Assembly (NCBI GenBank): GCA_918797485.1 | Contig: CAKKNE010000006.1 | Location: 1,054,001-1,118,000, forward strand | DNA: 64,000 nt | DNA from: Pelagomonas calceolata | Taxonomy: Eukaryota | Reading direction: 5' to 3' | Part shown: positions 1 through 64,000 of the stretch, piece by piece | Layout: the number at the start of each line of letters is the position of its first letter | How positions within the stretch are numbered: the stretch's first letter is position 1 | Translations under genes and position numbers: made by a program | Notes under the pieces: model-generated | Database searches by the model: none | Seen by the model: the letters and a program-made list of their open reading frames with translations, nothing else | Told to the model about the DNA's origin: nothing

Positions 1-3000
1 CGCGCCGAGGTCGCGCGCGAGGGGCGCCTGCTGTGTCGCCGCGAGGCGCCGGTCGAAAATGTCCGCGACCGCGCCGCGATCGTACGGCTTCGGGTCGACC
101 AGTCGGACGGTGTCCCTTATCAAACTCTCCTTGACGCGCTTGTCCAGGGGCGTGTCGCGCGCCATGGACGGCGACGCGTTAACTTCCAAAAGCCAGGGCC
201 GCGCGTCCTCGTCGAGCAGCACGTCGTAGCCAAACAGTTCGAAGGCGCAGGCCTGGTGCGGGATCCGGTCCTCGGCGCAGACCAGCGACTTGAGAATGAG
301 CCCATCGATATCCTCCCTGATTTTAACGACGTCGCGGTCCTTCGCGAGTTGCTTCCACAGATATTGTAAGGTACATTTCGTGCCGGCCGCCTCGTCCTCC
401 GCCGCGCCGACGAGGGGTCCATACAATTCATGCGTCGTCGCGTTGTGGCGCTGGATCGAGGCGTTCGTCAGGTGCACGAACTTGTCCGAGACGTCATCGC
501 TACTGAAGGGCCGCGTCGCGACCCGCGCAAACCCCTCGTCATACAACCACGCCTCGAGCGGGTTGAACGATGTGACCAAAACATACAGTCGCAGATCGAA
601 CTTGTGGCCCCCGAGGCACATGGGCTTTGGAATGTACGACTGCGCCACGACCAACTGATCATAGGTGATATCTTCCAGCGAATCCACGACCGTGATCCCG
701 CGCCCCCGCGACGACGACGCGGGCTTCAGGATCCACAGGTTCCGTTCACCCATCTTCCTCCGGAACGCCTGCACGAGCTTCGCGTAGTCCTGGGGCAGCA
801 GGAACGTCTCCGGGGTGATATCAAAATACCCGTCGTACTTGCCTCTCTCACACAACCCCTGGAAGCGCTGGATGGCTCGAGCCAACAGGTCCTTGCGCGT
901 CAGGTGCCGCGCGTGCGGGTAGTGGTTCACGCGCTGCCACGACAGAAGCCGGTCGTAGTCGACGCGCGGCCGCGACCACGTCCACAACAAGTTCCACGTC
1001 GTCTTCAATCCTAGGTCTGCGGGGAGCTCGACCCAATTATGCATATCTGAGAGTACAGTGGTCACGATGTCGAACACCTCCGGCCGCGAGCTGTTGACTC
1101 GGAAATGGAGAGTAGACGGGCTCCCTTGATAAACTTCGCTCGACCCGTCTCTATCTGACATGAAGACCTCGCCGTAGTCGTCCATGACCTCCCTATAATT
1201 CGTATATAACTTCCACTGGCGGTTCATGTGGAGCCGGACGTCCGTCGGGTTCGGCCTCGTTCGCGTCTGGCCCCGGAGGACGGCCCACTTGGAGAAGAGC
1301 GAGGCGAGGTCCGGGTGGGCCCTGAGGCACAATTCGCCTTTCGCTTCGAGGTCGCCGGCCGGCGGCGGCGGCGGGCGCGGTGGCTCGTCTTTTAGTGTTG
1401 GTGGCTCCAGTTCCGGTGGCTCCTCGCGCGCCGGCGGCGTCGGCTCATCTCGCGCCGGCAACGGCGCTTCCACCGGCGACCTCGCCTTCCCGCCCCGCAG
1501 GCGCCCCACGAAGCCGTCGGCGTCCGCGACGGTGTCGGCCGCGACCGCCGCGGCGACCGCCGCGGCGTCCGCCGCGGAGAGGGAGATGGCGGCGCGTCGT
1601 TGCGTAGGGCGCGGCGGCTCCTCGCGGGGCGTCGGCACGAGCATGTCGGCGTCCGAGTCCGACTCCGACCGCGGCCCGGGCGCGGCCGTCGCCGTGCGCC
1701 CGGCCGACGGCGGCCGCGGCGACGACGACGCGGTCGATGCGTCGTCGCGGGAATCCTGCGGCACCGGCGCCGCGGCCGCACCGCCGGAGCTCGCGTCGTC
1801 GTCGGACGACGAGGCGGCGTCGGCGCCGGCGCGCGGCTCGGCGGCCGGCGGGCGGCTCGCGTCGCGACCGGCCCCCGCGTCGGCCTCCGCAGCTTGCGTC
1901 GCGCACTCGACGACCGGCTCGGCCGGCGCGCCATCCGACGTCGGCACGCGCTTGCGCGTGTCCGCCGCGCCGCGCGGCGCGGGCCCCTCGGCCGCCAGCG
2001 CGTCGGGCCGGACCGTGTCTGTGTCGGCCGCGGTAGGCTCCGCGGGCGCCGCGGCACCGGCCCCCTGCCACCGCCGCTGCGCTTGCCGCGCCGGCGCGTC
2101 GTCGTCGCTCGCGGCGGCGGCGGCGCGGTGGCCGTCGGTCCGGAGCCGCACGGCCACGCCGTCGTCGCGGGACCGCAGCTCGACGCGGAGCTCCGGCGTC
2201 GGCAGCGCCGCCGCGAGCTGGCGCGGCGACGCCGGCGCCTCGCGCTGCCGTTCCGGCGGCGAGTCCGGCGCCTCGGGCCGACGCGGCGACGGTGCCGCGC
2301 CGTCGTCCTCGTCCGGCGCCGGTCGCCGCGGCGACTCCACCCTCCGCCGCGGCGACGGCACCGCGCCCGCCGCCGTGCGTCGCGCGAATCGCATCGCGAA
2401 GGTCGGCGGCGCCGCGGCCGGCGCGGCGGCCGGCGCGGCGGCGGCCGGCGGCTCGGGCCCCGCTTCCGGCGGCGCGGCGGCGACCGGCGCCGGCGCAGGG
2501 GCCACCTCGGCCACGACCAGGCCCGTCGCCGCGTCGACGACGAGCCGCCGCGGGCCCCGCGGGGGCGACGCGGCGGCGGGCGCCGCCGCCGCCGGCTCGT
2601 CGTCGTCGTCCGAGTCGCCGCCCGACACGGACTCGGACTCGGACGACGCCGCGGGCTTCTTCGGCCGCCGCCTCCGCAGCTTCCGTTGCGCGTCGCGCCG
2701 CGCGCGCGCCTGCTCGAGGCGCGCCGCGGCCGCCGCGCGGCGCTCCTTGCGCCGCCGCTCGCGCGCGGCCTCCTCCGACTCGACGACCGGCTTCTTGCGC
2801 GCGCGGTGCCGCGCGAAGATGCCGCCCGCGCCGCCCGCGACGACCGCCGTGGCGCCCCAGTGGGCGTACTCGGCGGCGTTCGGCGTCGCGTCCGCGGTCG
2901 CGCGCCGCGACGACACGCGCGCGCGCGCGCCGGGTCGCTGCTGGGGTTTGTTCATTCGGCGCCTCGTGGGCGACGCGGTGCCAGTGGTCGCGCTCGCGAA

Positions 3001-3507
3001 CATTTCTGGTTCTGCCGCCTCGTCGCCGTCGCTGGCTTCGCTCGCGGGCGCCGCTGGGTTCGGCGCCGCGCCGTCGCTGGTCTCGCCGCGCCGGCCCTCG
3101 GTCCCGCGCTCTTCTCGGTGGGCCTCGTCCGCCGCGGCCTCGGGAGCGGGCGACGCCGCGCGTGGCCGCCGCTGCGATGGCAGCGGCAGCGGGCCGGCGA
3201 AGGCCGCCTTTTCGGCCGGCGCGACCGCCGCGGGTTCCGGAGCAGGCGTCGGCTCGGGCTCCTCGCCGGCGAGGCGCGCCAGCACGCGGCGCGTCGCGAG
3301 CTCCTGCTGGACGAGGCCCTGCTGCTTCTTGAGGTAGGTCTGGAGAGTTGTAGTGAGGCTCCCACTCGCGAGGAGCCGCGCGCCCGCGCGCTCGAGCTGT
3401 GCGAGTGCTGCCGTGTCGCGGCCTCCGATGGAGTCGAGCTGGACGAGGACCTCGGCGGTCTCGGCCGTCTCGGCGCGCTGCGCCTGGATTTCTCGGGCAG
3501 CGCGCAT
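1..3507 (-). CDS. Tubulin-tyrosine ligase-like (TTLL) protein, 3' end outside window
   Basis: The minus frame appears open from ATG 3507 to the window edge. TTL motifs are WILKPASSSRGRGI, GHKFDLRLYVLVTS and FELFGYDVLLD..PWLLEVNASPS. The N-terminus is long and low-complexity. Confidence 0.9.
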   Translation of the reverse strand, partial: MRAAREIQAQRAETAETAEVLVQLDSIGGRDTAALAQLERAGARLLASGSLTTTLQTYLKKQQGLVQQELATRRVLARLAGEEPEPTPAPEPAAVAPAEKAAFAGPLPLPSQRRPRAASPAPEAAADEAHREERGTEGRRGETSDGAAPNPAAPASEASDGDEAAEPEMFASATTGTASPTRRRMNKPQQRPGARARVSSRRATADATPNAAEYAHWGATAVVAGGAGGIFARHRARKKPVVESEEAARERRRKERRAAAAARLEQARARRDAQRKLRRRRPKKPAASSESESVSGGDSDDDDEPAAAAPAAASPPRGPRRLVVDAATGLVVAEVAPAPAPVAAAPPEAGPEPPAAAAPAAAPAAAPPTFAMRFARRTAAGAVPSPRRRVESPRRPAPDEDDGAAPSPRRPEAPDSPPERQREAPASPRQLAAALPTPELRVELRSRDDGVAVRLRTDGHRAAAAASDDDAPARQAQRRWQGAGAAAPAEPTAADTDTVRPDALAAEGPAPRGAADTRKRVPTSDGAPAEPVVECATQAAEADAGAGRDASRPPAAEPRAGADAASSSDDDASSGGAAAAPVPQDSRDDASTASSSPRPPSAGRTATAAPGPRSESDSDADMLVPTPREEPPRPTQRRAAISLSAADAAAVAAAVAADTVADADGFVGRLRGGKARSPVEAPLPARDEPTPPAREEPPELEPPTLKDEPPRPPPPPAGDLEAKGELCLRAHPDLASLFSKWAVLRGQTRTRPNPTDVRLHMNRQWKLYTNYREVMDDYGEVFMSDRDGSSEVYQGSPSTLHFRVNSSRPEVFDIVTTVLSDMHNWVELPADLGLKTTWNLLWTWSRPRVDYDRLLSWQRVNHYPHARHLTRKDLLARAIQRFQGLCERGKYDGYFDITPETFLLPQDYAKLVQAFRRKMGERNLWILKPASSSRGRGITVVDSLEDITYDQLVVAQSYIPKPMCLGGHKFDLRLYVLVTSFNPLEAWLYDEGFARVATRPFSSDDVSDKFVHLTNASIQRHNATTHELYGPLVGAAEDEAAGTKCTLQYLWKQLAKDRDVVKIREDIDGLILKSLVCAEDRIPHQACAFELFGYDVLLDEDARPWLLEVNASPSMARDTPLDKRVKESLIRDTVRLVDPKPYDRGAVADIFDRRLAATQQAPLARDLGA

Positions 3508-4062
3508 CTTCTCCAAGCCAGGCTGCCCTCCTGCTGCCTTGGCTTAGTAGAGTTCAGGCTGCCTCAAACTCTTCTCGCACCGGTCCCCACGATTCGTTCT
3601 GGTCTCCATGAGTTCGTGTCGACGTATTGTGACCAAGCCACTGCTTTTTGTTTGTGCTGCCGGTATTTTTACGAGGCAAAACCGAAGGCAGCCGACCGGT
3701 CGTGCGGGCACCACATCTGCGCAATTTGCGGGCATTTCAGTCCTATGCGGGGAGGCCTATGGAACACTGACTGCTAGTGAACCCTTATAGGCACGCATGG
3801 AAAACCAGTGCTTTGGCCGAGTCGCGTCGCGCGCGGCTCCGCGGCATCGCGTGGTGGCATTACGACGCATCATCCACTAGTACACAATACCTCGAACGGC
3901 AGCAGATATCCCCAAAGAACACTGCATGGCGGAGGAGCACCCGCTCGAGTCCGTCATGACGTTTGTTTTTGACAGGGACGGGGCGCCATTGGCGAAGCGC
4001 TCCTCGCCGGACGGCGTTAGCGTATTGTGTATACTAGTGCTACGTAGGGATCAAATAGTTAC

Positions 4063-5262
4063 TCAAGGAATGAAATCTAGGGCTAGGTTGACCTCGTTGT
4101 GGCAAAAGACTACCAAGCTCAAATCATCCTTGCCAAGATGATGAAGGACCACCGGCCACGTCTTGCTCTTCGATTCCTCGCCGCTGGAGCCGCCGCCAAC
4201 CTTGGTGCCGCCAATTCCGAGAATGGGGCACCGGCAGTGCAGAACACGAATCAGCTTTTGATTCTTTGGTTGGCCCGACCCCTTCGGCGGTATGTGCGTG
4301 TATACTTGGATAACACAAGAAGGATGAATAAAGTCGGGCCGGGACGTGGACACGAACTGGTAGATGCCCTCGTCGCGCGTGCCGACCCCAGCGAGCCGCC
4401 GGTGAGCGGAATCGGCCCTCTTCAAATATACAAAGTTGGGCTGGCCGGGCATGAGCGAAGTGAGGAGTAGTTTTGAGGGATGTCCCTTTGACGTGCCGCG
4501 CTGGCACTCCACACAATCGACGTCTCCAGCTCGAATACTATCTTCGTGCCCCTTGAGTTCGGATATATTATCGAGTATAACATGAGGCTTGTGGGCTTTG
4601 TAGGAGGCTTCAATGTTCTTGTCTGGTAACCCATGTACAGGCCTCGGGTTAACGATCTTCTCGATGAGTTTGTTGATGGCGTTCGGGACAAAACACAAAC
4701 CAGAAAGGTAGCTACGAGTCGCCACATGATGTAAGTCAACAAAACATTGCCAGCCCTTACACTTGCGACCTTTGTTATGTTTGGTGTAATTTTTACTACA
4801 GCCGACCTTGCCATTGACGTAAGATATCGTGTAAGCGACGCAAAGCAAGCCTGATGCTGTCAGCATGAAGACAGTATCCTTGTAGATCATGCTGGGGCAC
4901 TGGTCCTGTTTGAACATGAAACATTTGGTGCCTCTAGCGGCCTGGGCCAGTTTCCTCCCCGCTGCCGTCGCAGGTTTGAGCATAATGGAGTGGAGTGACC
5001 CGCTTATTCCTTCTCTTGTGTTTTTTGGTGACAGTGCCTTCCATATGGGCTTGGCTGATGCATCAGTGCCCTCGCGGGCAATAACAACACCAACCGCGTT
5101 GCGCAGGCCGCGGTTGTCTGAAAGGGTGGCGGCGGTCACAGCGGCGAGCATGCTAAGAGCTAGGAGGCGCGAGGGTTTGCGTTTCGGCGGAGGGACCGTA
5201 TTCGTGCGCACTATGTTGCTCATGACGTCGGCGGCGTCGAAGGCCCCCTCGTCGTCTGCCAT
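4063..5262 (-). CDS. Hypothetical protein (~399 aa), Cys/His/Lys-rich, atypically low GC
   Basis: Long ORF from MADDEGAF with no recognisable family. Codon usage is visibly more AT-rich than in neighbouring genes. Confidence 0.5.
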   Translation of the reverse strand: MADDEGAFDAADVMSNIVRTNTVPPPKRKPSRLLALSMLAAVTAATLSDNRGLRNAVGVVIAREGTDASAKPIWKALSPKNTREGISGSLHSIMLKPATAAGRKLAQAARGTKCFMFKQDQCPSMIYKDTVFMLTASGLLCVAYTISYVNGKVGCSKNYTKHNKGRKCKGWQCFVDLHHVATRSYLSGLCFVPNAINKLIEKIVNPRPVHGLPDKNIEASYKAHKPHVILDNISELKGHEDSIRAGDVDCVECQRGTSKGHPSKLLLTSLMPGQPNFVYLKRADSAHRRLAGVGTRDEGIYQFVSTSRPDFIHPSCVIQVYTHIPPKGSGQPKNQKLIRVLHCRCPILGIGGTKVGGGSSGEESKSKTWPVVLHHLGKDDLSLVVFCHNEVNLALDFIP

Positions 5263-5736
5263 GTTATAAACAACCTGCGCGTGGGGCGACAGTGAGCGCG
5301 TGGGCGACGGCGTGCGGTTTATTTTCGACGCAGGTCTCGCGCTTGGTCGGCTGGTCGGCGAGCTGGCCGGCAAAAGCAAAACCGCCTATTATCCTCGAGC
5401 TCTCTCTGTCAACTAGTATTGGCCCAGATGTCAAGGAGCTGCAGGCCTCGCTGTACGGCGTGAGGGCCTGCGCGGCGTGGCGCCAAGCGAAGTCCGCAGC
5501 CCGGGGCACTGTGACAGCGTACCGTGCGTGTATCAGAAGTTTACCGCGTCAAAAATAATGCGCCGCAAGGCAAAGGTTGGCCGAGGCAAGCTGGCTAGAG
5601 CCTTACAGCCGCTAGCGCCACCAGCAGCACAGGGGTTCAGTACGTTGTAGACCGCTGAGGCACTGGTACATAGCGTAGCGATACGCCTTGCATCGATACG
5701 GGCCGCGCTCGCGCGTCAACGACACGCCTGCGCCGG

Positions 5737-7170
5737 ATGCACCCCATAAGTGCAGCGGCGATGATTCTGTGCCTGCGAGGCGCGCGCGCACTCCGAGCGG
5801 GCGTGCGACCGGCGCTGCAGCGCGCGCCGCGCCGCCGCGTCGCCCTCACGGCAACGCAAGACTGGGAGAAGCTCGGCATCGGCGATAAACTAGTCGAGGC
5901 CGTCGGCGCGATGGGCCTGAGCGCGCCGACGGACGCGCAGCGCGACGCCATCCCCGGCGTGCTGAACGGCGAGGACTTGTTGTTTGCGGCGGAGACGGGC
6001 TCCGGCAAGACCCTGGCGTATCTCTTACCAACAATCGCCCGGCTCAAGGCCGAGGAATTTAATGTAGACAAGCTCGACGAATTAAGGCGGCCGAACCGGC
6101 CCCGCGCTTTAGTGCTGGTGCCCACGAGAGAACTCGCGGCGCAAGTGCAAGCCGTCGCCAAGGAGCTGAGCCACCACGCGAAACTTTCAGTCAGAGGCGC
6201 CTTCGGCGGTTCTGATGGAGTCGGCAAGCAGCGAAATACGCTCAAAAAAGGCGGCGCCTACGACTTATTAATAGCGACGCCGGGCCGCTTCGAGAAGCTC
6301 TGGGATTTAGGTGATGTCCACCTGTCGAAGTGTTCGGTGGTCGTCGTCGACGAGGTCGACACGATGCTGAGCCAGGGTTTTGGGGCCGAGCTCGAGAAAG
6401 TTTTAAAAGCTACGACGGAGCGCGAGAAGCCGGCGACGGTGGTCACGACGACGGCGACGCTGACGAAAGCTGTAAGGAGGGCCTTCGGCGATCTTAGTGA
6501 GAGGGACGAGCGGTGGCGGTTCCTGCCGGAGCTGCGGACCGTCGAGACGCGCGGCTTGCATAAAGCGACCGATAGGTGCCGCTTGGAGCTAGTAGATGTG
6601 GTGGGGAAGGACAAGCTCGAGGAGCTATTAGTTGTACTAAAAAGGGCGCCGGAGAAGTGTCTGATCTTCTGCAACACCGTGAATTCCTGTCGGGCGGCGG
6701 AGCACTTCCTTTCCGAGAGGAATGCGTGCGAGACGTTCTCGTACCACGGCGAGTTGAATTCGCGAGAGAGGGAGGCGTCGCTCAAGGCGTTCCGGGACGA
6801 TGACAGAGATGGTGCCCTGGTCTGTACCGATTTAGCAGCACGAGGCCTAGATATCCCGGACGTCGACCACGTCGTCATGTTCGACTTCCCGCGGAACCCC
6901 GTGGACTACTTACATCGAGCGGGCCGGACCGCGCGCGCGGGAAAGTCGGGCAAGGTGACGGCGCTCGTCGCCAAGGCCGATCGCGTCCTGGCGAGCGCCA
7001 TCCAGAGGGCGGTGCTGAACGGCGAGCCCGTCGATGCCTTGAGCGCGGACAAGAAGGCGTACCTGAAGGGCGGTGCTTTACATGTCCCCTCGAAGTCGGC
7101 CAAGGGCCGGGCGAGGAGGGATTTGAGCCGCGCGCGGAAGCCGAAGCCGAAGACGCGGCGGTCGAGGTAA
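5737..7170 (+). CDS. DEAD-box RNA helicase (organellar RH39/DDX28-like)
   Basis: Motifs AETGSGKT, PTRELAAQV, TPGR, DEVD, ARGLD and HRAGRTAR. The Arg/Ala-rich N-terminus resembles a transit peptide (start could be 5761). Confidence 0.92.
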   Translation: MHPISAAAMILCLRGARALRAGVRPALQRAPRRRVALTATQDWEKLGIGDKLVEAVGAMGLSAPTDAQRDAIPGVLNGEDLLFAAETGSGKTLAYLLPTIARLKAEEFNVDKLDELRRPNRPRALVLVPTRELAAQVQAVAKELSHHAKLSVRGAFGGSDGVGKQRNTLKKGGAYDLLIATPGRFEKLWDLGDVHLSKCSVVVVDEVDTMLSQGFGAELEKVLKATTEREKPATVVTTTATLTKAVRRAFGDLSERDERWRFLPELRTVETRGLHKATDRCRLELVDVVGKDKLEELLVVLKRAPEKCLIFCNTVNSCRAAEHFLSERNACETFSYHGELNSREREASLKAFRDDDRDGALVCTDLAARGLDIPDVDHVVMFDFPRNPVDYLHRAGRTARAGKSGKVTALVAKADRVLASAIQRAVLNGEPVDALSADKKAYLKGGALHVPSKSAKGRARRDLSRARKPKPKTRRSR

Positions 7171-7380
7171 GGGTTGTAGTATATTTGCCTTCCGCTCGGC
7201 GGCGTGAGCACGCGTCGATGGCGTCCGAGGCGGTCGCGTCGCGTCCACCCGTACGCCATCGCCGCGACTCACAACACAAATCCGCGAGAGATGCCCCGGC
7301 GAGTGTGCACCTACTACAAGTAGCATAAGCACCCCCCCACCTAGACTCGGACGCCATCGCCGCGACTCCAAGAAAACACC

Positions 7381-8136
7381 TTACCCGAGCCCCTTGAGCT
7401 TGTTCCACGTGTTCGCGCCGAACCGCAGGTCGCGCCGCCGCGGCTGCGTCGTGCGCGTGACGCGGTCGTAGTGCGCGAAGGTCCTCCTATGGGTATCGTG
7501 CGAGAACCGCTCGTGGCCGTACGCGTCGTGGTTGCTGCCTTTCAGGTAGAAGGCCTCGCGGAACATCTCGCCGTAGGGCGGGATCGTGCGGCGCATGTCG
7601 TGGGGCGGCGTCGGCCGCCTTGGTTCGGGCTGCTCCTCCTTTTTGATGCCGCACTTTCTGGGAGGGATGTGCATGATCGACCGCATGTCCGGCGACACGC
7701 ACTGGTCCTGCGCCGGCACGCGCTTGATCCTGAAGGGAGGCTTGGTCCTCCCCACAGGCCCCGGGTAGGCCCTCGATCCTGCATTGTTCCGCCGGTTCTG
7801 CAGACGTTGTTCATGACTCTCCCTAGCCTCTTCTGCAGTATGCTTTGATGGTGCTCCATAAACATGCAGACTCCTAAACTTGACGAAGCTCCCAAACCCA
7901 TCATCCGCGACGCGGACCTGGCCGTCGCCATCTCTTCTTTCGCCCTCGTAGACCGCTTTCGCGTGCCTGTACTCGGCATTTCTTAGTTCCTGGTCCACGT
8001 CGTCCTCCCGGCTCCGATGATAATAAAGCTCCTCGTCCTTCAAGTCGTCGAAGGTACCAAACGGAGGGGGGCGCGCCGGCGGGTTGGCGGGGACGGGCTC
8101 GTGGAGGAGGTCGGCCTTGGTGGGCTTGGGGGGCAT
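7381..8136 (-). CDS. Hypothetical protein (251 aa)
   Basis: ATG-initiated ORF with host-like codon usage. No family recognised. Confidence 0.6.
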   Translation of the reverse strand: MPPKPTKADLLHEPVPANPPARPPPFGTFDDLKDEELYYHRSREDDVDQELRNAEYRHAKAVYEGERRDGDGQVRVADDGFGSFVKFRSLHVYGAPSKHTAEEARESHEQRLQNRRNNAGSRAYPGPVGRTKPPFRIKRVPAQDQCVSPDMRSIMHIPPRKCGIKKEEQPEPRRPTPPHDMRRTIPPYGEMFREAFYLKGSNHDAYGHERFSHDTHRRTFAHYDRVTRTTQPRRRDLRFGANTWNKLKGLG

Positions 8137-8674
8137 GCTTTGCCTTTGGGCTGCCCCGACGGCGTAACTGCGGTGGTGTGTGTGTTACCGTTTCGTGCTC
8201 CGCTGCTGCGGTGCTCCTCCGCTGCCTCGGGCGCGCGTCTCTCTCGCAGCGCAGCCTGGCGCTCTGCAGCCGGAGCCGAGCTCCGGAGGGGCCTTGTCTG
8301 AGGTTCTATCGCGACCCGGGATGGGTGGTGGGGTTTTTGGGATGCATGGATGGGTGGTTTTTTTGGCTGACTGAATTTAATACGTCAATTTGGACGACGG
8401 CGTACGACTGAAAGTGCAGCGATACAAGGCTCTGAGCCGCGCGCCAGACGCCAAACGCTGCTCGTAGGTCCGACGCATCCCTACCGTGGCTGCTGCAACG
8501 TTTGACGGCCGCGCCGCGCGCCCGCGTGACGCCGCACCGCAAGTTGACCGCCAAGGCCATTTTTGGCTGTGCAGGCCGCGCGCCCGGGGTTTGGACCGCC
8601 GCGCGGCCGCGACGGAACCGACTGTGACCTGGCCCCGGCCCTCCCGGGCCCGGACCCCGTGACCCCGCTCCACC

Positions 8675-9568
8675 ATGCCCGGCTCGCCCTCGAGTTACGG
8701 CGCGCGCGTCGCCAAGTTCTTTAGAGGAGGCGGCGCGTCTCCAAGACGGGGCGACCCGGACCGCCGGTCGAAGAAGGGCGGCCGCTGGGACGCGTCGCGC
8801 TCGCCGCCGCTCGACGACACCGTCTACCGCGGCCGGTCCCGCGGCTCGTCGCCCGAGTCCTGCGATTCGATCTCCTTAGACTCGTCGACGCGGTCCGAGG
8901 TCGCCTACAAGGCGCCTTCGCGCGTCCGCTTCGACCAGTCGAAGAACACGGTCCACGAGGCGGCGGCGATCGAGGACCCCGCGCTCCTATGGTGGACGGC
9001 CGACGAGCGGCGCGACCAGCTCGCGCGGACGGAGTGGGTCGTGGCCCTCGAGACGAAGCGACGGTTGCTCGACGAGCCGCGGGACCCGATCCCCGGGGAA
9101 TCGAGGCGAGGTCTGGGCATCGCCTGCGAGCCGTCGACGCCGTCGATCCGCGCCGAGAAGATCGCTCAACATAGAAGGGGCGTTTTGGCCGCCGCCGCGG
9201 TCGCCGACGGCGACGACGTCGCGCACCTCGCCCAGTCGCTCTCGGCGGAGGCCGTCGCCGTCGCGCGGCAGATGGGCGACGCCGACCACCGGGCCGTGAT
9301 GACCGAGGTCGCGACGCCGGACATGCCGTTAGAGTGTTTACAGAGACGCGACTCGCTCGCGCGGCTCGACTTGTTCGGCGACTCGATCAAGCTCGCCAAG
9401 GGCGCCAAGGGCGGCCTCGCGTCGGCACTTGACGCGGACCCGTACGAGATGGCGTCGGAGCTCGCGCGGTCCGACGTGAGTGTCGGTTCTTATGAATCTA
9501 CTAGATCGTGGAAGGAGACGGACGCCATGGACAGCACGAACTACGGCTCGTCGCCCGAGTCCTTTTAG
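8675..9568 (+). CDS. Hypothetical protein (297 aa)
   Basis: ATG in CACCATG context with host-like codons. Contains a VRFD motif (possible RVxF-like). Confidence 0.65.
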   Translation: MPGSPSSYGARVAKFFRGGGASPRRGDPDRRSKKGGRWDASRSPPLDDTVYRGRSRGSSPESCDSISLDSSTRSEVAYKAPSRVRFDQSKNTVHEAAAIEDPALLWWTADERRDQLARTEWVVALETKRRLLDEPRDPIPGESRRGLGIACEPSTPSIRAEKIAQHRRGVLAAAAVADGDDVAHLAQSLSAEAVAVARQMGDADHRAVMTEVATPDMPLECLQRRDSLARLDLFGDSIKLAKGAKGGLASALDADPYEMASELARSDVSVGSYESTRSWKETDAMDSTNYGSSPESF

Positions 9569-9849
9569 TTGGAGCCGCCGCGGGACTCGTGGTTTCGAGT
9601 CTAACCCCGCGGCGCCCTTTGCACATATACCCCCGACGGCCCCACCGTCCCAGAAGAATCCAATGTATAAATTCCTTATGTATTCTAAAAAATAGAAGGG
9701 GAAGACTAGGGGGCCTGTCGCGTCGATGGCGTGGAGGTGGACGTCCGAACCCGCTCCACACTGGCACCGTCGTCGAGGCGACGTGGTCTCATGAAGACGC
9801 CATCCCACAAGTCCACGAGCCCATAGTAGTTAAAGTTATACAAAAAACG

Positions 9850-12469
9850 CTAGTCCATCCACTTGAACGGCGGCGGCCGCTCGGCGATGTTCGAGATCGA
9901 CGGCAGGTCCTCCAACTCGTGGAACCGCGCGTCGCAGTGGGCCTCGAAGGCCGTCACGAAGACGAGGCCCGGCGGCACGGGCTCGTCGTCGCCGAAGCCG
10001 CCCGAGACTGGTGGTGTGTTCACTATTTTTGTGATTTTCTCGTCCCTGTCGGAGTCGTCCTCGTAGGACGAGCTATCGCTCAAATCGCCCTTCGGGCAGA
10101 CCAGCGGCCGCTTCTTCTTCGGTTTTGTGGTGTCCTTGACGTCTGAAGATGTTATTCTAGCGCGCGTCTCGGGCTCCTCCGCGTCGCCACATAGAACCGC
10201 GTCGACGCGCCTCTGCACGAACTTCCGCGCCCACTCGAGTTCGACACCCTCACAGCCCTTGCCGCGGAAGGGCGGCGCGTGCATGACCACGAAGTTCGCA
10301 TGTTGCCCTACTTTTCCGACCTCGAGCTCCTCGTCCAGAAAACGCTGTTGCTTCGCGCGTCGAGGGTCGTCGGCGAAAGCTTCATTGGTCATCAATGCCG
10401 CGTTTAGAATAACGAATCTGGCCCCCTTGCGCCACAGACAATAAAAGGACGCGCCGAACTGCGCCTCCCACGCGTCCAGGGCTGCCGGTGTCGGCGCGTC
10501 ACTCAGAGAACAGACGTAGGCCACGGGGATCGCCTCCGAGATGCGCGCCATGGCCTTGCGGAAGAGTACCAAGTTTTCTGACGACGTCGCGAAGGTCCCC
10601 ACCACAAAGACCAATGGCGGCCGTAATCTGTTAATGGCCCGCGTCGCTCGGGATAACTGTGCCAATTCCTGGTCCTTGTCCGTGTAGCCGATCCGAGGAC
10701 CCCCCATGAGACAGAAGGCCGCCGGCTGCTCGTACTGGCCTTCTGTCGAAAAGTCGCATCCTAAGTACGACAACGTATCAACGTCACTCCGCAAAGCCCG
10801 CGCGTCCACGGGACTGTCGAAAAATAACTTGTGGACGTGGGGCTTTTGTAAGGCGCCCAACCTCTCCACATAACGCTTCAGCGTGGCTCGCTCCAACGGT
10901 GACAGGTTCTTGGCTGAAGGCGCGAGTCTCTTCTCTGGAATAGCGTCGGCCTTGCGCATCGCCAAAGCGTCACCGAGCGCTCGCAGTGCAAGTTCCTTCA
11001 ACGTAGCTATTCTCGACGCCGGCCGGTCGCACCTTCTTTCACAATTTGAATACTCGTCGCGCAGGAACTCCGTGTCTCTCAACAACGATAGGTCGCCCCG
11101 CGACCCGGCGCCTAATCTCTGAGCAGGCTCCTTCCTCAACAACGCATCCACGAATCCCAAAGCGGGCGACAGCCGCAAACAAGCCGGGAAGCGGTCGGCC
11201 GCGTTGCCCCGTCGTATTTTCAAAAATGAAAAGTAAGGTGATTGAGCTCGGAACGGACTATGACCGGTCAAGAACACATGCGCGACGACCCCAATGCTCC
11301 ACAGGTCGCTCTCAATCCCCGCATTCAGGGAATCGACGGCCTCGGGCGACATGTATTCTGGAGTCCCCACAAATTCGGGCCCGTTCAACCTAGAATCTTC
11401 GAGGTCCTTCGAGGTCCCGAAGTCGATGAGCTTGACGTGGCCGCGCGCGTCGAGCATCATATTTTCCGGTTTTAGATCTCTATGTACTAAATTGTGCGCG
11501 TGGCAGTGCTCGACGGCATCTATTAACTCGGCGACCCAGCACCGCGCTAACGAGTAGGGGGCTGGTATGCCGGCCTTCGACCCGTCCGCGTTCAAAGTGC
11601 GCGACCACATCTCGCCGCCGGGACATAATTCTAGTAAGAAGTATAGCGTCGCGTAGTCCTGGAAGGTCGCGTGGAGCAGGATGATGTTCGGGTGCGGGTC
11701 GTCACTCAGTCGCTTGAGGGCGGCCTGCGCGGGGGGTCTCGTGATGACGCCATCGCCGCGAGGCGCTGTTCGAACGGCCTCAAAATCAAAAATAAAAACA
11801 GCCCCGACCCGCTCTCCCGGAGACGAGTCGCGTCGACGGCGTAAAACCGCCGCGAGGACGCCGCGTGCGCACCTTCTCCATCTTCACTTCATTATGCACG
11901 TTGGGATGCCTCCTTTTTATTTTATCGACCTGGGCCTTCTCGACGAGCTTGAGGGCGAATCGTTGGGCGTCGCTCTTCCGCGCGACCTCGTAGACGGAGG
12001 AGTAGTTGCCCGTGCCGAGTTCGCCCAAAAACTCGAAATGTTTCGCCGTCGGCGCGCCGCGCGCCTCGTCCCGCTTCTGTTCTACGAGATCTCGCAATTT
12101 TTCGAGCGCTTCTCGTTCCTTTTCCCGTCGGTAATCATCATTCGGTGGCAGGTTCTGAAAGGCTTCGTCTAGACATCTATCCGCAGCATCGTACTGCTTG
12201 TCATCACAAAGAGCTCTGGCTTTGCGGTAGTAGGCCTTGGCGTAGGTCTTATCTAACTGTAAAGCTTCATTGGCGTCATCAATGGCTTTTTGTAGGCGGC
12301 CTATGCGCATCTGCGCGGCCGCTCGATTCGCGTAGAGCACCGCGGACGGTTGGATCCCAATGGCTTTCGTGTACAACGACAAGGCCTCCTGCGGGCGGTC
12401 CTCGTGCAGCGAGCGGTTCGCGTCGTCTTTCAATTGGTCGGCGCGCTTCGCGGCGTCGAGGGCCGCCAT
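9850..12469 (-). CDS. TPR + AGC/PDK1-like Ser/Thr kinase + degenerate calcineurin-like phosphoesterase; exons 12469-11873, 11724-9850
   Basis: TPR motifs (YANRAAA, KAYYRKA) and kinase motifs LGTGNYSSV, ALK, HRDLKPEN, DFG and FVGTPEYMSPE. The C-terminus has a CPPED1-like layout. One intron restores the frame. Confidence 0.88.
11725..11872 (-). mobile_element. Introner-like intron (148 bp, GT-AG)
   Basis: GTGCGCACGCGGCGTC...CGCCGTCGACGCGACTCGTCTCC...GATTTTGAGGCCGTTCG...CCGCGCAG. Removal joins KMEK|AALKRL. Confidence 0.85.
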
Positions 12470-12874
12470 CGCGTTTCTTGTAAATGAGTACGGTGCTTGG
12501 GGTGCTGGCCAAACGAACCGCCTGCAGCGAGAATATGCCCAGCGAAAAGCTACGTGCGGCGTAGATTCAAAAGGGGCACGCGTGCGCCGCGTATGAGTCC
12601 AGCGAGTGTCGAGCTGCGCCTTGTGGCTCTTTGGCCGTGCGCCGTGCTTTCGGCAGCGGTTTGTTAGCTTATGTGGCTGTGGGGCGAGTCGTGCGGCTGT
12701 GGACGGCAAGGATTCCCACCAGCGTGCGCAGATGGCGCGTACGAGTGACAAACTTCGGCGCCGAGACTAGCGTATCGACATACTAGTAATCTGGCTGCCC
12801 GGCCGGCTAGCGCTGCCGAATAGCTCTCATAGGCAGCGTTTACGCCGTCGACGCGATCCCATCGACCGGCGGCC

Positions 12875-13765
12875 ATGCGAGCCCTGCGCGCCTGGCTGCC
12901 CCTCGCCCTCGCCGCACGCGTACGAGCCCGGAGCTACGCCATGGCGCTGGCAGGCTGCAGCAACCAAACCTATCACATGAGCGACTTAGCGACGATCGCG
13001 GGCAGCCAGCGCGGCGTCTGGGAGGAGCTGGGGAGCGTCGTGCCCTGGTGGAGCGTGCTGAGTAGTCCCGAGTTCGACGGCACCAACACCCTTAATGAAG
13101 ATAAAATGCGGACCTTCTACGACACGGGCGAGGAGGCCGTCGCCAAGGCCTTGGCCCGGACGGCGGAAATAGCTCGTACCCACGGCGCGCGCGCGGTCTG
13201 GTCCGGCGGCGGCATTGGGAGTACAGCTATTGATTTTGGCTGCGGTGTCGGGAGGTTGGCGCGGGCCCTCGCAGGGCGCTTCGCGAGCGTCTATTGTGTG
13301 GACCACTCCACGGCCCATCTGGGGCTCGCCGCTCGATCTATACAAGGCCGGGAGGCCTCGCGGCTCCATTACGTGGCGACATCGCAAGCCGGTGCCGAAA
13401 TAATAAATGAGGCCGCGGACTTCGTCTTGTCGCTGCTCTCGTTGCAGCACATGGTGCCCCAGCTGCAGGTCGCGGCTCTCGAGCATTTGTGCGACGCGCT
13501 GCGCGTGGGCGGGCTGGGGCGCGTCCAGCTGCTTACCGGGTATAGCGACTCCCCTTACGTGGAGCGGGACTGTGATTGGAGGTTAGCCGTGGAGGAGCGG
13601 GGCATGCAGCTCCACTTCCTGCCGCTGGACGAGGCGACGCGCCACCTGACGGAGCGGGGCTGCGCCGTGTTGGCGGAGGAGCCGTGCGACGACCACGTGT
13701 CCATCCCCGACCGCGCGTCGACGGCGCACTGCGTGACCTTCGCGAAGGGTAGTGTGGTAAGTTAG
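12875..13765 (+). CDS. Class I SAM-dependent methyltransferase with signal-peptide-like N-terminus
   Basis: Motif I AIDFGCGVGRL, plus VYCVDHS and LQHM. Confidence 0.82.
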   Translation: MRALRAWLPLALAARVRARSYAMALAGCSNQTYHMSDLATIAGSQRGVWEELGSVVPWWSVLSSPEFDGTNTLNEDKMRTFYDTGEEAVAKALARTAEIARTHGARAVWSGGGIGSTAIDFGCGVGRLARALAGRFASVYCVDHSTAHLGLAARSIQGREASRLHYVATSQAGAEIINEAADFVLSLLSLQHMVPQLQVAALEHLCDALRVGGLGRVQLLTGYSDSPYVERDCDWRLAVEERGMQLHFLPLDEATRHLTERGCAVLAEEPCDDHVSIPDRASTAHCVTFAKGSVVS

Positions 13766-13830
13766 AAGACTTGTTAGAAACGAAAGCCCGGGAATCGGGG
13801 CGTAGAAATCAAATTTCGCGTCGTGGGCGG

Positions 13831-14277
13831 TCAGGCGGTGTCCTTCGCCGCCGAGACGACGGGCGGCTCGTCCGCGTCCGGCCCGCCCGCGTCGCACCGG
13901 CGCTGCGCGCCAACCGAGCCGAGGACTGCGGCGAGCGCGGCGAGCGCGAAGAAGAGGCATGCCACGGGGTAGGCCCAATCCCCGGTCCCCATCAACCAGA
14001 GGCCGAATATGGCCGTAAAAATGATGGCCACAACGGCGTTGGTGCAAGCGCACGTCTGCACGCGGCCGCGGTGGCGCCGCTGGCTCTTTGGGTCTGCGTC
14101 GCGCACGACAGCATCCGTGCGCGAAGTAACAGGACGACGTGCCGAGGAGGACGAGCGTGCCGACGATCAATAAATACTCTGTGCAGGGACCACTTGCCAG
14201 AAGGGGAAGCAGTTCCACACGGCCCGCGCCGGCCGCGGCGCGGCGGCGAGGAGGAGGGCCGTCGCGTAGCGGCCCAT
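13831..14277 (-). pseudogene. Possible small membrane protein, interrupted
   Basis: A signal-like MGRYATALLLAAA and C-terminal TM helices share one frame but are separated by a stop. A third hydrophobic segment lies in another frame between them. Confidence 0.3.
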
Positions 14278-14697
14278 TAATCAGGAGCACTCGCCAGGCG
14301 TCGATCCGGTCCTCGCACGTGGATATCTGCAGCTTTATAACGTCGCGGTAGCCTGAAGGTAGGTTTTGCCCGACCAGCCTTGCCAAAGCTCTCAGGATGC
14401 GCAGAGCAAAAGTTTGAAAATCCGGTGGAGAGGTCTCTCCCACCAACGAGCGAGCGCTCGCGACGCGCAACGGCGGCTCCCGGGCGCGGAAATGCGGGGA
14501 CACTAGTCGCTTGAGGCAGTGGCGTCACAGCTCCGGTGCTCTCGCACTGTTGGTGAGACGGCCCCCGCGCGCCACGCAGCCGGGACCACCAACGCCGCCG
14601 GCGCGGCAGAGCAACCCCACGCCCCGGGGCCGCGGGCCGCAGAACATTTTGAATCCGTTGGCTGCCCCACTGGCGCCAAACTCAAGCACCTCGCCCC

Positions 14698-14973
14698 ATG
14701 GCCAGCACGAGCGACCGCAGCGCGTCGCCGCCGTCTCCTGTGCGCGTCTCCGCGGCGACGACGCCCCTGCCGGACCGCCCGCGCCGGCCTAGCGACGGCA
14801 GGGGCCGCGTTGACGAGTTGCCCGCGGAACAACGCGCGCGTCTGCGGGACCTGCTCTTCGTAGCGGGCGGCCTCGAGCCCGACGCCTTGAAACGTGTATC
14901 TACAAGTACGTCGTCCGACGACTCGGACGACGAGGTCTTTGTCAAGCCTCGAAAACGGCGACTCGAGAGGTGA
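14698..14973 (+). CDS. Small hypothetical protein (91 aa) with acidic tract and NLS-like KPRKRR
   Basis: ATG ORF with host-like codons. Confidence 0.45.
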   Translation: MASTSDRSASPPSPVRVSAATTPLPDRPRRPSDGRGRVDELPAEQRARLRDLLFVAGGLEPDALKRVSTSTSSDDSDDEVFVKPRKRRLER

Positions 14974-15020
14974 CGCCGCCGCTCGTCGCCCCCCTTGTCT
15001 GTACCGCTCGTCTAATAACC

Positions 15021-15713
15021 TTATCTTAATCTATCGGAGGCGGCGTAGAGCGCGCCCACGACCACAACACAGCGTAATAATGCCTCGGGCCGCGTCATAA
15101 CCATGGAGACGACGTTGCCGAGCGACTGCAGCGCCGACACGAGGGCCAGCAGCGTCCAGGGGTTCGCGCGGAAGACCGATACCAGGCGCGTCAGCAAGGA
15201 CCCGTCGCCCGCGAACATCGCCCGAAACAGCTCCGCCTCGTCGGAATAGGCCCCGTAATTGTAGGTCGTCTCCGACGACGCACCGTCCTCGCCGAAGCGT
15301 ACGTTCCGCCCGTCCTGGAGCGCGGCGTAGGCCGCCGACACGCGCTTGAAGGCCTCCTCGGCGTGCGGTGCCCGGCACTTGTCGGGGTGGAGGCGCAGCG
15401 CGAGCCGCCGGTACGCCTTCTTGCAGGCGGCCGGCGACGCGCCTCTCTCTACACCGAGCGCTTCGTACGCGTCGGCGGCGGCGAGCGCTCGCTCAATGGC
15501 CGCGGCGACGTCTTGGGGCACGTCGGCCGCCGGCGCCGGCGCCGCGGCCGGCGCCGGCGCCCGCGGTGCCGCCGCCCGCTCGCGCAGCAAGACGCGCACG
15601 CGGTCCGCGAGCTCCTTCTTCTCCGTCGCGTGCGCGCAGGTCGCGTCGTTGCGCGCCGCCAGGAAGGCCCTCAGTTCGCGCACGGACCACTGCCCCGGGT
15701 CTTCCTGCGGCAT
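15021..15713 (-). CDS. DnaJ (J-domain) protein with C-terminal hydrophobic segments, DNAJB12-like
   Basis: [33 protein letters not shown]. Confidence 0.88.
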
Positions 15714-16113
15714 ACCGATCACCGGCAATCAATTACACGCGTCGGTGGCGTCGAGGCACCATCGATGATGCGTTCGGGCAGCACTCACCGCTGCCAATTC
15801 CTTTGGCTGTGTGATCTCAGCTCGTCTGGGAGGCTAGTAGGTCAATTGATTTTACCCACCGCTCCGCTCGATAGCTCCGAAAGAAGGTCCCTTCTAGGCA
15901 TGACTACTTAAAAAACTAGACATAGACATACTAGCGCAGTCCAGCTCGAGCTCCTTCGCGCTATAAAATTAGAAGGCCTGGAGTGCGTGTGTGGCGCTGG
16001 TGCAAGCCGCAGCGCGCGCAGGAACACCAGTTTCAATACCGTGACCGCTGCGCCGTGCCGCGGCCCCAGCAAGGCGCTCCCTGGAAGTGACCCTTAGGAC
16101 ACCTGGCACAGCC

Positions 16114-19100
16114 ATGGCGGACGCCGCGGCCGAGAAGCGCGCGGCGAACAAGTTCTCGCGCCAGAACGCCGCGCTAGGAGCGGAAACCACAAAATTCCTG
16201 CGCGAGGCCAAGGTCCTCGTCGTCGGCCTGCGCGGCGCCGGCATCGAGCGGCGCACGAATCAAATTTAGGCGCCTGCACACCCGCCTCACCGGTCGATTC
16301 GCACAGGCGTCGAGACGGCGAAGAACTGCTTGTTGCAGGGCGTCGGCCACTTATCACTCTATGACCCGAAGCCCTGCGCCGAAAGTGACAGAGGTGCCAA
16401 TTTCTTTATCGGCGCGCCGGACGTCGGCCGGCCGAGGGACCAGGTCTGCGCGCCGCGCTTGCAGGAACTCAATCCTGATGCTGTCGTCCACGTCGCCGAG
16501 GCGTTGGACGAAGACTTGGTGGAGTCGTGTACTTGTGTCGTTTTCACAGATGGTGTCAATAGAGCGGAATTAGTAAGGTGGAACGAGTTCTGCCGGTCCC
16601 GCATGACGGACGTCGTGGACGAGCGCGGCGTTTCTATGACCGTAGCGGCACCGATCAGTTTTGTGTGGGCGGTCTGTGCCGGGTTATGTCTGTCGATTTT
16701 CGTGGACCATGGGGATCAGTTCGAGTGCCGCGACGCCGACGGTGAAAGGCCTGTGGTGAGATTGGTGGAGTCGATCTCATGTGAAAAACAAGGTTTGGTA
16801 CGATACGCCGTGCCCGACGGCGTGCCCGCGACGTCGCCGCCGGTCGACTCGTTGTACGCCTTTTCTGATGTGCAGGGGTGCTGCGGGTCTGCTCTAGGAG
16901 GTAGTGGGTTGAACGACTGCGCCCCCTTCCCTTTTACTACCAACAGTGGAGACCCGGCGAACTCCTTTAGAATTGGGGACACTACTTCGTTGTCACCTTA
17001 TGAGGGAGGTGGTCTCATCACGGAAACGAAACGACCGAAAACACTACGCTTTAGAAGCTTAGGTGAGCGGTTAGTAGCGCCCGGCACGCCTTTTGGGAGT
17101 GACGGAATACCGATGACCGATTACACGTTTTCGGGCAAGGAGGCGCAGGTCCACGCCGGTCTTGTTGGATTGATGGAGTTCGAAGCCAGTCAAAAGAGAC
17201 TGCCCAACGCGAACGACGAGCAAGATGCCGAAGATGTTTTGTCTGCGGCAAAAACGTATGCGGCCGCGTGTCAAGTTTTGAACACGGCGACGGCCGACGG
17301 CGCGAAGGCGCTGGACGTCACGATTGATGAGTCTGTAGTGAGAGCCTACGCGAGGCACGCGTCCGTGGAGTTGCAGCCCGTGGCGACGTTCGCGGGCGGC
17401 GTCGTGGCCCAAGAGGTCGTCAAAAGGTCCGGAAAATACACGCCGATTGATGGCTTCGCGCACTTTGCGTTTCTCGAGACGATGCCCGATCCCCCTCCAG
17501 CCTTAGCTGATCGGGCGCCGCGCGGTGACAGGTATGACGACCTCGCGGCGGTGTTTGGGAGAAGCTTCGTCGAGAAGCTCGGTGATTTGACTTATTTTTT
17601 AGTTGGAAGCGGTGCTTTAGGCTGCGAGTTCGTGAAGAACTTTGCGCTGTGTGGCGTGTGTTGCGGTCCGGAAGGTTCGCTCACGATTGCCGATGCGGAT
17701 CGCATCGAGCTATCGAACCTCACGCGACAGTTTCTGTTCCGAGAACACAACGTGGGCCAGTCGAAAGCGCTAGCGGCGGCGGCCATGGCGACGAATCCGG
17801 GAGGACGCACGCGCGCGCCGCCCATGAACGAACATTTGAAAGTGACGTGTCATGAAGCGTACGTCGGACCCGCGACCGAGGTAAGCCCGTTCACGGACGA
17901 GTTCTGGGAGGGTTTGGACGGCGTCTGCAACGCCTTGGACAACATGGAGGCGCGGTTCTACGTCGACAAGGCCTGCGTGACCTTCGAGAAGAGCCTGTTG
18001 GAGTCGGGCACGATGGGTACTTCGGGGAACGTGCGATCTCCGCGTTTTGAGGTGTTGCGGTGCCTTCACTTTGTTGGTGTGACTCGTGTGCATCTCACTT
18101 CCATGAGAGTGGTTTCTTTGTCGAATTTGAGTGAATTCGGACCGAACCGCAATGCTCCGCGCAGGTCGACCCCGTCGTGCCGCATAAAACAAAAACTTAC
18201 AGAGAAGGAGGTAATGCGGCGGAGGGCCAGGGCGTGCCCATGTGCACTTTGCGGAACTTTCCCCATCTCATTGATCATTGCATCGAGTGGGCTCGCGATA
18301 AATTTGCCGAGTTGTTTGAAAAACCGCAACGGCGCGTCAAGAAGTTCTGTTCAGAGCCGCAGGCTACCTTGACCGATTTACAGCGGAGATTGGAGTCCAG
18401 CGATCCGGCGGATGTGGAAGGTGCGTCGGCCGAAGCGTTGTTGCTGTGGCAGGCGTTGGAGGTCGCCACTGCACCATTAGAACAAAGGCGACAGTTATGT
18501 GCTCAAAGATGTTATGATGCGTTCCACGGCTTTTTTCGGGATCAAATTTGCGATCTCATACGGGCCTATCCCAAAGATGCGAGAGTGATGAAAAATGGCC
18601 AGGACAAGGGCCCGTTCTGGTCCGGCCACAAGCGCTTCCCCACGGCGGCCACTTACGGCGACGACGCGGACCAGTGGCGCTTTCTGGTGAGCGCGACGCA
18701 CATCCTGGCGCAGAGCATGGGCGCGCAGCCTCGTAAAACGGAGGGCGACGACGACTACGCTTCTTCCGAGAGGAATGAGGTCTTTGCCGCTTCCGTGGCC
18801 CAGACTTGTGTCATCCCGCCGTACATCCCGGGCACCGTCGACAAGGACATCGAGGGCGACACTTCTGATGTAGCGACGCCGGACAATTCGGTAGATGTGG
18901 CCCGATCAAAGGGTTTGGAAGCCTTGCAGCGCCTGTCTTCCGTAAATCTCACTTCGGTAGATGTGGAACCGGCCGACTTCGAGAAAGATGACGACTACAA
19001 CTTCCACGTGCGTTTTCCGTGTCTTACGTGACGCGGTCGCCGCGCCGCCGTCGTCACGAGCCCACGAGTGATATCACACAGATCGACTTCGTCACGGCCT

Positions 19101-20101
19101 GCGCGAATTGTAGGGCCAGGAACTACGCCATCCCGCCGACCGACTTCGACAAAGCGAAACTCACGGCTGGTCGGATCATCCCCGCGATCGCGACCACCAC
19201 GGCCGCCGTGACGGGTTTGGTATTGCTCGAAATGTTCAAGATCCTCCAGGACAAGCCCGCGACGGATTTAAGAACAAGACAGGTCGGCCTCGCGCTGAAT
19301 TACTACCCGTCCTTCGACGCCGACAATTTGGTCACGTTCAAGACGAAGGACGTGCGCTCGCGGCGTCCTGTGGTGTCTTCACTTTGTCGCTGGGACTCGT
19401 ATCATGTTGTGGGTGGTTTCTTTTGCGATTTTGAGTCCGCGCAGGTGAAGACGAAGCCCGACGCCGTGTCTCTGCCGGAGCAGGCCTTCGACGCGAAGGG
19501 CGACATCAAGCCCGAGTTCTACGAAGTTACGACGATTGTAGCTTATCCGGAAGGGCACTCGGTCTGGTCGAAAATTGAGCTTCCCGAGGGTGCTGCGGAC
19601 TGGAAGGTCGCCGACCTGAAGGCCTGGTTGTCGGACGAGCACAAGCTTTCATTAACAGCCTGGAACCTGCCTTGCGGCGAGGTGACGGATTCGGATGGGG
19701 AGAAACGAGCTGTCAGTGCTAGAGTGTATCCCGCGCCGGTCGCGGTGGATCTGCGGAAGCTGCCTTCTCTAGAACTCTCAAAACCCCAGGCCATGATGGC
19801 CCTGCAGAAGCAGCGCGTGGGCGGGCTCATGATGAAGTACCTGAGCGAGTGGAGCAGATACAAGCAGCTCGGGTCCTTACCGGACAACATCCCGGAGCCC
19901 GAAAGAAGTACGGCGGAGATGACGCTCCGAGAGATCCTGGAGGTCAAGGGCAAGATGCAGCTCGGCCACAAGCGCCGCGTGATTTTAGATGGGCTGTCGT
20001 GCTCGGTCACGCGGGCCTCGCCCTCGGCGATGGACACGGACGAGCCGACCGAGGAGGAGTTCGACGTCGAGAAGCTCGCGCCGGTGCTGCTGAAGCTCTA
20101 G
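16114..20101 (+). CDS. UBA1: Ubiquitin-activating enzyme E1; exons 16114-16240, 16307-18030, 18165-19007, 19082-19351, 19445-20101 (~1206 aa)
   Basis: FSRQ, GLRGAGVETAKN, VGSGALGCE, IELSNLTRQFLFR, catalytic VPMCTLRNFP, FEKDDD and AGRIIPAIATTTA. Confidence 0.93.
16241..16306 (+). mobile_element. Eroded TIR-family introner, GC-AG intron (66 bp)
   Basis: TSD GCATCGAG / GCGTCGAG. The 3' end ACCGGTCGATTCGCACAG resembles the TIR. It contains an in-frame stop, so it must be spliced. Confidence 0.8.
18031..18164 (+). mobile_element. Introner-like intron (134 bp)
   Basis: GTGCGATCTCCGCGTTTTGAGGTGTTGCGGTGCCTTCAC...GCTCCGCGCAG. Restores GTSGN|VDPVVP. Confidence 0.85.
19008..19081 (+). other. Intron (74 bp, GT-AG), weak family similarity
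   Basis: Restores DYNFH|IDFVTA. Ends in CACACAG. Confidence 0.8.
19352..19444 (+). mobile_element. Introner-like intron (93 bp, in-frame, stopless)
   Basis: GTGCGCTCGCGGCGTCC...GGGACTCGTATCATGTTGTGGGTG...CCGCGCAG. Shares this module with intron 42262-42492. Confidence 0.78.
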
Positions 20102-20138
20102 GCGTTTGCCCCTCCCGTGGACTAACTTTGATCTAGTC

Positions 20139-20309
20139 TTACTTTCGTGCCTCATGGCGTTGTCGTACCGCTCGCAAAGCCTGCTCAATCCTAACTGCGG
20201 TCGGGTGCGCGGCGCCGAGCACGCGCCGCGCGATCCGGTCCGTGTCCTCGAGCGTCGTCAAGGCTTCGCGGAGGTCGTCGAGCGTGGCGCCGTCGGCTTG
20301 GATCCGTTT
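20139..20309 (-). pseudogene. 3' relic of MYND/TPR family gene
   Basis: Translates ADGATLDDLREALTTLEDTDRIARRVLGAAHPT..*, matching the C-terminal repeat of the 28890-30212 gene. No start or N-terminus. Confidence 0.65.
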
Positions 20310-20334
20310 ACAAATCTGCTTGTGGCCGCGGCGC

Positions 20335-20523
20335 CAGTGGTCATACGCACAGTGCCTCTACCAAAACGCCGGCGCGTCCCGCAGCGACCTGACCGAGGCG
20401 ATCGCACAGCTCGAGGACCTCGACAAACGAATGACCCGTACATACGGAGCCGCCCACCCGCAGACAGGTTACACCCGCCACTGCTTAGCGGAGGCACGAG
20501 TGAAGCTCGCCCTCACAGCATAA
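20335..20523 (+). pseudogene. Second 3' relic of MYND/TPR family gene
   Basis: YAQCLYQNAGASRSDLTEAIAQLEDLDKRMTRTYGAAHPQT..*. Confidence 0.55.
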
Positions 20524-20544
20524 GTAGCGCTAAGCAAAACTAAA

Positions 20545-22314
20545 CTACCCCAAACAAGGCCCAAACTTCGCCCCCTCCACGACGACGACGACGTACGACG
20601 CCGGCGCCAGCGTCAGCGGCCCGCCCGCGACGCGCCGCGGCACCAGCTCCGCGTCGACCGTATTCAGCAGAACACCGTTCAGCAGCACCCGATCGTCGAA
20701 GACGTCCAACGGCGCCGTCATGTGGTACTCGAGGCGCGATAAGGACGCGAACTCGTCGGGCAGCGCGACGCGCCGCGCGACGCGAGACGCCCCGTTCAAC
20801 ACAACCAGTGAAACGTCGCCGATTTGTGTCCGGTGGCAGTGCGCGTAGGCCCGACAATCGGCCACGGGCGCGGGCGCGTAGGCATCCTCGATTGATGGAT
20901 CACGGATCTGGGCGCTTAAAACGCGGGGCCCCATGACCGCCGCCCACAGCTTTGTAGCAAAGTAATCAGGCCGCGGCACCAGGCGATCACCAAGACGCCT
21001 CGTCAACCCATAATGACCGCCAACTAATGCCTGCCTACAATGAACTTGGATGGACTTCTTGGCCGATTCCCCGAGCTCGTCCAGATACCAAAACGCCGAC
21101 GCGAAGGAGGACGTCACATTTATCCCACCAGACCCATACATGCCGCCGGCCTCCGTGATCCACAGCGGCGTATCCCGGGAGGCCTTCGTGTAGGCGTTCA
21201 CGAACGCATAAAAGCCCCGGCCCAGCGGCCAGGCGCTTCCCAGAATTTTATCGAATAATTTTTTCTTGAACGGTCTCCATAACTTACCAGCGCCGAGCCA
21301 GTACAAATGAAACGCTAACGCATCGACGTTCGCTTCTTTTTCGAAGTTTGAGTAGAAATCGTAGGCCCTCTCCAGAGGCAGCTGGCAGTCCGGGCCGACG
21401 ACGTAGGGTCGTCCTTTGGAAGATATAGACGTCCTCGTCCCTTCAAATAAAGCGTCTATTTCCACCCGTAGTCGCCGGAAGTCGGCCGCCAACTCTGCCG
21501 GTGATAGGTGCGCGGCGATGCCGCCCTGGCCACACAGCTCGTTGCCCAATGAGACGGCGGCCAACGCGCCCCGTCCACGCTTCGCATGAAATGCGGCTCG
21601 TTGCAGCAACGACCGCGCGCCTCCACTAGTAGCGGACCATCTGCCGGTCCAGCACTTGTCGCAATTTTTAGAGTCGCACTTGGGGCACGCGCCTTCCTCT
21701 CGTACGCGACCGTGGAGGCCCGAGAGGCCAAAAACTAAGGGTGTTTTCGTATCGTAAGCGAGCGTTTCTATCGCATCGTACAGGTCTAAGGTGACGCACG
21801 CCCCTTCGAACGCCGCCCGGTCGCCGGCCGGTCGGAAACTTGATGGACAGGACATGTCGAACGGGCTCGCTCGATCTTCCGAATCATAAGCTACTAAATC
21901 CTGCAGCGTGCCGCCGACCCTTAACGCCACGGGGTGCAACGAAGCGAGAGCTCTCTTCAGCTCGGTCCGCACCTCCTGCAAGGCGACGACGCTCGACGCG
22001 TTCCAGGTGTGGTGGCTCCAATCTACTTTTTCATCGGGCCACCAGTCCAAAGACACACACACGTAGGGCGCGTCGGTCGTCGCCACGAGCTTGTTCTGTA
22101 TTTTAAGCAAGACGTTCTCGCCCTTGACGCGCATGGGCCGCGGCCGCGGCGTCGCGTGGCGCGGGTGCGGCCGGTTGTGGTGGATGGTCTCGTGCGGATC
22201 CCTATGATCGAACTCGAGCTGCGTCGCCAGTAATGCCAGGCAGGTGATCAACGTGGCCACCACCGCTATGACCATACGGGGCGTCGCAACCGCTACACCA
22301 TGCGGGCGGCCCAT
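20545..22314 (-). CDS. Heparanase-like glycoside hydrolase family 79, N-terminal membrane anchor
   Basis: SLDWWP, LRVGGTLQD, acid/base LGNEL, nucleophile WITEAGG, FWYLDELG and CRQALVGGHYGL. Confidence 0.9.
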   Translation of the reverse strand: MGRPHGVAVATPRMVIAVVATLITCLALLATQLEFDHRDPHETIHHNRPHPRHATPRPRPMRVKGENVLLKIQNKLVATTDAPYVCVSLDWWPDEKVDWSHHTWNASSVVALQEVRTELKRALASLHPVALRVGGTLQDLVAYDSEDRASPFDMSCPSSFRPAGDRAAFEGACVTLDLYDAIETLAYDTKTPLVFGLSGLHGRVREEGACPKCDSKNCDKCWTGRWSATSGGARSLLQRAAFHAKRGRGALAAVSLGNELCGQGGIAAHLSPAELAADFRRLRVEIDALFEGTRTSISSKGRPYVVGPDCQLPLERAYDFYSNFEKEANVDALAFHLYWLGAGKLWRPFKKKLFDKILGSAWPLGRGFYAFVNAYTKASRDTPLWITEAGGMYGSGGINVTSSFASAFWYLDELGESAKKSIQVHCRQALVGGHYGLTRRLGDRLVPRPDYFATKLWAAVMGPRVLSAQIRDPSIEDAYAPAPVADCRAYAHCHRTQIGDVSLVVLNGASRVARRVALPDEFASLSRLEYHMTAPLDVFDDRVLLNGVLLNTVDAELVPRRVAGGPLTLAPASYVVVVVEGAKFGPCLG

Positions 22315-22682
22315 TTTGGGCAGTGCTGCCTGCTGTCCGGAGCGCTCTTGAATTGCCAAACTTTTCAGCCGCTGCAAGCTGCCATGTCACGCATGTATCG
22401 AAGCGTTAATCTGTGCGTCTGAATTGCAGCAGACTGAGATATGCAAGTTTTTTTTTTTTTTGCCTCGAAAAAACCCGCCGCGCACAGCCAAGCAAGCTTT
22501 TACGCGACGCGCGCGCGTAGCGAGGATCAGTGGTGCTCTGCGCAGCGTTCGAGGCCTTACTGATCCTTCCGCAGCCGTCGTCCAAGTTCTGCGAAGGCTA
22601 GAGCACGGCAAAGCTGAGCACCACCTCCAAGCCATCGACGCGATATCTCCATTGTCTGCTCGATAGCGTTGCGCAAAATAAG

Positions 22683-24203
22683 ATGTCGACGGCCTCCGAC
22701 GAGCCGCCGGCCCCGCCCCGCCTGCCGCGCGCCGTATCACAAGCGACCGCGCCGCCGCGCGCGTGGCCGGCGACGCACGTCGCGCGCTGCGCCTTGAAAA
22801 GGGGCGACCGGCGCGTCTACTTCGCGAGTGTCGAGGGCGAGATCTGGAGGTATGATGTGTTGAAGGACGCGTGTGACGCGTGCTGGACGTCCGGGCGTAT
22901 CGTACTAGCGTTAGCACATCGCGGGGACGTGTGTCTGGCCCTGGAGCGCCACGCCACGGAGATCTATCTCGCGGCCTACGACTGCGCACGTTCAAGAATA
23001 GTGGGACGGCAAAGAAGAGTCGGGACCGGCAGCGACGGATCCTTAGATTGCACCGACAATTACACCTTAGTAAGTGTGGGACGCGACGTCGCTTTATACA
23101 AGAACAGCGAACCCTGCTGGCGCGTCCGCAATTTAGGAGATGTCCTGACGGTGGCCTTGTCGTCGCGCGGCGCCGCCGTCGCGTGCCGCGAGGGCGCTTG
23201 GCTTATCGAGCGTTCAAATCCTAAGAATGCGCGCGTCCTCGACTCGAGCACGGGCGACGCATCCATCGTCGCGACGGACGCAGTGATCGTGCTCGCGCGT
23301 CATCGGACGCTGACGTTGTTCTCGGGGGACGGTTCGAAGCGGCTCCACGTGTTCGAGCTCGGCGCGCCGCTAGCAACGGCTTCCGTGAAGCTGGCCTTCG
23401 GACGGGACGGCGCTCTACTTACATTAACGTGGAGGAGTCTGGAAGTCCGAAGAGACGGGGCCTTACAAACGAGCGAGACGGCGCCGCCGTCCACACCGCA
23501 GGAGCAGCAACATGTCTTGCTGCGCCGATTAGTTAAAAGAGTGACAATTGGTGTGCCCGACGAGTTCGGTTCCGCACTCCTACCTCCTGACGACGCGGGA
23601 CACCACTGGCCCGACGCGACGCGTGTCGACGACTTCGACGAAATGGGCGACGACTTTAGCGACGAGGACCACGTCGACGACGTCACGTCCACGGAATCGG
23701 TCCTGGATGACGTGCGGCGGCAGCGCGTGAAGTGCCGGAGGGCCCAGACGGCAACGCAACAGGAGCCGCGGCTTAGATATAGATCCGTGCTCCAGGACGA
23801 TTTTAGACCGGGCCGCGGCAACGCCCTGCAGGCCTGCGTCGCGTCGTTATTTGGCTTGGAGCTCCAGGACGTCCCGAACTTCGTCACTTTACCGGAAGGC
23901 TACGAGGCCTCGATCCGAGCCTTCTGCGACGTGCGGCGCGTCGCGTTCGAAAAGTTTTCCGTGATGGACATCCCCGAGGCTTATGACGGGCGCATGTGCA
24001 TCTTGCGGGGCAAGTCGCCGCGGGGCGACTTCGGGCACGTCGTCGTGGCGCGCTTCGTGGGCAGCTGCGACACGTCTTTACATAAAATGCTCCTGACGGA
24101 CGCCGGGGCGTTTCGGCTGGTCCACGACCCGCACCCGTCGTCGGAGTTCCTCGACGAGGGCGAGGCGTGCGCGTGGGCCATGTTCTTTTCGGAACAGAAC
24201 TAA
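22683..24203 (+). CDS. Hypothetical protein: beta-rich N-terminus plus C-terminal papain/C39-like module
   Basis: 506-aa ORF. The C-terminus reads GNALQACVASL..VPNF..GKSPRGDFGHVVV..HDPHPS. Confidence 0.7.
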   Translation: MSTASDEPPAPPRLPRAVSQATAPPRAWPATHVARCALKRGDRRVYFASVEGEIWRYDVLKDACDACWTSGRIVLALAHRGDVCLALERHATEIYLAAYDCARSRIVGRQRRVGTGSDGSLDCTDNYTLVSVGRDVALYKNSEPCWRVRNLGDVLTVALSSRGAAVACREGAWLIERSNPKNARVLDSSTGDASIVATDAVIVLARHRTLTLFSGDGSKRLHVFELGAPLATASVKLAFGRDGALLTLTWRSLEVRRDGALQTSETAPPSTPQEQQHVLLRRLVKRVTIGVPDEFGSALLPPDDAGHHWPDATRVDDFDEMGDDFSDEDHVDDVTSTESVLDDVRRQRVKCRRAQTATQQEPRLRYRSVLQDDFRPGRGNALQACVASLFGLELQDVPNFVTLPEGYEASIRAFCDVRRVAFEKFSVMDIPEAYDGRMCILRGKSPRGDFGHVVVARFVGSCDTSLHKMLLTDAGAFRLVHDPHPSSEFLDEGEACAWAMFFSEQN

Positions 24204-24366
24204 TGGCCGCCGACGCCCGAAGCGGAGGCTTTTGCCGGTGGCGCTGAAAATTTATACCTAATGTACATATGTTGTCTATACTACTTGTCATCCACTGGCA
24301 CGCCATCGACGCGAAATCCCCGTACTACTATAGACTAAGACGAACACGTTTTTTTAGGCAACTCGA

Positions 24367-24904
24367 CTAGAGGCCGAGCTTCGTGCGGCGCCAGTGCCGC
24401 CGCTTCGAGTTCCAGCGGATCTTGTTGCCCGTGCGCATGCGGATCCACTGGGGGATGGGCCGGTTCTGGGCCATCTTCTTCGCGAGCGTCCGCTTCGTGC
24501 GGAAGGTCTTGTGGGACGGCTGCGGAGGGGCGCGGCGGGTGAGCGGTTTGCGCGGGGCGTGGCGTGCTCTCGGGAGTTTGGTGTGTGTTGCGAGCGCAGG
24601 CGGGCGTCTCGGTGGCGCTTTTTGGCGTCGGCCGGTCCACCGCTCCGCCGCTCCGCTCGTTCGCGGCACACACAAGCGTCAGGGATTTGCGCGATGACGC
24701 AGCAAGGTCGTGTGGCTCGCGGTGGGCCCCGGAACTGCTCGCGCGCGGGCTAAGGGCCGCGCCGCAGCCCTATGAGGCCATGGAGCTGAGGCCGGCCCGC
24801 GCTCGCTGACTGCGGCGTTTCGTTGCAAACCGGCTCGTGGCGCCATCGATAGTCCTTATAGGCGTCGCGCACGCGTGTCGGTTAGTTGTGTCGTAACGTA
24901 CCAT
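24367..24904 (-). CDS. RPL39: 60S ribosomal protein L39 (eL39); exons 24904-24902 (ATG) and 24519-24367
   Basis: [51 protein letters not shown] (51 aa). CACCATG|GTACGT...CCGCAG intron at 24520-24901. Confidence 0.95.
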
Positions 24905-25268
24905 GGTGCCGTAAATTGGCCTCGCTGATCAGCAGGACCGCCAACTCTAGTGGCAGGAAGCTATTGCCGACAGCCGAAGCGCCGCTCGCCGTCATTGACG
25001 ACGTCGTCTTGGACCGTCTCGCGCCTCCACAGCTTCCAAAGCGACGCCCAAAACCCGCGAGTTTTAAACAATCTACCAATCCAATCTATGGAGTAACAGC
25101 TACTACTGCCTATTAAACTTCGAGTACGAATGGTATTGAAAAACACCAGGTCTGTGATGTGCTCTCAGGGGGATCTTATCTTACCTGTACCTCAACCCAG
25201 GCGACGTCCCGCGCGTCGGCTTGAGTGTTGACTCAAGCTCTCGTGCGGACGTCCGCTCAGGTGTTGGT

Positions 25269-27657
25269 TCAGGCGTCGCGTTTGGCCCTTTTCGCCGCGC
25301 GTTCAGCGCGGGTCGCCCACTGGCCCGTCGACGCAGACGAGGCGCGGCCGCGTTTCTTCCCGTTCGCGACGCGGCCGTCTCCCGGAGGCTCGGCGAAGCC
25401 CTCGGCACGGAGCCGGTCGCCCAGCATCCGCTCGAGGTCCAGCGCGTCGACACGCGCCGCGATCGCGTCGCAGACGACGTCGTCCAGGACGCCGTCCCGC
25501 TCGCGCAGCTTCACGAGTTCGCGTCGAACCTCCGTCGACCGAATCTTCGACAGCTCGCGCGCCAGCGTCTGCGAGACGACCCAGCGCACGCGGCACTGCT
25601 CGATCGTCTCTCTGAGAACGACCCGAATCGTGGGACCGCCGCCGGCCGCGGGGCCGCCGCCGGCCGCCTGCCGCATCATCTCTTCTAACACGTCCGGCGG
25701 CGGCGGCACGGCGAGGCACACGGCGCGCGTCGGGTAGTTGAGCGCCTCGCGGCCGCGCGCCATCTGCGCGATGTCGGCTACGAGCGCCGCCACGTGCACA
25801 TCGCTGTAGGTTGCTTCCAGCCTCGACCCGTCGCCGAGGTACACCCGCACCCGAAACGTATCGTAGCGACCCGCCACGCACGCGAACTCGGTCCCGTACC
25901 TCGCGAAGTTGCCGCCGCGGCCCGAGGCCTCGTGGGCCGCCCGTTTCTCGGCCCACCGGGCCTCCGTGGCCGCGCGGCGCCGCGCGATGCCCGCCCACCA
26001 CGCGCTGTCCCGGTCCTCGACCTGTGTGGAAATCAAACTTCGGACGCCCCACGGAACCTAACTCACTGGTTGATTTCCACACATACCTCGACCATGCGCC
26101 GGAACACGCCGCCCGGCGCCCAGCCCTCCTCGAGCAGCTTCTCGAGCGCCTCCCGCATCGCCCCGTCCTCCAGCGACTTGCGGAAGACGCCGTCCGGGTC
26201 CGCCCAGAGCTTCTTCATAAACCGCGACCTGTGTGGAAATCAAATTTCAGGCGTCCCACGCCATCGACACGACGTCGTCCCACGCCATCGACACGACGTC
26301 GTCCCACGCCATCGACACGACGTAGTCCCACGCCATCGACGCGACGTCGCCCCGTGACTGCGTCTTCTCAATGGCGTGGAGGTTTACGATGGTCTCCACA
26401 ATAATTCTCAGTATCACCGTCTGAATGGCCTCAAAATCGGAAAAGAAACCACCCACGACCTCCTCTCCTAGAGACGACGCGCGTCGATGGCGTGAAGGCG
26501 CCGCAGCACCGCGGGCAACTCCTGGTTGATGATTTCCACGCAGACCGCTACGTCTCCTCCCTCGCCTCGGCGATAACGTCGGCGTCGTTGGCGTACATGC
26601 GGCGCCAGTAATTGATCTCGCCGCCGGCGCCCAGCACCGTCATCCCCAGGTGCTTCGCGATGGCCGTGAGGCAGCGGTCCGAGGCCACGATGTGCTTCTC
26701 GAAGTCGAGGTGGCCCCAGCAACCCCGGTAAATCAAAGTCCCCGCCATGGGATGGATGTGGCGGCCGAGGTTGTTCACGGCGTCGCCGAACACCGCCTCC
26801 ATCGCAGCGCACGCGTCCTCGCCCCACGTCGCCACGGCCGGCTTCTCGCCGTGGGCCAGCTCGTAGATCAAGAACGTCACGGCGATGGCTTCGAGGTGGA
26901 CCTCCATGAGCGCGTCGGCCCGCTCGGCGCCGCCGCACGCCCGGCGGAACTCGGTCGAGGGCGTGATCGAGTTGTCGTTGTCGTCCTTCTTCCTCATCAA
27001 GATCGGGTAGATGTCCTGGACGAAGCCCCCATTCTTCTCCGCGTCGCCCTTCGCGATCTCGTCGTGCTTCTCCGTGCTCTTGATGAAGGAGTTCGGGCCG
27101 ATGACCTTGCCCACGCACACGTTCGCCTTGTTGGTCTTGCCGTCCCGCAGGTGGTCGTCGGTGTCGGGGTCGAAGCACATGATGTGCGCGATCGCCTCGT
27201 TCAGCAGCTCCGCGAGGGAGTTGACGTCCGACTGCGACGGCTCCAGGCCGTATTTCTTGGCCAGATCGGCGACCTTCTCCCGTAGCTCCTGGAGGCGCTT
27301 CCATAACGCCTCGATGACCTCGGGCGGCGCGTGGACGCGGAAGGTCTCGCCGCCGGTCTCGAGCACGAAGGGCGGTTCCGTCGAAGCGTCGCCCTCGACG
27401 CCGTCGCCGTCCTTGCGGAAGACGCTGCTCAGGTCAAATTCTTCTAAGTTAATGCCGGCGCGCTTCAACGCCTCGAGCTTCTCGGCGCTGTCGCCGACGC
27501 GGCTCCACTGGGCGAGTTTGCGCTTCCATAGCTGCTCCCGCAGGCGCGCGCGGGCCTCGCCGCCCCGCAGGCCGGCGCCACTTTGATAGAGTTCGCTCTG
27601 CTGCGTCGTTTCAACCTGAGCGCGGCGGCGCTTGGCCGTGCGGTTGGCTCTACCCAT
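25269..27657 (-). CDS. Hypothetical protein (~664 aa); exons 27657-26552, 26228-26093, 26021-25269
   Basis: Removing two TIR/TSD elements fuses three pieces into one continuous frame (..AREETSRFMKKLWADPDG..FRRMVEDRDSAWWAG..). Confidence 0.72.
26022..26092 (-). mobile_element. TIR-family introner (63-bp element plus TSD copy)
   Basis: TIR (A)TGTGTGGAAATCAA / TTGATTTCCACACAG. TSD GTCGAGGT / GTCGAGGA. Confidence 0.88.
26229..26551 (-). mobile_element. TIR-family introner (315-bp element plus TSD copy)
   Basis: TIR CTGCGTGGAAATCA / TGATTTCCACACAG. TSD GTAGCGGT / GTCGCGGT. Contains an internal tandem repeat. Confidence 0.9.
26255..26347. repeat. Short tandem repeat, ~4 copies of CCCACGCCATCGAC(A/G)CGACGT(CGT), inside an introner
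   Basis: Directly visible in the sequence. Confidence 0.9.
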
Positions 27658-28191
27658 TTTTGTGCTTCCTTTTGGCGCAGCGGCGGCGGGCGGCGGCGGA
27701 AAAGCAGGCAGTTGTTTTGGGCGTACGGCGGCGCGAGGACGCTTCCGTTCGCGGCGGCGTCTCTTGAGCAGCGAAGACAGCTGTCGGGAGCACTGCTGCG
27801 CGGCGTTATGTAGCGTGCGGCCGCGATTGCGTGCTGTATATGCAGGCAATTGCGAGGACGAACCGCCAGATCTAGCGGCGTAAGACACTAGCTCCAGCTC
27901 TCGTCGAGGCGCCCGCGCCAGCTTGTGGAGGCGTCCAGCGAGACCTCGAGAAGCCTCAAGGGTTCCCAAAACACCGCTCCTAAACCCGAACCATTTTTTG
28001 GGTAAGCAATCGCCATAGCCTTTTTTGTCGTCCGCGCTGCTCTTGTAGAGTACCGCCGGTCACCACAGCTGGTCAATAGAGGTCCCAGCCAGCCACCCGA
28101 GCCGCCGCCGCCGCCGCGCCGCGCCGCCCGGAGACGCAGATACAGAGTAGATCAGCGACATCACATAAAGTAGATCAGCGCGCCATAAACC

Positions 28192-28782
28192 ATGCCGAAG
28201 ACGTCGTTCCTCCGCAACTACTCCAAGACGTCGAAGACGCCCCGCCGCCCCTTCGAGAAGGAGCGCATCGACGGCGAGCTCAAGCTCGTCGGCGAGTACG
28301 GCCTGCGCAACAAGCGCGAGCTCTGGCGCACGCAGCTCGCGTTGGCCAAAATCCGCAAGTCGGCGCGCGCTCTCTTAACGTTGGAACCCAAGGACCCCAA
28401 GCGCATGTTCGAGGCGCCCGCTTTATTGAGGAGATTGCAGAGGTACGGCCTCGTCGAGGACTCCGAGATGGACCTCGACTCCGTCCTCCAGATGACGACG
28501 CAGCGGCTGCTCGAGCGCCGCCTGCAGACGAAGGTGTTCAAGCAGGGCCTCGCCAAGAGCATCCACCACGCGCGCGTGCTCATCAAGCAGCGCCACATTA
28601 GAGTGGGCAAGCAAGTTGTTAATGTCCCGTCGTTCATGGTCCGGTTGGACAGCGAGAAGCACGTCGACTTCGCGGCGACGTCGCCCTACGGCCAGGGCCG
28701 GCCGGGCCGCGTGGCCCGCAAGCGGGCCGCGGCCAAGGCCGCGGCCGGCGGCGGCGGCGACGGCGGCGAGGAGTCGGACTAG
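28192..28782 (+). CDS. RPS9: 40S ribosomal protein S9 (uS4)
   Basis: [50 protein letters not shown]. Confidence 0.97.
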
Positions 28783-28889
28783 ATACTTACGGGGCGTGTA
28801 AACTAGACTTATCTTCCTTGCTACTTCTTTTCTGCCTCCTCCGGCGTCATCGCATCCATCGCCTCGCCGAGGGAGAAGGGAGTTGTTAA

Positions 28890-30212
28890 TTATGACGCCT
28901 CCGGCGGCGCCTCCCTCCGGACGCACCCGTCCGAGTCGTCCGGCGCGAAGACCAAACGTCCCTCATCCAATTCAACCTGGTACGGGGCGTAGAAACCTTG
29001 CGCGAAGCCATCCTCGGTGTACCAGAGCTTGATGACCGTGCCGGATTCCCAGTGATTCGGGCCCCCACAGCATATGACTCTATCACCCACTTTGAACCTG
29101 AGTGGGGTCTCGCGGGAGCGGAGTACTTCTCGCGCCTCTTGCAAATCGCGCTCAATCCCCGCTGTGATCGGGTGCGCGCCACCGAGCACGCGCCGCGCGG
29201 TCGGTTCTATCTCCTCGAGCATCGACACGGCCTCGCGAAGATCGTCAAGCGTTTTGGCAGGGTCCTCGCAGAGCGCCCGATTGCAAGCCATCCTCATCCT
29301 AAATTGGAGATCATCACTCTCAGCGAGAACGCGCCGCGCGACGGGTATCATCTTGCGTAGCAATGCCTTGGCTTCTGCGTAGCGATGTAGATTAGAGAGG
29401 GTAATCGCGCAGGACGTGGCTTCTCTGAGCGTCTCTTCATGTGCATCGCCCTTTAGCTTCAACCATCTAGAATATGTGTCTTGCCGCATCGATAGTGCCT
29501 CCTCGAAACGTCCGAGCAAATCATACGTGTTCGCGATATTGCTCTGCGCGACGAGCATCTGTCCTTCTGGTACGCCAATGCGCCGCAGCGTGGAAAGCTC
29601 CGCCTCTTGCACGGACAACGCGTCCTCGTAGTGCTCTGAAGCGAGTAAACCGCGCCCAAGCTGCCCCATTGCACACCACCGAGTCCAGTCCGCCTCCGGC
29701 CGCCCCAAGTACGTCTTCCAGCAAGCCCAGCCAAGCGCACAGGACACGACGCCGTGGTAGTCCTGCTCGCACAAACTGCACTTGTACCACCGATGCCACT
29801 GCGTGTCGTCCAAATTGTTCTCCTCGCTCTCCGCGACCAAAATCTTCGCCTGCTCCGCCAGACACGACACGTGCGCGAAGCCCGCCGTTCCACGGCACGC
29901 ACACCCGCGCACGAGGCCCTCCTTCGTCTTCCAGTGGAGCGCCTGCGTGCAGATGTAGCACGTCTGGCCCTTCGTGTCCTCGGCGCACGCCTCCGCCGCG
30001 ACAACGACAGCCTCTGTGTACTTCTTATTCGCATTGTACTGCTCGGCGCCGCCGCCTCTCCTTATTTTCTTGCAGAGCTGGTCATGGCCGCCTGCCTCCC
30101 AGTGTTGTTTCTGGCAGTCGGCGCCGCAGTAGCGCGTCTTGCAGCGGCTGCATTGCTTGGCTGAGAGTGGTGGGAGCTCGGCGGCGCAGACGGGGCATTG
30201 CGTGAGGATCAT
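28890..30212 (-). CDS. MYND zinc finger + RING-variant + TPR repeats + SH3-like C-terminal domain
   Basis: CPVC..CSRCKTRYCGADCQKQHW..HDQLC, CYIC..GCACRGTAGFAHVSCL..WYKCSLC, RRVLGGAHP and LRFKVGDRV. Confidence 0.85.
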   Translation of the reverse strand: MILTQCPVCAAELPPLSAKQCSRCKTRYCGADCQKQHWEAGGHDQLCKKIRRGGGAEQYNANKKYTEAVVVAAEACAEDTKGQTCYICTQALHWKTKEGLVRGCACRGTAGFAHVSCLAEQAKILVAESEENNLDDTQWHRWYKCSLCEQDYHGVVSCALGWACWKTYLGRPEADWTRWCAMGQLGRGLLASEHYEDALSVQEAELSTLRRIGVPEGQMLVAQSNIANTYDLLGRFEEALSMRQDTYSRWLKLKGDAHEETLREATSCAITLSNLHRYAEAKALLRKMIPVARRVLAESDDLQFRMRMACNRALCEDPAKTLDDLREAVSMLEEIEPTARRVLGGAHPITAGIERDLQEAREVLRSRETPLRFKVGDRVICCGGPNHWESGTVIKLWYTEDGFAQGFYAPYQVELDEGRLVFAPDDSDGCVRREAPPEAS

Positions 30213-30509
30213 TGTCCTTTTTTGGGGCAGCTTTTTGGGGCAGCTCCTTGTGTGCGTCTCACGACGACGGAGAGCGCCGAAATCCGCACCCAGGCACGCG
30301 TACCGCCGATGCTTCTGCGACGGGGCGACGCCTCGGCGAGCCGGTAAAAATCGCACAAAACCCGACCAAAATCAGCTTTTCATGTTGCGTAAAAAAAGAC
30401 GCCACGCGCGTCCGGAAGGCAGCTTAGCGCTGCGTTACGCGGCTCAGAGCGCGCCTCTGCAACGCCCTTCGACCGCTGTGCCCGCGCGCGTGCCGCACCT
30501 AGCTCTCCA

Positions 30510-31879
30510 ATGGCGCGGCGGCTCATCGTCCTCGCGGCGAGCTGCAGCGCCTTGGCGCCGCGCGCGCCCGTGAAGCCCACGCAGTTCTTCCGCGGCCGCT
30601 TCGACGGCAAGCAGTTCCGCACGGAGCCGCTGGAAGCGGCGACCTTCGACGAGTTCAGCACGGACGAGGGCGCCGCGGCACCGGGAAACCCGCAGCTCTT
30701 CACGGCGGACGGCGCGCCGCTCATGACGGCGCCCTGCTGCATTAAAGTGGTCGGCGTCGGCGGCGGCGGCGGCAACGCGGTGAATCGCATGGTCGAGACG
30801 GACGCGGGGAGTTTTGTGGATTTTTGGGCGATGAACACGGACGCGCAGGCAAGGTCGCGGTGTTACGGTGCCTTCACTTCTTCAATACGACTCGTCTCCA
30901 GGAATGATGGAATCGATCCGCGCAGGCGCTGTCGCGGTCGCTGGCGGGGAACACGATGAATATCGGAAGAGAGACGACGCGGGGCCTCGGTGCGGGCGGC
31001 ACGCCTGATGTGGGCCAGGCCGCGGCGGAAGAGTCGCGCGCGGAGATCGCCGCCGCCTTGTCGGGCGCGGACATGGTTTTCGTCACCGCGGGCATGGGCG
31101 GCGGCACCGGGAGCGGCGCCGCGCCGATCGTGGCTTCCGTAGCGAAGGAGCTCGGGGCGCTGACCGTGGGTGTTGTTACCAAACCCTTCGGCTTCGAAGG
31201 TAGGAAACGGGCGCAGCAGGCGGCGCAGGCCACGGCGCGGTTGCAGGAGGCCGTCGACACATTAATTGTGATCTCCAATGATCGGTTACTACAAATCGTG
31301 CCGGAAGGGACGACGATGGAGGGCGCCTTCCTCGTCGCCGACGACATCCTGAGGCAGGGCGTCGTCGGCATCAGCGAGATCATCATCAAGCCCGGGTTGA
31401 TTAATGTGGACTTCGCCGACGTTCGGTCGATCATGACGGACGCGGGCACGGCGTTGATGGGCATCGGCCAGTCCAAGGGCAAGGACCGAGCCGCCGAGGC
31501 GGCGGGCTTGGCGACGTCGTGTCCGCTGCTCGATTCGCAGTTCACGGCGGCGAAAGCCGTGGTCTTCAACATCTGCGGCCCGCCGGACCTGACGCTCGCC
31601 GAGGTCAACGCCGCCGCGGGCGTGATTTACGAAAACGTGGCGGCTGATGCCAATATTATATTTGGCGCGTCCGTCGACGAGAACATGGGCCAGGACGTGT
31701 CGGTGACCGTGCTGGCGACGGGCTTCGAGACGGGCTTGATGGACGCGTTAGGGGATGAGGTGTCTGCCGAGGGGGGCATGCCCTACTTCGGCGGCGAACC
31801 GGCAGCGCCGGCGGCGCCTGCAGCTAATCCGGTGGCGCCGGCGAAGAAGTCGGGCTTCCTCAAGCGGCTCGGCCGCTAG
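30510..31879 (+). CDS. ftsZ: Plastid division protein FtsZ; exons 30510-30848, 30926-31879
   Basis: [33 protein letters not shown] and GLINVDFAD. Signal peptide ending CSA-LAP (ASAFAP-like). Confidence 0.95.
30849..30925 (+). mobile_element. Introner-like GC-AG intron (77 bp)
   Basis: GCAAGG...GGTGCCTTCAC...CGACTCGTCTCCAGGAATG...CCGCGCAG. Restores NTDAQ|ALSRS. Confidence 0.85.
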
Positions 31880-32211
31880 GTCGTCTCCCCGGGTAAGTGG
31901 CGGGCGACTCTTTCTCGGTTCTCTGGACTCGTGGGCCGCGTCCTTCATGACTGCGTACCTCCTTCTAAGCAGAACCGCCTCGGAAAAACAGCCCCTCTCT
32001 ATCTGGTACGGCTAAATAAACCCTAGTGCCTCTCATCCCGCTAGCCTGAAAAAATTAGTGGTCATTTGCCCGCCGGCGCCCGCGTCGGTAGAGCTCGCAG
32101 CCGCCCGAGCGGTGGTCACAACGCTTGTGCGTGGTCCTTGGATACTGCCTCAGAAGCCCTGCGCTGCGCCGCAGCCGCAAGTGCTCCCTACATCGGAGAG
32201 CAACCAAAAGC

Positions 32212-32832
32212 ATGCCGACCGCCGACGTCGACACCGAGAACGCCGCCGTGCTTACCGTGCTGCGGGAGGCCGACGCGTTCTACCGCGAGCAGCAGCGGCT
32301 AGGGCGGACCGTGCGGCGAGGCTTCCTCGATTTAGCGAAAGCCAGGCAGCAGCACGGAGCCGGGAGCATCTCCGCGCTGAACCTGAGGAAGGACCTGGAA
32401 GCCCAGCAGTCGGTCGTACCTGTGGAAGATTTCGAAAAATGTAGCATCCAGGACCTGTCCGCGGCGACGCCGTTCCGACTGCGACGGGGCCCGCCCGGCG
32501 AGGCGCGCGAACCGGCCCTCCCGGAACCTTCTGAGCGGCGCCTGCGCCAGCGCAACAACGGCGACAGCCCGTCCGAGAGCGTGTCTTCGGCGGACGAGGG
32601 GACCACCGGCGAGCAGGACACGATGCTGCTCTTCGCGGGCATGCCGCCTCCAGCACTACGCAAGGCGAAGCGCGAGTTCGTCAACGCGCTGAACCAGGCC
32701 GTGCGGCTGGCGAACTCGGCGCGGCGGCTGGACCGGGCGCTCAAGGTGCTGGAGTTGGCGGACACGGCGGGGCAGGACCCGCCGCTGGCCGAGTCGTCGG
32801 CGCCGGGCCAGGACCCGTCGCTGGCCTTCTAG
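32212..32832 (+). CDS. CCDC115/Vma22-like V-ATPase assembly factor
   Basis: GFLDLAKARQQHG and DTMLLFAGMPPPALRKAKREF match the two conserved CCDC115 blocks as I recall them. Confidence 0.7.
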   Translation: MPTADVDTENAAVLTVLREADAFYREQQRLGRTVRRGFLDLAKARQQHGAGSISALNLRKDLEAQQSVVPVEDFEKCSIQDLSAATPFRLRRGPPGEAREPALPEPSERRLRQRNNGDSPSESVSSADEGTTGEQDTMLLFAGMPPPALRKAKREFVNALNQAVRLANSARRLDRALKVLELADTAGQDPPLAESSAPGQDPSLAF

Positions 32833-32867
32833 CGGGCTGGAGCAGTAGGCCCTAACTTATGATGTGA

Positions 32868-33314
32868 TTAGTCGCCCCCGAGCGTCTCGTGCCGTAATGA
32901 ATCAAGCACCTCTAGCGGAGGCGGCACGCCCAGCGCCGCCTCACGTTTCCGACGCTTCGACGCCTCGAGCAAGGCCCGTCCGACTTGGTCGGCCGTGGCG
33001 AGGCGCACGCGCCGTGATGGCGCCTTGTGAGTCGCATCAGAACGGGGCGGAGAGTACGGCTGCGCCTTCGCCGCCTCAACTCTCAAGTCGTGCTCGTCGC
33101 GCAAATGTAAATAGAGCTCCTCGGGGTCGTAGTCCGCCGGGTTTCGGGTCGGCGAGACGCGGTAGACGCGCGCGACGGCCGCGCCCGTAAGGTGAGCCAT
33201 CCTTTGCGCTCGTCTTTGCCGCGCGACGTAGGTTTGCTCCGTGCCGTGGGCGTCCCTCCTCAACTTCTCGCGGAGCGTCTGCTCGCCGGCGGCGGCCAGC
33301 GGGGCGGCGGCCAT
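32868..33314 (-). CDS. Hypothetical protein (148 aa)
   Basis: ATG ORF with host-like codons. Confidence 0.5.
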   Translation of the reverse strand: MAAAPLAAAGEQTLREKLRRDAHGTEQTYVARQRRAQRMAHLTGAAVARVYRVSPTRNPADYDPEELYLHLRDEHDLRVEAAKAQPYSPPRSDATHKAPSRRVRLATADQVGRALLEASKRRKREAALGVPPPLEVLDSLRHETLGGD

Positions 33315-33796
33315 GTCCCTGTCGCGTCGCGGAGATGGTGTGAGCTGCTGCCCCACTGCTGCTGCTGCCCTGGGTATGGGGGTGCTTGTCTCGGCGCGTC
33401 CGGGGCAGCGCGCAGCGATCAAGGACGGCGCGTCGACGTTCCCTGCGCGGTGATTCACGTCGCTCGCAGCCGTCGCGCGCGTTTTGGTCGGGAGAGCAAA
33501 ATGGCGCTGCTGCGGTTTTGCGTGCTCGCGGCGCCACCCCGCCAGCCGTCGGGGCGCGCGCCACGCGATCAAAGGGCCCGTCGTAGCGCTCGCGAGCGGG
33601 TAACTTCCGCGCGGGTTTGCAGGGGTTTGGGGGTTTCAGCTTTTTGCAAGCGTGTGCCTCTGGCAATACGCATCCGGGCACCGAAGGGCTGGGCACGGAG
33701 CACCGAGGCAACCCCAGACGTGTCCATCAAAGGCCTGGTCCGCAAGCACGGCGCCGCGGCGGGCGCGGGGCAGCCTCCCAGACCCACAGAGCCAGG

Positions 33797-34252
33797 ATGG
33801 GCTCCGGCGCCTCGAAAGCCAATGCGCCGAAGAATACCAAAAGAAAGAAGAACGACCCCCGCGCCCAGCTCGAGCGGCTGGTCCAGGGCGGCAACGTCCG
33901 CGGCGTCGCGGATTTGCTCAGCAAAAAAACCGAGCTTACGAATTCACCACTCGACGACAAGTCGGGCACGCGGGCCATCCACATCGCCTGCAGGAACGGT
34001 GATAGAGATATGATCCGGGAACTCATGAAGCGGAACTGCTTCCTGAACCAGAAAGATTCGAAGGGATGTACGGCGCTCATGCTCGCGGCGGCCGCGGGCC
34101 ACGACAAGATCGTTAAATTGATTGTCGATTCAGGAGCGGATGTCCGGATGAAGGATAAAAATGACGATACAGCATTAGAATACGCGGAGAAAAACAACCG
34201 GCCGAAGGTGAAGGAGCTCCTCAACTTATATGCGTGCGAGTACACGTGGTGA
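33797..34252 (+). CDS. Small ankyrin-repeat protein with N-myristoylation motif
   Basis: MGSGAS start, GTRAIHIACRNG, GCTALMLAAAAGH and DTALEYA. Confidence 0.88.
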   Translation: MGSGASKANAPKNTKRKKNDPRAQLERLVQGGNVRGVADLLSKKTELTNSPLDDKSGTRAIHIACRNGDRDMIRELMKRNCFLNQKDSKGCTALMLAAAAGHDKIVKLIVDSGADVRMKDKNDDTALEYAEKNNRPKVKELLNLYACEYTW

Positions 34253-34514
34253 CCCTAACTTTGTATATTATTATTCTTATCTTCCGGTTTTGCGTGTGCC
34301 TATCGGCCTTTGGCGCGCTAGTGTCTTACAGGACGCTAGCCAGCGCGGCCTTTAAGCTTTTTGGACTTTTTGGCGGGCGTACAACTCGTCCCGGTGTCCA
34401 CCAAGGCGGCAGAGCAGCGCTACCAACCCTTTTCGTTGCGCCACCGCAGCCACGCGTCCCACCGCGGGTGGCATACACTATAACTTTCGTATCCAGTACC
34501 CAGCTCTCACACCC

Positions 34515-34566
34515 AGCACGCCGTCGAGCACGCCGTCGAGCACGCCGTCGAGCACGCCGTCGAGCA
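34515..34566. repeat. 12-bp tandem repeat (AGCACGCCGTCG) x4 immediately before ATG 34570
   Basis: Directly visible in the sequence. Confidence 0.9.
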
Positions 34567-34569
34567 GCC

Positions 34570-35094
34570 ATGGCCGACGCGACCATGCAGCCCTGCGACG
34601 CCTTGAGGATCGCACTCCTAACGCGAGACGGCGCCGAAATTAGGCACTGGTTAGATGATGGGAGTTTGGTGCTCGTCCGCTGCGGCAAGGACGCGCTACG
34701 AATAAGAGCCTTGGTAAGAAGCGAGGCGCTGACGTGCGCGACCTACGCCGCCCGGTTGGACGACGCCCAAATCGACAAGTTCCAGGACCGCGTGGGTTTA
34801 GATTATGAGGCCGACGCCGTCGCGGCGTTCGCCGAAGATTTCGCCCGGGCGCTGTGCATACAACCACTTCTGTCCCCGTGCGACGACGACCTGGATTTGA
34901 CGTTGGACTTCTCGGGCGCCGGCGTCGGTTCGGCGAAACTGAGGCTGCGCGCGGACGGGAAGGTGTCGGTGGGCCTGCTCGACGACCTGGCCGCGCACTT
35001 CGCGCCGGCGAAGACGGAGGCCCCGGCGCCGCAGGGCCTCTCTCAAAAGCGGACGGCGCGGGCCTTCCAGCCGTCGAAGAAGCGGCGGGCGTAA
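34570..35094 (+). CDS. Hypothetical protein (174 aa) with C-terminal basic NLS-like tail
   Basis: GCCATGG start and host-like codons. Confidence 0.6.
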   Translation: MADATMQPCDALRIALLTRDGAEIRHWLDDGSLVLVRCGKDALRIRALVRSEALTCATYAARLDDAQIDKFQDRVGLDYEADAVAAFAEDFARALCIQPLLSPCDDDLDLTLDFSGAGVGSAKLRLRADGKVSVGLLDDLAAHFAPAKTEAPAPQGLSQKRTARAFQPSKKRRA

Positions 35095-35110
35095 TTACAT
35101 GTGAACAAAG

Positions 35111-35842
35111 TTAGTAGTAGCCCGCGTGGAGCCAGAACTCGAGGATCTTCCGGACGAGCTCCGGCGGAAGCAGGGGCGTCTCTAGGATCGCCGTGAGCCG
35201 CGCGAGGTGGGCCTGCTCGTACCGTTTGAAGCCGCCGGCGCTTTTGACTCGTTGGATGTACGGGTCCGTGTTATTGGTGGGGATATCAGCACCGGCGCGC
35301 AAGAATACTGGCCACATGTGGCGAAGCGTTTCTTCACGGAGTGCGACGGCAAAAGGCGTAGCCCCAAGAAGAAGCGGGCCCCCTGACGTGGTTGCCACGT
35401 TCACGGCGGCGCCTGCTTTCAGGAGCAACTCAACGCACTCGGTGGACCTCCTAACTCCTATGTGGCCGGCCGCTGCCCAGTGGAGCGGTGTATAACCACC
35501 GGAGTTCGTCACATTGACATTCACGCCCGCTTCGAGTAGAAGCGACAAAATTGTTGTTCTCCCTTTAGCGGCAAAGTGAAGTACAGTACTGGCTTGTGGG
35601 TGTCCCCCGGTTCTCGCTTCCAGATTTGCCCCGGCGTCCCGAAGGAGCTTGAAGCAGGCGACGCGATCACTTGTATCGCTGTCGTCGCGGTCATGGTGCT
35701 CGAGCAAATGAAGCAAAGGCGACCACCGTTCACCCGGATTATCATCGAGCACATCTGGCGAGACCCCGCCTGCAAGGATTCGGCGGAGCGCCGCAACATT
35801 CCCTTCGCGTGCAGCCTTGTGGATGGGAGCCATGTATGCCAT
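35111..35842 (-). CDS. Ankyrin-repeat protein
   Basis: PIHKAAREG, TVLHFAA, GYTPLHWAA and LLLKAGA. Confidence 0.88.
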   Translation of the reverse strand: MAYMAPIHKAAREGNVAALRRILAGGVSPDVLDDNPGERWSPLLHLLEHHDRDDSDTSDRVACFKLLRDAGANLEARTGGHPQASTVLHFAAKGRTTILSLLLEAGVNVNVTNSGGYTPLHWAAAGHIGVRRSTECVELLLKAGAAVNVATTSGGPLLLGATPFAVALREETLRHMWPVFLRAGADIPTNNTDPYIQRVKSAGGFKRYEQAHLARLTAILETPLLPPELVRKILEFWLHAGYY

Positions 35843-36152
35843 GTATAATTGTTGTTATGAGTCAGCGATCATGGAACAGCCGAGTACTGCGCACAGGCGC
35901 TGCGGCACGAACTAAGACCAACTTTTGGGGGCTCCTGTCGCGATTTGCCTGCGATGCGGATGACCCGGCATTGACCAGGAGCTAGCGTCGTGTCAGGTAC
36001 TAGCAATTTATATCCGGACGGGAGGGCCCGGGGGGAGCGGGAGGGGTACGGGGGACCCTGCGACGTAACTAGCCTGAGCCTGATATCGGCTCTCTTCCGC
36101 GATGCGTCTGCGAACAGCGGCACGCCGTCACCGCGGAAAAACATTCACTACC

Positions 36153-37991
36153 TTACACGAGCCCCTTCTTCTTCCCGCCGCCCTTGCGGATGGGCTCGAC
36201 CGCCGCGCCCGCGCGGACCGACACCGCGGGCCGCGTCAACTTCTTGACCGCCGGCGCGGCGTTCCAATCATTACCAACGGGCCGCGCCATGTAGCGCTCA
36301 TATTCACTTCGTGAAGTGAAAGGGTAGGGCACCTGGGCGACCTTGAGCAGGCCGGCCTTCTTGTGGCGTTTCGCGTTCAGGATGACGCGCGGGTTCGCGG
36401 CGGCGCGCGTCGGCGGTACGATGGTCACAGGTGCTTCCTTGCGCTTCTTCTTCGGTCGCGCCGCGGGCGCGCCCTCGCCGGCCCACGAGCCCCAACCAAG
36501 CAGGTCGGGCTGCTCCGGCGGCCTCTCCGGCGCGAGCTCCTCGCTGCGTTGCGCCGCGAAGTCCTCCTGGTCCTTGTCGTCGAAGGCCATGTGTAATAAG
36601 TCTTGCTGCGACAGCTTCGTGAGCGGCGCGTTCTCGGTCGGAGGAGGTGGCGCGCTCTCTTCGGGCGCTTGCGTGACGGAGCCCGTCCGCAGTCTCGGCG
36701 GCTCGACTTCCACATGCTTCTGGGAGACGGCGCGGCCGCGCGCGCGGGCCTTGCGCGCCGCCGCGAGCCAGGCGCCCTCGCCCCCGGACGCTGGGGCCTC
36801 CGCGGCGGCCGCCCGCGCTTTCTTCGTGGCCGCGCCGGTGCCATCGGCCGCCGCCGGCGCGGCCGCCGGCGCCGCGGCCGCGGCGGCCGCGCCGCGCTTC
36901 CGGCGCACCTTGAGCGAGTTGCCCTGGAGCGCCACGGTTGGCGGCGCTTCCGCTTCGGCGGGCGCGTCGCCGGACAGCGCCGCGAGCTCCCGCAACGCCG
37001 CGCCGTCCTCGTCGTCGTCGTCCGAAGACGCGTTTCCCGCCTCGAGCTCCTCCAGCAGCCTCTCGGCGTCCTCCCTTGCTCTAGCTCGTTGCGCCTCGCG
37101 CGCCTTCACCATGAACTTCATGTTCAGCAACGCGCCACCAGGTTGTTCTTCATCGACACACTCCCCGAGCGAAGCCTTGGCCTTCGCGATCAACTCCTCG
37201 CGACTCTCGTCGGAATCCGACTCGTCCTCAGATGAGGACTGCTCCTGCTTCTTCGCGAGCTCCCTACGTAGAGCTTCATTATCTCTCATTTCTCGACGAC
37301 GAGACTCGACCGCACCTCGACCCCGCATCTTCGTGGACCGCGCCCAGGCCGAGGTGGATGCGTGTCGCAAATCCATCCTCTCTTGGGCTCGTTTCGTCGC
37401 GAGCTCGTCATCTCTAGCTTCCCGGAGTGAGGGATCGGCCTCGGCGGCCGCCTCGCGCGCCGCCTCGTCGCGCTTCTTCAGGCGCTTCCTTCTAAGTCGA
37501 GCGTACGCTTTAGACTTGACTTTAGCGTGGTACTTGGCTTTCCGTTCGGCGAAGAAGAGTAAAGAACGTGTCTTGGCCAGCTCTTTTCTTCTCTCATCAG
37601 CGTCATCTCTCTCCTCGAGCGCTTCGTCCTCCCGCGCTTGCACCGCTTGATCCGTATGGGCCGACGCTTGCTGCAGGATCTGCTCGACGCGCCGCTCGAG
37701 CGGCGTGTCTGCAAAAAAAGACGAGGCTAATTGAGACGTGGACGTCTGTTCGGCCTCTCTTTTCCCAAAATTCAGGGAAGACGTTTTTCTTTCTGCGTCT
37801 ATGGTATCATCCCACTGATCAGCAGTCTTTTTCGTCTCGTCATAAGCTAATTGTCGCTGGGCGCGGCGCTCGGTCGCGTGGGCGACCGGGACGGCTACGA
37901 CTTGTTTCTGCGTTAGTTCCTTCGATTTGAGGGCGAGGTCCTGGGCGGCCGTGCCGCTCGTCGCCGCGAGGTCGTCGAGGGTGAGGGACAT
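36153..37991 (-). CDS. UTP14: U3 snoRNA-associated protein 14
   Basis: KVKSKAY, RAQERMDLRH, MKFM, GWGSWAGEG and VPYPFTS..YE....PVG..WN. Confidence 0.9.
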   Translation of the reverse strand: MSLTLDDLAATSGTAAQDLALKSKELTQKQVVAVPVAHATERRAQRQLAYDETKKTADQWDDTIDAERKTSSLNFGKREAEQTSTSQLASSFFADTPLERRVEQILQQASAHTDQAVQAREDEALEERDDADERRKELAKTRSLLFFAERKAKYHAKVKSKAYARLRRKRLKKRDEAAREAAAEADPSLREARDDELATKRAQERMDLRHASTSAWARSTKMRGRGAVESRRREMRDNEALRRELAKKQEQSSSEDESDSDESREELIAKAKASLGECVDEEQPGGALLNMKFMVKAREAQRARAREDAERLLEELEAGNASSDDDDEDGAALRELAALSGDAPAEAEAPPTVALQGNSLKVRRKRGAAAAAAAPAAAPAAADGTGAATKKARAAAAEAPASGGEGAWLAAARKARARGRAVSQKHVEVEPPRLRTGSVTQAPEESAPPPPTENAPLTKLSQQDLLHMAFDDKDQEDFAAQRSEELAPERPPEQPDLLGWGSWAGEGAPAARPKKKRKEAPVTIVPPTRAAANPRVILNAKRHKKAGLLKVAQVPYPFTSRSEYERYMARPVGNDWNAAPAVKKLTRPAVSVRAGAAVEPIRKGGGKKKGLV

Positions 37992-38369
37992 CGCGTCGGC
38001 GGCGTGCTGGTTGCTGCACAGTGCGTGTGGCGAGGTTCGTACTGCTAAGCGCGTTGCGGTTGCTGTGGCGCCTTTGCAGCAGCAATGAGCTGCAGATGCA
38101 CCAGCGATTTGTGCTTGACTCTCGACGCGCTCAACGCTGGGCCAAGCTCATCGCCTGAAGGCTGAACCTGAAGGTATGGTACCGTGGTATCGGTGGTACC
38201 AGCTTGTACCACGGTACCTCGGGGTCAGGAGCCTGTCGCAGGCACTGATACCCTTCGTGGCGCCCGCACGCGTCGTCCGTCGGCGCCGCGCGAGCGCGCC
38301 CCGAGCTATGGGTCATCCTAGATAGACTTGGATAAATAAACAACCCTCCCCCCTACGCCGTCGCCGCAC

Positions 38370-41144
38370 TTAACCGTTCGCGTGCTGGTCGAGCTTCTTC
38401 CGTTGAGCTTTCTTGGCAGCTAATTTAAACTTCAAGATGTCCCCTTGATACCTTTCCACCTTCTTCTTGTCGCAGATCCAGATCTCCTTGGCCACTTGCG
38501 AGATGAGGCGCATGTCGTGACTGACCAGCACGAGTCCACCCTTGAAATTATTGATCATTTTGGCCAACGAATCGATCGACTCCATATCTAAGTGGTTCGT
38601 CGGCTCGTCGAGCATGAGTAAGTGGGGCTTGTCCATGGCCAACTTCGCAAACACGATCCGCGCCTTCTGGCCGTCCGACAACTGCTTCATGGGCATTTCT
38701 TGTTGTTTGGCAGTGCACCCGTACCTTCCAAGCCAAGTTCTAGCCATTTCTAATTTAGTGAAAACTTTGGGGTACAAGGCGTGGATCCACTCCAATGCAT
38801 TTTTATCTAAATCTAACACGTCCTCGAAGTGCTGCGTGAACTTCGCCATCCTCAGGTGGCTATGCGGCCGCACGGCGCCCGACCTGCGTCGAACGACCGC
38901 GTCGCGAAACTGCCGCGGCTCTCTCACGCGACGCGCAGACTCTCTGACGGCCACGTCGACGGCGTTGAGGCGACGCGGCACCGCCTCGACGCCATCGCCG
39001 CGACCCCGGCAAGTTCAAGTTCATTTTCTACTCTGAGTCACCGACGTCGGTTGCAGTTCGCCCGTCATCAGCTTGACGAAGGTCGTCTTGCCGGCGCCGT
39101 TCGGGCCCACCAACGCTATTCGTGATTGTAAGTCAATACCAAGATCCAAGTTGTGGTAGAGCGGCTCGCTGTTCGGGTAGGCGAAGGACACGTCTTGAAT
39201 CATCAATACTGGAGTAGGTAACTCGCCTGCGTGCGTGCGGTCACGGCGACGCCATCGACGCGACCGCGTACGCTCCGACACGCCACACGGTCCGAATCGG
39301 CCCAAATTTGGACCAGAGACCACCCATCGCCTTCTCTGGTGGAGCCGACGCGCGTCGATGGCGTAAGGTTCAATGTCGACGCTGCGCTACTGACCTGGGT
39401 CCGGGAACGAGAAGTCCCACTCCGCGTCCCTTTGCGGCTTTTCCGTGAGGCCCTCCTCCAACTTTTTTTGTAGTAATTTCTCTCGCGATTGCGCCTGGCG
39501 CACCATCTTGACCGTGCCGTGGCCGAACCTGTGTGTGGACGCGACTCGTGGCCATCTCACGAGGTCGTGGGTGGTCTCAAATTCGATTTTGAGTGGATTC
39601 GGACGCCGCTTCTAACCGCGCGATAAAATCTTTAATTTCCGCGATGTCCCGCTGCTCCGCGTCATATTTCCGTTGCTGCTCGTCGTCGCGGATCGACCGC
39701 TCGCGCACGTACGAATCGTAGTTGCCCGTGTAATAGTCGAGCTTCTTCGTGTGCTCGTTCAACCTGTGTGAGACGCCGTCGACGCGACTCGTCTCCGTCA
39801 GACGAGGTCGTGGGACGCCGCGGCGGCACCGCACAATATGCGTACACACCCCGTTCATGAAGTCCTGGCTATGACTCACGAAAAACAAGATCTTCGACCA
39901 CCCCGCGAGGTAGTCTTCCAGCCAGAAGACGGCCTCCATGTCCTGTGTGGCACGGACGCCGTCGCGACACCGCCGCGGCTCGCTCACGAGACGCGTCGAC
40001 TCTCTCACGGCCCCGTCGATTGTGTAGAGGTGGCGTGACCATCGACGCGAACTTCAACTTCGGGTCATGCTGAGGGCAAGACGCTGAGTCAGCACCAGGT
40101 GGTTCGTCGGCTCGTCCAGTACTAAGCAGGTCGGTTGTAAAAATAAAGCTCGTGCTAGAGCTACGCGCATGCGCCAGCCACCGCTGAACGACTTCGTGGG
40201 CATCTTCTGCATCTTTGGCGTGAAGCCGAGGCCGTGGAGGATGGCCGAGGCTCGCGCTTCGGCCGTCGCCGCGTCGAGTTCATCGAGGCGCTCATACAGC
40301 GCTTGCAACCTCTGATTTAATTGTTCTTGTTCTTCTTCATCAGCATCTGCTAATGCGTCGTTGATCTTCTCGGCCTCGGCTTCCTGTGTGGCACGGACAC
40401 CGTTCACTCGCGAGACGCGCAGACTCTCTGACGGCCACGTCGACGCAACTCGAAGGTCGGAAACAGACGCCGAGTCCGCACGAGGGCCTTGCGCTCGTCG
40501 TCGACCTCGAAGACCGCATCCAGCGCCGGCGTGTCCGTCGCCGGGTACTCCTGATCTAAAAAAAACAAGTCGATCGACTCGGGGATCGGTAAACACCTGG
40601 CAGCTATCGCCTTCATGATCGTGCTCTTGCCGCTCCCGTTCGGCCCGATGAAGCCGTAGCGGTTGCCGTAGTTCAGGGCGAAGTCCGTATTTTCGATCAA
40701 ATTGGCGCCGTGGAACGAGATCGTGACGTCTCTCACCGAAATGTCTTTCGCGTGGGCATGTTGCTCCTTTTGGGACGCGAAGGTCGCGATGATGTGCTCT
40801 TCCCTCGCTAATCTATCAGCCTCGGACTCGTCGACGCGTGCCGCCATCGCAGCTTCTTGCTGCGCGAGTTTCTCCAAATTCTCCTTCGACTTCTTTTTAG
40901 AAAGGGGCTTTCCCTTGGCCGCCTTCTTCGCGTCGCGTTTCGCCTTCGCCTCGGCCTTCTTCCGCTCTTTTTCCGCCTTCTGCTCTTCTTTGCTTAGTTT
41001 TTTTTCAAACAACTGGTCCTCGCCCTTGCCCATGGCGGCGTCTCTCGTGTCGTTCACTTCCTTGTGCGTCGCGTCGAGGCCGTCCAATTTTCTCGCTTCG
41101 GCCCACTCGGCCTTCTTGGCCTGCTTGGCGGCCCAGCCGGACAT
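38370..41144 (-). CDS. ABCF2: ABC-F family ATPase (ABCF2-like), 7 exons: 41144-40482, 40383-40096, 39942-39830, 39763-39617, 39528-39395, 39226-39046, 38883-38370 (~679 aa)
   Basis: Two NBDs: [26 protein letters not shown] and [23 protein letters not shown]. Linker IARFGHG. No TM domains. Confidence 0.92.
38884..39045 (-). mobile_element. Introner-like intron (162 bp)
   Basis: The donor GTCGGTGA mirrors the exon start GTCGGGCG. Carries the GAGAGTCTGCGCGTC module. Confidence 0.8.
39227..39394 (-). mobile_element. Introner-like intron (168 bp)
   Basis: Module CGCCATCGACGCG..GGGTGGTCTCTGGTCCAAATTTGGGCCGATTCGGACCG is shared with 58203-58348 and 62152-62336. Confidence 0.85.
39529..39616 (-). 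mobile_element. Introner-like intron (88 bp), internal module antisense to the gene
   Basis: GACTCGTGGCCATCTCACGAGGTCGTGGGTGG reads on + while the gene is on -. Restores IAR|FGHG. Confidence 0.85.
39764..39829 (-). mobile_element. Introner-like intron (66 bp, in-frame, stopless)
   Basis: GTGCCGCCGCGGCGTCC...GAGACGAGTCGCGTCGACGGCG...CACACAG. Confidence 0.78.
39943..40095 (-). mobile_element. Introner-like intron (153 bp)
   Basis: GTGCTGACTCAGCGTC...CGTGCCACACAG. Restores [11 protein letters not shown]. Confidence 0.88.
40384..40481 (-). mobile_element. Introner-like intron (98 bp)
   Basis: GTGCGGACTCGGCGTCTGTTTCCGA...CGTGCCACACAG. Confidence 0.85.
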
Positions 41145-41726
41145 GGTTTAGTGCTGCGGCGGCGTGCGTGCGTGGTGCGTGCGTGCGTCGGTCGCGGCGA
41201 CGGCGTGAGATGCTGGTGCTGCAGCTTTTGGCGCCGTGCAAGCAGTGCGCGTCGCTAGCGTTTCGCGTGCAGTTTCTTGCCTCGACGGTGGTGCAGCGGT
41301 AGTGCAGCGATGAATGCCGCAGCGCTGCGTGTGGTTTGATCTTCACCGGCGAATTTCAAAGCCCAAAATTTGTATCGACAAAATGACACGCCATACGTAC
41401 GGGTCCGAGCGGGATCAACCACGCTTGGCGGACGAGAGTTCGACGTCGTGGGGACCGCAAGGAAGAATGCCAGGTCCCGGCACCCTGCAGACTGAGCCTC
41501 GGACCACGACGCGCGCGCCGCGGGCCCGCGAACGCCCCAAGCTACGACTCGCAGCAAGCTACGCACCACCCCCCACGCCATCGCCGCGGAACACCCCCAA
41601 AAAGCCACTCCCAGCAGTATGCTACGTACCACCGTGCGCCCTCGCTGATACGCCCCGTACGATACGCCAGCTAGTACTACTACGCCGACTCATCTAGCAG
41701 TAAAACCACTTACCCACGCCAAATGT

Positions 41727-44700
41727 TCATCGGATCGCGAACCCGCCACCGGTAAACCGCGTCTTCGCGCTTTGTGAAGCAGCCAACTGCGTCTGGGCCT
41801 GCAGCGCCCCGAGATCCCGCTCTTCCGCATCGAGTTCCCGCGCCAACTGATCTCGCCGCTTCGACTCGTAGTACTTCCTTTTCGCATCTTGCAACTCGCG
41901 CGTCAGCCGCTCGACCTCGTACTTGTACTCGGACAGCTGGGCCTGGTACATGTTGAGCTCCGACGCCATCGACTTCATCTGGCGGGTCTTGCCGCGCAGC
42001 GACGACTGGTAGACCGACAGCTGCTCGGCCACCTCGGGACCGGGCTGTCTGGCCAGAATCGCCTTCAGCTCGTCGTACAACCGTTCCTTCTCTTGTAACG
42101 ATAAGTCGCGTTCCACGACCTCTTCGGTCTTCTGGATGAGCCGTTTTTGCAGAGTTTGGACCTTCTGGATCATCTCGAGCTGGGCCGGGTCGCTGCCTTC
42201 CAATTGCCTCCATCTATGAATATTTAACGGTGTCTCGATCTCCTCGGAGAGGGCCTTGCACCTGCGCGGGGCGTCGCGGTCGCTCGACGCGGTCCGTAGA
42301 CTCTCGTGGGATCATGAAGACGGCGTCGCGGTGGCGTGGCGTCGCGCTGACGCCATCGACGCGTGACACGCCGCGACGGCCCCGACGCGGTCCGAATCGC
42401 CTCTTCAGCAAAAAAGAAATCACCCACAACATGATACGAGTCCCAGCAACGAAGGGAAACCACCAAAACACGTCAAGACGCGGAGCTCGCACTTGGCCTT
42501 CTCCTCCAACAAGTCTCGCCGGCACTGCAACAGGTCCCTTCTTAAATCGTCACTGAGCTGCGCACCGCCGGACGCCACGGCGACCTCGCGCTGCATGTCC
42601 CGGATCTTGAGCCGCAAGACCTGCACGTCGTGGACCCGAGCGCTGTACTGCTCCTCGCCACGAGTGAGAGTAGAATGCTGAATCTTGAGCTTCTCCTGGA
42701 GCAAGCCGATCTCGTCGTTGCGACGGATCACCTGCGCCCCCAGAATATCTCTCTCATTAATGACCGAGTCGTACTCCTTCCGCTGCGTGAGGGCCTGCGC
42801 GGAGCGTCGCGGTCGTGACGCGCGTCGTGTCCACCTCACTTCCATGAGAGTGGTTTCGTTTTTGATTTCGAGGGCATTCGGGCGCGATTCGGGGTCCGAA
42901 TGGCCCCAAAAGTCGAAAAAAAAACACCCAGCGCTGGAGTCGCATCGAAGCGAAGGCACCTTCGTAAAACGCCGCGAGCGCGCGTCGTCGTCCATGCGGC
43001 GAATCATCGACGCCAGCCGCCGGATCTCCGCATCTTGTTTAGCTACAATTTCTTCGTTCGCCGAAATGAATTTCTTCATCTTCGAGACCTCGTTCCGCGT
43101 CGTCTCGTACCTGCGCGTCGAGACCGTCGCGACACGGCCGCGGCTCGCTCGCGCGACGCGTAGACGCTCCGATGATCATGGAGACGGCGTCGCGTCGACG
43201 CCATCTTCCCAAAGTTCAAGTTAAGCATTGGACGCCGAGTCAGCACTGCTTGTCGATTTTCTTGTGCGCGAAGCTTATTTTCACGAGCGCCGCGTCCTTG
43301 CCACTGATCTCCTCCTTCAATTGGCCGAGCTGGTGCGCTTGAATTTTCGCCTTTCGTTTCATCTCCGAAATTTCGTCCTGCGCCTCGAGGAGGTTTTTAC
43401 TATATAAATTTCGGTCCGAGCGAACGGCCTCGTACAGGTGCTGCTGCTGCTTGAGCTTCGCTTCCCATTCAGAAATCTCCTTCTGGAGCTGTAAGAGCTG
43501 CATGTCTCGCAGCTTGACTTCCTCGAGGCACGCCGTGTACCTGCGCGGCGCATTTCGTGTCTTCGTCTCCTCTCACGCGTCGCGTCGATGGCGTCGGGGG
43601 GAGAGCGGGCCGTGGCTGGTCTTTTCGTCGATTTTGAGCCGTCTCGGACCGCGTCGGGGCCGTCGCGTCTCGACGCGGTCCGAACGGCCTCTTCAGCAAA
43701 AAAGAGACCACCCCCGGCCATCGTTCCTGGCGACGAGTCGAAGGCAACACGTCAACACGCGGCGAGCGCACAGGTTCCGCTGCTCCGCCGCCTCGACGCC
43801 GTACCTTTCCCGCTCCTTCTCCAACTGGTAGATCCGCTTGCGCTGCTTCACCGTCTCGTCCTTGAAGGTCGCCATCTCGGCCTCCAGCGAATACGCAATT
43901 CTTTCCTGTTCCTTCGCGCGCGTTTCCGTGACCACGATCTGCTGCTCGGCCTGTGTTCATAAATACGGTCGAGGGGCGTCGATGCGCGTCGTCTCCGGGA
44001 GTGCGGGTCGTGGGTCGTTTGTTTTTGGATTTCGAGCCGGTTCGGACCGCGTCGCGACACGCGACCGCGGCTCTCTCGTGAAGCCTCTCTGAGGGTCAAG
44101 TGACGACGTCGAAGCGTCGCGTCGATGGCGCAAGGACGCCGTCGCAGCACCTTCTCCGTCTCCGCTTTCGCAAATTTCGCCGCGCGCTCCATCGCGTCCC
44201 TTTCCTTCGCTTTGGCATCCACCGCCTTCCGGAAGCCGTCGAGCTCCTTCTGCAGCGACGCGATCTCCTTCTGCGCGAGTAGCAATGGCGTCTTACTTTC
44301 AGCAAGTAGTGTCTTGTACTGGAGCATGGTTCTATGTTCTCTGTCAGCTTTGCGGACGGCCTGCTTCTTCTCCAGATCTAACCTTATAACAGCTTCATTC
44401 GTCTGCTTGATCGTTTTTTGGTGTTGCACGCCTGCGGCGGGATGACGGTGTCGTCTCAGGGAGAGCGTGACAACGTCGAGGCGTCGCGTCGACGGCGACC
44501 GAGCGGCCCCGACGCGGTCCGAAGGGCCTCAAAATCGCATATAAAACCACCCACGACCTCGTGAGATGGCCACGAGTCACATGAACACGTCAAAACGCCG
44601 AGATACGCACCCTCGAGGTGCTGCTGCTGGTTCTTCGTGATCTGCTCCTCGAGGTCCTCCGTGAGCTTTTGCGTGCGCTGGTAGAGCGTGTCGTAGTCCC

Positions 44701-45774
44701 TTAAATATTTGTCCATGGTGTTCCTGGCGTCGTTTAATTGCGTTTCGAGCTCTTTCCCGTGGGTTTTCGCCTCCGTCGCTTCGGCCTGCAAAGCTTCCTG
44801 CTCGCCCGTGCGAGCCTCGAGGAGCTTGAGCGTGTTCTTGAGCTCCTTGTCGAGGCGCTCCTTCGACCTTTGACCCCTCTGGACTTCTGCCGACCGAGCT
44901 TGGAGACTTTGCTCGAGGTCCGCCTTGTCCCCTCGGAGCGTGGCGCACTCGACACGCTCGCTCTCAAGGACCTCGGTCATGTTGGTCAACTGCGTCTCGA
45001 GGACCTTGCACGTCCCGGTCGCTTCGTCCGTCTGCCGTTGGAGCTCGTCCCTCGCCGCGGTCAATTCTTGGACCAGGCCCTCTTGCGTGCCCGTCAACGC
45101 GGCGCTCTTCTCGACGAGACCGCTCAAATTCGCGATCTCCTCCTTGAGCGACGTGATCGTTTCTTTGGCGCTCGTTTCTTTCGATTGCGCGGTGTCGACC
45201 TGCGCGGAGCATCGTAATCGAAAAAGAAACGACCCCCGGCATCGTGCGATGGCCACGAGTCCATCCAAGGAAGTGAAGGCACCGCAACACCTCAAAACGC
45301 CGAGATCGCACCATCTTCCAGGCCTTCTCGACCTCGCTCCGCAGCGTCGTGATGGTCTGTTGATCATCTTGACTGAGTTTGAGGGCCGTGTGGACCTTGG
45401 AGGCGTTGTTCACGATCTCATTATTCAGGTCCTTGACTTTTTTAATGAGTTTTCTTTCGTGGTCCTGCGCGGGGCGTCGCGGTCGCTCGAAATCGGAAAA
45501 GAGACCACCCACGGCCTCGTGAGATGGCCACGAGTCGAAGGCACCGCAAGACGGGACGCCGCGAGCGCACGTGGCTGCGAACTAAAGCGCGGTGGACCTT
45601 CTCGTATTCGGCCCTAAACTCGTCTAAAGATTCATCTCCAGCGAGCGTCGCGAGGACGTCCTGGAACTCCTTCTCGAGGGTCTCGAAGGCGGAGAGCGAG
45701 AGGGCCTGGTCGTCGTCCTCCAATAAGCCCTTGAGGCCGCTCGACGCTCCTTCGCCCTCGACGTCGACGTCCAT
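41727..45774 (-). CDS. CFAP58: Cilia- and flagella-associated protein 58 (CCDC147), 9 exons, ~887 aa
   Basis: FRAEYEKVHRAL, ALKLSQDD, EKAWKMVD, YEAVRSDRNLYSKNLLEAQDEI, ERDILGAQVIRRNDE, NIHRWRQLEGSDP and RFTGGGF. Confidence 0.93.
42262..42492 (-). mobile_element. Introner-like intron (231 bp)
   Basis: Donor GTGCGAGC versus exon start GTGCAAGG (6/8). Carries shared modules. Confidence 0.85.
42795..42983 (-). mobile_element. Introner-like GC-AG intron (189 bp, in-frame, stopless)
   Basis: GCGCGCTCGCGGCGTTTT...GCTCCGCGCAG. Modules occur in both orientations. Confidence 0.78.
43111..43246 (-). mobile_element. Introner-like intron (136 bp)
   Basis: GTGCTGACTCGGCGTC...ACGCGCAG. Confidence 0.85.
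43541..43771 (-). mobile_element. Introner-like intron (231 bp) with internal inverted arms
   Basis: GCCGTTCGGACCGCGTCG ... CGACGCGGTCCGAGACGGC. Confidence 0.85.
43951..44150 (-). mobile_element. Introner-like intron (200 bp), module antisense
   Basis: GTGCTGCGACGGCGTCC...GAACACAG. Restores ETEK|AEQQ. Confidence 0.82.
44432..44610 (-). mobile_element. Introner-like intron (179 bp)
   Basis: GTGCGTATCTCGGCGTTTTG...GACTCGTGGCCATCTCACGAGG...CCGCAG. Confidence 0.82.
45200..45311 (-). mobile_element. Introner-like intron (112 bp)
   Basis: GTGCGATCTCGGCGTTTTGAGGTGTTGCGGTGCCTTCAC...GCTCCGCGCAG. Confidence 0.88.
45465..45570 (-). mobile_element. Introner-like intron (106 bp)
   Basis: GTGCGCTCGCGGCGTCC...CGACGCCCCGCGCAG. 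Confidence 0.88.
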
Positions 45775-46290
45775 CGTTTAGTGTGGCGGTCGCCGCGGGC
45801 CGCGCGCGGCTCGTCGGTGCGTGCGACTGCCTCGTCGGCGGCGGCGCGTTTGATGAAGGCGCGGCGGCGGCGCGCGGGGGGGCTGCCCCTGTACCTGCTC
45901 TGGTCGGCGCTAGGCAGCGCTCGACGCCGGCTGCTCGTGGGGAGCTGCGGTGGGCCTGTCCCGGGGACCACCTGAACCGCACGAACGGCGTCGCTCCGGG
46001 GCGTAACAGGCCTATACAAGGGCAACGCCGGCGTTTCGAGGCAAACCCCGCACGGAGTCGAAGTTGAGCCTGAAAACTGCCCTCGGCCCAGCCCTGGACG
46101 CGCTGCCCTTCCTTATACGGGGGTCGAGGCGACGTCCGCGGACGAACCCGTGAAGCACTTGAGCAGCTTCGTGACGCCGGACGACGCGCGCGCGCGCACG
46201 GCGGGCAGCTTCGTCGCAGGCTGCCCAAAGGACACACAGCGCTTGCTGCCCACACGACGCCAAGCGACGACAGACAACAAGTAGACCAAC

Positions 46291-49200
46291 ATGGGCCAGG
46301 TCATCGGCAAGGGCCGCATCCACGCCGACGCTATTCCATTTATCAACTTGGAGCCGGACCGCGTCGAGAAGCTGTGGAGCCACTACAAATTACATTCCGA
46401 CGGCTTCGCCCTGGACCCGGACGCGTTACAACACGTCCTCAAAATTATATACGAGGACGACGAGGCCTTCGAGCAGAAATGCCGCGCGTTGTTCGCTAAA
46501 TTGGACACGGACAGAAACGACTTAATCGACGCCCTCGAGTGCCTCGCGACGCTCGCGTCAGCTTCTGGGATGAAGCCGCAACGCAAATTAACTTTTGTGT
46601 TCGACCTCTACGACTTCTCGGAGAGCGGCGAGTTACTGTTAGATGAAGTTACTTTACTGTTGAAGTCTACCGTGACCGGCCTGTGCAAGATTTCTGAAGG
46701 CGAGTCCATACCGTCGCTCAAGGAGTTCGAGGATTTGGCACGCCTCGCGCTGAAGCTGGAGCCGTCGAAAGACGGGAAAGCCGTGCGGGACGTCACAAGT
46801 ACGATTAGTAGAGCTCAATTCGTCGCCTACGCCGTCGCGAACCCCACGATCAGTTCCTGGCTGAACCACTACGACGACTTAACGGCGCCCGTTGCCGTTT
46901 CCACTGAATTTGGGTTGCAGCTGCTACCGGTGAGTGACGAGTACGACTTGTATAAGCGTAAAGGCGCGTTCGAACCGAGACCGGGCTTGAATGAAGCTCC
47001 GTGTCTCGCGAAGTACGCCGCACTCACACCGAAAGTTCCCGAAGGTGAAGAATTCGTACCGCGGACGGCGACGGACGCGTCGCTCGAGCTCGATTACGTC
47101 TTCGGCTTCGGCGCTCCTGGAAGTAGGGGATCCGCGGCCTACACGACTGGCGACGACGTCGCCTTCCACGCCGCGGAATTAGCTATCCTGCGGAGTTCGG
47201 GTGACGACGGCGTTTCGCAACAATTTGTGAGAGCCCACGATGCCACGGTGACGGCGCTAGCCGTGTCTTCTGACGGCGCGACCGTCGCCACGGGGCAGCG
47301 TGGCGATTCCAGGATTGTTGTGTGGTCCTCTTCTACACAGAGTGTCCTGGGAGTATTGAAATCACACACCGGCGCTGTATCGTTACTAGCCTTCTCCGAG
47401 GATGGGAAACTAGCTTCGATCGACTCCAATGGCGGTTTATGTGTGTGGGAAGACATGAAACGAGTAGCTTCCGCTTCATTGACGACGCCGGCGCTCGGCC
47501 TGTGCTGGACCCAGACGGGCTTCGTGACCTGTTCTGAAGAGGGCGTGCTGTTCTGGACGCGGCACCGGGGGAAATATGTGTCTCGATGCGGCTTGAACGG
47601 GCCGGCCGAGGCCTATACGGGGTGCGTTACCTTACCTTCGGGTGACGTATTAACGACTACTGGTGGAGGCGGCTTCGTCGTCTGGCGCGGCCGGAACTAC
47701 CTAAGGAGCGTCGACGGAGCGCACGACAACGCGATTGCGGACCTCTCACTAGTCTCGGGCGAGATCCCGCTCCTCGCGACCTGCGAAGGCAGCAAAGTAA
47801 AGATCTGGAAAGCTGCCGAATTAGAAGTAGTGATGCAGCTCGATCTGACGACGATCCCCGCGATTGGTGCCGCCACGACGGTTTCACTCCACAAATCAGG
47901 TTCGAAGGTATTAGTCGGGACGTCCGAACGGGAATTGTACGAACTCTCAGCTTTAGGTGAAGGTGCGCTCGAACCGAAAGACGAAGAGGAAGGAGGACCG
48001 ACGGAGGAGGTACCCGTGGGCGAGTTGCTCAATACGATCGCGATCGGCCCGTCCGGCTCGGGAATCACGGACTTTTCTTCCGCGTCGACGAAGGTCGCGA
48101 CCCTAGACGCCGACGGGATTGGAAGGGACGGCACGGTCGTGGTTTTGGATTTGGAGGCGAAATCCATTGTTGGGAGAGAGGTCGTCATCGGCGGGACGTC
48201 GTGCTGCTTGTCCCCGGACGGGTCGCAAGTGCTCGTGGGCAAGGAGAACGGGTCTGGTCTAGTGTTTGGCATTGCGGACGGCATCATGACGCAGGCGGGG
48301 GTCCTGACGCCGCCGGAGCCCGAGCCCGAGCCGGCTCCCGAGCCCGCGGAGGGCGAGGAAGGTGCTGACTCAGCGTCTGTTTCCGAACGTTTCCGAACTT
48401 CAAGGTCGCGTCGATGGCGTCGCCGCGATGCCGCACCGCCTTGACGCCCTCGACGCGGCCGCATGAGAGTCTACGCGTCTCGCGCGGGAGTCACGGCCAC
48501 GTCGCGACGGCATCGTTCCCACACAGGCGAGGAGCCCGCTCCCGTCGAGGAACCGGCGACCGTCGCACCGATCTCCGCGGCTCAGGTCTGCCGCTGGGCC
48601 GAAGGCACGCTAGCACTAGCCTGTGGCGCTACAGTATACTTATACGGTAGTGATTTCGCACCGAAGGGCTCCGCTTCATTAAATGCGGACGTCACGGCCA
48701 TGGACTTCAAGGCCGACGGATCGGTCTTGATGGTCGCCACGGCTGATTTCGACCTCGCCTTCATCTCGGCGGAGGACGGCTCTACGCTACCAGACAGGAA
48801 GGGCCGGAACGGCGCGTGGGCCACGTCCACGGTAGCGATAGCGTACGGCTTCAAGGGCGTCCTCGCCAGTCTCCCGCACTCGGGTCGCGACGATCCTTTG
48901 TGCTATGCTGCTTCAGGAAACCTGTGTGCGGTCGGGAACCGGTTCGGTTCGATAGACTTACTACCCTACCCGTGCACGGAGAAAAGCAGTAAAGTCACCG
49001 TGTCAGGCCACGGCGCGGGCGTCGCCGGTGTGAGTTTCTACGGCGACGACGGCTTCGTGAGCGCCGGTCTCACGGACGGTTGTCTGATCCTGTGGAAGGT
49101 CGAGTCCGATGAAGTCGAGGACGACGCGGCCGCTCCTGAAGAAGAAGAGGAGGAGGAGGACCTCGGATTTGACAAGTACGACGCCACGCAAGATGCGCAC

Positions 49201-52200
49201 CTCGCCGAGAGTGCTGAAGATGTTTCGGAACGAATCAGAGCTATAAGAGCCAACGATTCTCAAACTCTCTACGATCTAGAAGACCAAGATGGAGAGGACC
49301 CCACGGCAGCCTGGCGGGACGCAGTGGTCGAAGGAAAAGGCTCTTCCGCACAAGTCGTCCCTGTAGATGATTTGTCGCTCGAGTGGGTCCACGGTTATTC
49401 TGGACAGTCCATGCGGGGCAACGCCCGCTACGCGTCGACGGGGGAGGTCGTCTACCCCGCCGCGTCGCTGGGACTGGTTCTGGACAAGACGGCCGTGTCC
49501 GAGCGGATGGTCCGCAGTCAGAAAATGATGAGCGTCCATGCGGGCCCGATCACGGCCCTGACGACCTTGGGGGACCTCTGCGCCACGTCAGCTAATGCTT
49601 CGGTGTTAATTTGGTCTTCTGCCGATACGAGTGGTGTGCAAGGCTTTTCACTCTTACATGAGGGTTGTTCCGCCTTAGCATTTAGTCAAGACGGTCGTTA
49701 TTTAGCGGCGGCGTCGTGCGACGACGCTCACACTCTCCATGTGTTTGGCCTGGGCGCGAAGCAAGGTTTGGTCGCCACGGCCTCTACTGGTAAAGACAAG
49801 ATTCTAGATGTAGCCTTCTCCAAGGACGCGACGACGATAGTCTATGGTGCTTCGAACAGTTTCGGTGTCTGCACGTTAAATGGGTCGCTACTAACAGTAA
49901 AAAGAGGCTTATTCGCGGGCCAGAAGAGGCAGGCCGTCTTTTGCTGCGCTTTCGTTTCCAACGGCGACGAGGAGAAGGGCGTCGTCGGGACCCAGTCCGG
50001 TTCCATTTTTACGTTGGACGGTCGTTCGTTAGCCGAGGAGAACCACTCGCACATGGGAGGACCTTGCTATACGATGTGGAGTTGCACTTCTGTTGAAGGT
50101 GAATCAGACTTGGACAGTGTCGTCCTCGTGACGGGCGGCTACGACGGCAAGGTCAAGCTCTTCTCCTACGACATGGAGCTTCGATTAGAGTTCGACGCGC
50201 GGCAGCACAGCGTCGACGGCTCGGTCAGTTCCGCGTGCCTCAATTATGACAGGAGGAAGGTCCTCGTCGGGACGGCCGGTTCCGAGATTTTTGAATTCGC
50301 GACGAACGACGAGTCGGACCTCAATAAAGGACCGTTGGTGAGTGGCCACTGCTCCGGTTCACTCAAGGCCGTCGCGTGTCATCCCATACTACAGGAAGTG
50401 GCCACGGTCGGCGACGACGGCTACCTGCGAACGTGGAGTCTGTCTTCCCATAAACAACTAAGAAAATTAAATGTGGGCCACGCGTCGCGCGCGCTCGCTT
50501 TTCTGCCCAACGGCCACGAGATAGGTGTGGGCTTAGGCATCGAAGGTACGGATAGTAAGGACGCGGGCAAGGTCCTCATTGTGTCCATGTTAAAACCATC
50601 CTTGGAGATCGCCAAGGAGCTCAAGGACGCCAATGGTGCCATCACGTGCATTTCCTTTAGTCCCGACGGTTGTTGCATGGCCGTCGGGAGCGCCGACTCG
50701 AACATTTACGTCTACGACACTTTGAATTCCTTTGTCTTGAAGTGCACGTGCGAGGGCCATAGTGACATACCTCGCACATTAGATTATTCTTCCGACTCGC
50801 TACGAATTATGTCCACTTCGTTTGCTGAGATGCGGTGTCATGACGCCCGGAACGGGGACATTTGTGGCTACGACGCGACGATGGAGATCAGCGACTATGA
50901 TGGGTGGACGGCGCCGCTGGGCTGGCCCGTCCTCGGCTGTTATCCTCCTCATTCTGACGCTACGGACATCAACGCGGTCTGCAAGTCGTCCGATAGTACA
51001 CTGTTGGCTACGGCCGATCGATCGGGACTCGTCAGCTTATACAGATGGCCCTGCTCTCAAAAATTGCCGGCGAAGACCTACAAGGGCCACGGCGGTGGTG
51101 TCGCGATGTGTCGCTTTACCCCTGATGGCGCTTACCTAGCTACGGTCGGCGAGAGCGACCGCTGTCTATTGCAGTGGGCCCGGCGGTCGAATGGTTCCTG
51201 TGCCAAGTCCAAGGGGGCGCTGCCTCCACAAACGATGAGTGACGTGCCGCCTCCTCCCGATTACCTCGAGCCCGAGGATCCTTCTTCCGCAGAACCTTCC
51301 GAGTTGGTTGCACCCTCTACACCACCTCAATTAAGCTTCTGCTACGGCGTGCCGCCCCAACTCAACAGGGTGGGGTACTCTACGCATGGTGATATTGTAC
51401 TGGGTCTCGGTAGCAAGGGCGTTGTGTACGACAAGAGCTCGCACACGATGCGCTTCTTCTCCTCGAAGAATTTAGTCTCTGCTTTTGCCTGCTCCGGTGC
51501 GTACGGCGCCGTCGCGGAAGTACAAGGTACAGTACACGTTTTTGACGCGGAGACCGGTCGGAAGTGCGGCTCGTTGCCTCCGTCGTTGAAGGCCGTGTCC
51601 CACTTGGTCTTCTCGGACGACGGCTCTACGTTGGTAGGAGTGGGCGTCGGTCTCAACAAATTGTTGACGGTGGCTTCCTGGACCTCGATGTCGGGTCGCT
51701 GGGAGGACTCTGTCGCTGCGGCAGCATCACCAATCCCGTTGACTAATGTAGGATTCGCCTGCTGGGGCGGCCCCTCTTCATTAGCTATTGGCGGCGTCGG
51801 CGATACGGATGCACCAGATATTTTATTTTGCGACGTTTCGGGCAAGAACGTGTCTCAACGAAAAACGCAATCTCTGAGTTTCGCCGCTTATACGGCCGGC
51901 GGTTCCGTCTCAGATACTATCCTGGCGGGCACACCCTCTGGTCAATTGGAGGTCTGGGCCGGTGCTACGGAAGTGAAACGCACTCAAACCACAGAGGCCC
52001 ATGCGGGCGGCGTGACGTGCGTCTCCGGAAATATATCTGCCGGCCGCGACGGCTGGGTCAAGGTCTGGTCGAGTGACTTGGAGTGTCTGCGGTCGTATTT
52101 CGTGGGGACCGCGGGTATTACGTCACTAGCGGTTTCTCTCACCAAAATCGCGACCGTGTGCGATGGTGCATTGGTGGAAATTGTGGCCGACAGTGGATGT

Positions 52201-53133
52201 GCTTCCACACTCTTGCAGGGTGATGGTAGTGGACAATGTGGTTTAGACGAAAAGGACGGCACTTTGTGTATTACGGGCGACGGCGGTTATGTGAGATTAT
52301 TCTCTTCAACCACGAGGCAACTGAAGACAGCCTTCTCACTCACAGGATTCCCGTCGCGCGCTTGTGCCTTCGCGCCCGGTGAGAGTACCCATTTAGCTAT
52401 AGGGATCGGTTCCGGCGCGCCGTCACTCGATGTCGACGGCAAGTTTTACGTCCTCGATCTCGTCCCCGACGAGCATGGAGTATCTTTGTCGAAGATCGCG
52501 GAGGGCCACAACGCCAAGGCTTACATAACCTGCGCTTCCTATTCTCCCGATGGCCAGACTCTTGCTCTTGGAGCTGCTGATAATGTGATTTACTTACATG
52601 GCGTCAATGGTTCAACTCCGTATGAGCTCTTCGCCGTCTTCGACAAGCACGAGGCGCCGATCCGATGCCTGGACTTCTCGTCCGATAGTAGTACTATCAG
52701 AGCGGTGTGTGTCAACAACGTCCTCAAGTCTTGTAAGAGCGCGTCGGGCGACGAAGTGCCTCTGTCGGATATTGCGTGGGCGACAGCTAGGTGCCCGGTT
52801 GGTGCTTTAGTCTCAGGCTTATCGAACGCGTCGGATCCGCCCGTCGCTTGTGCAGTGAACGACGGTACCATTGTTTCTGCATCACATTTTGGCTCCGTTT
52901 CAGCTCGAGTCTGGCCGGCGACGGACGCCGCGTCGGCACCATCCACAAGGGGCCACGGCGGGCCCTGCGCGTCGATCGTCTACGCGTCGACCGTCGCGTC
53001 GGCCGGCGCGTTCGACGGCTGCGTGCTGCAGTGGAACGTGGCGCCTGCTACGGCGGCGCCGCCGCCGCCGCCCGACCCCGTCGTCGTGACCGAGGTCGAG
53101 CCGGAGGCGGAGGACGCTCCTGCGGAAGAGTAG
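46291..53133 (+). CDS. EF-hand + EML (HELP/WD40) microtubule-associated protein, EML5/6-like; exons 46291-48361, 48527-53133 (~2225 aa)
   Basis: MGQVIGK start, EF-hands DTDRNDLIDALE and YDFSESGELLLDE, HELP-like LELDYVFGF and LSLEWVHGYSG..RGNARY, and many WD40 repeats. Confidence 0.88.
48362..48526 (+). mobile_element. Introner-like intron (165 bp)
   Basis: GTGCTGACTCAGCGTCTGTTTCCGA...GAACTTCAAGGTCGCGTCGATGGCGTCG...CCACACAG. Confidence 0.88.
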
Positions 53134-53406
53134 TTGCCTCCTTCCCCCTTCCTAAGAGAGGTTTCTACACTACTATGTCGTTACGGGCGCCGCCGCGGCG
53201 CCGTCGAGGGCAGGTCGCACAAGGACGCCTACAAGCCGGCGCTAGGATCCCGCAGAAGGGCCCTTCTCTCGACATGGGCTCCGCGAAGATGGTCGGCTCC
53301 TACGGGGTCCGTCGCTGCGGCGCTGGCCTACCAGGGCTAGGTGTCGGTTGTCGCGCGTCGCTCCGCTCTAGGTCTTCAGATAGACAACAGTTTTTACGCG
53401 CCAATG

Positions 53407-53883
53407 TCACCTCGCCTCGGGCGCGACGCGCGCCTCGACGGGCTGCGCCGCGGGCACCTGGACCTGGAACGTCGCGCCCGGCGGACAGCCCGGCGGGCAG
53501 GCGACCCGGATCGTCTGGCCGTTGTGCTGCGCCGAGATGACCTGGCCTGCCTGGCAGCCCGGCGGCACCTGCAGCGCGATCAGGACCTGGCCGGCTGGCG
53601 GCCCGCCGGGCGCCGGCTGCGGCGGCGCCGGCTGCTCCGGTTGCGGCGGCGCCGGCTGCTCCGGTTGCGGCGGCGCCGGCTGCGGCTCGCGCTCCGGCGA
53701 CGGTGCGACCTTCTGCGGTGCCGACGGTTGTGTTGTTCGGACGGGCGGCACGTACGCCGTCTCCGGGAGCTCGTCCGGAGAACCGTAGCGCCTGGGGTTC
53801 ATGATCCGCCGCGCGCGCTCGGCCTCCCTTCGTCGATATTCGCTGCTCACGCGCGCCTCCGGCGACGAGGCGCTGCCGCCCAT
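53407..53883 (-). CDS. Hypothetical Pro/Gln-rich protein with N-myristoylation motif
   Basis: MGGSASS start, 24-bp repeats encoding QPAPPQPE, and C-terminal VPPG..GQ / PPG..PG..F.V duplicated motif. Confidence 0.65.
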   Translation of the reverse strand: MGGSASSPEARVSSEYRRREAERARRIMNPRRYGSPDELPETAYVPPVRTTQPSAPQKVAPSPEREPQPAPPQPEQPAPPQPEQPAPPQPAPGGPPAGQVLIALQVPPGCQAGQVISAQHNGQTIRVACPPGCPPGATFQVQVPAAQPVEARVAPEAR

Positions 53884-54430
53884 GGGTAATGCTGCTTGTG
53901 ATGGTGCGGCTGCGAGCAAGCTGTCCAGTGGCTGCCCAGGGTGAGACGCACGTACGTGTTGCGCCCCGCGCAGTGCTGATCGATGGCACTACACTCGAGT
54001 CGGAGTTGGGCGCCTAGGAGCCGAGAGGGCTGCCCACAACAAGCCGGCACACACCTTTGGCAGGGACCCCTAGTGGGTTTCTCACGGCGCGCCCCGCACG
54101 CTGTGGCGGGCTTTGCGACCTAGATCGCACCCCATCAGTCCCCGTCGGACGCGTCGCGCGACGCAGCTGGCCGGCGTGGCAACCGCGCGCGGCTCCACCA
54201 TCGGTCCAGCCTGAACAGAGGAGCGGTCGCACCCGTGCGACCGCTCCGCATTCGCCCACCAGCGGACGCCCCGCCGCGCGTGACCACATTCCGATGGACG
54301 AAATCGCTCCCCGTGGGCAGCGCCTTCCGCTTTCATCGCCTGTTAGGCAAAAGCAGCAACGAACAGCTGCCAAAGCGCTGCCCCCGCCGACCCCCAGCCA
54401 ACGCTTACCCCGTGCACACGTCGCTGCTCA

Positions 54431-54549
54431 GTGCGTAACTCAAATGTCGCTGCGCGCGTCGCCGCCATTGCTGAATCCTGGCATCCACGCCACCGACGCG
54501 ACGCCAGCGCGATGGCGTGCACCCGACTCACTGGTTGATTTGCGCGCAG
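54431..54549 (+). mobile_element. Probable 5'-UTR introner-like intron of the AMT gene
   Basis: GTGCGT donor. The 3' end CACCCGACTCACTGGTTGATTTGCGCGCAG matches the TIR-family subterminal region. Confidence 0.62.
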
Positions 54550-54564
54550 GTGCTCCTCTCGATC

Positions 54565-56098
54565 ATGGCCGAGACAATCACTGCGGACGCCGTCGCCGAC
54601 GCCGTCGCGCCGGGCGGCATTGATGCTGGTCATACGGCGTGGATCCTCATGTCCTGCGCCCTCGTGAACTTCATGACGCCGGGCCTGGCCTTCTTCTACG
54701 GCGGCCTCGTCCGGCGCAACCACGTGCTCTCGATCATCATCCAGAATTACGTTTGCATGGGAATCATCACGCTGATCTGGGTCGTCTGGGGCTTCTCGCT
54801 CTGCTTCGGCGCGTCCGGCTGGTTCTACGGCGACCCGGGCGACTTCGTGATGCTCAACCGCGTCTCCGGCGCGCCGCTGCCGCACGAGGGCCGCGGCAAG
54901 ATGGGCGAGGCCTACGTCGAGGGCATCCCGGGCTTGGTCTTCGCCGCGTATCAAGGGATGTTCGCCGTGATTACGCCGGCGCTGATGACTGGCGCTTTTG
55001 CCGAAAGGATTAAGTTCGCGCCGTTTCTCGTGTTCGTGGTGCTCTGGGTGCACCTCGTGTACTTTCCCTGGTGCCACTGGGTCTGGGGCCCGAACGGCTG
55101 GCTGATGACCTGGGGCGTCTGCGACTTTGCTGGAGGTTTAGTTGTGCACGTGACGGCTGGGTTCTCGGCTCTGGCTACGGTCATGGCCCTGCCGTCGAGA
55201 GAAAAGCTCGAGGGCGCCCCGGTCGACACGACGCCGCACAATGTTCCGTATGTAGCTTTAGGGACGGCCTTGCTCTGGTTCGGCTGGTTCGGCTTCAACG
55301 GCGGGAGCGCCCTCGGCTCGGACAGTGTTGCCGCATATGCTTTGATCAACACGGAGATTTCTGCCAGTGTAGCTCTATTGGTCTGGATGTTCATCGAGTG
55401 GAAGCTCGAGGGAAAACCGAGTTTGGTAGGCGTCTGCGTCGGCGCCATCGCCGGCCTCGCCACGATCACGCCGGCGGCGGGCTTCGTCAAGCCGTGGGCG
55501 GCGGTCGTGATTGGCACCGCCTCGGCCATCTTCTGCTACGCCTGCGTTTATGGATTGACGAAGATGGGCTACGACGACGCGTTAGATGTGTGGGGCGTCC
55601 ACGGCATGGGCGGCTTCCTCGGGACGTGTCTGTTGGGCGTGCTGGCGGAACACGACGTGAACGGGGTGTCCGGCGCGATCTCGGCGTCCCGCGGTGCTGC
55701 GGCGCCTTCACGCCGTCGACGCGACTCGTCTCCATCTCACAATGAAGTGGGTGGTTCGTTTTTCGAATTTGAGGCCGTTCGGACCGCGGCGAGTGACCGC
55801 GATGCTCCGCGCAGGCGACTGGAATCAGTTCAAGAAGCAACTCGCGGCGGCGTTGCTTTGTGCTATTTACAGTTTCGTCGTGGCCTTCGCGCTCATGAAG
55901 GGTTTGATGCTGGTGATGGACGTCGTCCCGGACGTGGAAATGGTGCGGTCGGGCCTCGACTACTCGATGCACGGCATGCTCGCGCACAATTCTGATGATG
56001 ACGACGCGAAGCCGAAGAAGAGCGCCGCGCGGGGCCCCGAGAAGACGGAGGAGATGGACGGTAGTGGTGCGAAGGTCGGCATCCGCCTCGACCCCTGA
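54565..56098 (+). CDS. Ammonium transporter (Amt/Mep, AMT2/AmtB-like); exons 54565-55672, 55815-56098
   Basis: MTPGLAFFYGG, FAVITPAL.TGA.AER, DFAGG.VVH, LLWFGWFGFNGGS and DDALDVWGVHG.GG (twin His). Confidence 0.95.
55673..55814 (+). mobile_element. Introner-like GC-AG intron (142 bp)
   Basis: GCGCGATCTCGGCGTCC...GCTCCGCGCAG. Restores the final TM helix. Confidence 0.85.
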
Positions 56099-56217
56099 GT
56101 TGTGAGGTCGTGAGCCGCCCAATTCGTCGCAAGCCCCCCTCCCTACCCGCGGCTCCCTCACAAGTGAACATAACACCGTTGTCTGCACTACTCGATGACG
56201 AGACAATAATGTTACGG

Positions 56218-56733
56218 CTAGTGGCGCGACACGAGCATGCGCCCTCGCTGTGATACGCTCGACAGGCCGACGGTCCGGCTCAGGACCACTGAGCCGGACT
56301 TGGCCAGCGGCGACGTGTAGGAGCCGGGCCCGAGGTGGTGGCCGTCGAAGCCCCACTCCATGGGCGCCGATGCGACGTAGTTGAGGCCGTTCGGGTCCAG
56401 GCGCGACGACCGTCCGGACGACCGAGCCCACGAACTTTGTGGTCTTTGCAATTGACTTGGAGAGAAGAATTCAAACCCAGACGGAATGTCGTAGCACGAG
56501 GGCACGTCGACGAATTCGAGGGAAGGCTCCGAGAGCTTCCGCCGCGTCTTCGAGATGACGCTGCCCCCCGTGAGGAACGGCTTCTTGGACCGGCGCGAGT
56601 ACCTGACCGGCAGGTGCGCCCGCGCGTAGTGGTGGATGTCGCTCCCGTTCTGGAGGAGCGAGTGGTCCTTGAGGGCCGGCGACGGCAGCGCGTGGACGTA
56701 GCCGCCCAATTGGCTGCTCTGCATGAGGGACAT
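56218..56733 (-). CDS. Hypothetical protein with GPGSY motif
   Basis: ATG ORF with host-like codons. Confidence 0.5.
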   Translation of the reverse strand: MSLMQSSQLGGYVHALPSPALKDHSLLQNGSDIHHYARAHLPVRYSRRSKKPFLTGGSVISKTRRKLSEPSLEFVDVPSCYDIPSGFEFFSPSQLQRPQSSWARSSGRSSRLDPNGLNYVASAPMEWGFDGHHLGPGSYTSPLAKSGSVVLSRTVGLSSVSQRGRMLVSRH

Positions 56734-57290
56734 GCCGGCGCTGCCGCCGGGAGCGCTCCCTCGTGGGGTGCGGGGTCGGGCGGCGCCCGGACGCGCTGCG
56801 GCGGTGGCGTCGGTGCAGCCCCGCGGTCTCCTCGCGCGCGCGAGGGCAGCCCTGGCGCGTCCCGGGAGAGCGTGGGTTACTCTTTCCCTCAATTTCTGTT
56901 GATATTCGAACCCTCGGCGAGGAGCTCTCCGGCCCGACGCGCCGGCGGAGCGGTCGCCGCGACGGATGCTGCTTGCTAGTGTGTCTTACAGGACGCTAGC
57001 ACACAGCCTCCGCAGCCAAGCCAATTTCATAGCCTGTGTGCGGCCGGTCAGGCTCGGAGCATCTGTTTTAGATTGCTTTTGTTGAGACAGACCGCCCGCG
57101 ACCGCGTTGGGACGCGCGAAACCGGGCCCGGAGCGCCCACAGCCCTGCCGACCGGCAGCGTCTCTTTTGGACGCTGCCGGCGGGGCGCCGCGGAGCCGTA
57201 TTGGTCCGGCGCCGCCGCCGCTGCAGGGCCGCGCGCGAGCCCGCTCACTCAAGACAAGGACCGCGCAGAGCGTCGCGATAAAACGGGACC

Positions 57291-60200
57291 ATGGCCTCGT
57301 ACCTCTACAATTCCTTAAAGAGAATTGTCGTCGGAGAAGAGGACGACGACCCGTCCTGTCTGAAGGACCCCGTGACCATGGCGCTGTACGAAGATCCTTT
57401 GAAGGGTCTAGGTCTCAAACAAACCGCACAACCGTGGGACACGAGAGACGCGCTGCGGACGAACTGCTTGAATTTAGTAGCGCAATCGTCTCTGAACCGA
57501 CGAGATAAACCTCTACTACCGCATAAATACGCGCTCATCGCCTACCACCTCGCGGCGAAAACCATCAAGGTGACGAAGGCGCAGGACCTCAAAAGGCTCC
57601 TGGACGAGGAACCGCACTTGTTCTCTGGTGCGGTCCCGCGTCGCGCGCAGGTGCCTTCACGCCATCGAGCCGCGTCGTCTCCAGGAGAGAAGGCGTCGGG
57701 CGGTCTTTTTCGCGACTTTGAGCCGTTTCGGACCGCGTCGCGACGCCGTCGTTCCGCGCAGGCCGGCCCACGGACATGCTGCAGATTCTGAGGCCGGTCC
57801 ACTGCGCCGGCGTGCCCACGAATAGTCGTGTCCGAGCGGGCGCGATGTTGCACGTCATCTACGATGATTACGTCCTGTGCCAGGACCCGGGCGACGCGCT
57901 GCCGCACCAGCAGTACGTCTGCAAGGTGTCCTATTGTGGAAGACAACATTTCGTGAGGAGACGGTTCTCGGAGTTTAAATTACTACACGATAAATTACAA
58001 AAAGAATTACTTGTGGTGCCGGGCTTTCCGAGTGCTGATGTGTCCTACAAAGTTGGCCTTGGCGATTATTCAGCGAGAGGCAAGGCTCTCTGTAGATACG
58101 CTTGTAGAGTGCACGCCTCATTGGGCGCGCGGGGCATGTTCTCGCCGCGCTTGCTCGCGTTCCTGGAGATCGACGCGGCTCGTGTTCATATCGAGGAGGA
58201 CGGTGCGGTCTCGGCGTCCCGCGGTGCCTTCACGCCATCGACGCGCGTCGTCTCCAGGAATGCTGGAAGTGGGTGGTCTCTGGTCCAAATTTGAGCCGTT
58301 TCAGACCGCGTCGAGGGACCACGATGCTCACGCAGTCGTTCCGCACAGGTCGCGTCTCGAAGATGCTCGACTCCACGTCCCAGGTCTCGGGGAGCGTCTG
58401 GCACATGGTCGACGAGTTCTGGCTGAAAAAGTGGCGCAAGTTCGTGCTAGGGCGGGCGGCGCGACGTTATGAGCCGCCGGGGCCGATTTCCAACGAACAC
58501 CTCCTCGAGAGTGTGGCGCGCACGCGCTATCTACTGACCGAATCGCTCACGGTGGAGGAAAGGAAGAAGCGCCAGAAGGAGCTCGACGAGCGCGCGACGA
58601 CCGTCCCACCACCAATACGTAGAGAAGCTCGGTTAGAATTCGACCAGCGGAGTGCCGCGGTGGACAAGTACCAGACGCCATTGGACGAGGATAGCAAGGA
58701 GGAACCCGTACAACCGGAGCCCGCGACGATAGGAAAACATTATCGGGCGATCAACTACGACCTGTGGACGTACTGGCGGATGGTGCACGGCGGCGGTGCC
58801 GAGTCAGCGTCTTCACGCCATCTTCATGAATCGTCTCCACGAGAGAATGGTTTCTTTTTCGAATTTGGGGCCGTTCGGACCGCGTCGCGACGTGGTCGCC
58901 GCGGCGCCGTCCCGAGGATCACACGAGCGTCGTCCCCGCGCAGGCCCCTGCATCTCGCGCAAGACGAAGGAAATCACCTCTCCGCCGGCCTGCGGCCCCG
59001 GCCAGGAGGCCGTGTCTCGCTTGCAACGCTTCGGGAGGATGTGCATCTCCAAACAGCGACGCATCGCGAAGTTCTGGAATCATTTATCAGGTACCGCTGC
59101 TGGAGTGAGGGAGGTCTTAGCTGATGCTGCTGAGAGGCGTATAAGAGATAGAGTGGATAGGACCCTGGGCGCGGCGCGGAACAAGCGCACGGAAGGGAGA
59201 TTGAGGTTAGCGGCTCGCTACACGCAGCGCATGTGGCGGTCGAAGCGCGCGTACGCGTTCAACGACGAGAACGTAAAAGTGATGAAGCACGCGCAGGAGA
59301 TCTTCGCGCGGGCCGACGGGGAGGTCGAGCACGCGTCGGCGGGCGCGCCCTTCGTCGTCGAGGAGGGGGAGAGGATCGTGCAGGTCGGCGCGACGGAGCA
59401 GTACGAGATCAAGTTTACCGAGTCGGATGGTCCTTCCTTGCCCGTCGTGTTCAAGCGCCATTCCTGTTCGGAGCTGACGTATGTCCACTCCGTCGGGAAG
59501 GACATGGCGATGAAGAAGGGGCGGGATCAATTGGTGCGGACGCGGCGTCCGTTGGTCTTCTCGCGCGTCGCGTCGATGGCGTCGGGGGGAGAGCAGGCCG
59601 ATTCGGGCCGCCGGTCGCCGCGATGGCGTCGACGCCGTCTTCATGATCACGCGAGGGGTCCACGCGTCGCGCGAGAGCGGGTCGCGGCGATGGCGTCTCG
59701 CGAGCGTCGTGTCGCGCCTCGCAGGTGCCCGACTCCGTGTTATTGGTGGTCCAGTCCTACCCCGTGTCGTCGTTGGCGCACGACCAGGTCATGCACCGGT
59801 TACGTTCGGCAAAATGGCCCGTCACGCTTAGATTTTCGAGACCACTCACCGATAGCGACGTGACACCCCTCGCGCGATGCTTGCAGCTGGAACAGCAGGG
59901 CGAACTGCCCGACGACCTGAAGCTGCAGATGCTCAAGCGGCTCCTCAGCAAGGGCGTCGCGGTCAGGAAACACGGCTCCAGGAAGCAGGCGTACGACACG
60001 GTCGTGTACCTCAACGAGACGATGCTCTTCTGGCGGGTGCGATCTCGGCGTTTTGAAGTGTTGCGGTGCCTTCACGCCATCGACGCGACTCGTGTCCATC
60101 TCACGAGGCCGTTCGGACCGCTTTGACGGAAATGCTCCGCGCAGGTCCGCGACGCCCTTAAGCAGCAGGCCAATTCCAAGGTGCGCAAGAAGAAGAAGAC

Positions 60201-60763
60201 CGAGGACGTCCAGGAGGAGGTGCGCGGTTTGAGTCTCAAACTGTGTGGAAATCAACCAGTGCGTCGGGTGCACCCGACAATTCTTCACTAAGTCATTTCT
60301 CGGCGATGACGTGGCCGTCCTGGCAAGGTCGAGCGGTGAGGGACCGGCATCGCCACGCCATCGAGCAGGCGTCGCGTCGATGGCGTGGAGGTCGACGCGA
60401 CGATTCAGCACGAACGCGCCGTAAAATTTTGATTTCCACACAGGTCTCAAATATGATCTCACTAAGGGTGTCGGTTTGTACGATCTGCGGTACGTGCGCG
60501 TGGGCAAGATCTCGTCGTCGTTCAAGCGCTATGCGTCGAAGAAGGCGCCTCAGGACCGGTGTTTGTCGCTATTTTGTGCGGGTTCCAAGACGATAGATCT
60601 GGAGGTGCTCGGTGACGCGAAGGAACGAGATGCCTTCGCGTGGGCCTTCGACAAGATCATTGGCGAAGCGCGGGCGACGCGCATCTTCGTGGACAAGGCC
60701 GGCGCGCCGGTCGCGCGGTCCGAGCCGAAGAAGCGGCTACGGATGATCCTGGGGGCGCACTAA
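57291..60763 (+). CDS. Multidomain protein: PX + DUSP-like + IQ-like + PDZ-like + PH; 7 exons (57291-57627, 57762-58202, 58349-58795, 58944-59533, 59725-60036, 60145-60232, 60444-60763), ~844 aa
   Basis: PX VRRRFSEFKLLHDKL; DUSP WHMVD..WLKKW..PPGPISN..HGGGPCISR; IQ-like ARYTQRMWR; PDZ-like HDQVMHRLRSAKWPVTLRF; PLC-type PH RCLSL..KTIDLE. Confidence 0.82.
57628..57761 (+). mobile_element. Introner-like intron (134 bp)
   Basis: GTGCGG...GGTGCCTTCACGCCATCGA...TTCCGCGCAG. Confidence 0.82.
58203..58348 (+). mobile_element. Introner-like intron (146 bp)
   Basis: GTGCGGTCTCGGCGTCC...TTCCGCACAG. Confidence 0.85.
58796..58943 (+). mobile_element. Introner-like intron (148 bp)
   Basis: GTGCCGAGTCAGCGTC...CCCGCGCAG. 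Restores HGG|GPC. Confidence 0.85.
59534..59724 (+). mobile_element. Introner-like intron (191 bp)
   Basis: GTGCGGACGCGGCGTCC, three copies of CGATGGCGTC, ends CCTCGCAG. Confidence 0.82.
60037..60144 (+). mobile_element. Introner-like intron (108 bp)
   Basis: GTGCGATCTCGGCGTTTTGAAGTGTTGCGGTGCCTTCAC...GCTCCGCGCAG. Confidence 0.88.
60233..60443 (+). mobile_element. Intact TIR-family introner (element 60241-60443, 203 bp)
   Basis: Perfect 15-bp TIR and perfect 8-bp TSD GTCTCAAA (60233-60240 / 60444-60451). Confidence 0.95.
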
Positions 60764-60898
60764 TCGTTTTACTGAATACCTAGTATACCGTGACGGCGTG
60801 ACCTACTAGTATATACATATATATACGGTACTACTACCTACTAGTATACCTTACAACATACATACCTTCGCCTTGCGCCCCCGGCTTTCCAGAGCGAA

Positions 60899-61564
60899 CT
60901 AGGGTATGGGGTAATGAACTCGCGGCCACGTCCGGCAGCCGTCGTCCGGCGGGCCGAGCTCCGAGAGCTCGACGTCGCGCTCGAACGCCTCGCCCATCCA
61001 GCCGCGGCGCGCGGCCCGTCGGCGGACCTCCTCCTCGTCGACGCCCAGGCGCGCCGCCGTATCCCGTATTAATGCGACGCGGCCCTGGATCCGCCGGCGA
61101 GGAAGTGTTGAATGGTCGGGGTCGTAGTCTCCGGTAATCGTGGCCAGGTTCCAGGCGTTCCAGTCGCATCGGTCCGCGAGCTGCGTCAGTTTTGACGCCG
61201 TTGATGGTAGGGCGGTCTCTTCCTGGTAGACGGCCTCCAGCGACTCTCGCGTCACTCCTTCCTCGTCTTCCGTATCCGGTAGCAGGGCGTCCGCCACGGC
61301 GGCGCGCAGTTCATCGTCCGCTGCTGCTGCCGCGTCGCGCGTCAAGTCGAAGCATACGACGTTAAACGCGACGACGAAGAGGAGCAGGCCCCAAACATAC
61401 ACGTTTTCACGGCTCGGTGCGCCCTCGGGGCTGCTGCCCGATGATCCTAAGGAGCTAAGCTTCTTGCCCCACCTGTGAGCATCGGTGCTTACTGGGCTTG
61501 CGCGAGCCGCGGCGGCGGCGGCAGCCACGATGGTGCACGCCGCCGAGAGCATGCATCGTCGCAT
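60899..61564 (-). CDS. Hypothetical membrane protein
   Basis: Signal-like N-terminus and TM segment VYVWGLLLFVVAFNVVCF. Confidence 0.55.
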   Translation of the reverse strand: MRRCMLSAACTIVAAAAAAARASPVSTDAHRWGKKLSSLGSSGSSPEGAPSRENVYVWGLLLFVVAFNVVCFDLTRDAAAAADDELRAAVADALLPDTEDEEGVTRESLEAVYQEETALPSTASKLTQLADRCDWNAWNLATITGDYDPDHSTLPRRRIQGRVALIRDTAARLGVDEEEVRRRAARRGWMGEAFERDVELSELGPPDDGCRTWPRVHYPIP

Positions 61565-62020
61565 GGTTGCGGAGAGCCGGCAATTCCAATTCGAGCCTGG
61601 GGCAGCTCAGATGGGCAGCTCTGCCGGGCGCCGGGACGGGTTGGGCTCCCGGGCCCGCCGCGGAGCCGTCCCGCAACGCCTCTAAACGTCCTCAATCCCC
61701 CGAATTGCGCCCGCGCCAGACGTGCGGGTTCACGGCAACATCCCCCCCCAAAACCAAGCGCTGAGCGGCGGCACGGCGGACGCGCCCGTCTAGTCGCTTG
61801 CATCGCGCGTAGGGCTGCCCGCCGACGCCAGTCGACGCCATAAGACGGCAGCAACGCCGGGAGGGCTGCCGGAACGCTACCAATACTAGCTAGCTCGGCC
61901 GTCCGACGCCGTCGACGCCTCGACGCGGTGGAACAAAGCTGCCGCAGCGACACTACTAAGGTTTGCTGATAGAGCTAGCTAGGCCCCGCTCCGACGCCGT
62001 GTAAATAAACAGACGTCAAG

Positions 62021-64000
62021 ATGCCCGAGTTACCTGAAGGGACGATTAATGCGTTTATACAGAACAAGAACCTGGCCAAGTATGGCCTGCTCAAGGACAA
62101 CGAGGGCGGGTTTCTTGCGGAGAATTTCGTCGACTATCAGCTCATCGATAGGTGCGATCTCGGCGTCCTGCGGTGCTGCGGCGCCTTCACGCCATCGACG
62201 CGACTCGTGTCCATCTCACGATGCCGGGGGTGGTCTCTGGTCCAAATTTGGGCCGATTCGGACCGCGTCCATCATTCCTGGAGACGACGCGCGTCGACCG
62301 CCGCACGCCGCCGCGCGACCGCGACGCTCCGCGCAGGCACGAAACCCTCGAGGAAATAGTAGCGGTGGGATGGATGAGCGACTTCCACCCCTTCAACAAG
62401 GACCTCGTGGCGGACCCCTCGCCGAAGATTTTAGTTATTGTCGACCGAGAACAAACCTACGGCGACTTCTGGCGCGTTTGCTTGACCGCCGAGGCCCAAG
62501 AACGGGAGATGAAGGCCATTAATGCTGAGCAAGAAGAGGCGCGACTTCTGGCCGAGGCCATCGAGGCGGAGCGGCTGCGCGTCGAGGAGGAAGCTAGAAA
62601 GGCAGCGACGGCCGTGTACGACGACTCGCCTATTGTAGCGAAGGCCTACGCGTCGGAGACGAGGGATGAGACGTTCGAGGACGTCGCGGCGTTGGACGTC
62701 GTGCCCGAACGGCCGCTGATGCAGTTCCAGCTGTCGCGACCTGTGTGGAAATCAAAATTTTACGGCGCGTTCGTGCTGAATCGTCGCGTCAACCTCCACG
62801 CCATCGACGCGATGCCGGCTCGATGGCGTGGCGATGCCGGTTCCTCGCCGCTCGAGCGAGCCAGGATATCGGCCGACGCACTGGTTGATTTCAACACAGG
62901 TCGCGACCGGCCGACTCGATCGGCGAGCCTCGCGTGTTTGCCGACCTCTCGGCGGACAACGAGATGTTCACGGAATCGCGCTCGACGAAAAATCCTGATT
63001 TCGCCCTGGAACGACGGGAAATGTCCGTCTCCGTCCAGGCCTGCAAGGTCAAGAAAGATACGGGTTCGCAGACCTGGACGCGGCCCATCCAGGCCAGTAC
63101 GCAGTACCACCCTGTTGGAGACGCCTACCAGCTCCCACCACCTCCCCCAGAGTCGAAAAGAGAACGCCAGGCGTCCCGACAGAAGCTCGTGAACGGTAAA
63201 AAGGGCCAGGTCGAGGAGGACACTAGTCTGATGACCGAGGACCAGCTCAACGAAAGAAAGAAGGCTGCGGAGCGAGACAGGAGCTACGCGCACGTCGCCC
63301 GGTTCCTCGCCAAGACCTTTGGGCTGATGGAGAACGCGCTGGAACAGAACGAGACGGTCGACGTGTTCGGGGATCTTTTTAAGGGTGCTGACTCAGCGTC
63401 CGTTTTTGATGAATGAACTTCAAGGTCGCGTCGATGGCGTCGGCGCGACGCCACGCCACCGCGGCGCCGTCGACGGGGCCGTGTGAGAGTCCACGGGTCT
63501 CGTGAGCGTCGCGTCGCGACCGCGGCCCCGCGCAGGTACTGGGGCCGGCGCCGAAGACCTGGAAGCGTCCAAAGGTGCGCTCGGTGAATTGAAAGAATTA
63601 CGGACCTTCGCCGACATCAACAGGACGAAAGGAAAACACTTACACAGCTTGCAGTGGCACCCCGCTCGCAAGGGCGTCGTCGCCGTCGGCCCGCGCTCCA
63701 ACTTAACCTTCGAGGACCGTTTACCGTCGAGTGGCTTTTCGTCGTCGTCGCACGTCCTGTACTGGGACTTTGCTGATTTAATAACGCCGTTACTCGTGTT
63801 GGAGGCGCCTTATAGCGTGGAAGCCTTTGCGATTAACACAGAGCGGCCCCACCTCGTCTGTGGCGGCCTCGAGAACGGCCAGGTGCTCGTCTGGGACACG
63901 TCGGCATCCACACAAGCTATCGACGCGAAGCGACAGCGAGAGAAGCGGCGACTCGCGGGAGAAAGCACGAAGGACGACGAGGAAGCGGCTCTCTTTGATG
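62021..64000 (+). CDS. DNAI3: Axonemal dynein intermediate chain WDR63/IC140-like, 3' end outside window; exons 62021-62151, 62337-62732, 62900-63384, 63536->64000
   Basis: SDFHP, ILVIVDRE.TYG, STQYHP, ALEQNE.VDVF, LKE.RTFAD..LQWHP and GGLENGQVLVWD. Confidence 0.82.
62152..62336 (+). mobile_element. Introner-like intron (185 bp)
   Basis: GTGCGATCTCGGCGTCC...CGACGCTCCGCGCAG. Confidence 0.88.
62733..62899 (+). mobile_element. Intact TIR-family introner (element 62741-62899, 159 bp)
   Basis: TIR 14/15 and perfect TSD GTCGCGAC (62733-62740 / 62900-62907). Confidence 0.95.
63385..63535 (+). mobile_element. Introner-like intron (151 bp)
   Basis: GTGCTGACTCAGCGTC...GAACTTCAAGGTCGCGTCGATGGCGTCG...CCCGCGCAG. 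Confidence 0.88.

What the first reader, a model, noticed from the sequence alone, without database searches (positions are those of the whole stretch)
11725..63535. Nearly all ~35 introns are built from shared repeat modules: mass intron gain
Seen: apart from the RPL39 intron and possibly 19008-19081, introns in ten unrelated genes share GTGCG(A/C)TC(T/G)CGGCGT or GTGCTGACTCAGCGTC starts and (CG)CGCAG/CACAG ends. They also share the internal blocks GGTGCCTTCACGCCATCGACGCGACTCGT, GGGTGGT..TTT..GATTT.GAGGCCGTTCGGACCGCGTCG and GAGAGTC.ACGCGTC. Several interrupt highly conserved motifs ([22 protein letters not shown]). Inference: these are waves of introner invasion with at least three subfamilies.
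Basis: partly seen in the sequence, partly recalled or inferred. Interest (0 to 1): 0.85.

Follow-up and report, generated by a model that had tools for sequence, protein, structure and literature searches.

The report
Transposon-made introns overwritten in place
Nearly every intron in this marine alga's DNA is built from the same few repeat pieces and sits where a close relative has no intron, a known kind of transposon-driven intron gain, but here the same intron position holds different sequences in different wild lineages, which likely means old introns keep being overwritten by copies of other introns.

Summary
Real, and mostly known. I annotated 35 introns in 11 genes; RNA reads show 14 of the 16 in the stretch laid last. 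33 of 35 belong to repeat families (31 by core similarity above 5,950 shuffles, 2 more by their ends). Five carry an 8-bp target duplication, four with clear terminal inverted repeats. A syntenic relative lacks 14 of 14 positions tested, and distant orthologues share none exactly. The host is a pelagophyte, probably Pelagomonas; introners are published for this group. Three features I did not find in print: (1) sites are phased at about 147.5 bp; (2) one site holds different intron sequences in different lineages (occupied in 11 of 11 environmental proteins reaching one site, with several different 5' ends); (3) introns without duplications keep a faint 8-bp duplication signal (p=0.003). Best reading: MITE insertion made the sites, then copying between introns replaced their ends and bodies (inferred). 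Main rival: parallel insertion at hotspots. The scan noted introners in at least 61 genomes before, none in this one.

The parts
11725..11872 (-). Intron in TPR-kinase gene; module A forward; GT-AG
   Evidence: inferred from open frame
16241..16306 (+). UBA1 intron 1; GC donor inside an 8-bp target duplication (7/8 match); inverted repeats decayed (not significant)
18031..18164 (+). UBA1 intron 2; module A
19008..19081 (+). UBA1 intron 3; family membership uncertain (best core score 37, shuffle maximum 40); only family-like intron whose next exon does not start with G
19352..19444 (+). UBA1 intron 4; module A, shortened
24520..24901 (-). RPL39 intron; not a family member (internal control)
26022..26092 (-). 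Short TIR element with 8-bp target duplication (7/8), gene of unknown family
26229..26551 (-). TIR ends and 8-bp duplication (7/8) enclosing a module-A body: links the two intron classes
30849..30925 (+). FtsZ intron; GC donor; shortened module A
38884..39045 (-). ABCF intron 6; module C
39227..39394 (-). ABCF intron 5; A plus C mosaic
39529..39616 (-). ABCF intron 4; module A reversed; site occupied by different sequences in other lineages
39764..39829 (-). ABCF intron 3; module A reversed; the same site holds a full module-C intron in L030 and L031
39943..40095 (-). ABCF intron 2; module C
40384..40481 (-). ABCF intron 1; shortened module C
42262..42492 (-). CFAP58 intron 8; A-like 5' half, C-like 3' half; L040 shares its 3' part, L030-L033 carry a different form
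42795..42983 (-). CFAP58 intron 7; GC donor; module A forward plus reversed; different occupant in L033
43111..43246 (-). CFAP58 intron 6; module C
43541..43771 (-). CFAP58 intron 5; module A forward plus reversed
   Evidence: loose RNA ends at 43770
43951..44150 (-). CFAP58 intron 4; module A reversed; site occupied in every intron-bearing lineage covering it, with four different 5' ends
   Evidence: RNA joint
44432..44610 (-). CFAP58 intron 3; module A
   Evidence: RNA joint
45200..45311 (-). CFAP58 intron 2; module A
   Evidence: RNA joint
45465..45570 (-). CFAP58 intron 1; module A
   Evidence: not among the RNA rows displayed
48362..48526 (+). EML-like WD40 gene intron; full-length module-C intron, 84% identical over its length to an intron in CFAP58 of L035; absent in L028 and L029
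   Evidence: not among the RNA rows displayed
54420..54549 (+). Ammonium transporter intron 1, upstream of the first ATG used; reversed TIR-element remnant
   Evidence: RNA joints
55673..55814 (+). Ammonium transporter intron 2; GC donor; full-length module-A intron
   Evidence: RNA joints
57628..57761 (+). PX/DUSP-domain gene intron 1; module A
   Evidence: RNA joint
58203..58348 (+). PX gene intron 2; module A
   Evidence: RNA joint
58796..58943 (+). PX gene intron 3; module A body with C-type start
   Evidence: RNA joint
59534..59724 (+). PX gene intron 4; mosaic
   Evidence: RNA joint
60037..60144 (+). PX gene intron 5; module A
   Evidence: RNA joint
60233..60443 (+). PX gene intron 6; 211-nt TIR element with perfect 8-bp target duplication; donor taken from the left duplication copy
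   Evidence: RNA joint with 8 shared letters
62152..62336 (+). Last gene intron 1; module A
   Evidence: RNA joint
62733..62899 (+). Last gene intron 2; same TIR element as 60233-60443 in the opposite orientation, perfect 8-bp duplication
   Evidence: RNA joint
63385..63535 (+). Last gene intron 3; module C
   Evidence: RNA joint

Best explanation
These are spliced introns built from a few shared repeat modules, and they likely arose when small non-autonomous DNA transposons (introners) inserted into genes and were later likely overwritten in place by copying from other introns. Step 1 (anatomy and splicing shown for the intact copies; extension to the rest inferred): a roughly 200-nt element with terminal inverted repeats inserts in either orientation and duplicates 8 bp. 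If the target begins GT or GC, the left duplicate supplies the donor and the element's terminal CAG supplies the acceptor, so splicing restores the message exactly. Step 2 (phasing shown; cause inferred): insertions fall at about 147.5-bp intervals, probably in nucleosome linkers. Step 3 (different occupants of one site shown; mechanism inferred): break repair or gene conversion between related introns, plus nested insertion and deletion, swaps bodies and ends at an occupied site. Only products that keep the exon boundaries survive, so a shared donor motif spreads and the duplication fades.
For: Target duplications of 7-8/8 in 5 introns; TIRs beat 200 of 200 shuffles in 4 of them; one element occurs in both orientations at 94% identity over aligned bases. 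RNA joints for both intact copies. No residue gained or lost at 8 of 8 CFAP58 junctions against 12 homologues. The next exon starts with G in 33 of 34 family-like introns and GT/GC in 30, while only 6 of 34 upstream exons end in AG. Introns lacking TIRs match their own downstream exon at positions 3-8 (92 matches vs 75.0 permuted, n=44, p=0.003; p=0.037 and p=0.044 in the two subsets) but not at positions 9-12 (52 vs 52.8). Period 147.5 bp over 37 sites, 0 of 1,000 random sets; window-only 29 sites, 1 of 1,000. The ABCF intron-4 site is occupied in 4 of 4 intron-bearing loci and 11 of 11 environmental proteins that reach it, with several different 5' ends; P0149 has the L030 body behind a different start. 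At the CFAP58 intron-4 site, L034 has the L030 body and the last 13 nt of L032, and L030 and L032 have different introns but 15 of 16 identical flanking third positions against 0.68 gene-wide. At the ABCF intron-3 site, L031 shares 15 of 16 starting bases with the window but has an unrelated module-C body.
Against: None of the 14 window introns in CFAP58 and ABCF keeps a duplication plus TIR, including those missing from all DNA loci that cover them. Full-length copies occur in unrelated genes (84% over 163-165 nt; 80% over 140-142 nt), as whole-intron transposition would give. The TSD-less class shows no consistent TIR. The duplication ghost is small, and donor position 2 alone is not significant when pooled (p=0.18); two relative introns have GC donors without GC downstream. 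Flank identity for different-occupant pairs is only 0.611 vs 0.551 expected over 22 non-independent pairs. About one site per 147-bp unit in ABCF makes hotspot re-insertion more plausible. Phasing is not significant for ABCF alone (p=0.156) or PX alone (p=0.475), and I found no matching CG periodicity. Metagenome contigs may be chimeric. No transposase was looked for because no genome was held.
Confidence: 0.6

Rival explanations
1. The TSD-less families A and C are mobile as whole introns that carry both splice sites and insert without duplication before G(T/C). Strong site preference makes different families hit the same base repeatedly (parallel gain), in waves.
For: End-to-end similar introns in unrelated genes and lineages. 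Near-miss sites 5, 7 and 24 nt apart show repeated use of the same interval. No new ABCF site was evident among the close environmental protein fragments, read at residue resolution. Parallel gains are reported for fungal ILEs (PMC4457414, passages), and many introner families lack TSD or TIR (PMC9860276, passages).
Against: Does not explain one body behind different starts, or one end behind different bodies, at a single site. Does not explain a site occupied in 11 of 11 proteins with many occupants, or a match to the downstream exon that stops at 8 bp.
Confidence: 0.27
2. The introns spread through RNA: spliced introns reverse-splice into other transcripts and are reverse-transcribed, as proposed for fungal ILEs.
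For: 29 of 34 family-like introns lack a clear duplication and lie in genes; this model is described in PMC9860276 and PMC3879977 (passages).
Against: TIR elements with 8-bp duplications lie in both orientations and modules are reversed inside introns. Sites are phased on DNA coordinates. Upstream exons rarely end in AG (6 of 34).
Confidence: 0.06
3. The introns are old and were secondarily colonised by repeats, or their similarity reflects splice-signal convergence in GC-rich DNA.
For: One distant lineage (L058-L062, L064, L071) has an intron 1 nt from CFAP58 intron 8, and others lie 7-11 nt from window sites.
Against: The syntenic relative L037/L038 lacks 14 of 14 positions. No exact match was found in distant orthologues. 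Similarity persists after trimming the ends and exceeds shuffles.
Confidence: 0.04

Closest known systems
Introner elements of Pelagomonas calceolata (Guerin et al. 2022, PMC9481584; main-text passages and Supplementary Note 3 seen, figure S3 logos not visible)
   Same: Intron length peak near 210 bp (intact copy here is 211 nt), GT and GC donors, AG acceptor, conserved TIRs, 956 putative elements. The window is probably this species or a close relative (inferred; assembly not matched).
   Different: The passages seen give no target duplication, families, orientation, site phasing, comparison across lineages or same-site turnover. Only introns more than 90% covered by a repeat were counted there.
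Aureococcus anophagefferens introner elements (Huff, Zilberman and Roy 2016; paper not held; seen only as cited in PMC9860276 and PMC9481584)
   Same: MITE-like elements with TSDs, TIRs and linker-biased insertion (cited passages). The 8-bp duplication and the donor co-opted from it are recalled, not read.
   Different: Here only 5 of 34 family-like introns keep that anatomy; the rest have shared donor motifs and mosaic bodies. I could not check whether that paper describes this.
Introner types in Gozashti et al. 2022 (PMC9860276, passages)
   Same: Type B (Symbiodinium): TIRs, own 3' splice site, 5' site co-opted from the TSD. An Aureococcus sp. family has an 8-bp TSD.
   Different: Type B has a 4-bp TSD. 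The Aureococcus sp. family adds 12 bp to the transcript, whereas no residue is added at 8 of 8 CFAP58 junctions here. The words 'gene conversion', 'replace' and 'parallel' do not occur in its main text.
Micromonas introner elements (PMC3879977, PMC4540971, review PMC11282704; passages)
   Same: Mass gain, GC donors, presence/absence polymorphism in metagenomes, and several nested or merged elements.
   Different: 3-nt TSD supplying the 3' splice site. Elements at homologous positions were 93-100% identical in the passages seen, not different families.
Fungal introner-like elements (PMC4457414, passages)
   Same: Families that degenerate and shorten; parallel gains at shared or neighbouring positions.
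   Different: They lack TSD and TIR (PMC9860276). Shared positions were between distant species and were read as parallel gain, without mosaic occupants.

Membership tests
Introner (repeat-derived spliceosomal intron) | Introns in unrelated genes share sequence beyond splice signals | tested here: met
   31 of 35 in one component above 5,950 shuffles
Introner (repeat-derived spliceosomal intron) | Removed from RNA with no change to the protein | tested here: met
   14 of 16 RNA joints displayed; gap-free at 8 of 8 CFAP58 junctions
Introner (repeat-derived spliceosomal intron) | Positions absent from relatives (gain) | tested here: met
   14 of 14 absent in L037/L038; no exact match in L041-L107 for CFAP58; only CFAP58, ABCF and the EML intron tested
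Introner (repeat-derived spliceosomal intron) | Many copies genome-wide | tested here: inconclusive
   No genome held. In a DNA run, 2,035 contigs laid on 20 kb, with summed depth 2-20 thousand over intron bins and about 600-700 over intron-free bins
MITE-type DNA introner (5 TSD-bearing copies) | Terminal inverted repeats | tested here: met
   4 of 5 beat 200 of 200 shuffles; 16241-16306 does not (p=0.16)
MITE-type DNA introner (5 TSD-bearing copies) | Target site duplication supplying one splice site | tested here: met
   8/8, 8/8, 7/8, 7/8, 7/8; RNA joints with 8 and 9 shared letters
MITE-type DNA introner (5 TSD-bearing copies) | Insertion in either orientation | tested here: met
   60233-60443 and 62733-62899 are opposite
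MITE-type DNA introner (5 TSD-bearing copies) | Autonomous transposase partner | not testable with these tools
   No genome held
MITE-type DNA introner (29 other introns) | Intact TIR and TSD | tested here: not met
   No consistent TIR; only a statistical remnant of an 8-bp duplication
MITE-type DNA introner (all) | Insertion in nucleosome linkers | tested here: inconclusive
   147.5-bp phasing but no chromatin data and no CG periodicity detected
Fungal-type ILE (RNA-based model) | No TSD or TIR and fixed orientation | tested here: not met
   TSD/TIR copies and reversed modules present

The most novel reading that the evidence does not exclude
In this algal species complex, intron positions behave as fixed slots, about one per nucleosome-sized interval, opened once by an 8-bp-duplicating MITE. 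Their contents, splice donor included, are then replaced again and again by copying from other introns. Some apparently young, TSD-less introner families would then be products of concerted evolution among introns, not mobile elements, and family similarity would misdate intron gain.
Probability: 0.45. Interest if true: 0.75.

Novelty: new variant of a known kind. Interest (0 to 1): 0.55.

Why it matters
Introner-driven gain in pelagophytes is published, so the headline is not new. How introner copies turn into ordinary introns, and how families without TSD or TIR move, are open questions. If occupants are replaced at fixed sites, TSD-less families need no transposition mechanism of their own, and counts and ages of introner waves are biased. 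The organism is in culture with RNA-seq, and wild lineages differ at these sites, so the idea is directly testable. The 147.5-bp phasing also predicts an unusually short nucleosome spacing.

Tried and rejected
No whole genome was held, so genome-wide clustering was not possible. The module-A pattern gave 0 matches in viral contigs and 0 in prokaryote genomes. A 16-base TIR pattern gave 27 single matches in viral contigs, none paired, read as chance and not followed. CG, TA and AT periodicity scans gave no peak at 147 bp. The idea that the shared GTGCG start is a mutated TIR was tested by end self-complementarity and not supported for most introns. A Micromonas-type duplication at the 3' end was rejected because few upstream exons end in AG. 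Horizontal transfer of elements was considered, since elements are 84-92% identical between lineages whose 4-fold sites are 46-57% identical. It is not claimed: intergenic DNA is also well conserved between some pairs and the lineages look recombinant. Host trees were poorly resolved and not used to order events. The intron caller for distant orthologues gave spurious long 'introns' from coiled-coil repeats; I used only the short GT-AG calls. The joint table was crowded by DNA-contig repeats and showed 2 splice joints of 212 rows. Huff 2016 and a second paper id were not held. Sequence and place look-ups of earlier scan notes gave nothing relevant.


Full report
Annotation. Reading the whole window and a self-BLAST gave 35 introns in 11 genes from 11725 to 63535. 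Removing them yields long open frames (one boundary corrected). Pfam names a TPR-kinase, UBA1, RPL39, FtsZ, an ABC ATPase, an EML-like WD40 protein, an ammonium transporter and a PX/DUSP protein; two genes had no hit among the exons scanned. CFAP58 and ABCF2 were named from homologues. The spliced CFAP58 is 887 aa and aligns without a gap at 8 of 8 junctions with 12 homologues. PolyA reads show joints of exactly the annotated length for 14 of the 16 introns in 43700-63699; 15 further rows were hidden. Introns before 43700 rest on open frames and homology.

Is the sharing real? With 16 nt cut from each end, 113 of 595 pairs exceed the best of 5,950 shuffled pairs, and 31 of 35 introns join one component. 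Two more are short elements with target duplications. The literal motifs are less universal than stated: 8 of 35 exact starts, 22 within 4 mismatches. DNA contigs pile up over the introns, which suggests many genomic copies; no genome was held to count them.

Two classes. Five introns begin with 8 bases that repeat the start of the next exon (8/8, 8/8, 7/8, 7/8, 7/8), and four of them have significant inverted repeats from base 9 to the final CAG. Two are the same element in opposite orientations. The left duplicate gives the GT or GC donor and the element's end gives the acceptor. The other 29 have no intact duplication or TIR. Most share a donor-proximal motif, and their bodies are made of module A and module C, forward, reversed or both. 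One intron, 26229-26551, has TIR ends around a module-A body. The next exon starts with G in 33 of 34 family-like introns (GT 18, GC 12, GA 3), while only 6 of 34 upstream exons end in AG.

Host. Among the best named homologues are pelagophytes (Chrysophaeum, Pelagophyceae sp., Aureoumbra). GC is about 62%, and cultured-strain and seawater runs hold the sequence. P. calceolata has a 210-bp intron peak and 956 putative introners with GT/GC donors and TIRs (PMC9481584, passages and Supplementary Note 3). I infer this species or a close relative and did not match the assembly.

Gain, not ancestry. A metagenome scan with the last CFAP58 exon kept the best 80 of 294 relatives. L037 and L038 are syntenic genomic contigs, 74-76% identical in coding DNA, and lack all 14 CFAP58 and ABCF introns. 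In distant loci L041-L107 I found no intron at an exact window position; the nearest credible ones are 1, 7, 10 and 11 nt away. Many short loci may be transcripts, and the caller was noisy. Family modules were found only in the window and in 10 of the 13 loci L028-L040.

Phasing. In intron-free coordinates, 37 sites in six genes are best fitted by a 147.5-bp period (0 of 1,000 random sets; 1 of 1,000 for the 29 window sites alone). CFAP58 is significant alone; ABCF (p=0.156) and PX (p=0.475) are not. A site found later in L029 falls in phase. Linker-biased insertion is reported for Aureococcus and Micromonas introners (PMC9860276, passages), so a nucleosome cause is likely. I found no CG periodicity to confirm it, and 147.5 bp is shorter than the repeat lengths I recall.

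Same site, different intron. Closer lineages (78-83% coding identity) carry the same families at partly shared sites. At six sites the occupants differ. CFAP58 intron 4 is present in the window, L028/L029, L030, L032 and L034, with four different 5' ends among the complete copies; L034 combines the L030 body with the L032 3' end. ABCF intron 3 is a short reversed module A in the window and L029 but a full module-C intron in L030 and L031, with a near-identical first 16 nt. ABCF intron 4 is occupied in 11 of 11 close environmental proteins that reach it (6 of 17 did not reach it), with several different read-through starts; P0149 matches the L030 body at 14 of 15 residues behind another start. 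Flanking third positions are more alike than gene-wide for same-occupant pairs (0.720 vs 0.635, 17 pairs) and different-occupant pairs (0.611 vs 0.551, 22 pairs), but not where one or neither has the intron (0.542 vs 0.563; 0.558 vs 0.573); pairs are not independent. Non-TIR introns match their own downstream exon at bases 3-8 (92 vs 75.0, n=44, p=0.003) and not at 9-12.

Mechanism. I commit to insertion by an 8-bp-duplicating MITE followed by replacement in place. Introner origin is about 0.9 likely; the full account is 0.6. Parallel insertion of whole-intron families at hotspots remains open (0.27): full-length copies exist in unrelated genes, none of the 14 CFAP58/ABCF introns keeps a duplication, sites are few, and contigs may be chimeric.

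Literature. Nested or merged introners are reported in Micromonas (PMC3879977, passages) and parallel gains in fungi (PMC4457414, passages). A search for introner plus 'intron replacement' found 0 papers. Introner plus 'gene conversion' listed 13, seen as listings only, none with a title on this; searches added none. Huff 2016 was not held and may cover part of this, as may figure S3 of PMC9481584, which I could not see.

Verdict. A real introner system of a known kind, with a possibly undescribed turnover of intron content at fixed, phased sites. Interest 0.55.

Noticed in passing
L028, L029, L039 vs window ABCF 40480-41146: Two intron sites 100 nt apart show all four presence/absence combinations, and L028 and L029 are nearly identical up to about base 300 of ABCF and then diverge. 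This points to recombination among very divergent lineages, or to chimeric assembly.
   Followed up: partly
L030 vs L031 (ABCF): Three shared introns are 94-97% identical while 4-fold sites are 58-66% identical, with 11-27 identical exon bases next to the junctions; this could be short identity-by-descent tracts or constraint.
   Followed up: partly
window vs L028-L040: Relatives with 98-99% protein identity in the last CFAP58 exon have 4-fold-site identity of only 0.46-0.57 to the window, suggesting a hyper-diverse species complex.
   Followed up: partly
window 60233-60443 and L029 10964-11106: The TIR element is 92% identical over 144 nt between lineages with nearly saturated synonymous sites.
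   Followed up: partly
window 60241-60400: Many polyA reads from other loci map on this element (963 loose-ended reads at 60241), so other copies are present in transcripts.
   Followed up: no
window 7211-7276 and 9716-9743: Short module fragments outside annotated introns, between genes.
   Followed up: no
window 1-11700 and 46291-53130: No family intron in the first 11.7 kb and only one in the 6.7-kb EML-like coding sequence, against 14 in 4.7 kb of CFAP58 and ABCF; intron density is very uneven.
   Followed up: no
window about 26255-26345: About four tandem copies of a 22-nt module piece inside the 323-nt intron, seen by eye.
   Followed up: no
L058-L062, L064, L071: A distant lineage has an unrelated intron 1 nt from CFAP58 intron 8, in a different phase.
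   Followed up: yes
window 20160-20285 and 29127-29252: A 126-bp repeat shared by two places outside introns, probably fragments of a repeated gene family.
   Followed up: no
34 family-like introns: Median length is 147 nt (range 66-323), the same as the site period; may be coincidence.
   Followed up: no

What the first reader, a model, noticed from the sequence alone, without database searches (positions are those of the whole stretch)
60233..62907. Same miniature TIR transposon inserted in opposite orientations makes a precise intron both times
Seen: elements 60241-60443 and 62741-62899 have TIRs CTGTGTGGAAATCAA/TTGATTTCCACACAG and perfect 8-bp TSDs (GTCTCAAA; GTCGCGAC). The second is nearly the reverse complement of the first, with a net ~44-bp internal deletion, yet both host genes are on +. 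The TIR ends in CAG in either orientation. Splicing from the GT of the first TSD copy to the TIR AG therefore restores the original coding sequence exactly (VRGL|SLKY; QL|SRP). Established: this is the introner mechanism described for Aureococcus (Huff, Zilberman and Roy 2016). Inference: this is a recently active non-autonomous family, and this particular TIR family may be uncatalogued.
Basis: partly seen in the sequence, partly recalled or inferred. Interest (0 to 1): 0.9.

Follow-up and report, generated by a model that had tools for sequence, protein, structure and literature searches.

The report
Alga's mini-transposon makes precise introns
Two copies of one small jumping DNA element sit in opposite directions inside two genes of the ocean alga Pelagomonas calceolata, and both are cut out of the RNA without changing the protein; this is a clean case of an intron-making trick already described for these algae.

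Summary
Confirmed, but known. E1 (60241-60443, 203 bp, TIR 15/15) and E2 (62741-62899, 159 bp, TIR 14/15) have exact 8-bp target duplications and are inverted relative to each other. Stranded RNA reads splice both exactly as predicted: 60232->60444 in 229+210 reads, 62732->62900 in 37+19. The spliced genes equal P. calceolata proteins with 0 differences. The family is large. In 121 marine metagenome sites, 45 of 103 closed copies have exact 8-bp duplications, and all 45 offer a GT/GC donor on one strand (32% by chance). The donor lies on the coding strand in 58 of 59 sites, with orientations 32:27. An ~85%-identical ortholog lacks E2 and carries its own copy at a site empty here. The mechanism is published for Aureococcus. 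P. calceolata introners are also catalogued: 956 putative ~210-bp TIR introners, and 'fam2' (340 copies, 202 bp, co-opt 5'/carry 3', hAT). Identity with fam2 is likely but untested by sequence. No transposase was found, and current activity was not shown. The scan's earlier notes hold nothing similar.

The parts
60233..60443 (+). Intron 1 (211 nt, GT..AG, phase 1) = first TSD copy (60233-60240) + element E1
   Evidence: RNA joint 60232->60444: 229 and 210 reads, contig in X12
60241..60443 (+). E1, full-length 203-bp TIR element, end A first; 15-bp perfect TIRs at 60241-60255 and 60429-60443
   Evidence: 203 nt is the modal length in the family, 15 of 81 copies
60444..60451 (+). Second (exonic) TSD copy of E1
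62733..62899 (+). Intron 2 (167 nt, GT..AG, phase 2) = first TSD copy (62733-62740) + element E2
   Evidence: RNA joint 62732->62900: 37 and 19 reads, contig in X12
62741..62899 (-). E2, 159-bp internally deleted copy, inverted relative to E1 (end B first); TIRs 14/15
62900..62907 (+). Second (exonic) TSD copy of E2, palindromic 8-mer; single copy and no element in ortholog L083
57291..60764 (+). Host gene 1, 7 coding exons, 844 aa, PX + DUSP domains
   Evidence: spliced product equals P0045 (P. calceolata, UniRef100_A0A7S4E9Y7) with 0 differences; Pfam
62021..64000 (+). Host gene 2 (runs off the window), 924-aa protein with weak WD40/beta-propeller matches (all below curated cut-offs)
   Evidence: first 492 aa equal P0073 with 0 differences; Pfam
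26022..26084 (-). 63-bp deleted copy of the same family, TSD 7/8, in a minus-strand ORF; predicted GT..AG intron
   Evidence: removing this and the next copy gives one open frame; not tested on RNA
26229..26543 (-). 315-bp copy with the same TIRs, internal tandem expansion, TSD 7/8; predicted GT..AG intron
   Evidence: not tested on RNA
54420..54549 (+). 130-nt spliced intron upstream of the ORF starting at 54565: decayed copy of the family (end B first)
   Evidence: RNA joint 54419->54550: 175 and 146 reads; similarity to E1

Best explanation
E1 and E2 are inverted copies of one short, non-coding element with terminal inverted repeats and 8-bp target duplications; both are spliced out of Pelagomonas calceolata mRNA exactly, and they were likely inserted by a cut-and-paste transposase encoded elsewhere (an 'introner'). 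Shown: the intron starts at the GT of the first duplicated copy and ends at the CAG of the terminal repeat, so the second copy restores the exon. Because both ends carry the same repeat, either orientation supplies an AG. Shown across the family: exact duplications carry GT/GC on the strand that codes, both orientations are about equally common, and orthologs differ in which sites are occupied. Inferred: insertion is not aimed at GT/GC, and insertions without a usable donor would be purged by selection. The TTGAT in the repeat may serve as branch point. The mobiliser is probably hAT-like (8-bp duplication, published Repbase hit).
For: Anatomy (shuffle control). RNA joints at both sites, at read counts like those of neighbouring introns: 229/210 vs 217/185, and 37/19 vs 22/33 and 48/60. 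Spliced products identical to database proteins. Exact flanking duplication of length 8 in 45 of 103 closed copies, versus 1 for length 7 and 0 for lengths 9-12. GY donor on one strand in 45 of 45 (background 0.32, p=7e-23). Donor on the coding strand in 58 of 59 confident sites (46 of 47 where only one strand offers it), orientations 32:27, phases 0/1/2 = 28/5/26. Terminal AG of end B kept in 31 of 31 copies where it is the predicted acceptor and 27 of 33 where it is not (Fisher p=0.025). Ortholog L083 has a single target and no element at the E2 site, and its own TIR copy where the window has a single target. Relatives' proteins read through the E1/E2 sites and contain translated element ends at other sites. 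Diverse loose ends at 60241 in RNA and DNA runs show many other genomic copies.
Against: No autonomous copy or transposase was found: none of the 121 sites showed a long TIR-closed element, though 18 stayed open, mostly at contig or locus ends. No whole genome was held. The end-finding script favoured ends with matching 8-mers, which leans the TSD counts towards 8. 22 of 103 closed copies have >=3 TSD mismatches. RNA alone cannot place the cut within the 8-9 nt ambiguity; the GT..AG rule does. The terminal bases CTG differ from the (C/T)A(A/G) start recalled for typical hAT TIRs. Selection versus targeting was not separated, and the branch point was not tested.
Confidence: 0.95

Rival explanations
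1. The transposase itself prefers targets that start with GT/GC (or end with AC/GC), so the donor bias is mechanistic rather than a result of selection. The splicing model is unchanged.
For: All 45 exact TSDs carry GY on one strand, with no exception even among the 17 of 76 tested sites that lacked a confident coding frame.
Against: The GY lies on the coding strand in 46 of 47 one-sided sites, and in both element orientations. A pure DNA-level preference would not know the coding strand. The genome is gene-dense, so few neutral sites were sampled.
Confidence: 0.2
2. The elements are MITEs that landed inside pre-existing introns, or old introns that were lost precisely in relatives.
For: Presence/absence between lineages alone cannot give a direction.
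Against: Element plus one TSD copy is the whole intron. Exact 8-bp duplications flank 45 copies. Empty sites hold a single target in both directions. More distant homologs are also uninterrupted at the E1 site (P0008, 86%, on a 20.6-kb contig).
Confidence: 0.02
3. The copies spread through an RNA route (reverse splicing of the excised intron) rather than by DNA transposition.
For: The intron folds into a stable hairpin closed by the TIRs (z=-4.95), though TIRs give this by construction.
Against: Both orientations occur about equally. The unit shared between copies excludes the intron's first 8 nt, which match the local exon instead. Reverse splicing would copy the donor and keep the orientation.
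Confidence: 0.02

Closest known systems
Aureococcus anophagefferens introner elements (Huff, Zilberman, Roy 2016; paper not held; seen only as described in 10.1101/2020.10.14.339549, PMC10228655, PMC7789003 and 10.1101/2022.06.06.494994)
   Same: One splice site carried, the other recruited from the TSD. Introns are made in either orientation. [quoted passage not shown]
   Different: Different species. Sequence relation to the Aureococcus families was not tested, nor was nucleosome-linker targeting.
Pelagomonas calceolata putative IEs (Guerin et al., 10.1101/2021.10.25.465678 / PMC9481584)
   Same: Same species; intron length peak ~210 bp (E1 intron is 211 nt); GT and GC donors, AG acceptor, conserved TIR; 956 putative IEs.
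   Different: In the passages read, that paper gives no TSD, orientation or cross-lineage analysis. Its logo (Fig. S3b) is a picture and was not seen.
P. calceolata introner fam2 (also fam3, fam39, fam1) in Dataset S2 of PMC12130899
   Same: fam2: 340 introns, TIR DNA, hAT (Repbase hit hATv-2N1_EHux), TE 202 bp, TIR 13, 'co-opt 5' carry 3'', GT 281 / GC 42. Here: 203 bp, TIR 15, GT 49 / GC 10.
   Different: The table's automated TSD field for fam2 is NA, while an 8-bp TSD is shown here.
Polarella glacialis ILE classes 6, 8, 10 (10.1101/2020.10.14.339549)
   Same: 8-nt TSD, donor from the TSD, introns in either orientation.
   Different: Dinoflagellate; GH donors; orientation bias reported there, while here the ratio is about 1:1 (32:27).

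Membership tests
Aureococcus-type TIR introner | Terminal inverted repeats at the element ends | tested here: met
   15/15 and 14/15; 103 of 121 metagenome sites close with the TIR within 450 nt
Aureococcus-type TIR introner | Target-site duplication (8 bp), single target at empty sites | tested here: met
   45 of 103 exact 8-mers, 81 of 103 with <=2 mismatches; single targets at reciprocal empty sites
Aureococcus-type TIR introner | 5' splice site co-opted from the TSD, 3' site carried by the element | tested here: met
Aureococcus-type TIR introner | Exact removal that leaves the protein unchanged | tested here: met
   RNA joints; 0 differences from P0045 and P0073
Aureococcus-type TIR introner | Intron creation in either orientation | tested here: met
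   E1 vs E2 by RNA; 32:27 by codon model
Aureococcus-type TIR introner | Multi-copy, non-autonomous | tested here: met
   54-262 bp copies at 121 sites; five copies in the window; many different flanks in DNA runs
Aureococcus-type TIR introner | Insertion in nucleosome linkers | not testable with these tools
   needs MNase data
hAT superfamily MITE | 8-bp TSD and short TIRs | tested here: met
hAT superfamily MITE | Typical hAT terminal bases, (C/T)A(A/G) (recalled, from no call) | tested here: inconclusive
   the element starts CTG; P, Merlin and Mutator elements also make 8-9 bp TSDs (recalled)
hAT superfamily MITE | Cognate autonomous element with hAT transposase and the same TIRs | tested here: inconclusive
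   none among 121 metagenome sites, mostly short contigs; no genome held
P. calceolata fam2 (PMC12130899) | Same species, ~202 bp, TIR, co-opt 5'/carry 3', GT>GC donors | tested here: met
P. calceolata fam2 (PMC12130899) | Sequence identity to the family consensus / Repbase hATv-2N1_EHux | not testable with these tools
   TIR strings absent from the supplement text searched; no consensus seen, no Repbase on hand

The most novel reading that the evidence does not exclude
This family is still moving in wild Pelagomonas, so intron presence/absence segregates among ocean populations. At least seven different sites in just these two genes are occupied in one lineage and empty in others. Three subfamilies only 61-66% alike inside all keep a 203-bp length, which suggests a nucleosome-sized constraint. 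That would make one of the most abundant ocean eukaryotes a natural system for watching intron gain, with the selection on the TIR's AG measurable by orientation.
Probability: 0.35. Interest if true: 0.6.

Novelty: already known. Interest (0 to 1): 0.3.

Why it matters
As a mechanism it adds nothing to the published Aureococcus introner model, and TIR introners of this size are already listed for P. calceolata. If insertions prove polymorphic within the species, the family offers a direct way to measure rates of intron gain and selection on new introns in wild populations.

Tried and rejected
No whole genome was held, so no genome-wide count or transposase search was possible. Huff et al. 2016 was not held by PMC id or PubMed id. 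Viral contigs: the 15-bp TIR gave 53 single matches with no paired ends, the best alignments to E1 only 20-23 nt, and the 20-bp end-A pattern gave 0; treated as chance. Prokaryote genomes: 1 match, at the end of a 2.7-kb, 64% GC contig of a marine MAG, read as likely eukaryotic contamination, not horizontal transfer. Long autonomous copy: not seen; open loci with long tails were decayed short copies or unrelated sequence. A generic TSD+TIR scan with 2-7 bp TSDs drowned in GC-rich noise. An empty-site blast among loci found no spanning hit in 80 queries; the empty E2 site was found only by aligning L083 directly. DNA runs: no joined (empty) form among the 15 joints listed, 375 rows not shown. 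Contigs link the inside of E2 to its flank in X1 and X2; for E1 only 25-26 letters lie inside, below the tool's bridging threshold. Summed contig depth on E1 is roughly 800-2000 times the flanks, but the tool states this is no copy number. Paper searches for 'hATv' and for P. calceolata intron/MITE polymorphism listed nothing relevant in their top 20. Earlier scan findings: none by sequence; one unrelated note by words.
Full report
Observation. The two elements are at the stated coordinates. E1 (60241-60443, 203 bp) has perfect 15-bp TIRs and is flanked by GTCTCAAA twice. E2 (62741-62899, 159 bp) has 14/15 TIRs and is flanked by the palindrome GTCGCGAC twice. E2 aligns to the reverse complement of E1 (126 nt at 93.7%, 27 nt at 96.3%, net 44 nt shorter). 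The TSD+TIR configuration occurs 3 times in the window and 0 times in each of 30 resampled windows. Three more copies lie in the window: 26022-26084 and 26229-26543 (TSD 7/8, minus-strand ORF that opens when both are removed) and a decayed one at 54420-54549.

Organism and genes. The cluster of gene 1 holds CAH0378992.1 and UniRef100_A0A7S4E9Y7, both named Pelagomonas calceolata. Splicing the window at the RNA-supported junctions gives 844 aa identical to P0045 and 492 aa identical to the start of P0073. Gene 1 has PX and DUSP domains; gene 2 has weak WD40-type matches.

Splicing. I laid four of the 24 listed runs on 54000-64000: two raw stranded poly(A) runs of one sample, one contig run of another study and one metatranscriptome. 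Joint 60232->60444 (GT..AG) has 229 and 210 reads, and joint 62732->62900 has 37 and 19. Both also stand in X12 contigs; neither is listed for the metatranscriptome X15. Neighbouring introns have similar counts (217/185; 22/33 and 48/60), so these are the main junctions. The decayed copy is also spliced (175/146). Reads cannot place the cut within the 8-9 repeated letters, but only one placement gives G[TC]..AG: donor at the start of the first TSD copy, acceptor at the TIR's last AG. Reads from other copies pile on E1 on both strands, with 3735 and 3210 loose ends of low agreement at 60241.

Family. 120 loci were stored, with 122 matches at 121 distinct sites. 103 close with the TIR within 450 nt; 18 stay open, mostly at contig or locus ends. 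TSD mismatches are 0 in 45, 1 in 21, 2 in 15 and >=3 in 22. Exact duplications of length 8 number 45, against 1 for length 7 and 0 for 9-12; the end-finder slightly favours 8. All 45 exact TSDs start with GT/GC or end with AC/GC (19 start only, 18 end only, 8 both; background 0.32). A codon model trained on 1799 window codons was applied to the 76 sites with <=2 mismatches and 60-nt flanks. 59 gave a confident frame; in 58 the donor is on the coding strand (46 of 47 where only one strand has it). Orientations are 32:27, donors GT 49 / GC 10 at the second base, and phases 0/1/2 are 28/5/26. End B keeps its terminal AG in 31 of 31 copies where it is the predicted acceptor and 27 of 33 where it is not (p=0.025). 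Lengths run from 54 to 262 nt with a mode at 203 (15 of 81), and copies with decayed TSDs are shorter (median 144 vs 181, p=0.001). Of 24 near-full-length copies, 17 are 88-95% identical to E1, one 79%, and six (two further subfamilies) 61-66%, at 203-207 nt.

Presence and absence. Locus L083 (contig Ga0163179_10160436) is an ortholog of gene 2, 85% identical over window 62440-62741. It has no E2 and a single target, in which a synonymous Leu codon removes the GT. It carries its own 101-bp TIR copy near window 62438, where the window has a single target, and it lacks the window's intron 62152-62336. Database proteins called on DNA show the same pattern. P0004 (64-kb contig) reads through the E2 site and begins with a translated element at the L083 site. 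P0053/P0079 and P0051/P0024 probably share contigs (inferred from equal contig lengths, 16,597 and 5,578); they read through both sites while carrying an element elsewhere. P0009 (54-kb contig) lacks E1. Counting the window, at least seven distinct sites in the two genes are occupied in some lineage. Gene-2 identity on those contigs is 87-95%, so these are related lineages; polymorphism within the species is not shown. Four DNA runs showed no empty allele among the listed joints. E1 differs from its subfamily majority at 6 of 203 positions, and the closest pair of 11 copies differs at 9: young, but no sign of a burst now.

Mechanism. Shown: structure, exact splicing in both orientations, donor on the coding strand, single targets at empty sites. 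Inferred: insertion by a trans-acting cut-and-paste transposase making an 8-nt staggered cut, and survival only of insertions whose target starts with GT/GC on the sense strand. Also inferred: possible use of the TIR's TTGAT as branch point, and a probable hAT mobiliser. No transposase was found.

What is known. Huff et al. 2016 could not be read. Passages of 10.1101/2020.10.14.339549 describe the A. anophagefferens pattern (one site carried, one recruited from the TSD) and liken 8-nt, either-orientation classes to it. A passage of PMC10228655 reports insertion in both orientations, and passages of PMC7789003 mention constant DRs and TIRs. Passages of Guerin et al. (preprint, journal, supplement) report a ~210-bp intron peak and 956 putative IEs with TIRs and GT/GC donors in P. 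calceolata; the logo is a picture and one supplement file had no text. Supplement rows of PMC12130899 list 11 P. calceolata families, fam2 being 340 introns, 202 bp, TIR, hAT, co-opt 5'/carry 3' (main-text passages). Supplement rows of PMC9860276 list Pelagomonas MAG families with TSD/TIR unresolved (file cut when stored; preprint passages). The TIR string was not found in the supplement text searched (two files of the latter not searched for it), so identity with fam2 is likely but untested. Unseen figures and consensus files bear on this.

Verdict. The mechanism is published and the species' introners are catalogued. Interest 0.3. The open, more interesting question is whether the family still segregates in wild populations.

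Noticed in passing
window 55673-55814, 57628-57761, 58203-58348, 58796-58943, 59534-59724, 60037-60144, 62152-62336, 63385-63535: The eight other spliced introns in 54-64 kb look like a second introner family. All 8 have G before the donor and G after the acceptor, start G[TC]GC and end GCAG/ACAG, which fits a 2-bp GG duplication supplying half of each splice site ('co-opt both, TSD 2' families are listed for this species). At least one is absent in ortholog L083.
   Followed up: partly
whole window, e.g. 60073, 60373, 62188, 62797, 63427: A 15-nt motif (CACGCCATCGACGCG, <=2 mismatches) occurs 42 times on either strand and is shared by both intron classes. Its strand varies, so it is more likely a DNA-level or ancestral feature than a splicing signal.
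   Followed up: no
window 60037-60764: The NCBI model CAH0378992.1 (738 aa) runs into intron 60037-60144 and stops, missing the last two exons. RNA joints and the transcript-derived P0045 support 844 aa.
   Followed up: yes
proteins P0024, P0027, P0030: Short deleted copies at the IVIV|DREQ site of gene 2 are stop-free and in frame, so gene callers read through them (27-38 extra residues). This is not evidence of intron retention.
   Followed up: partly
L083 (reverse strand, just after the GWM codons of gene 2): A 63-nt GT..AG intron absent from the window, with a partly matching 8-mer on both sides; possibly a decayed insertion.
   Followed up: no
proteins P0008, P0059-P0062, P0068 (contigs 7-54 kb): A relative at ~86% identity encodes gene 1 as one uninterrupted ORF, suggesting all six introns of the window's gene 1 are lineage-specific gains.
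   Followed up: partly
L061, L171, L062, L066, L142, L158: Two further subfamilies share the TIRs and end-A motif and keep 203-207 nt although only 61-66% like E1.
   Followed up: partly
window 54565-55950: 464-aa spliced ORF that looks like an ammonium transporter (label recalled from its sequence, from no call); its 5' leader holds the decayed element copy.
   Followed up: no
L174 (CAJWOS010000721.1): The element end sits at the tip of a 64% GC contig binned in a proteobacterial MAG; likely algal contamination.
   Followed up: partly
window ~56980-57000: A short stretch with many loose ends and raised summed depth in DNA runs: another dispersed repeat between two genes.
   Followed up: no
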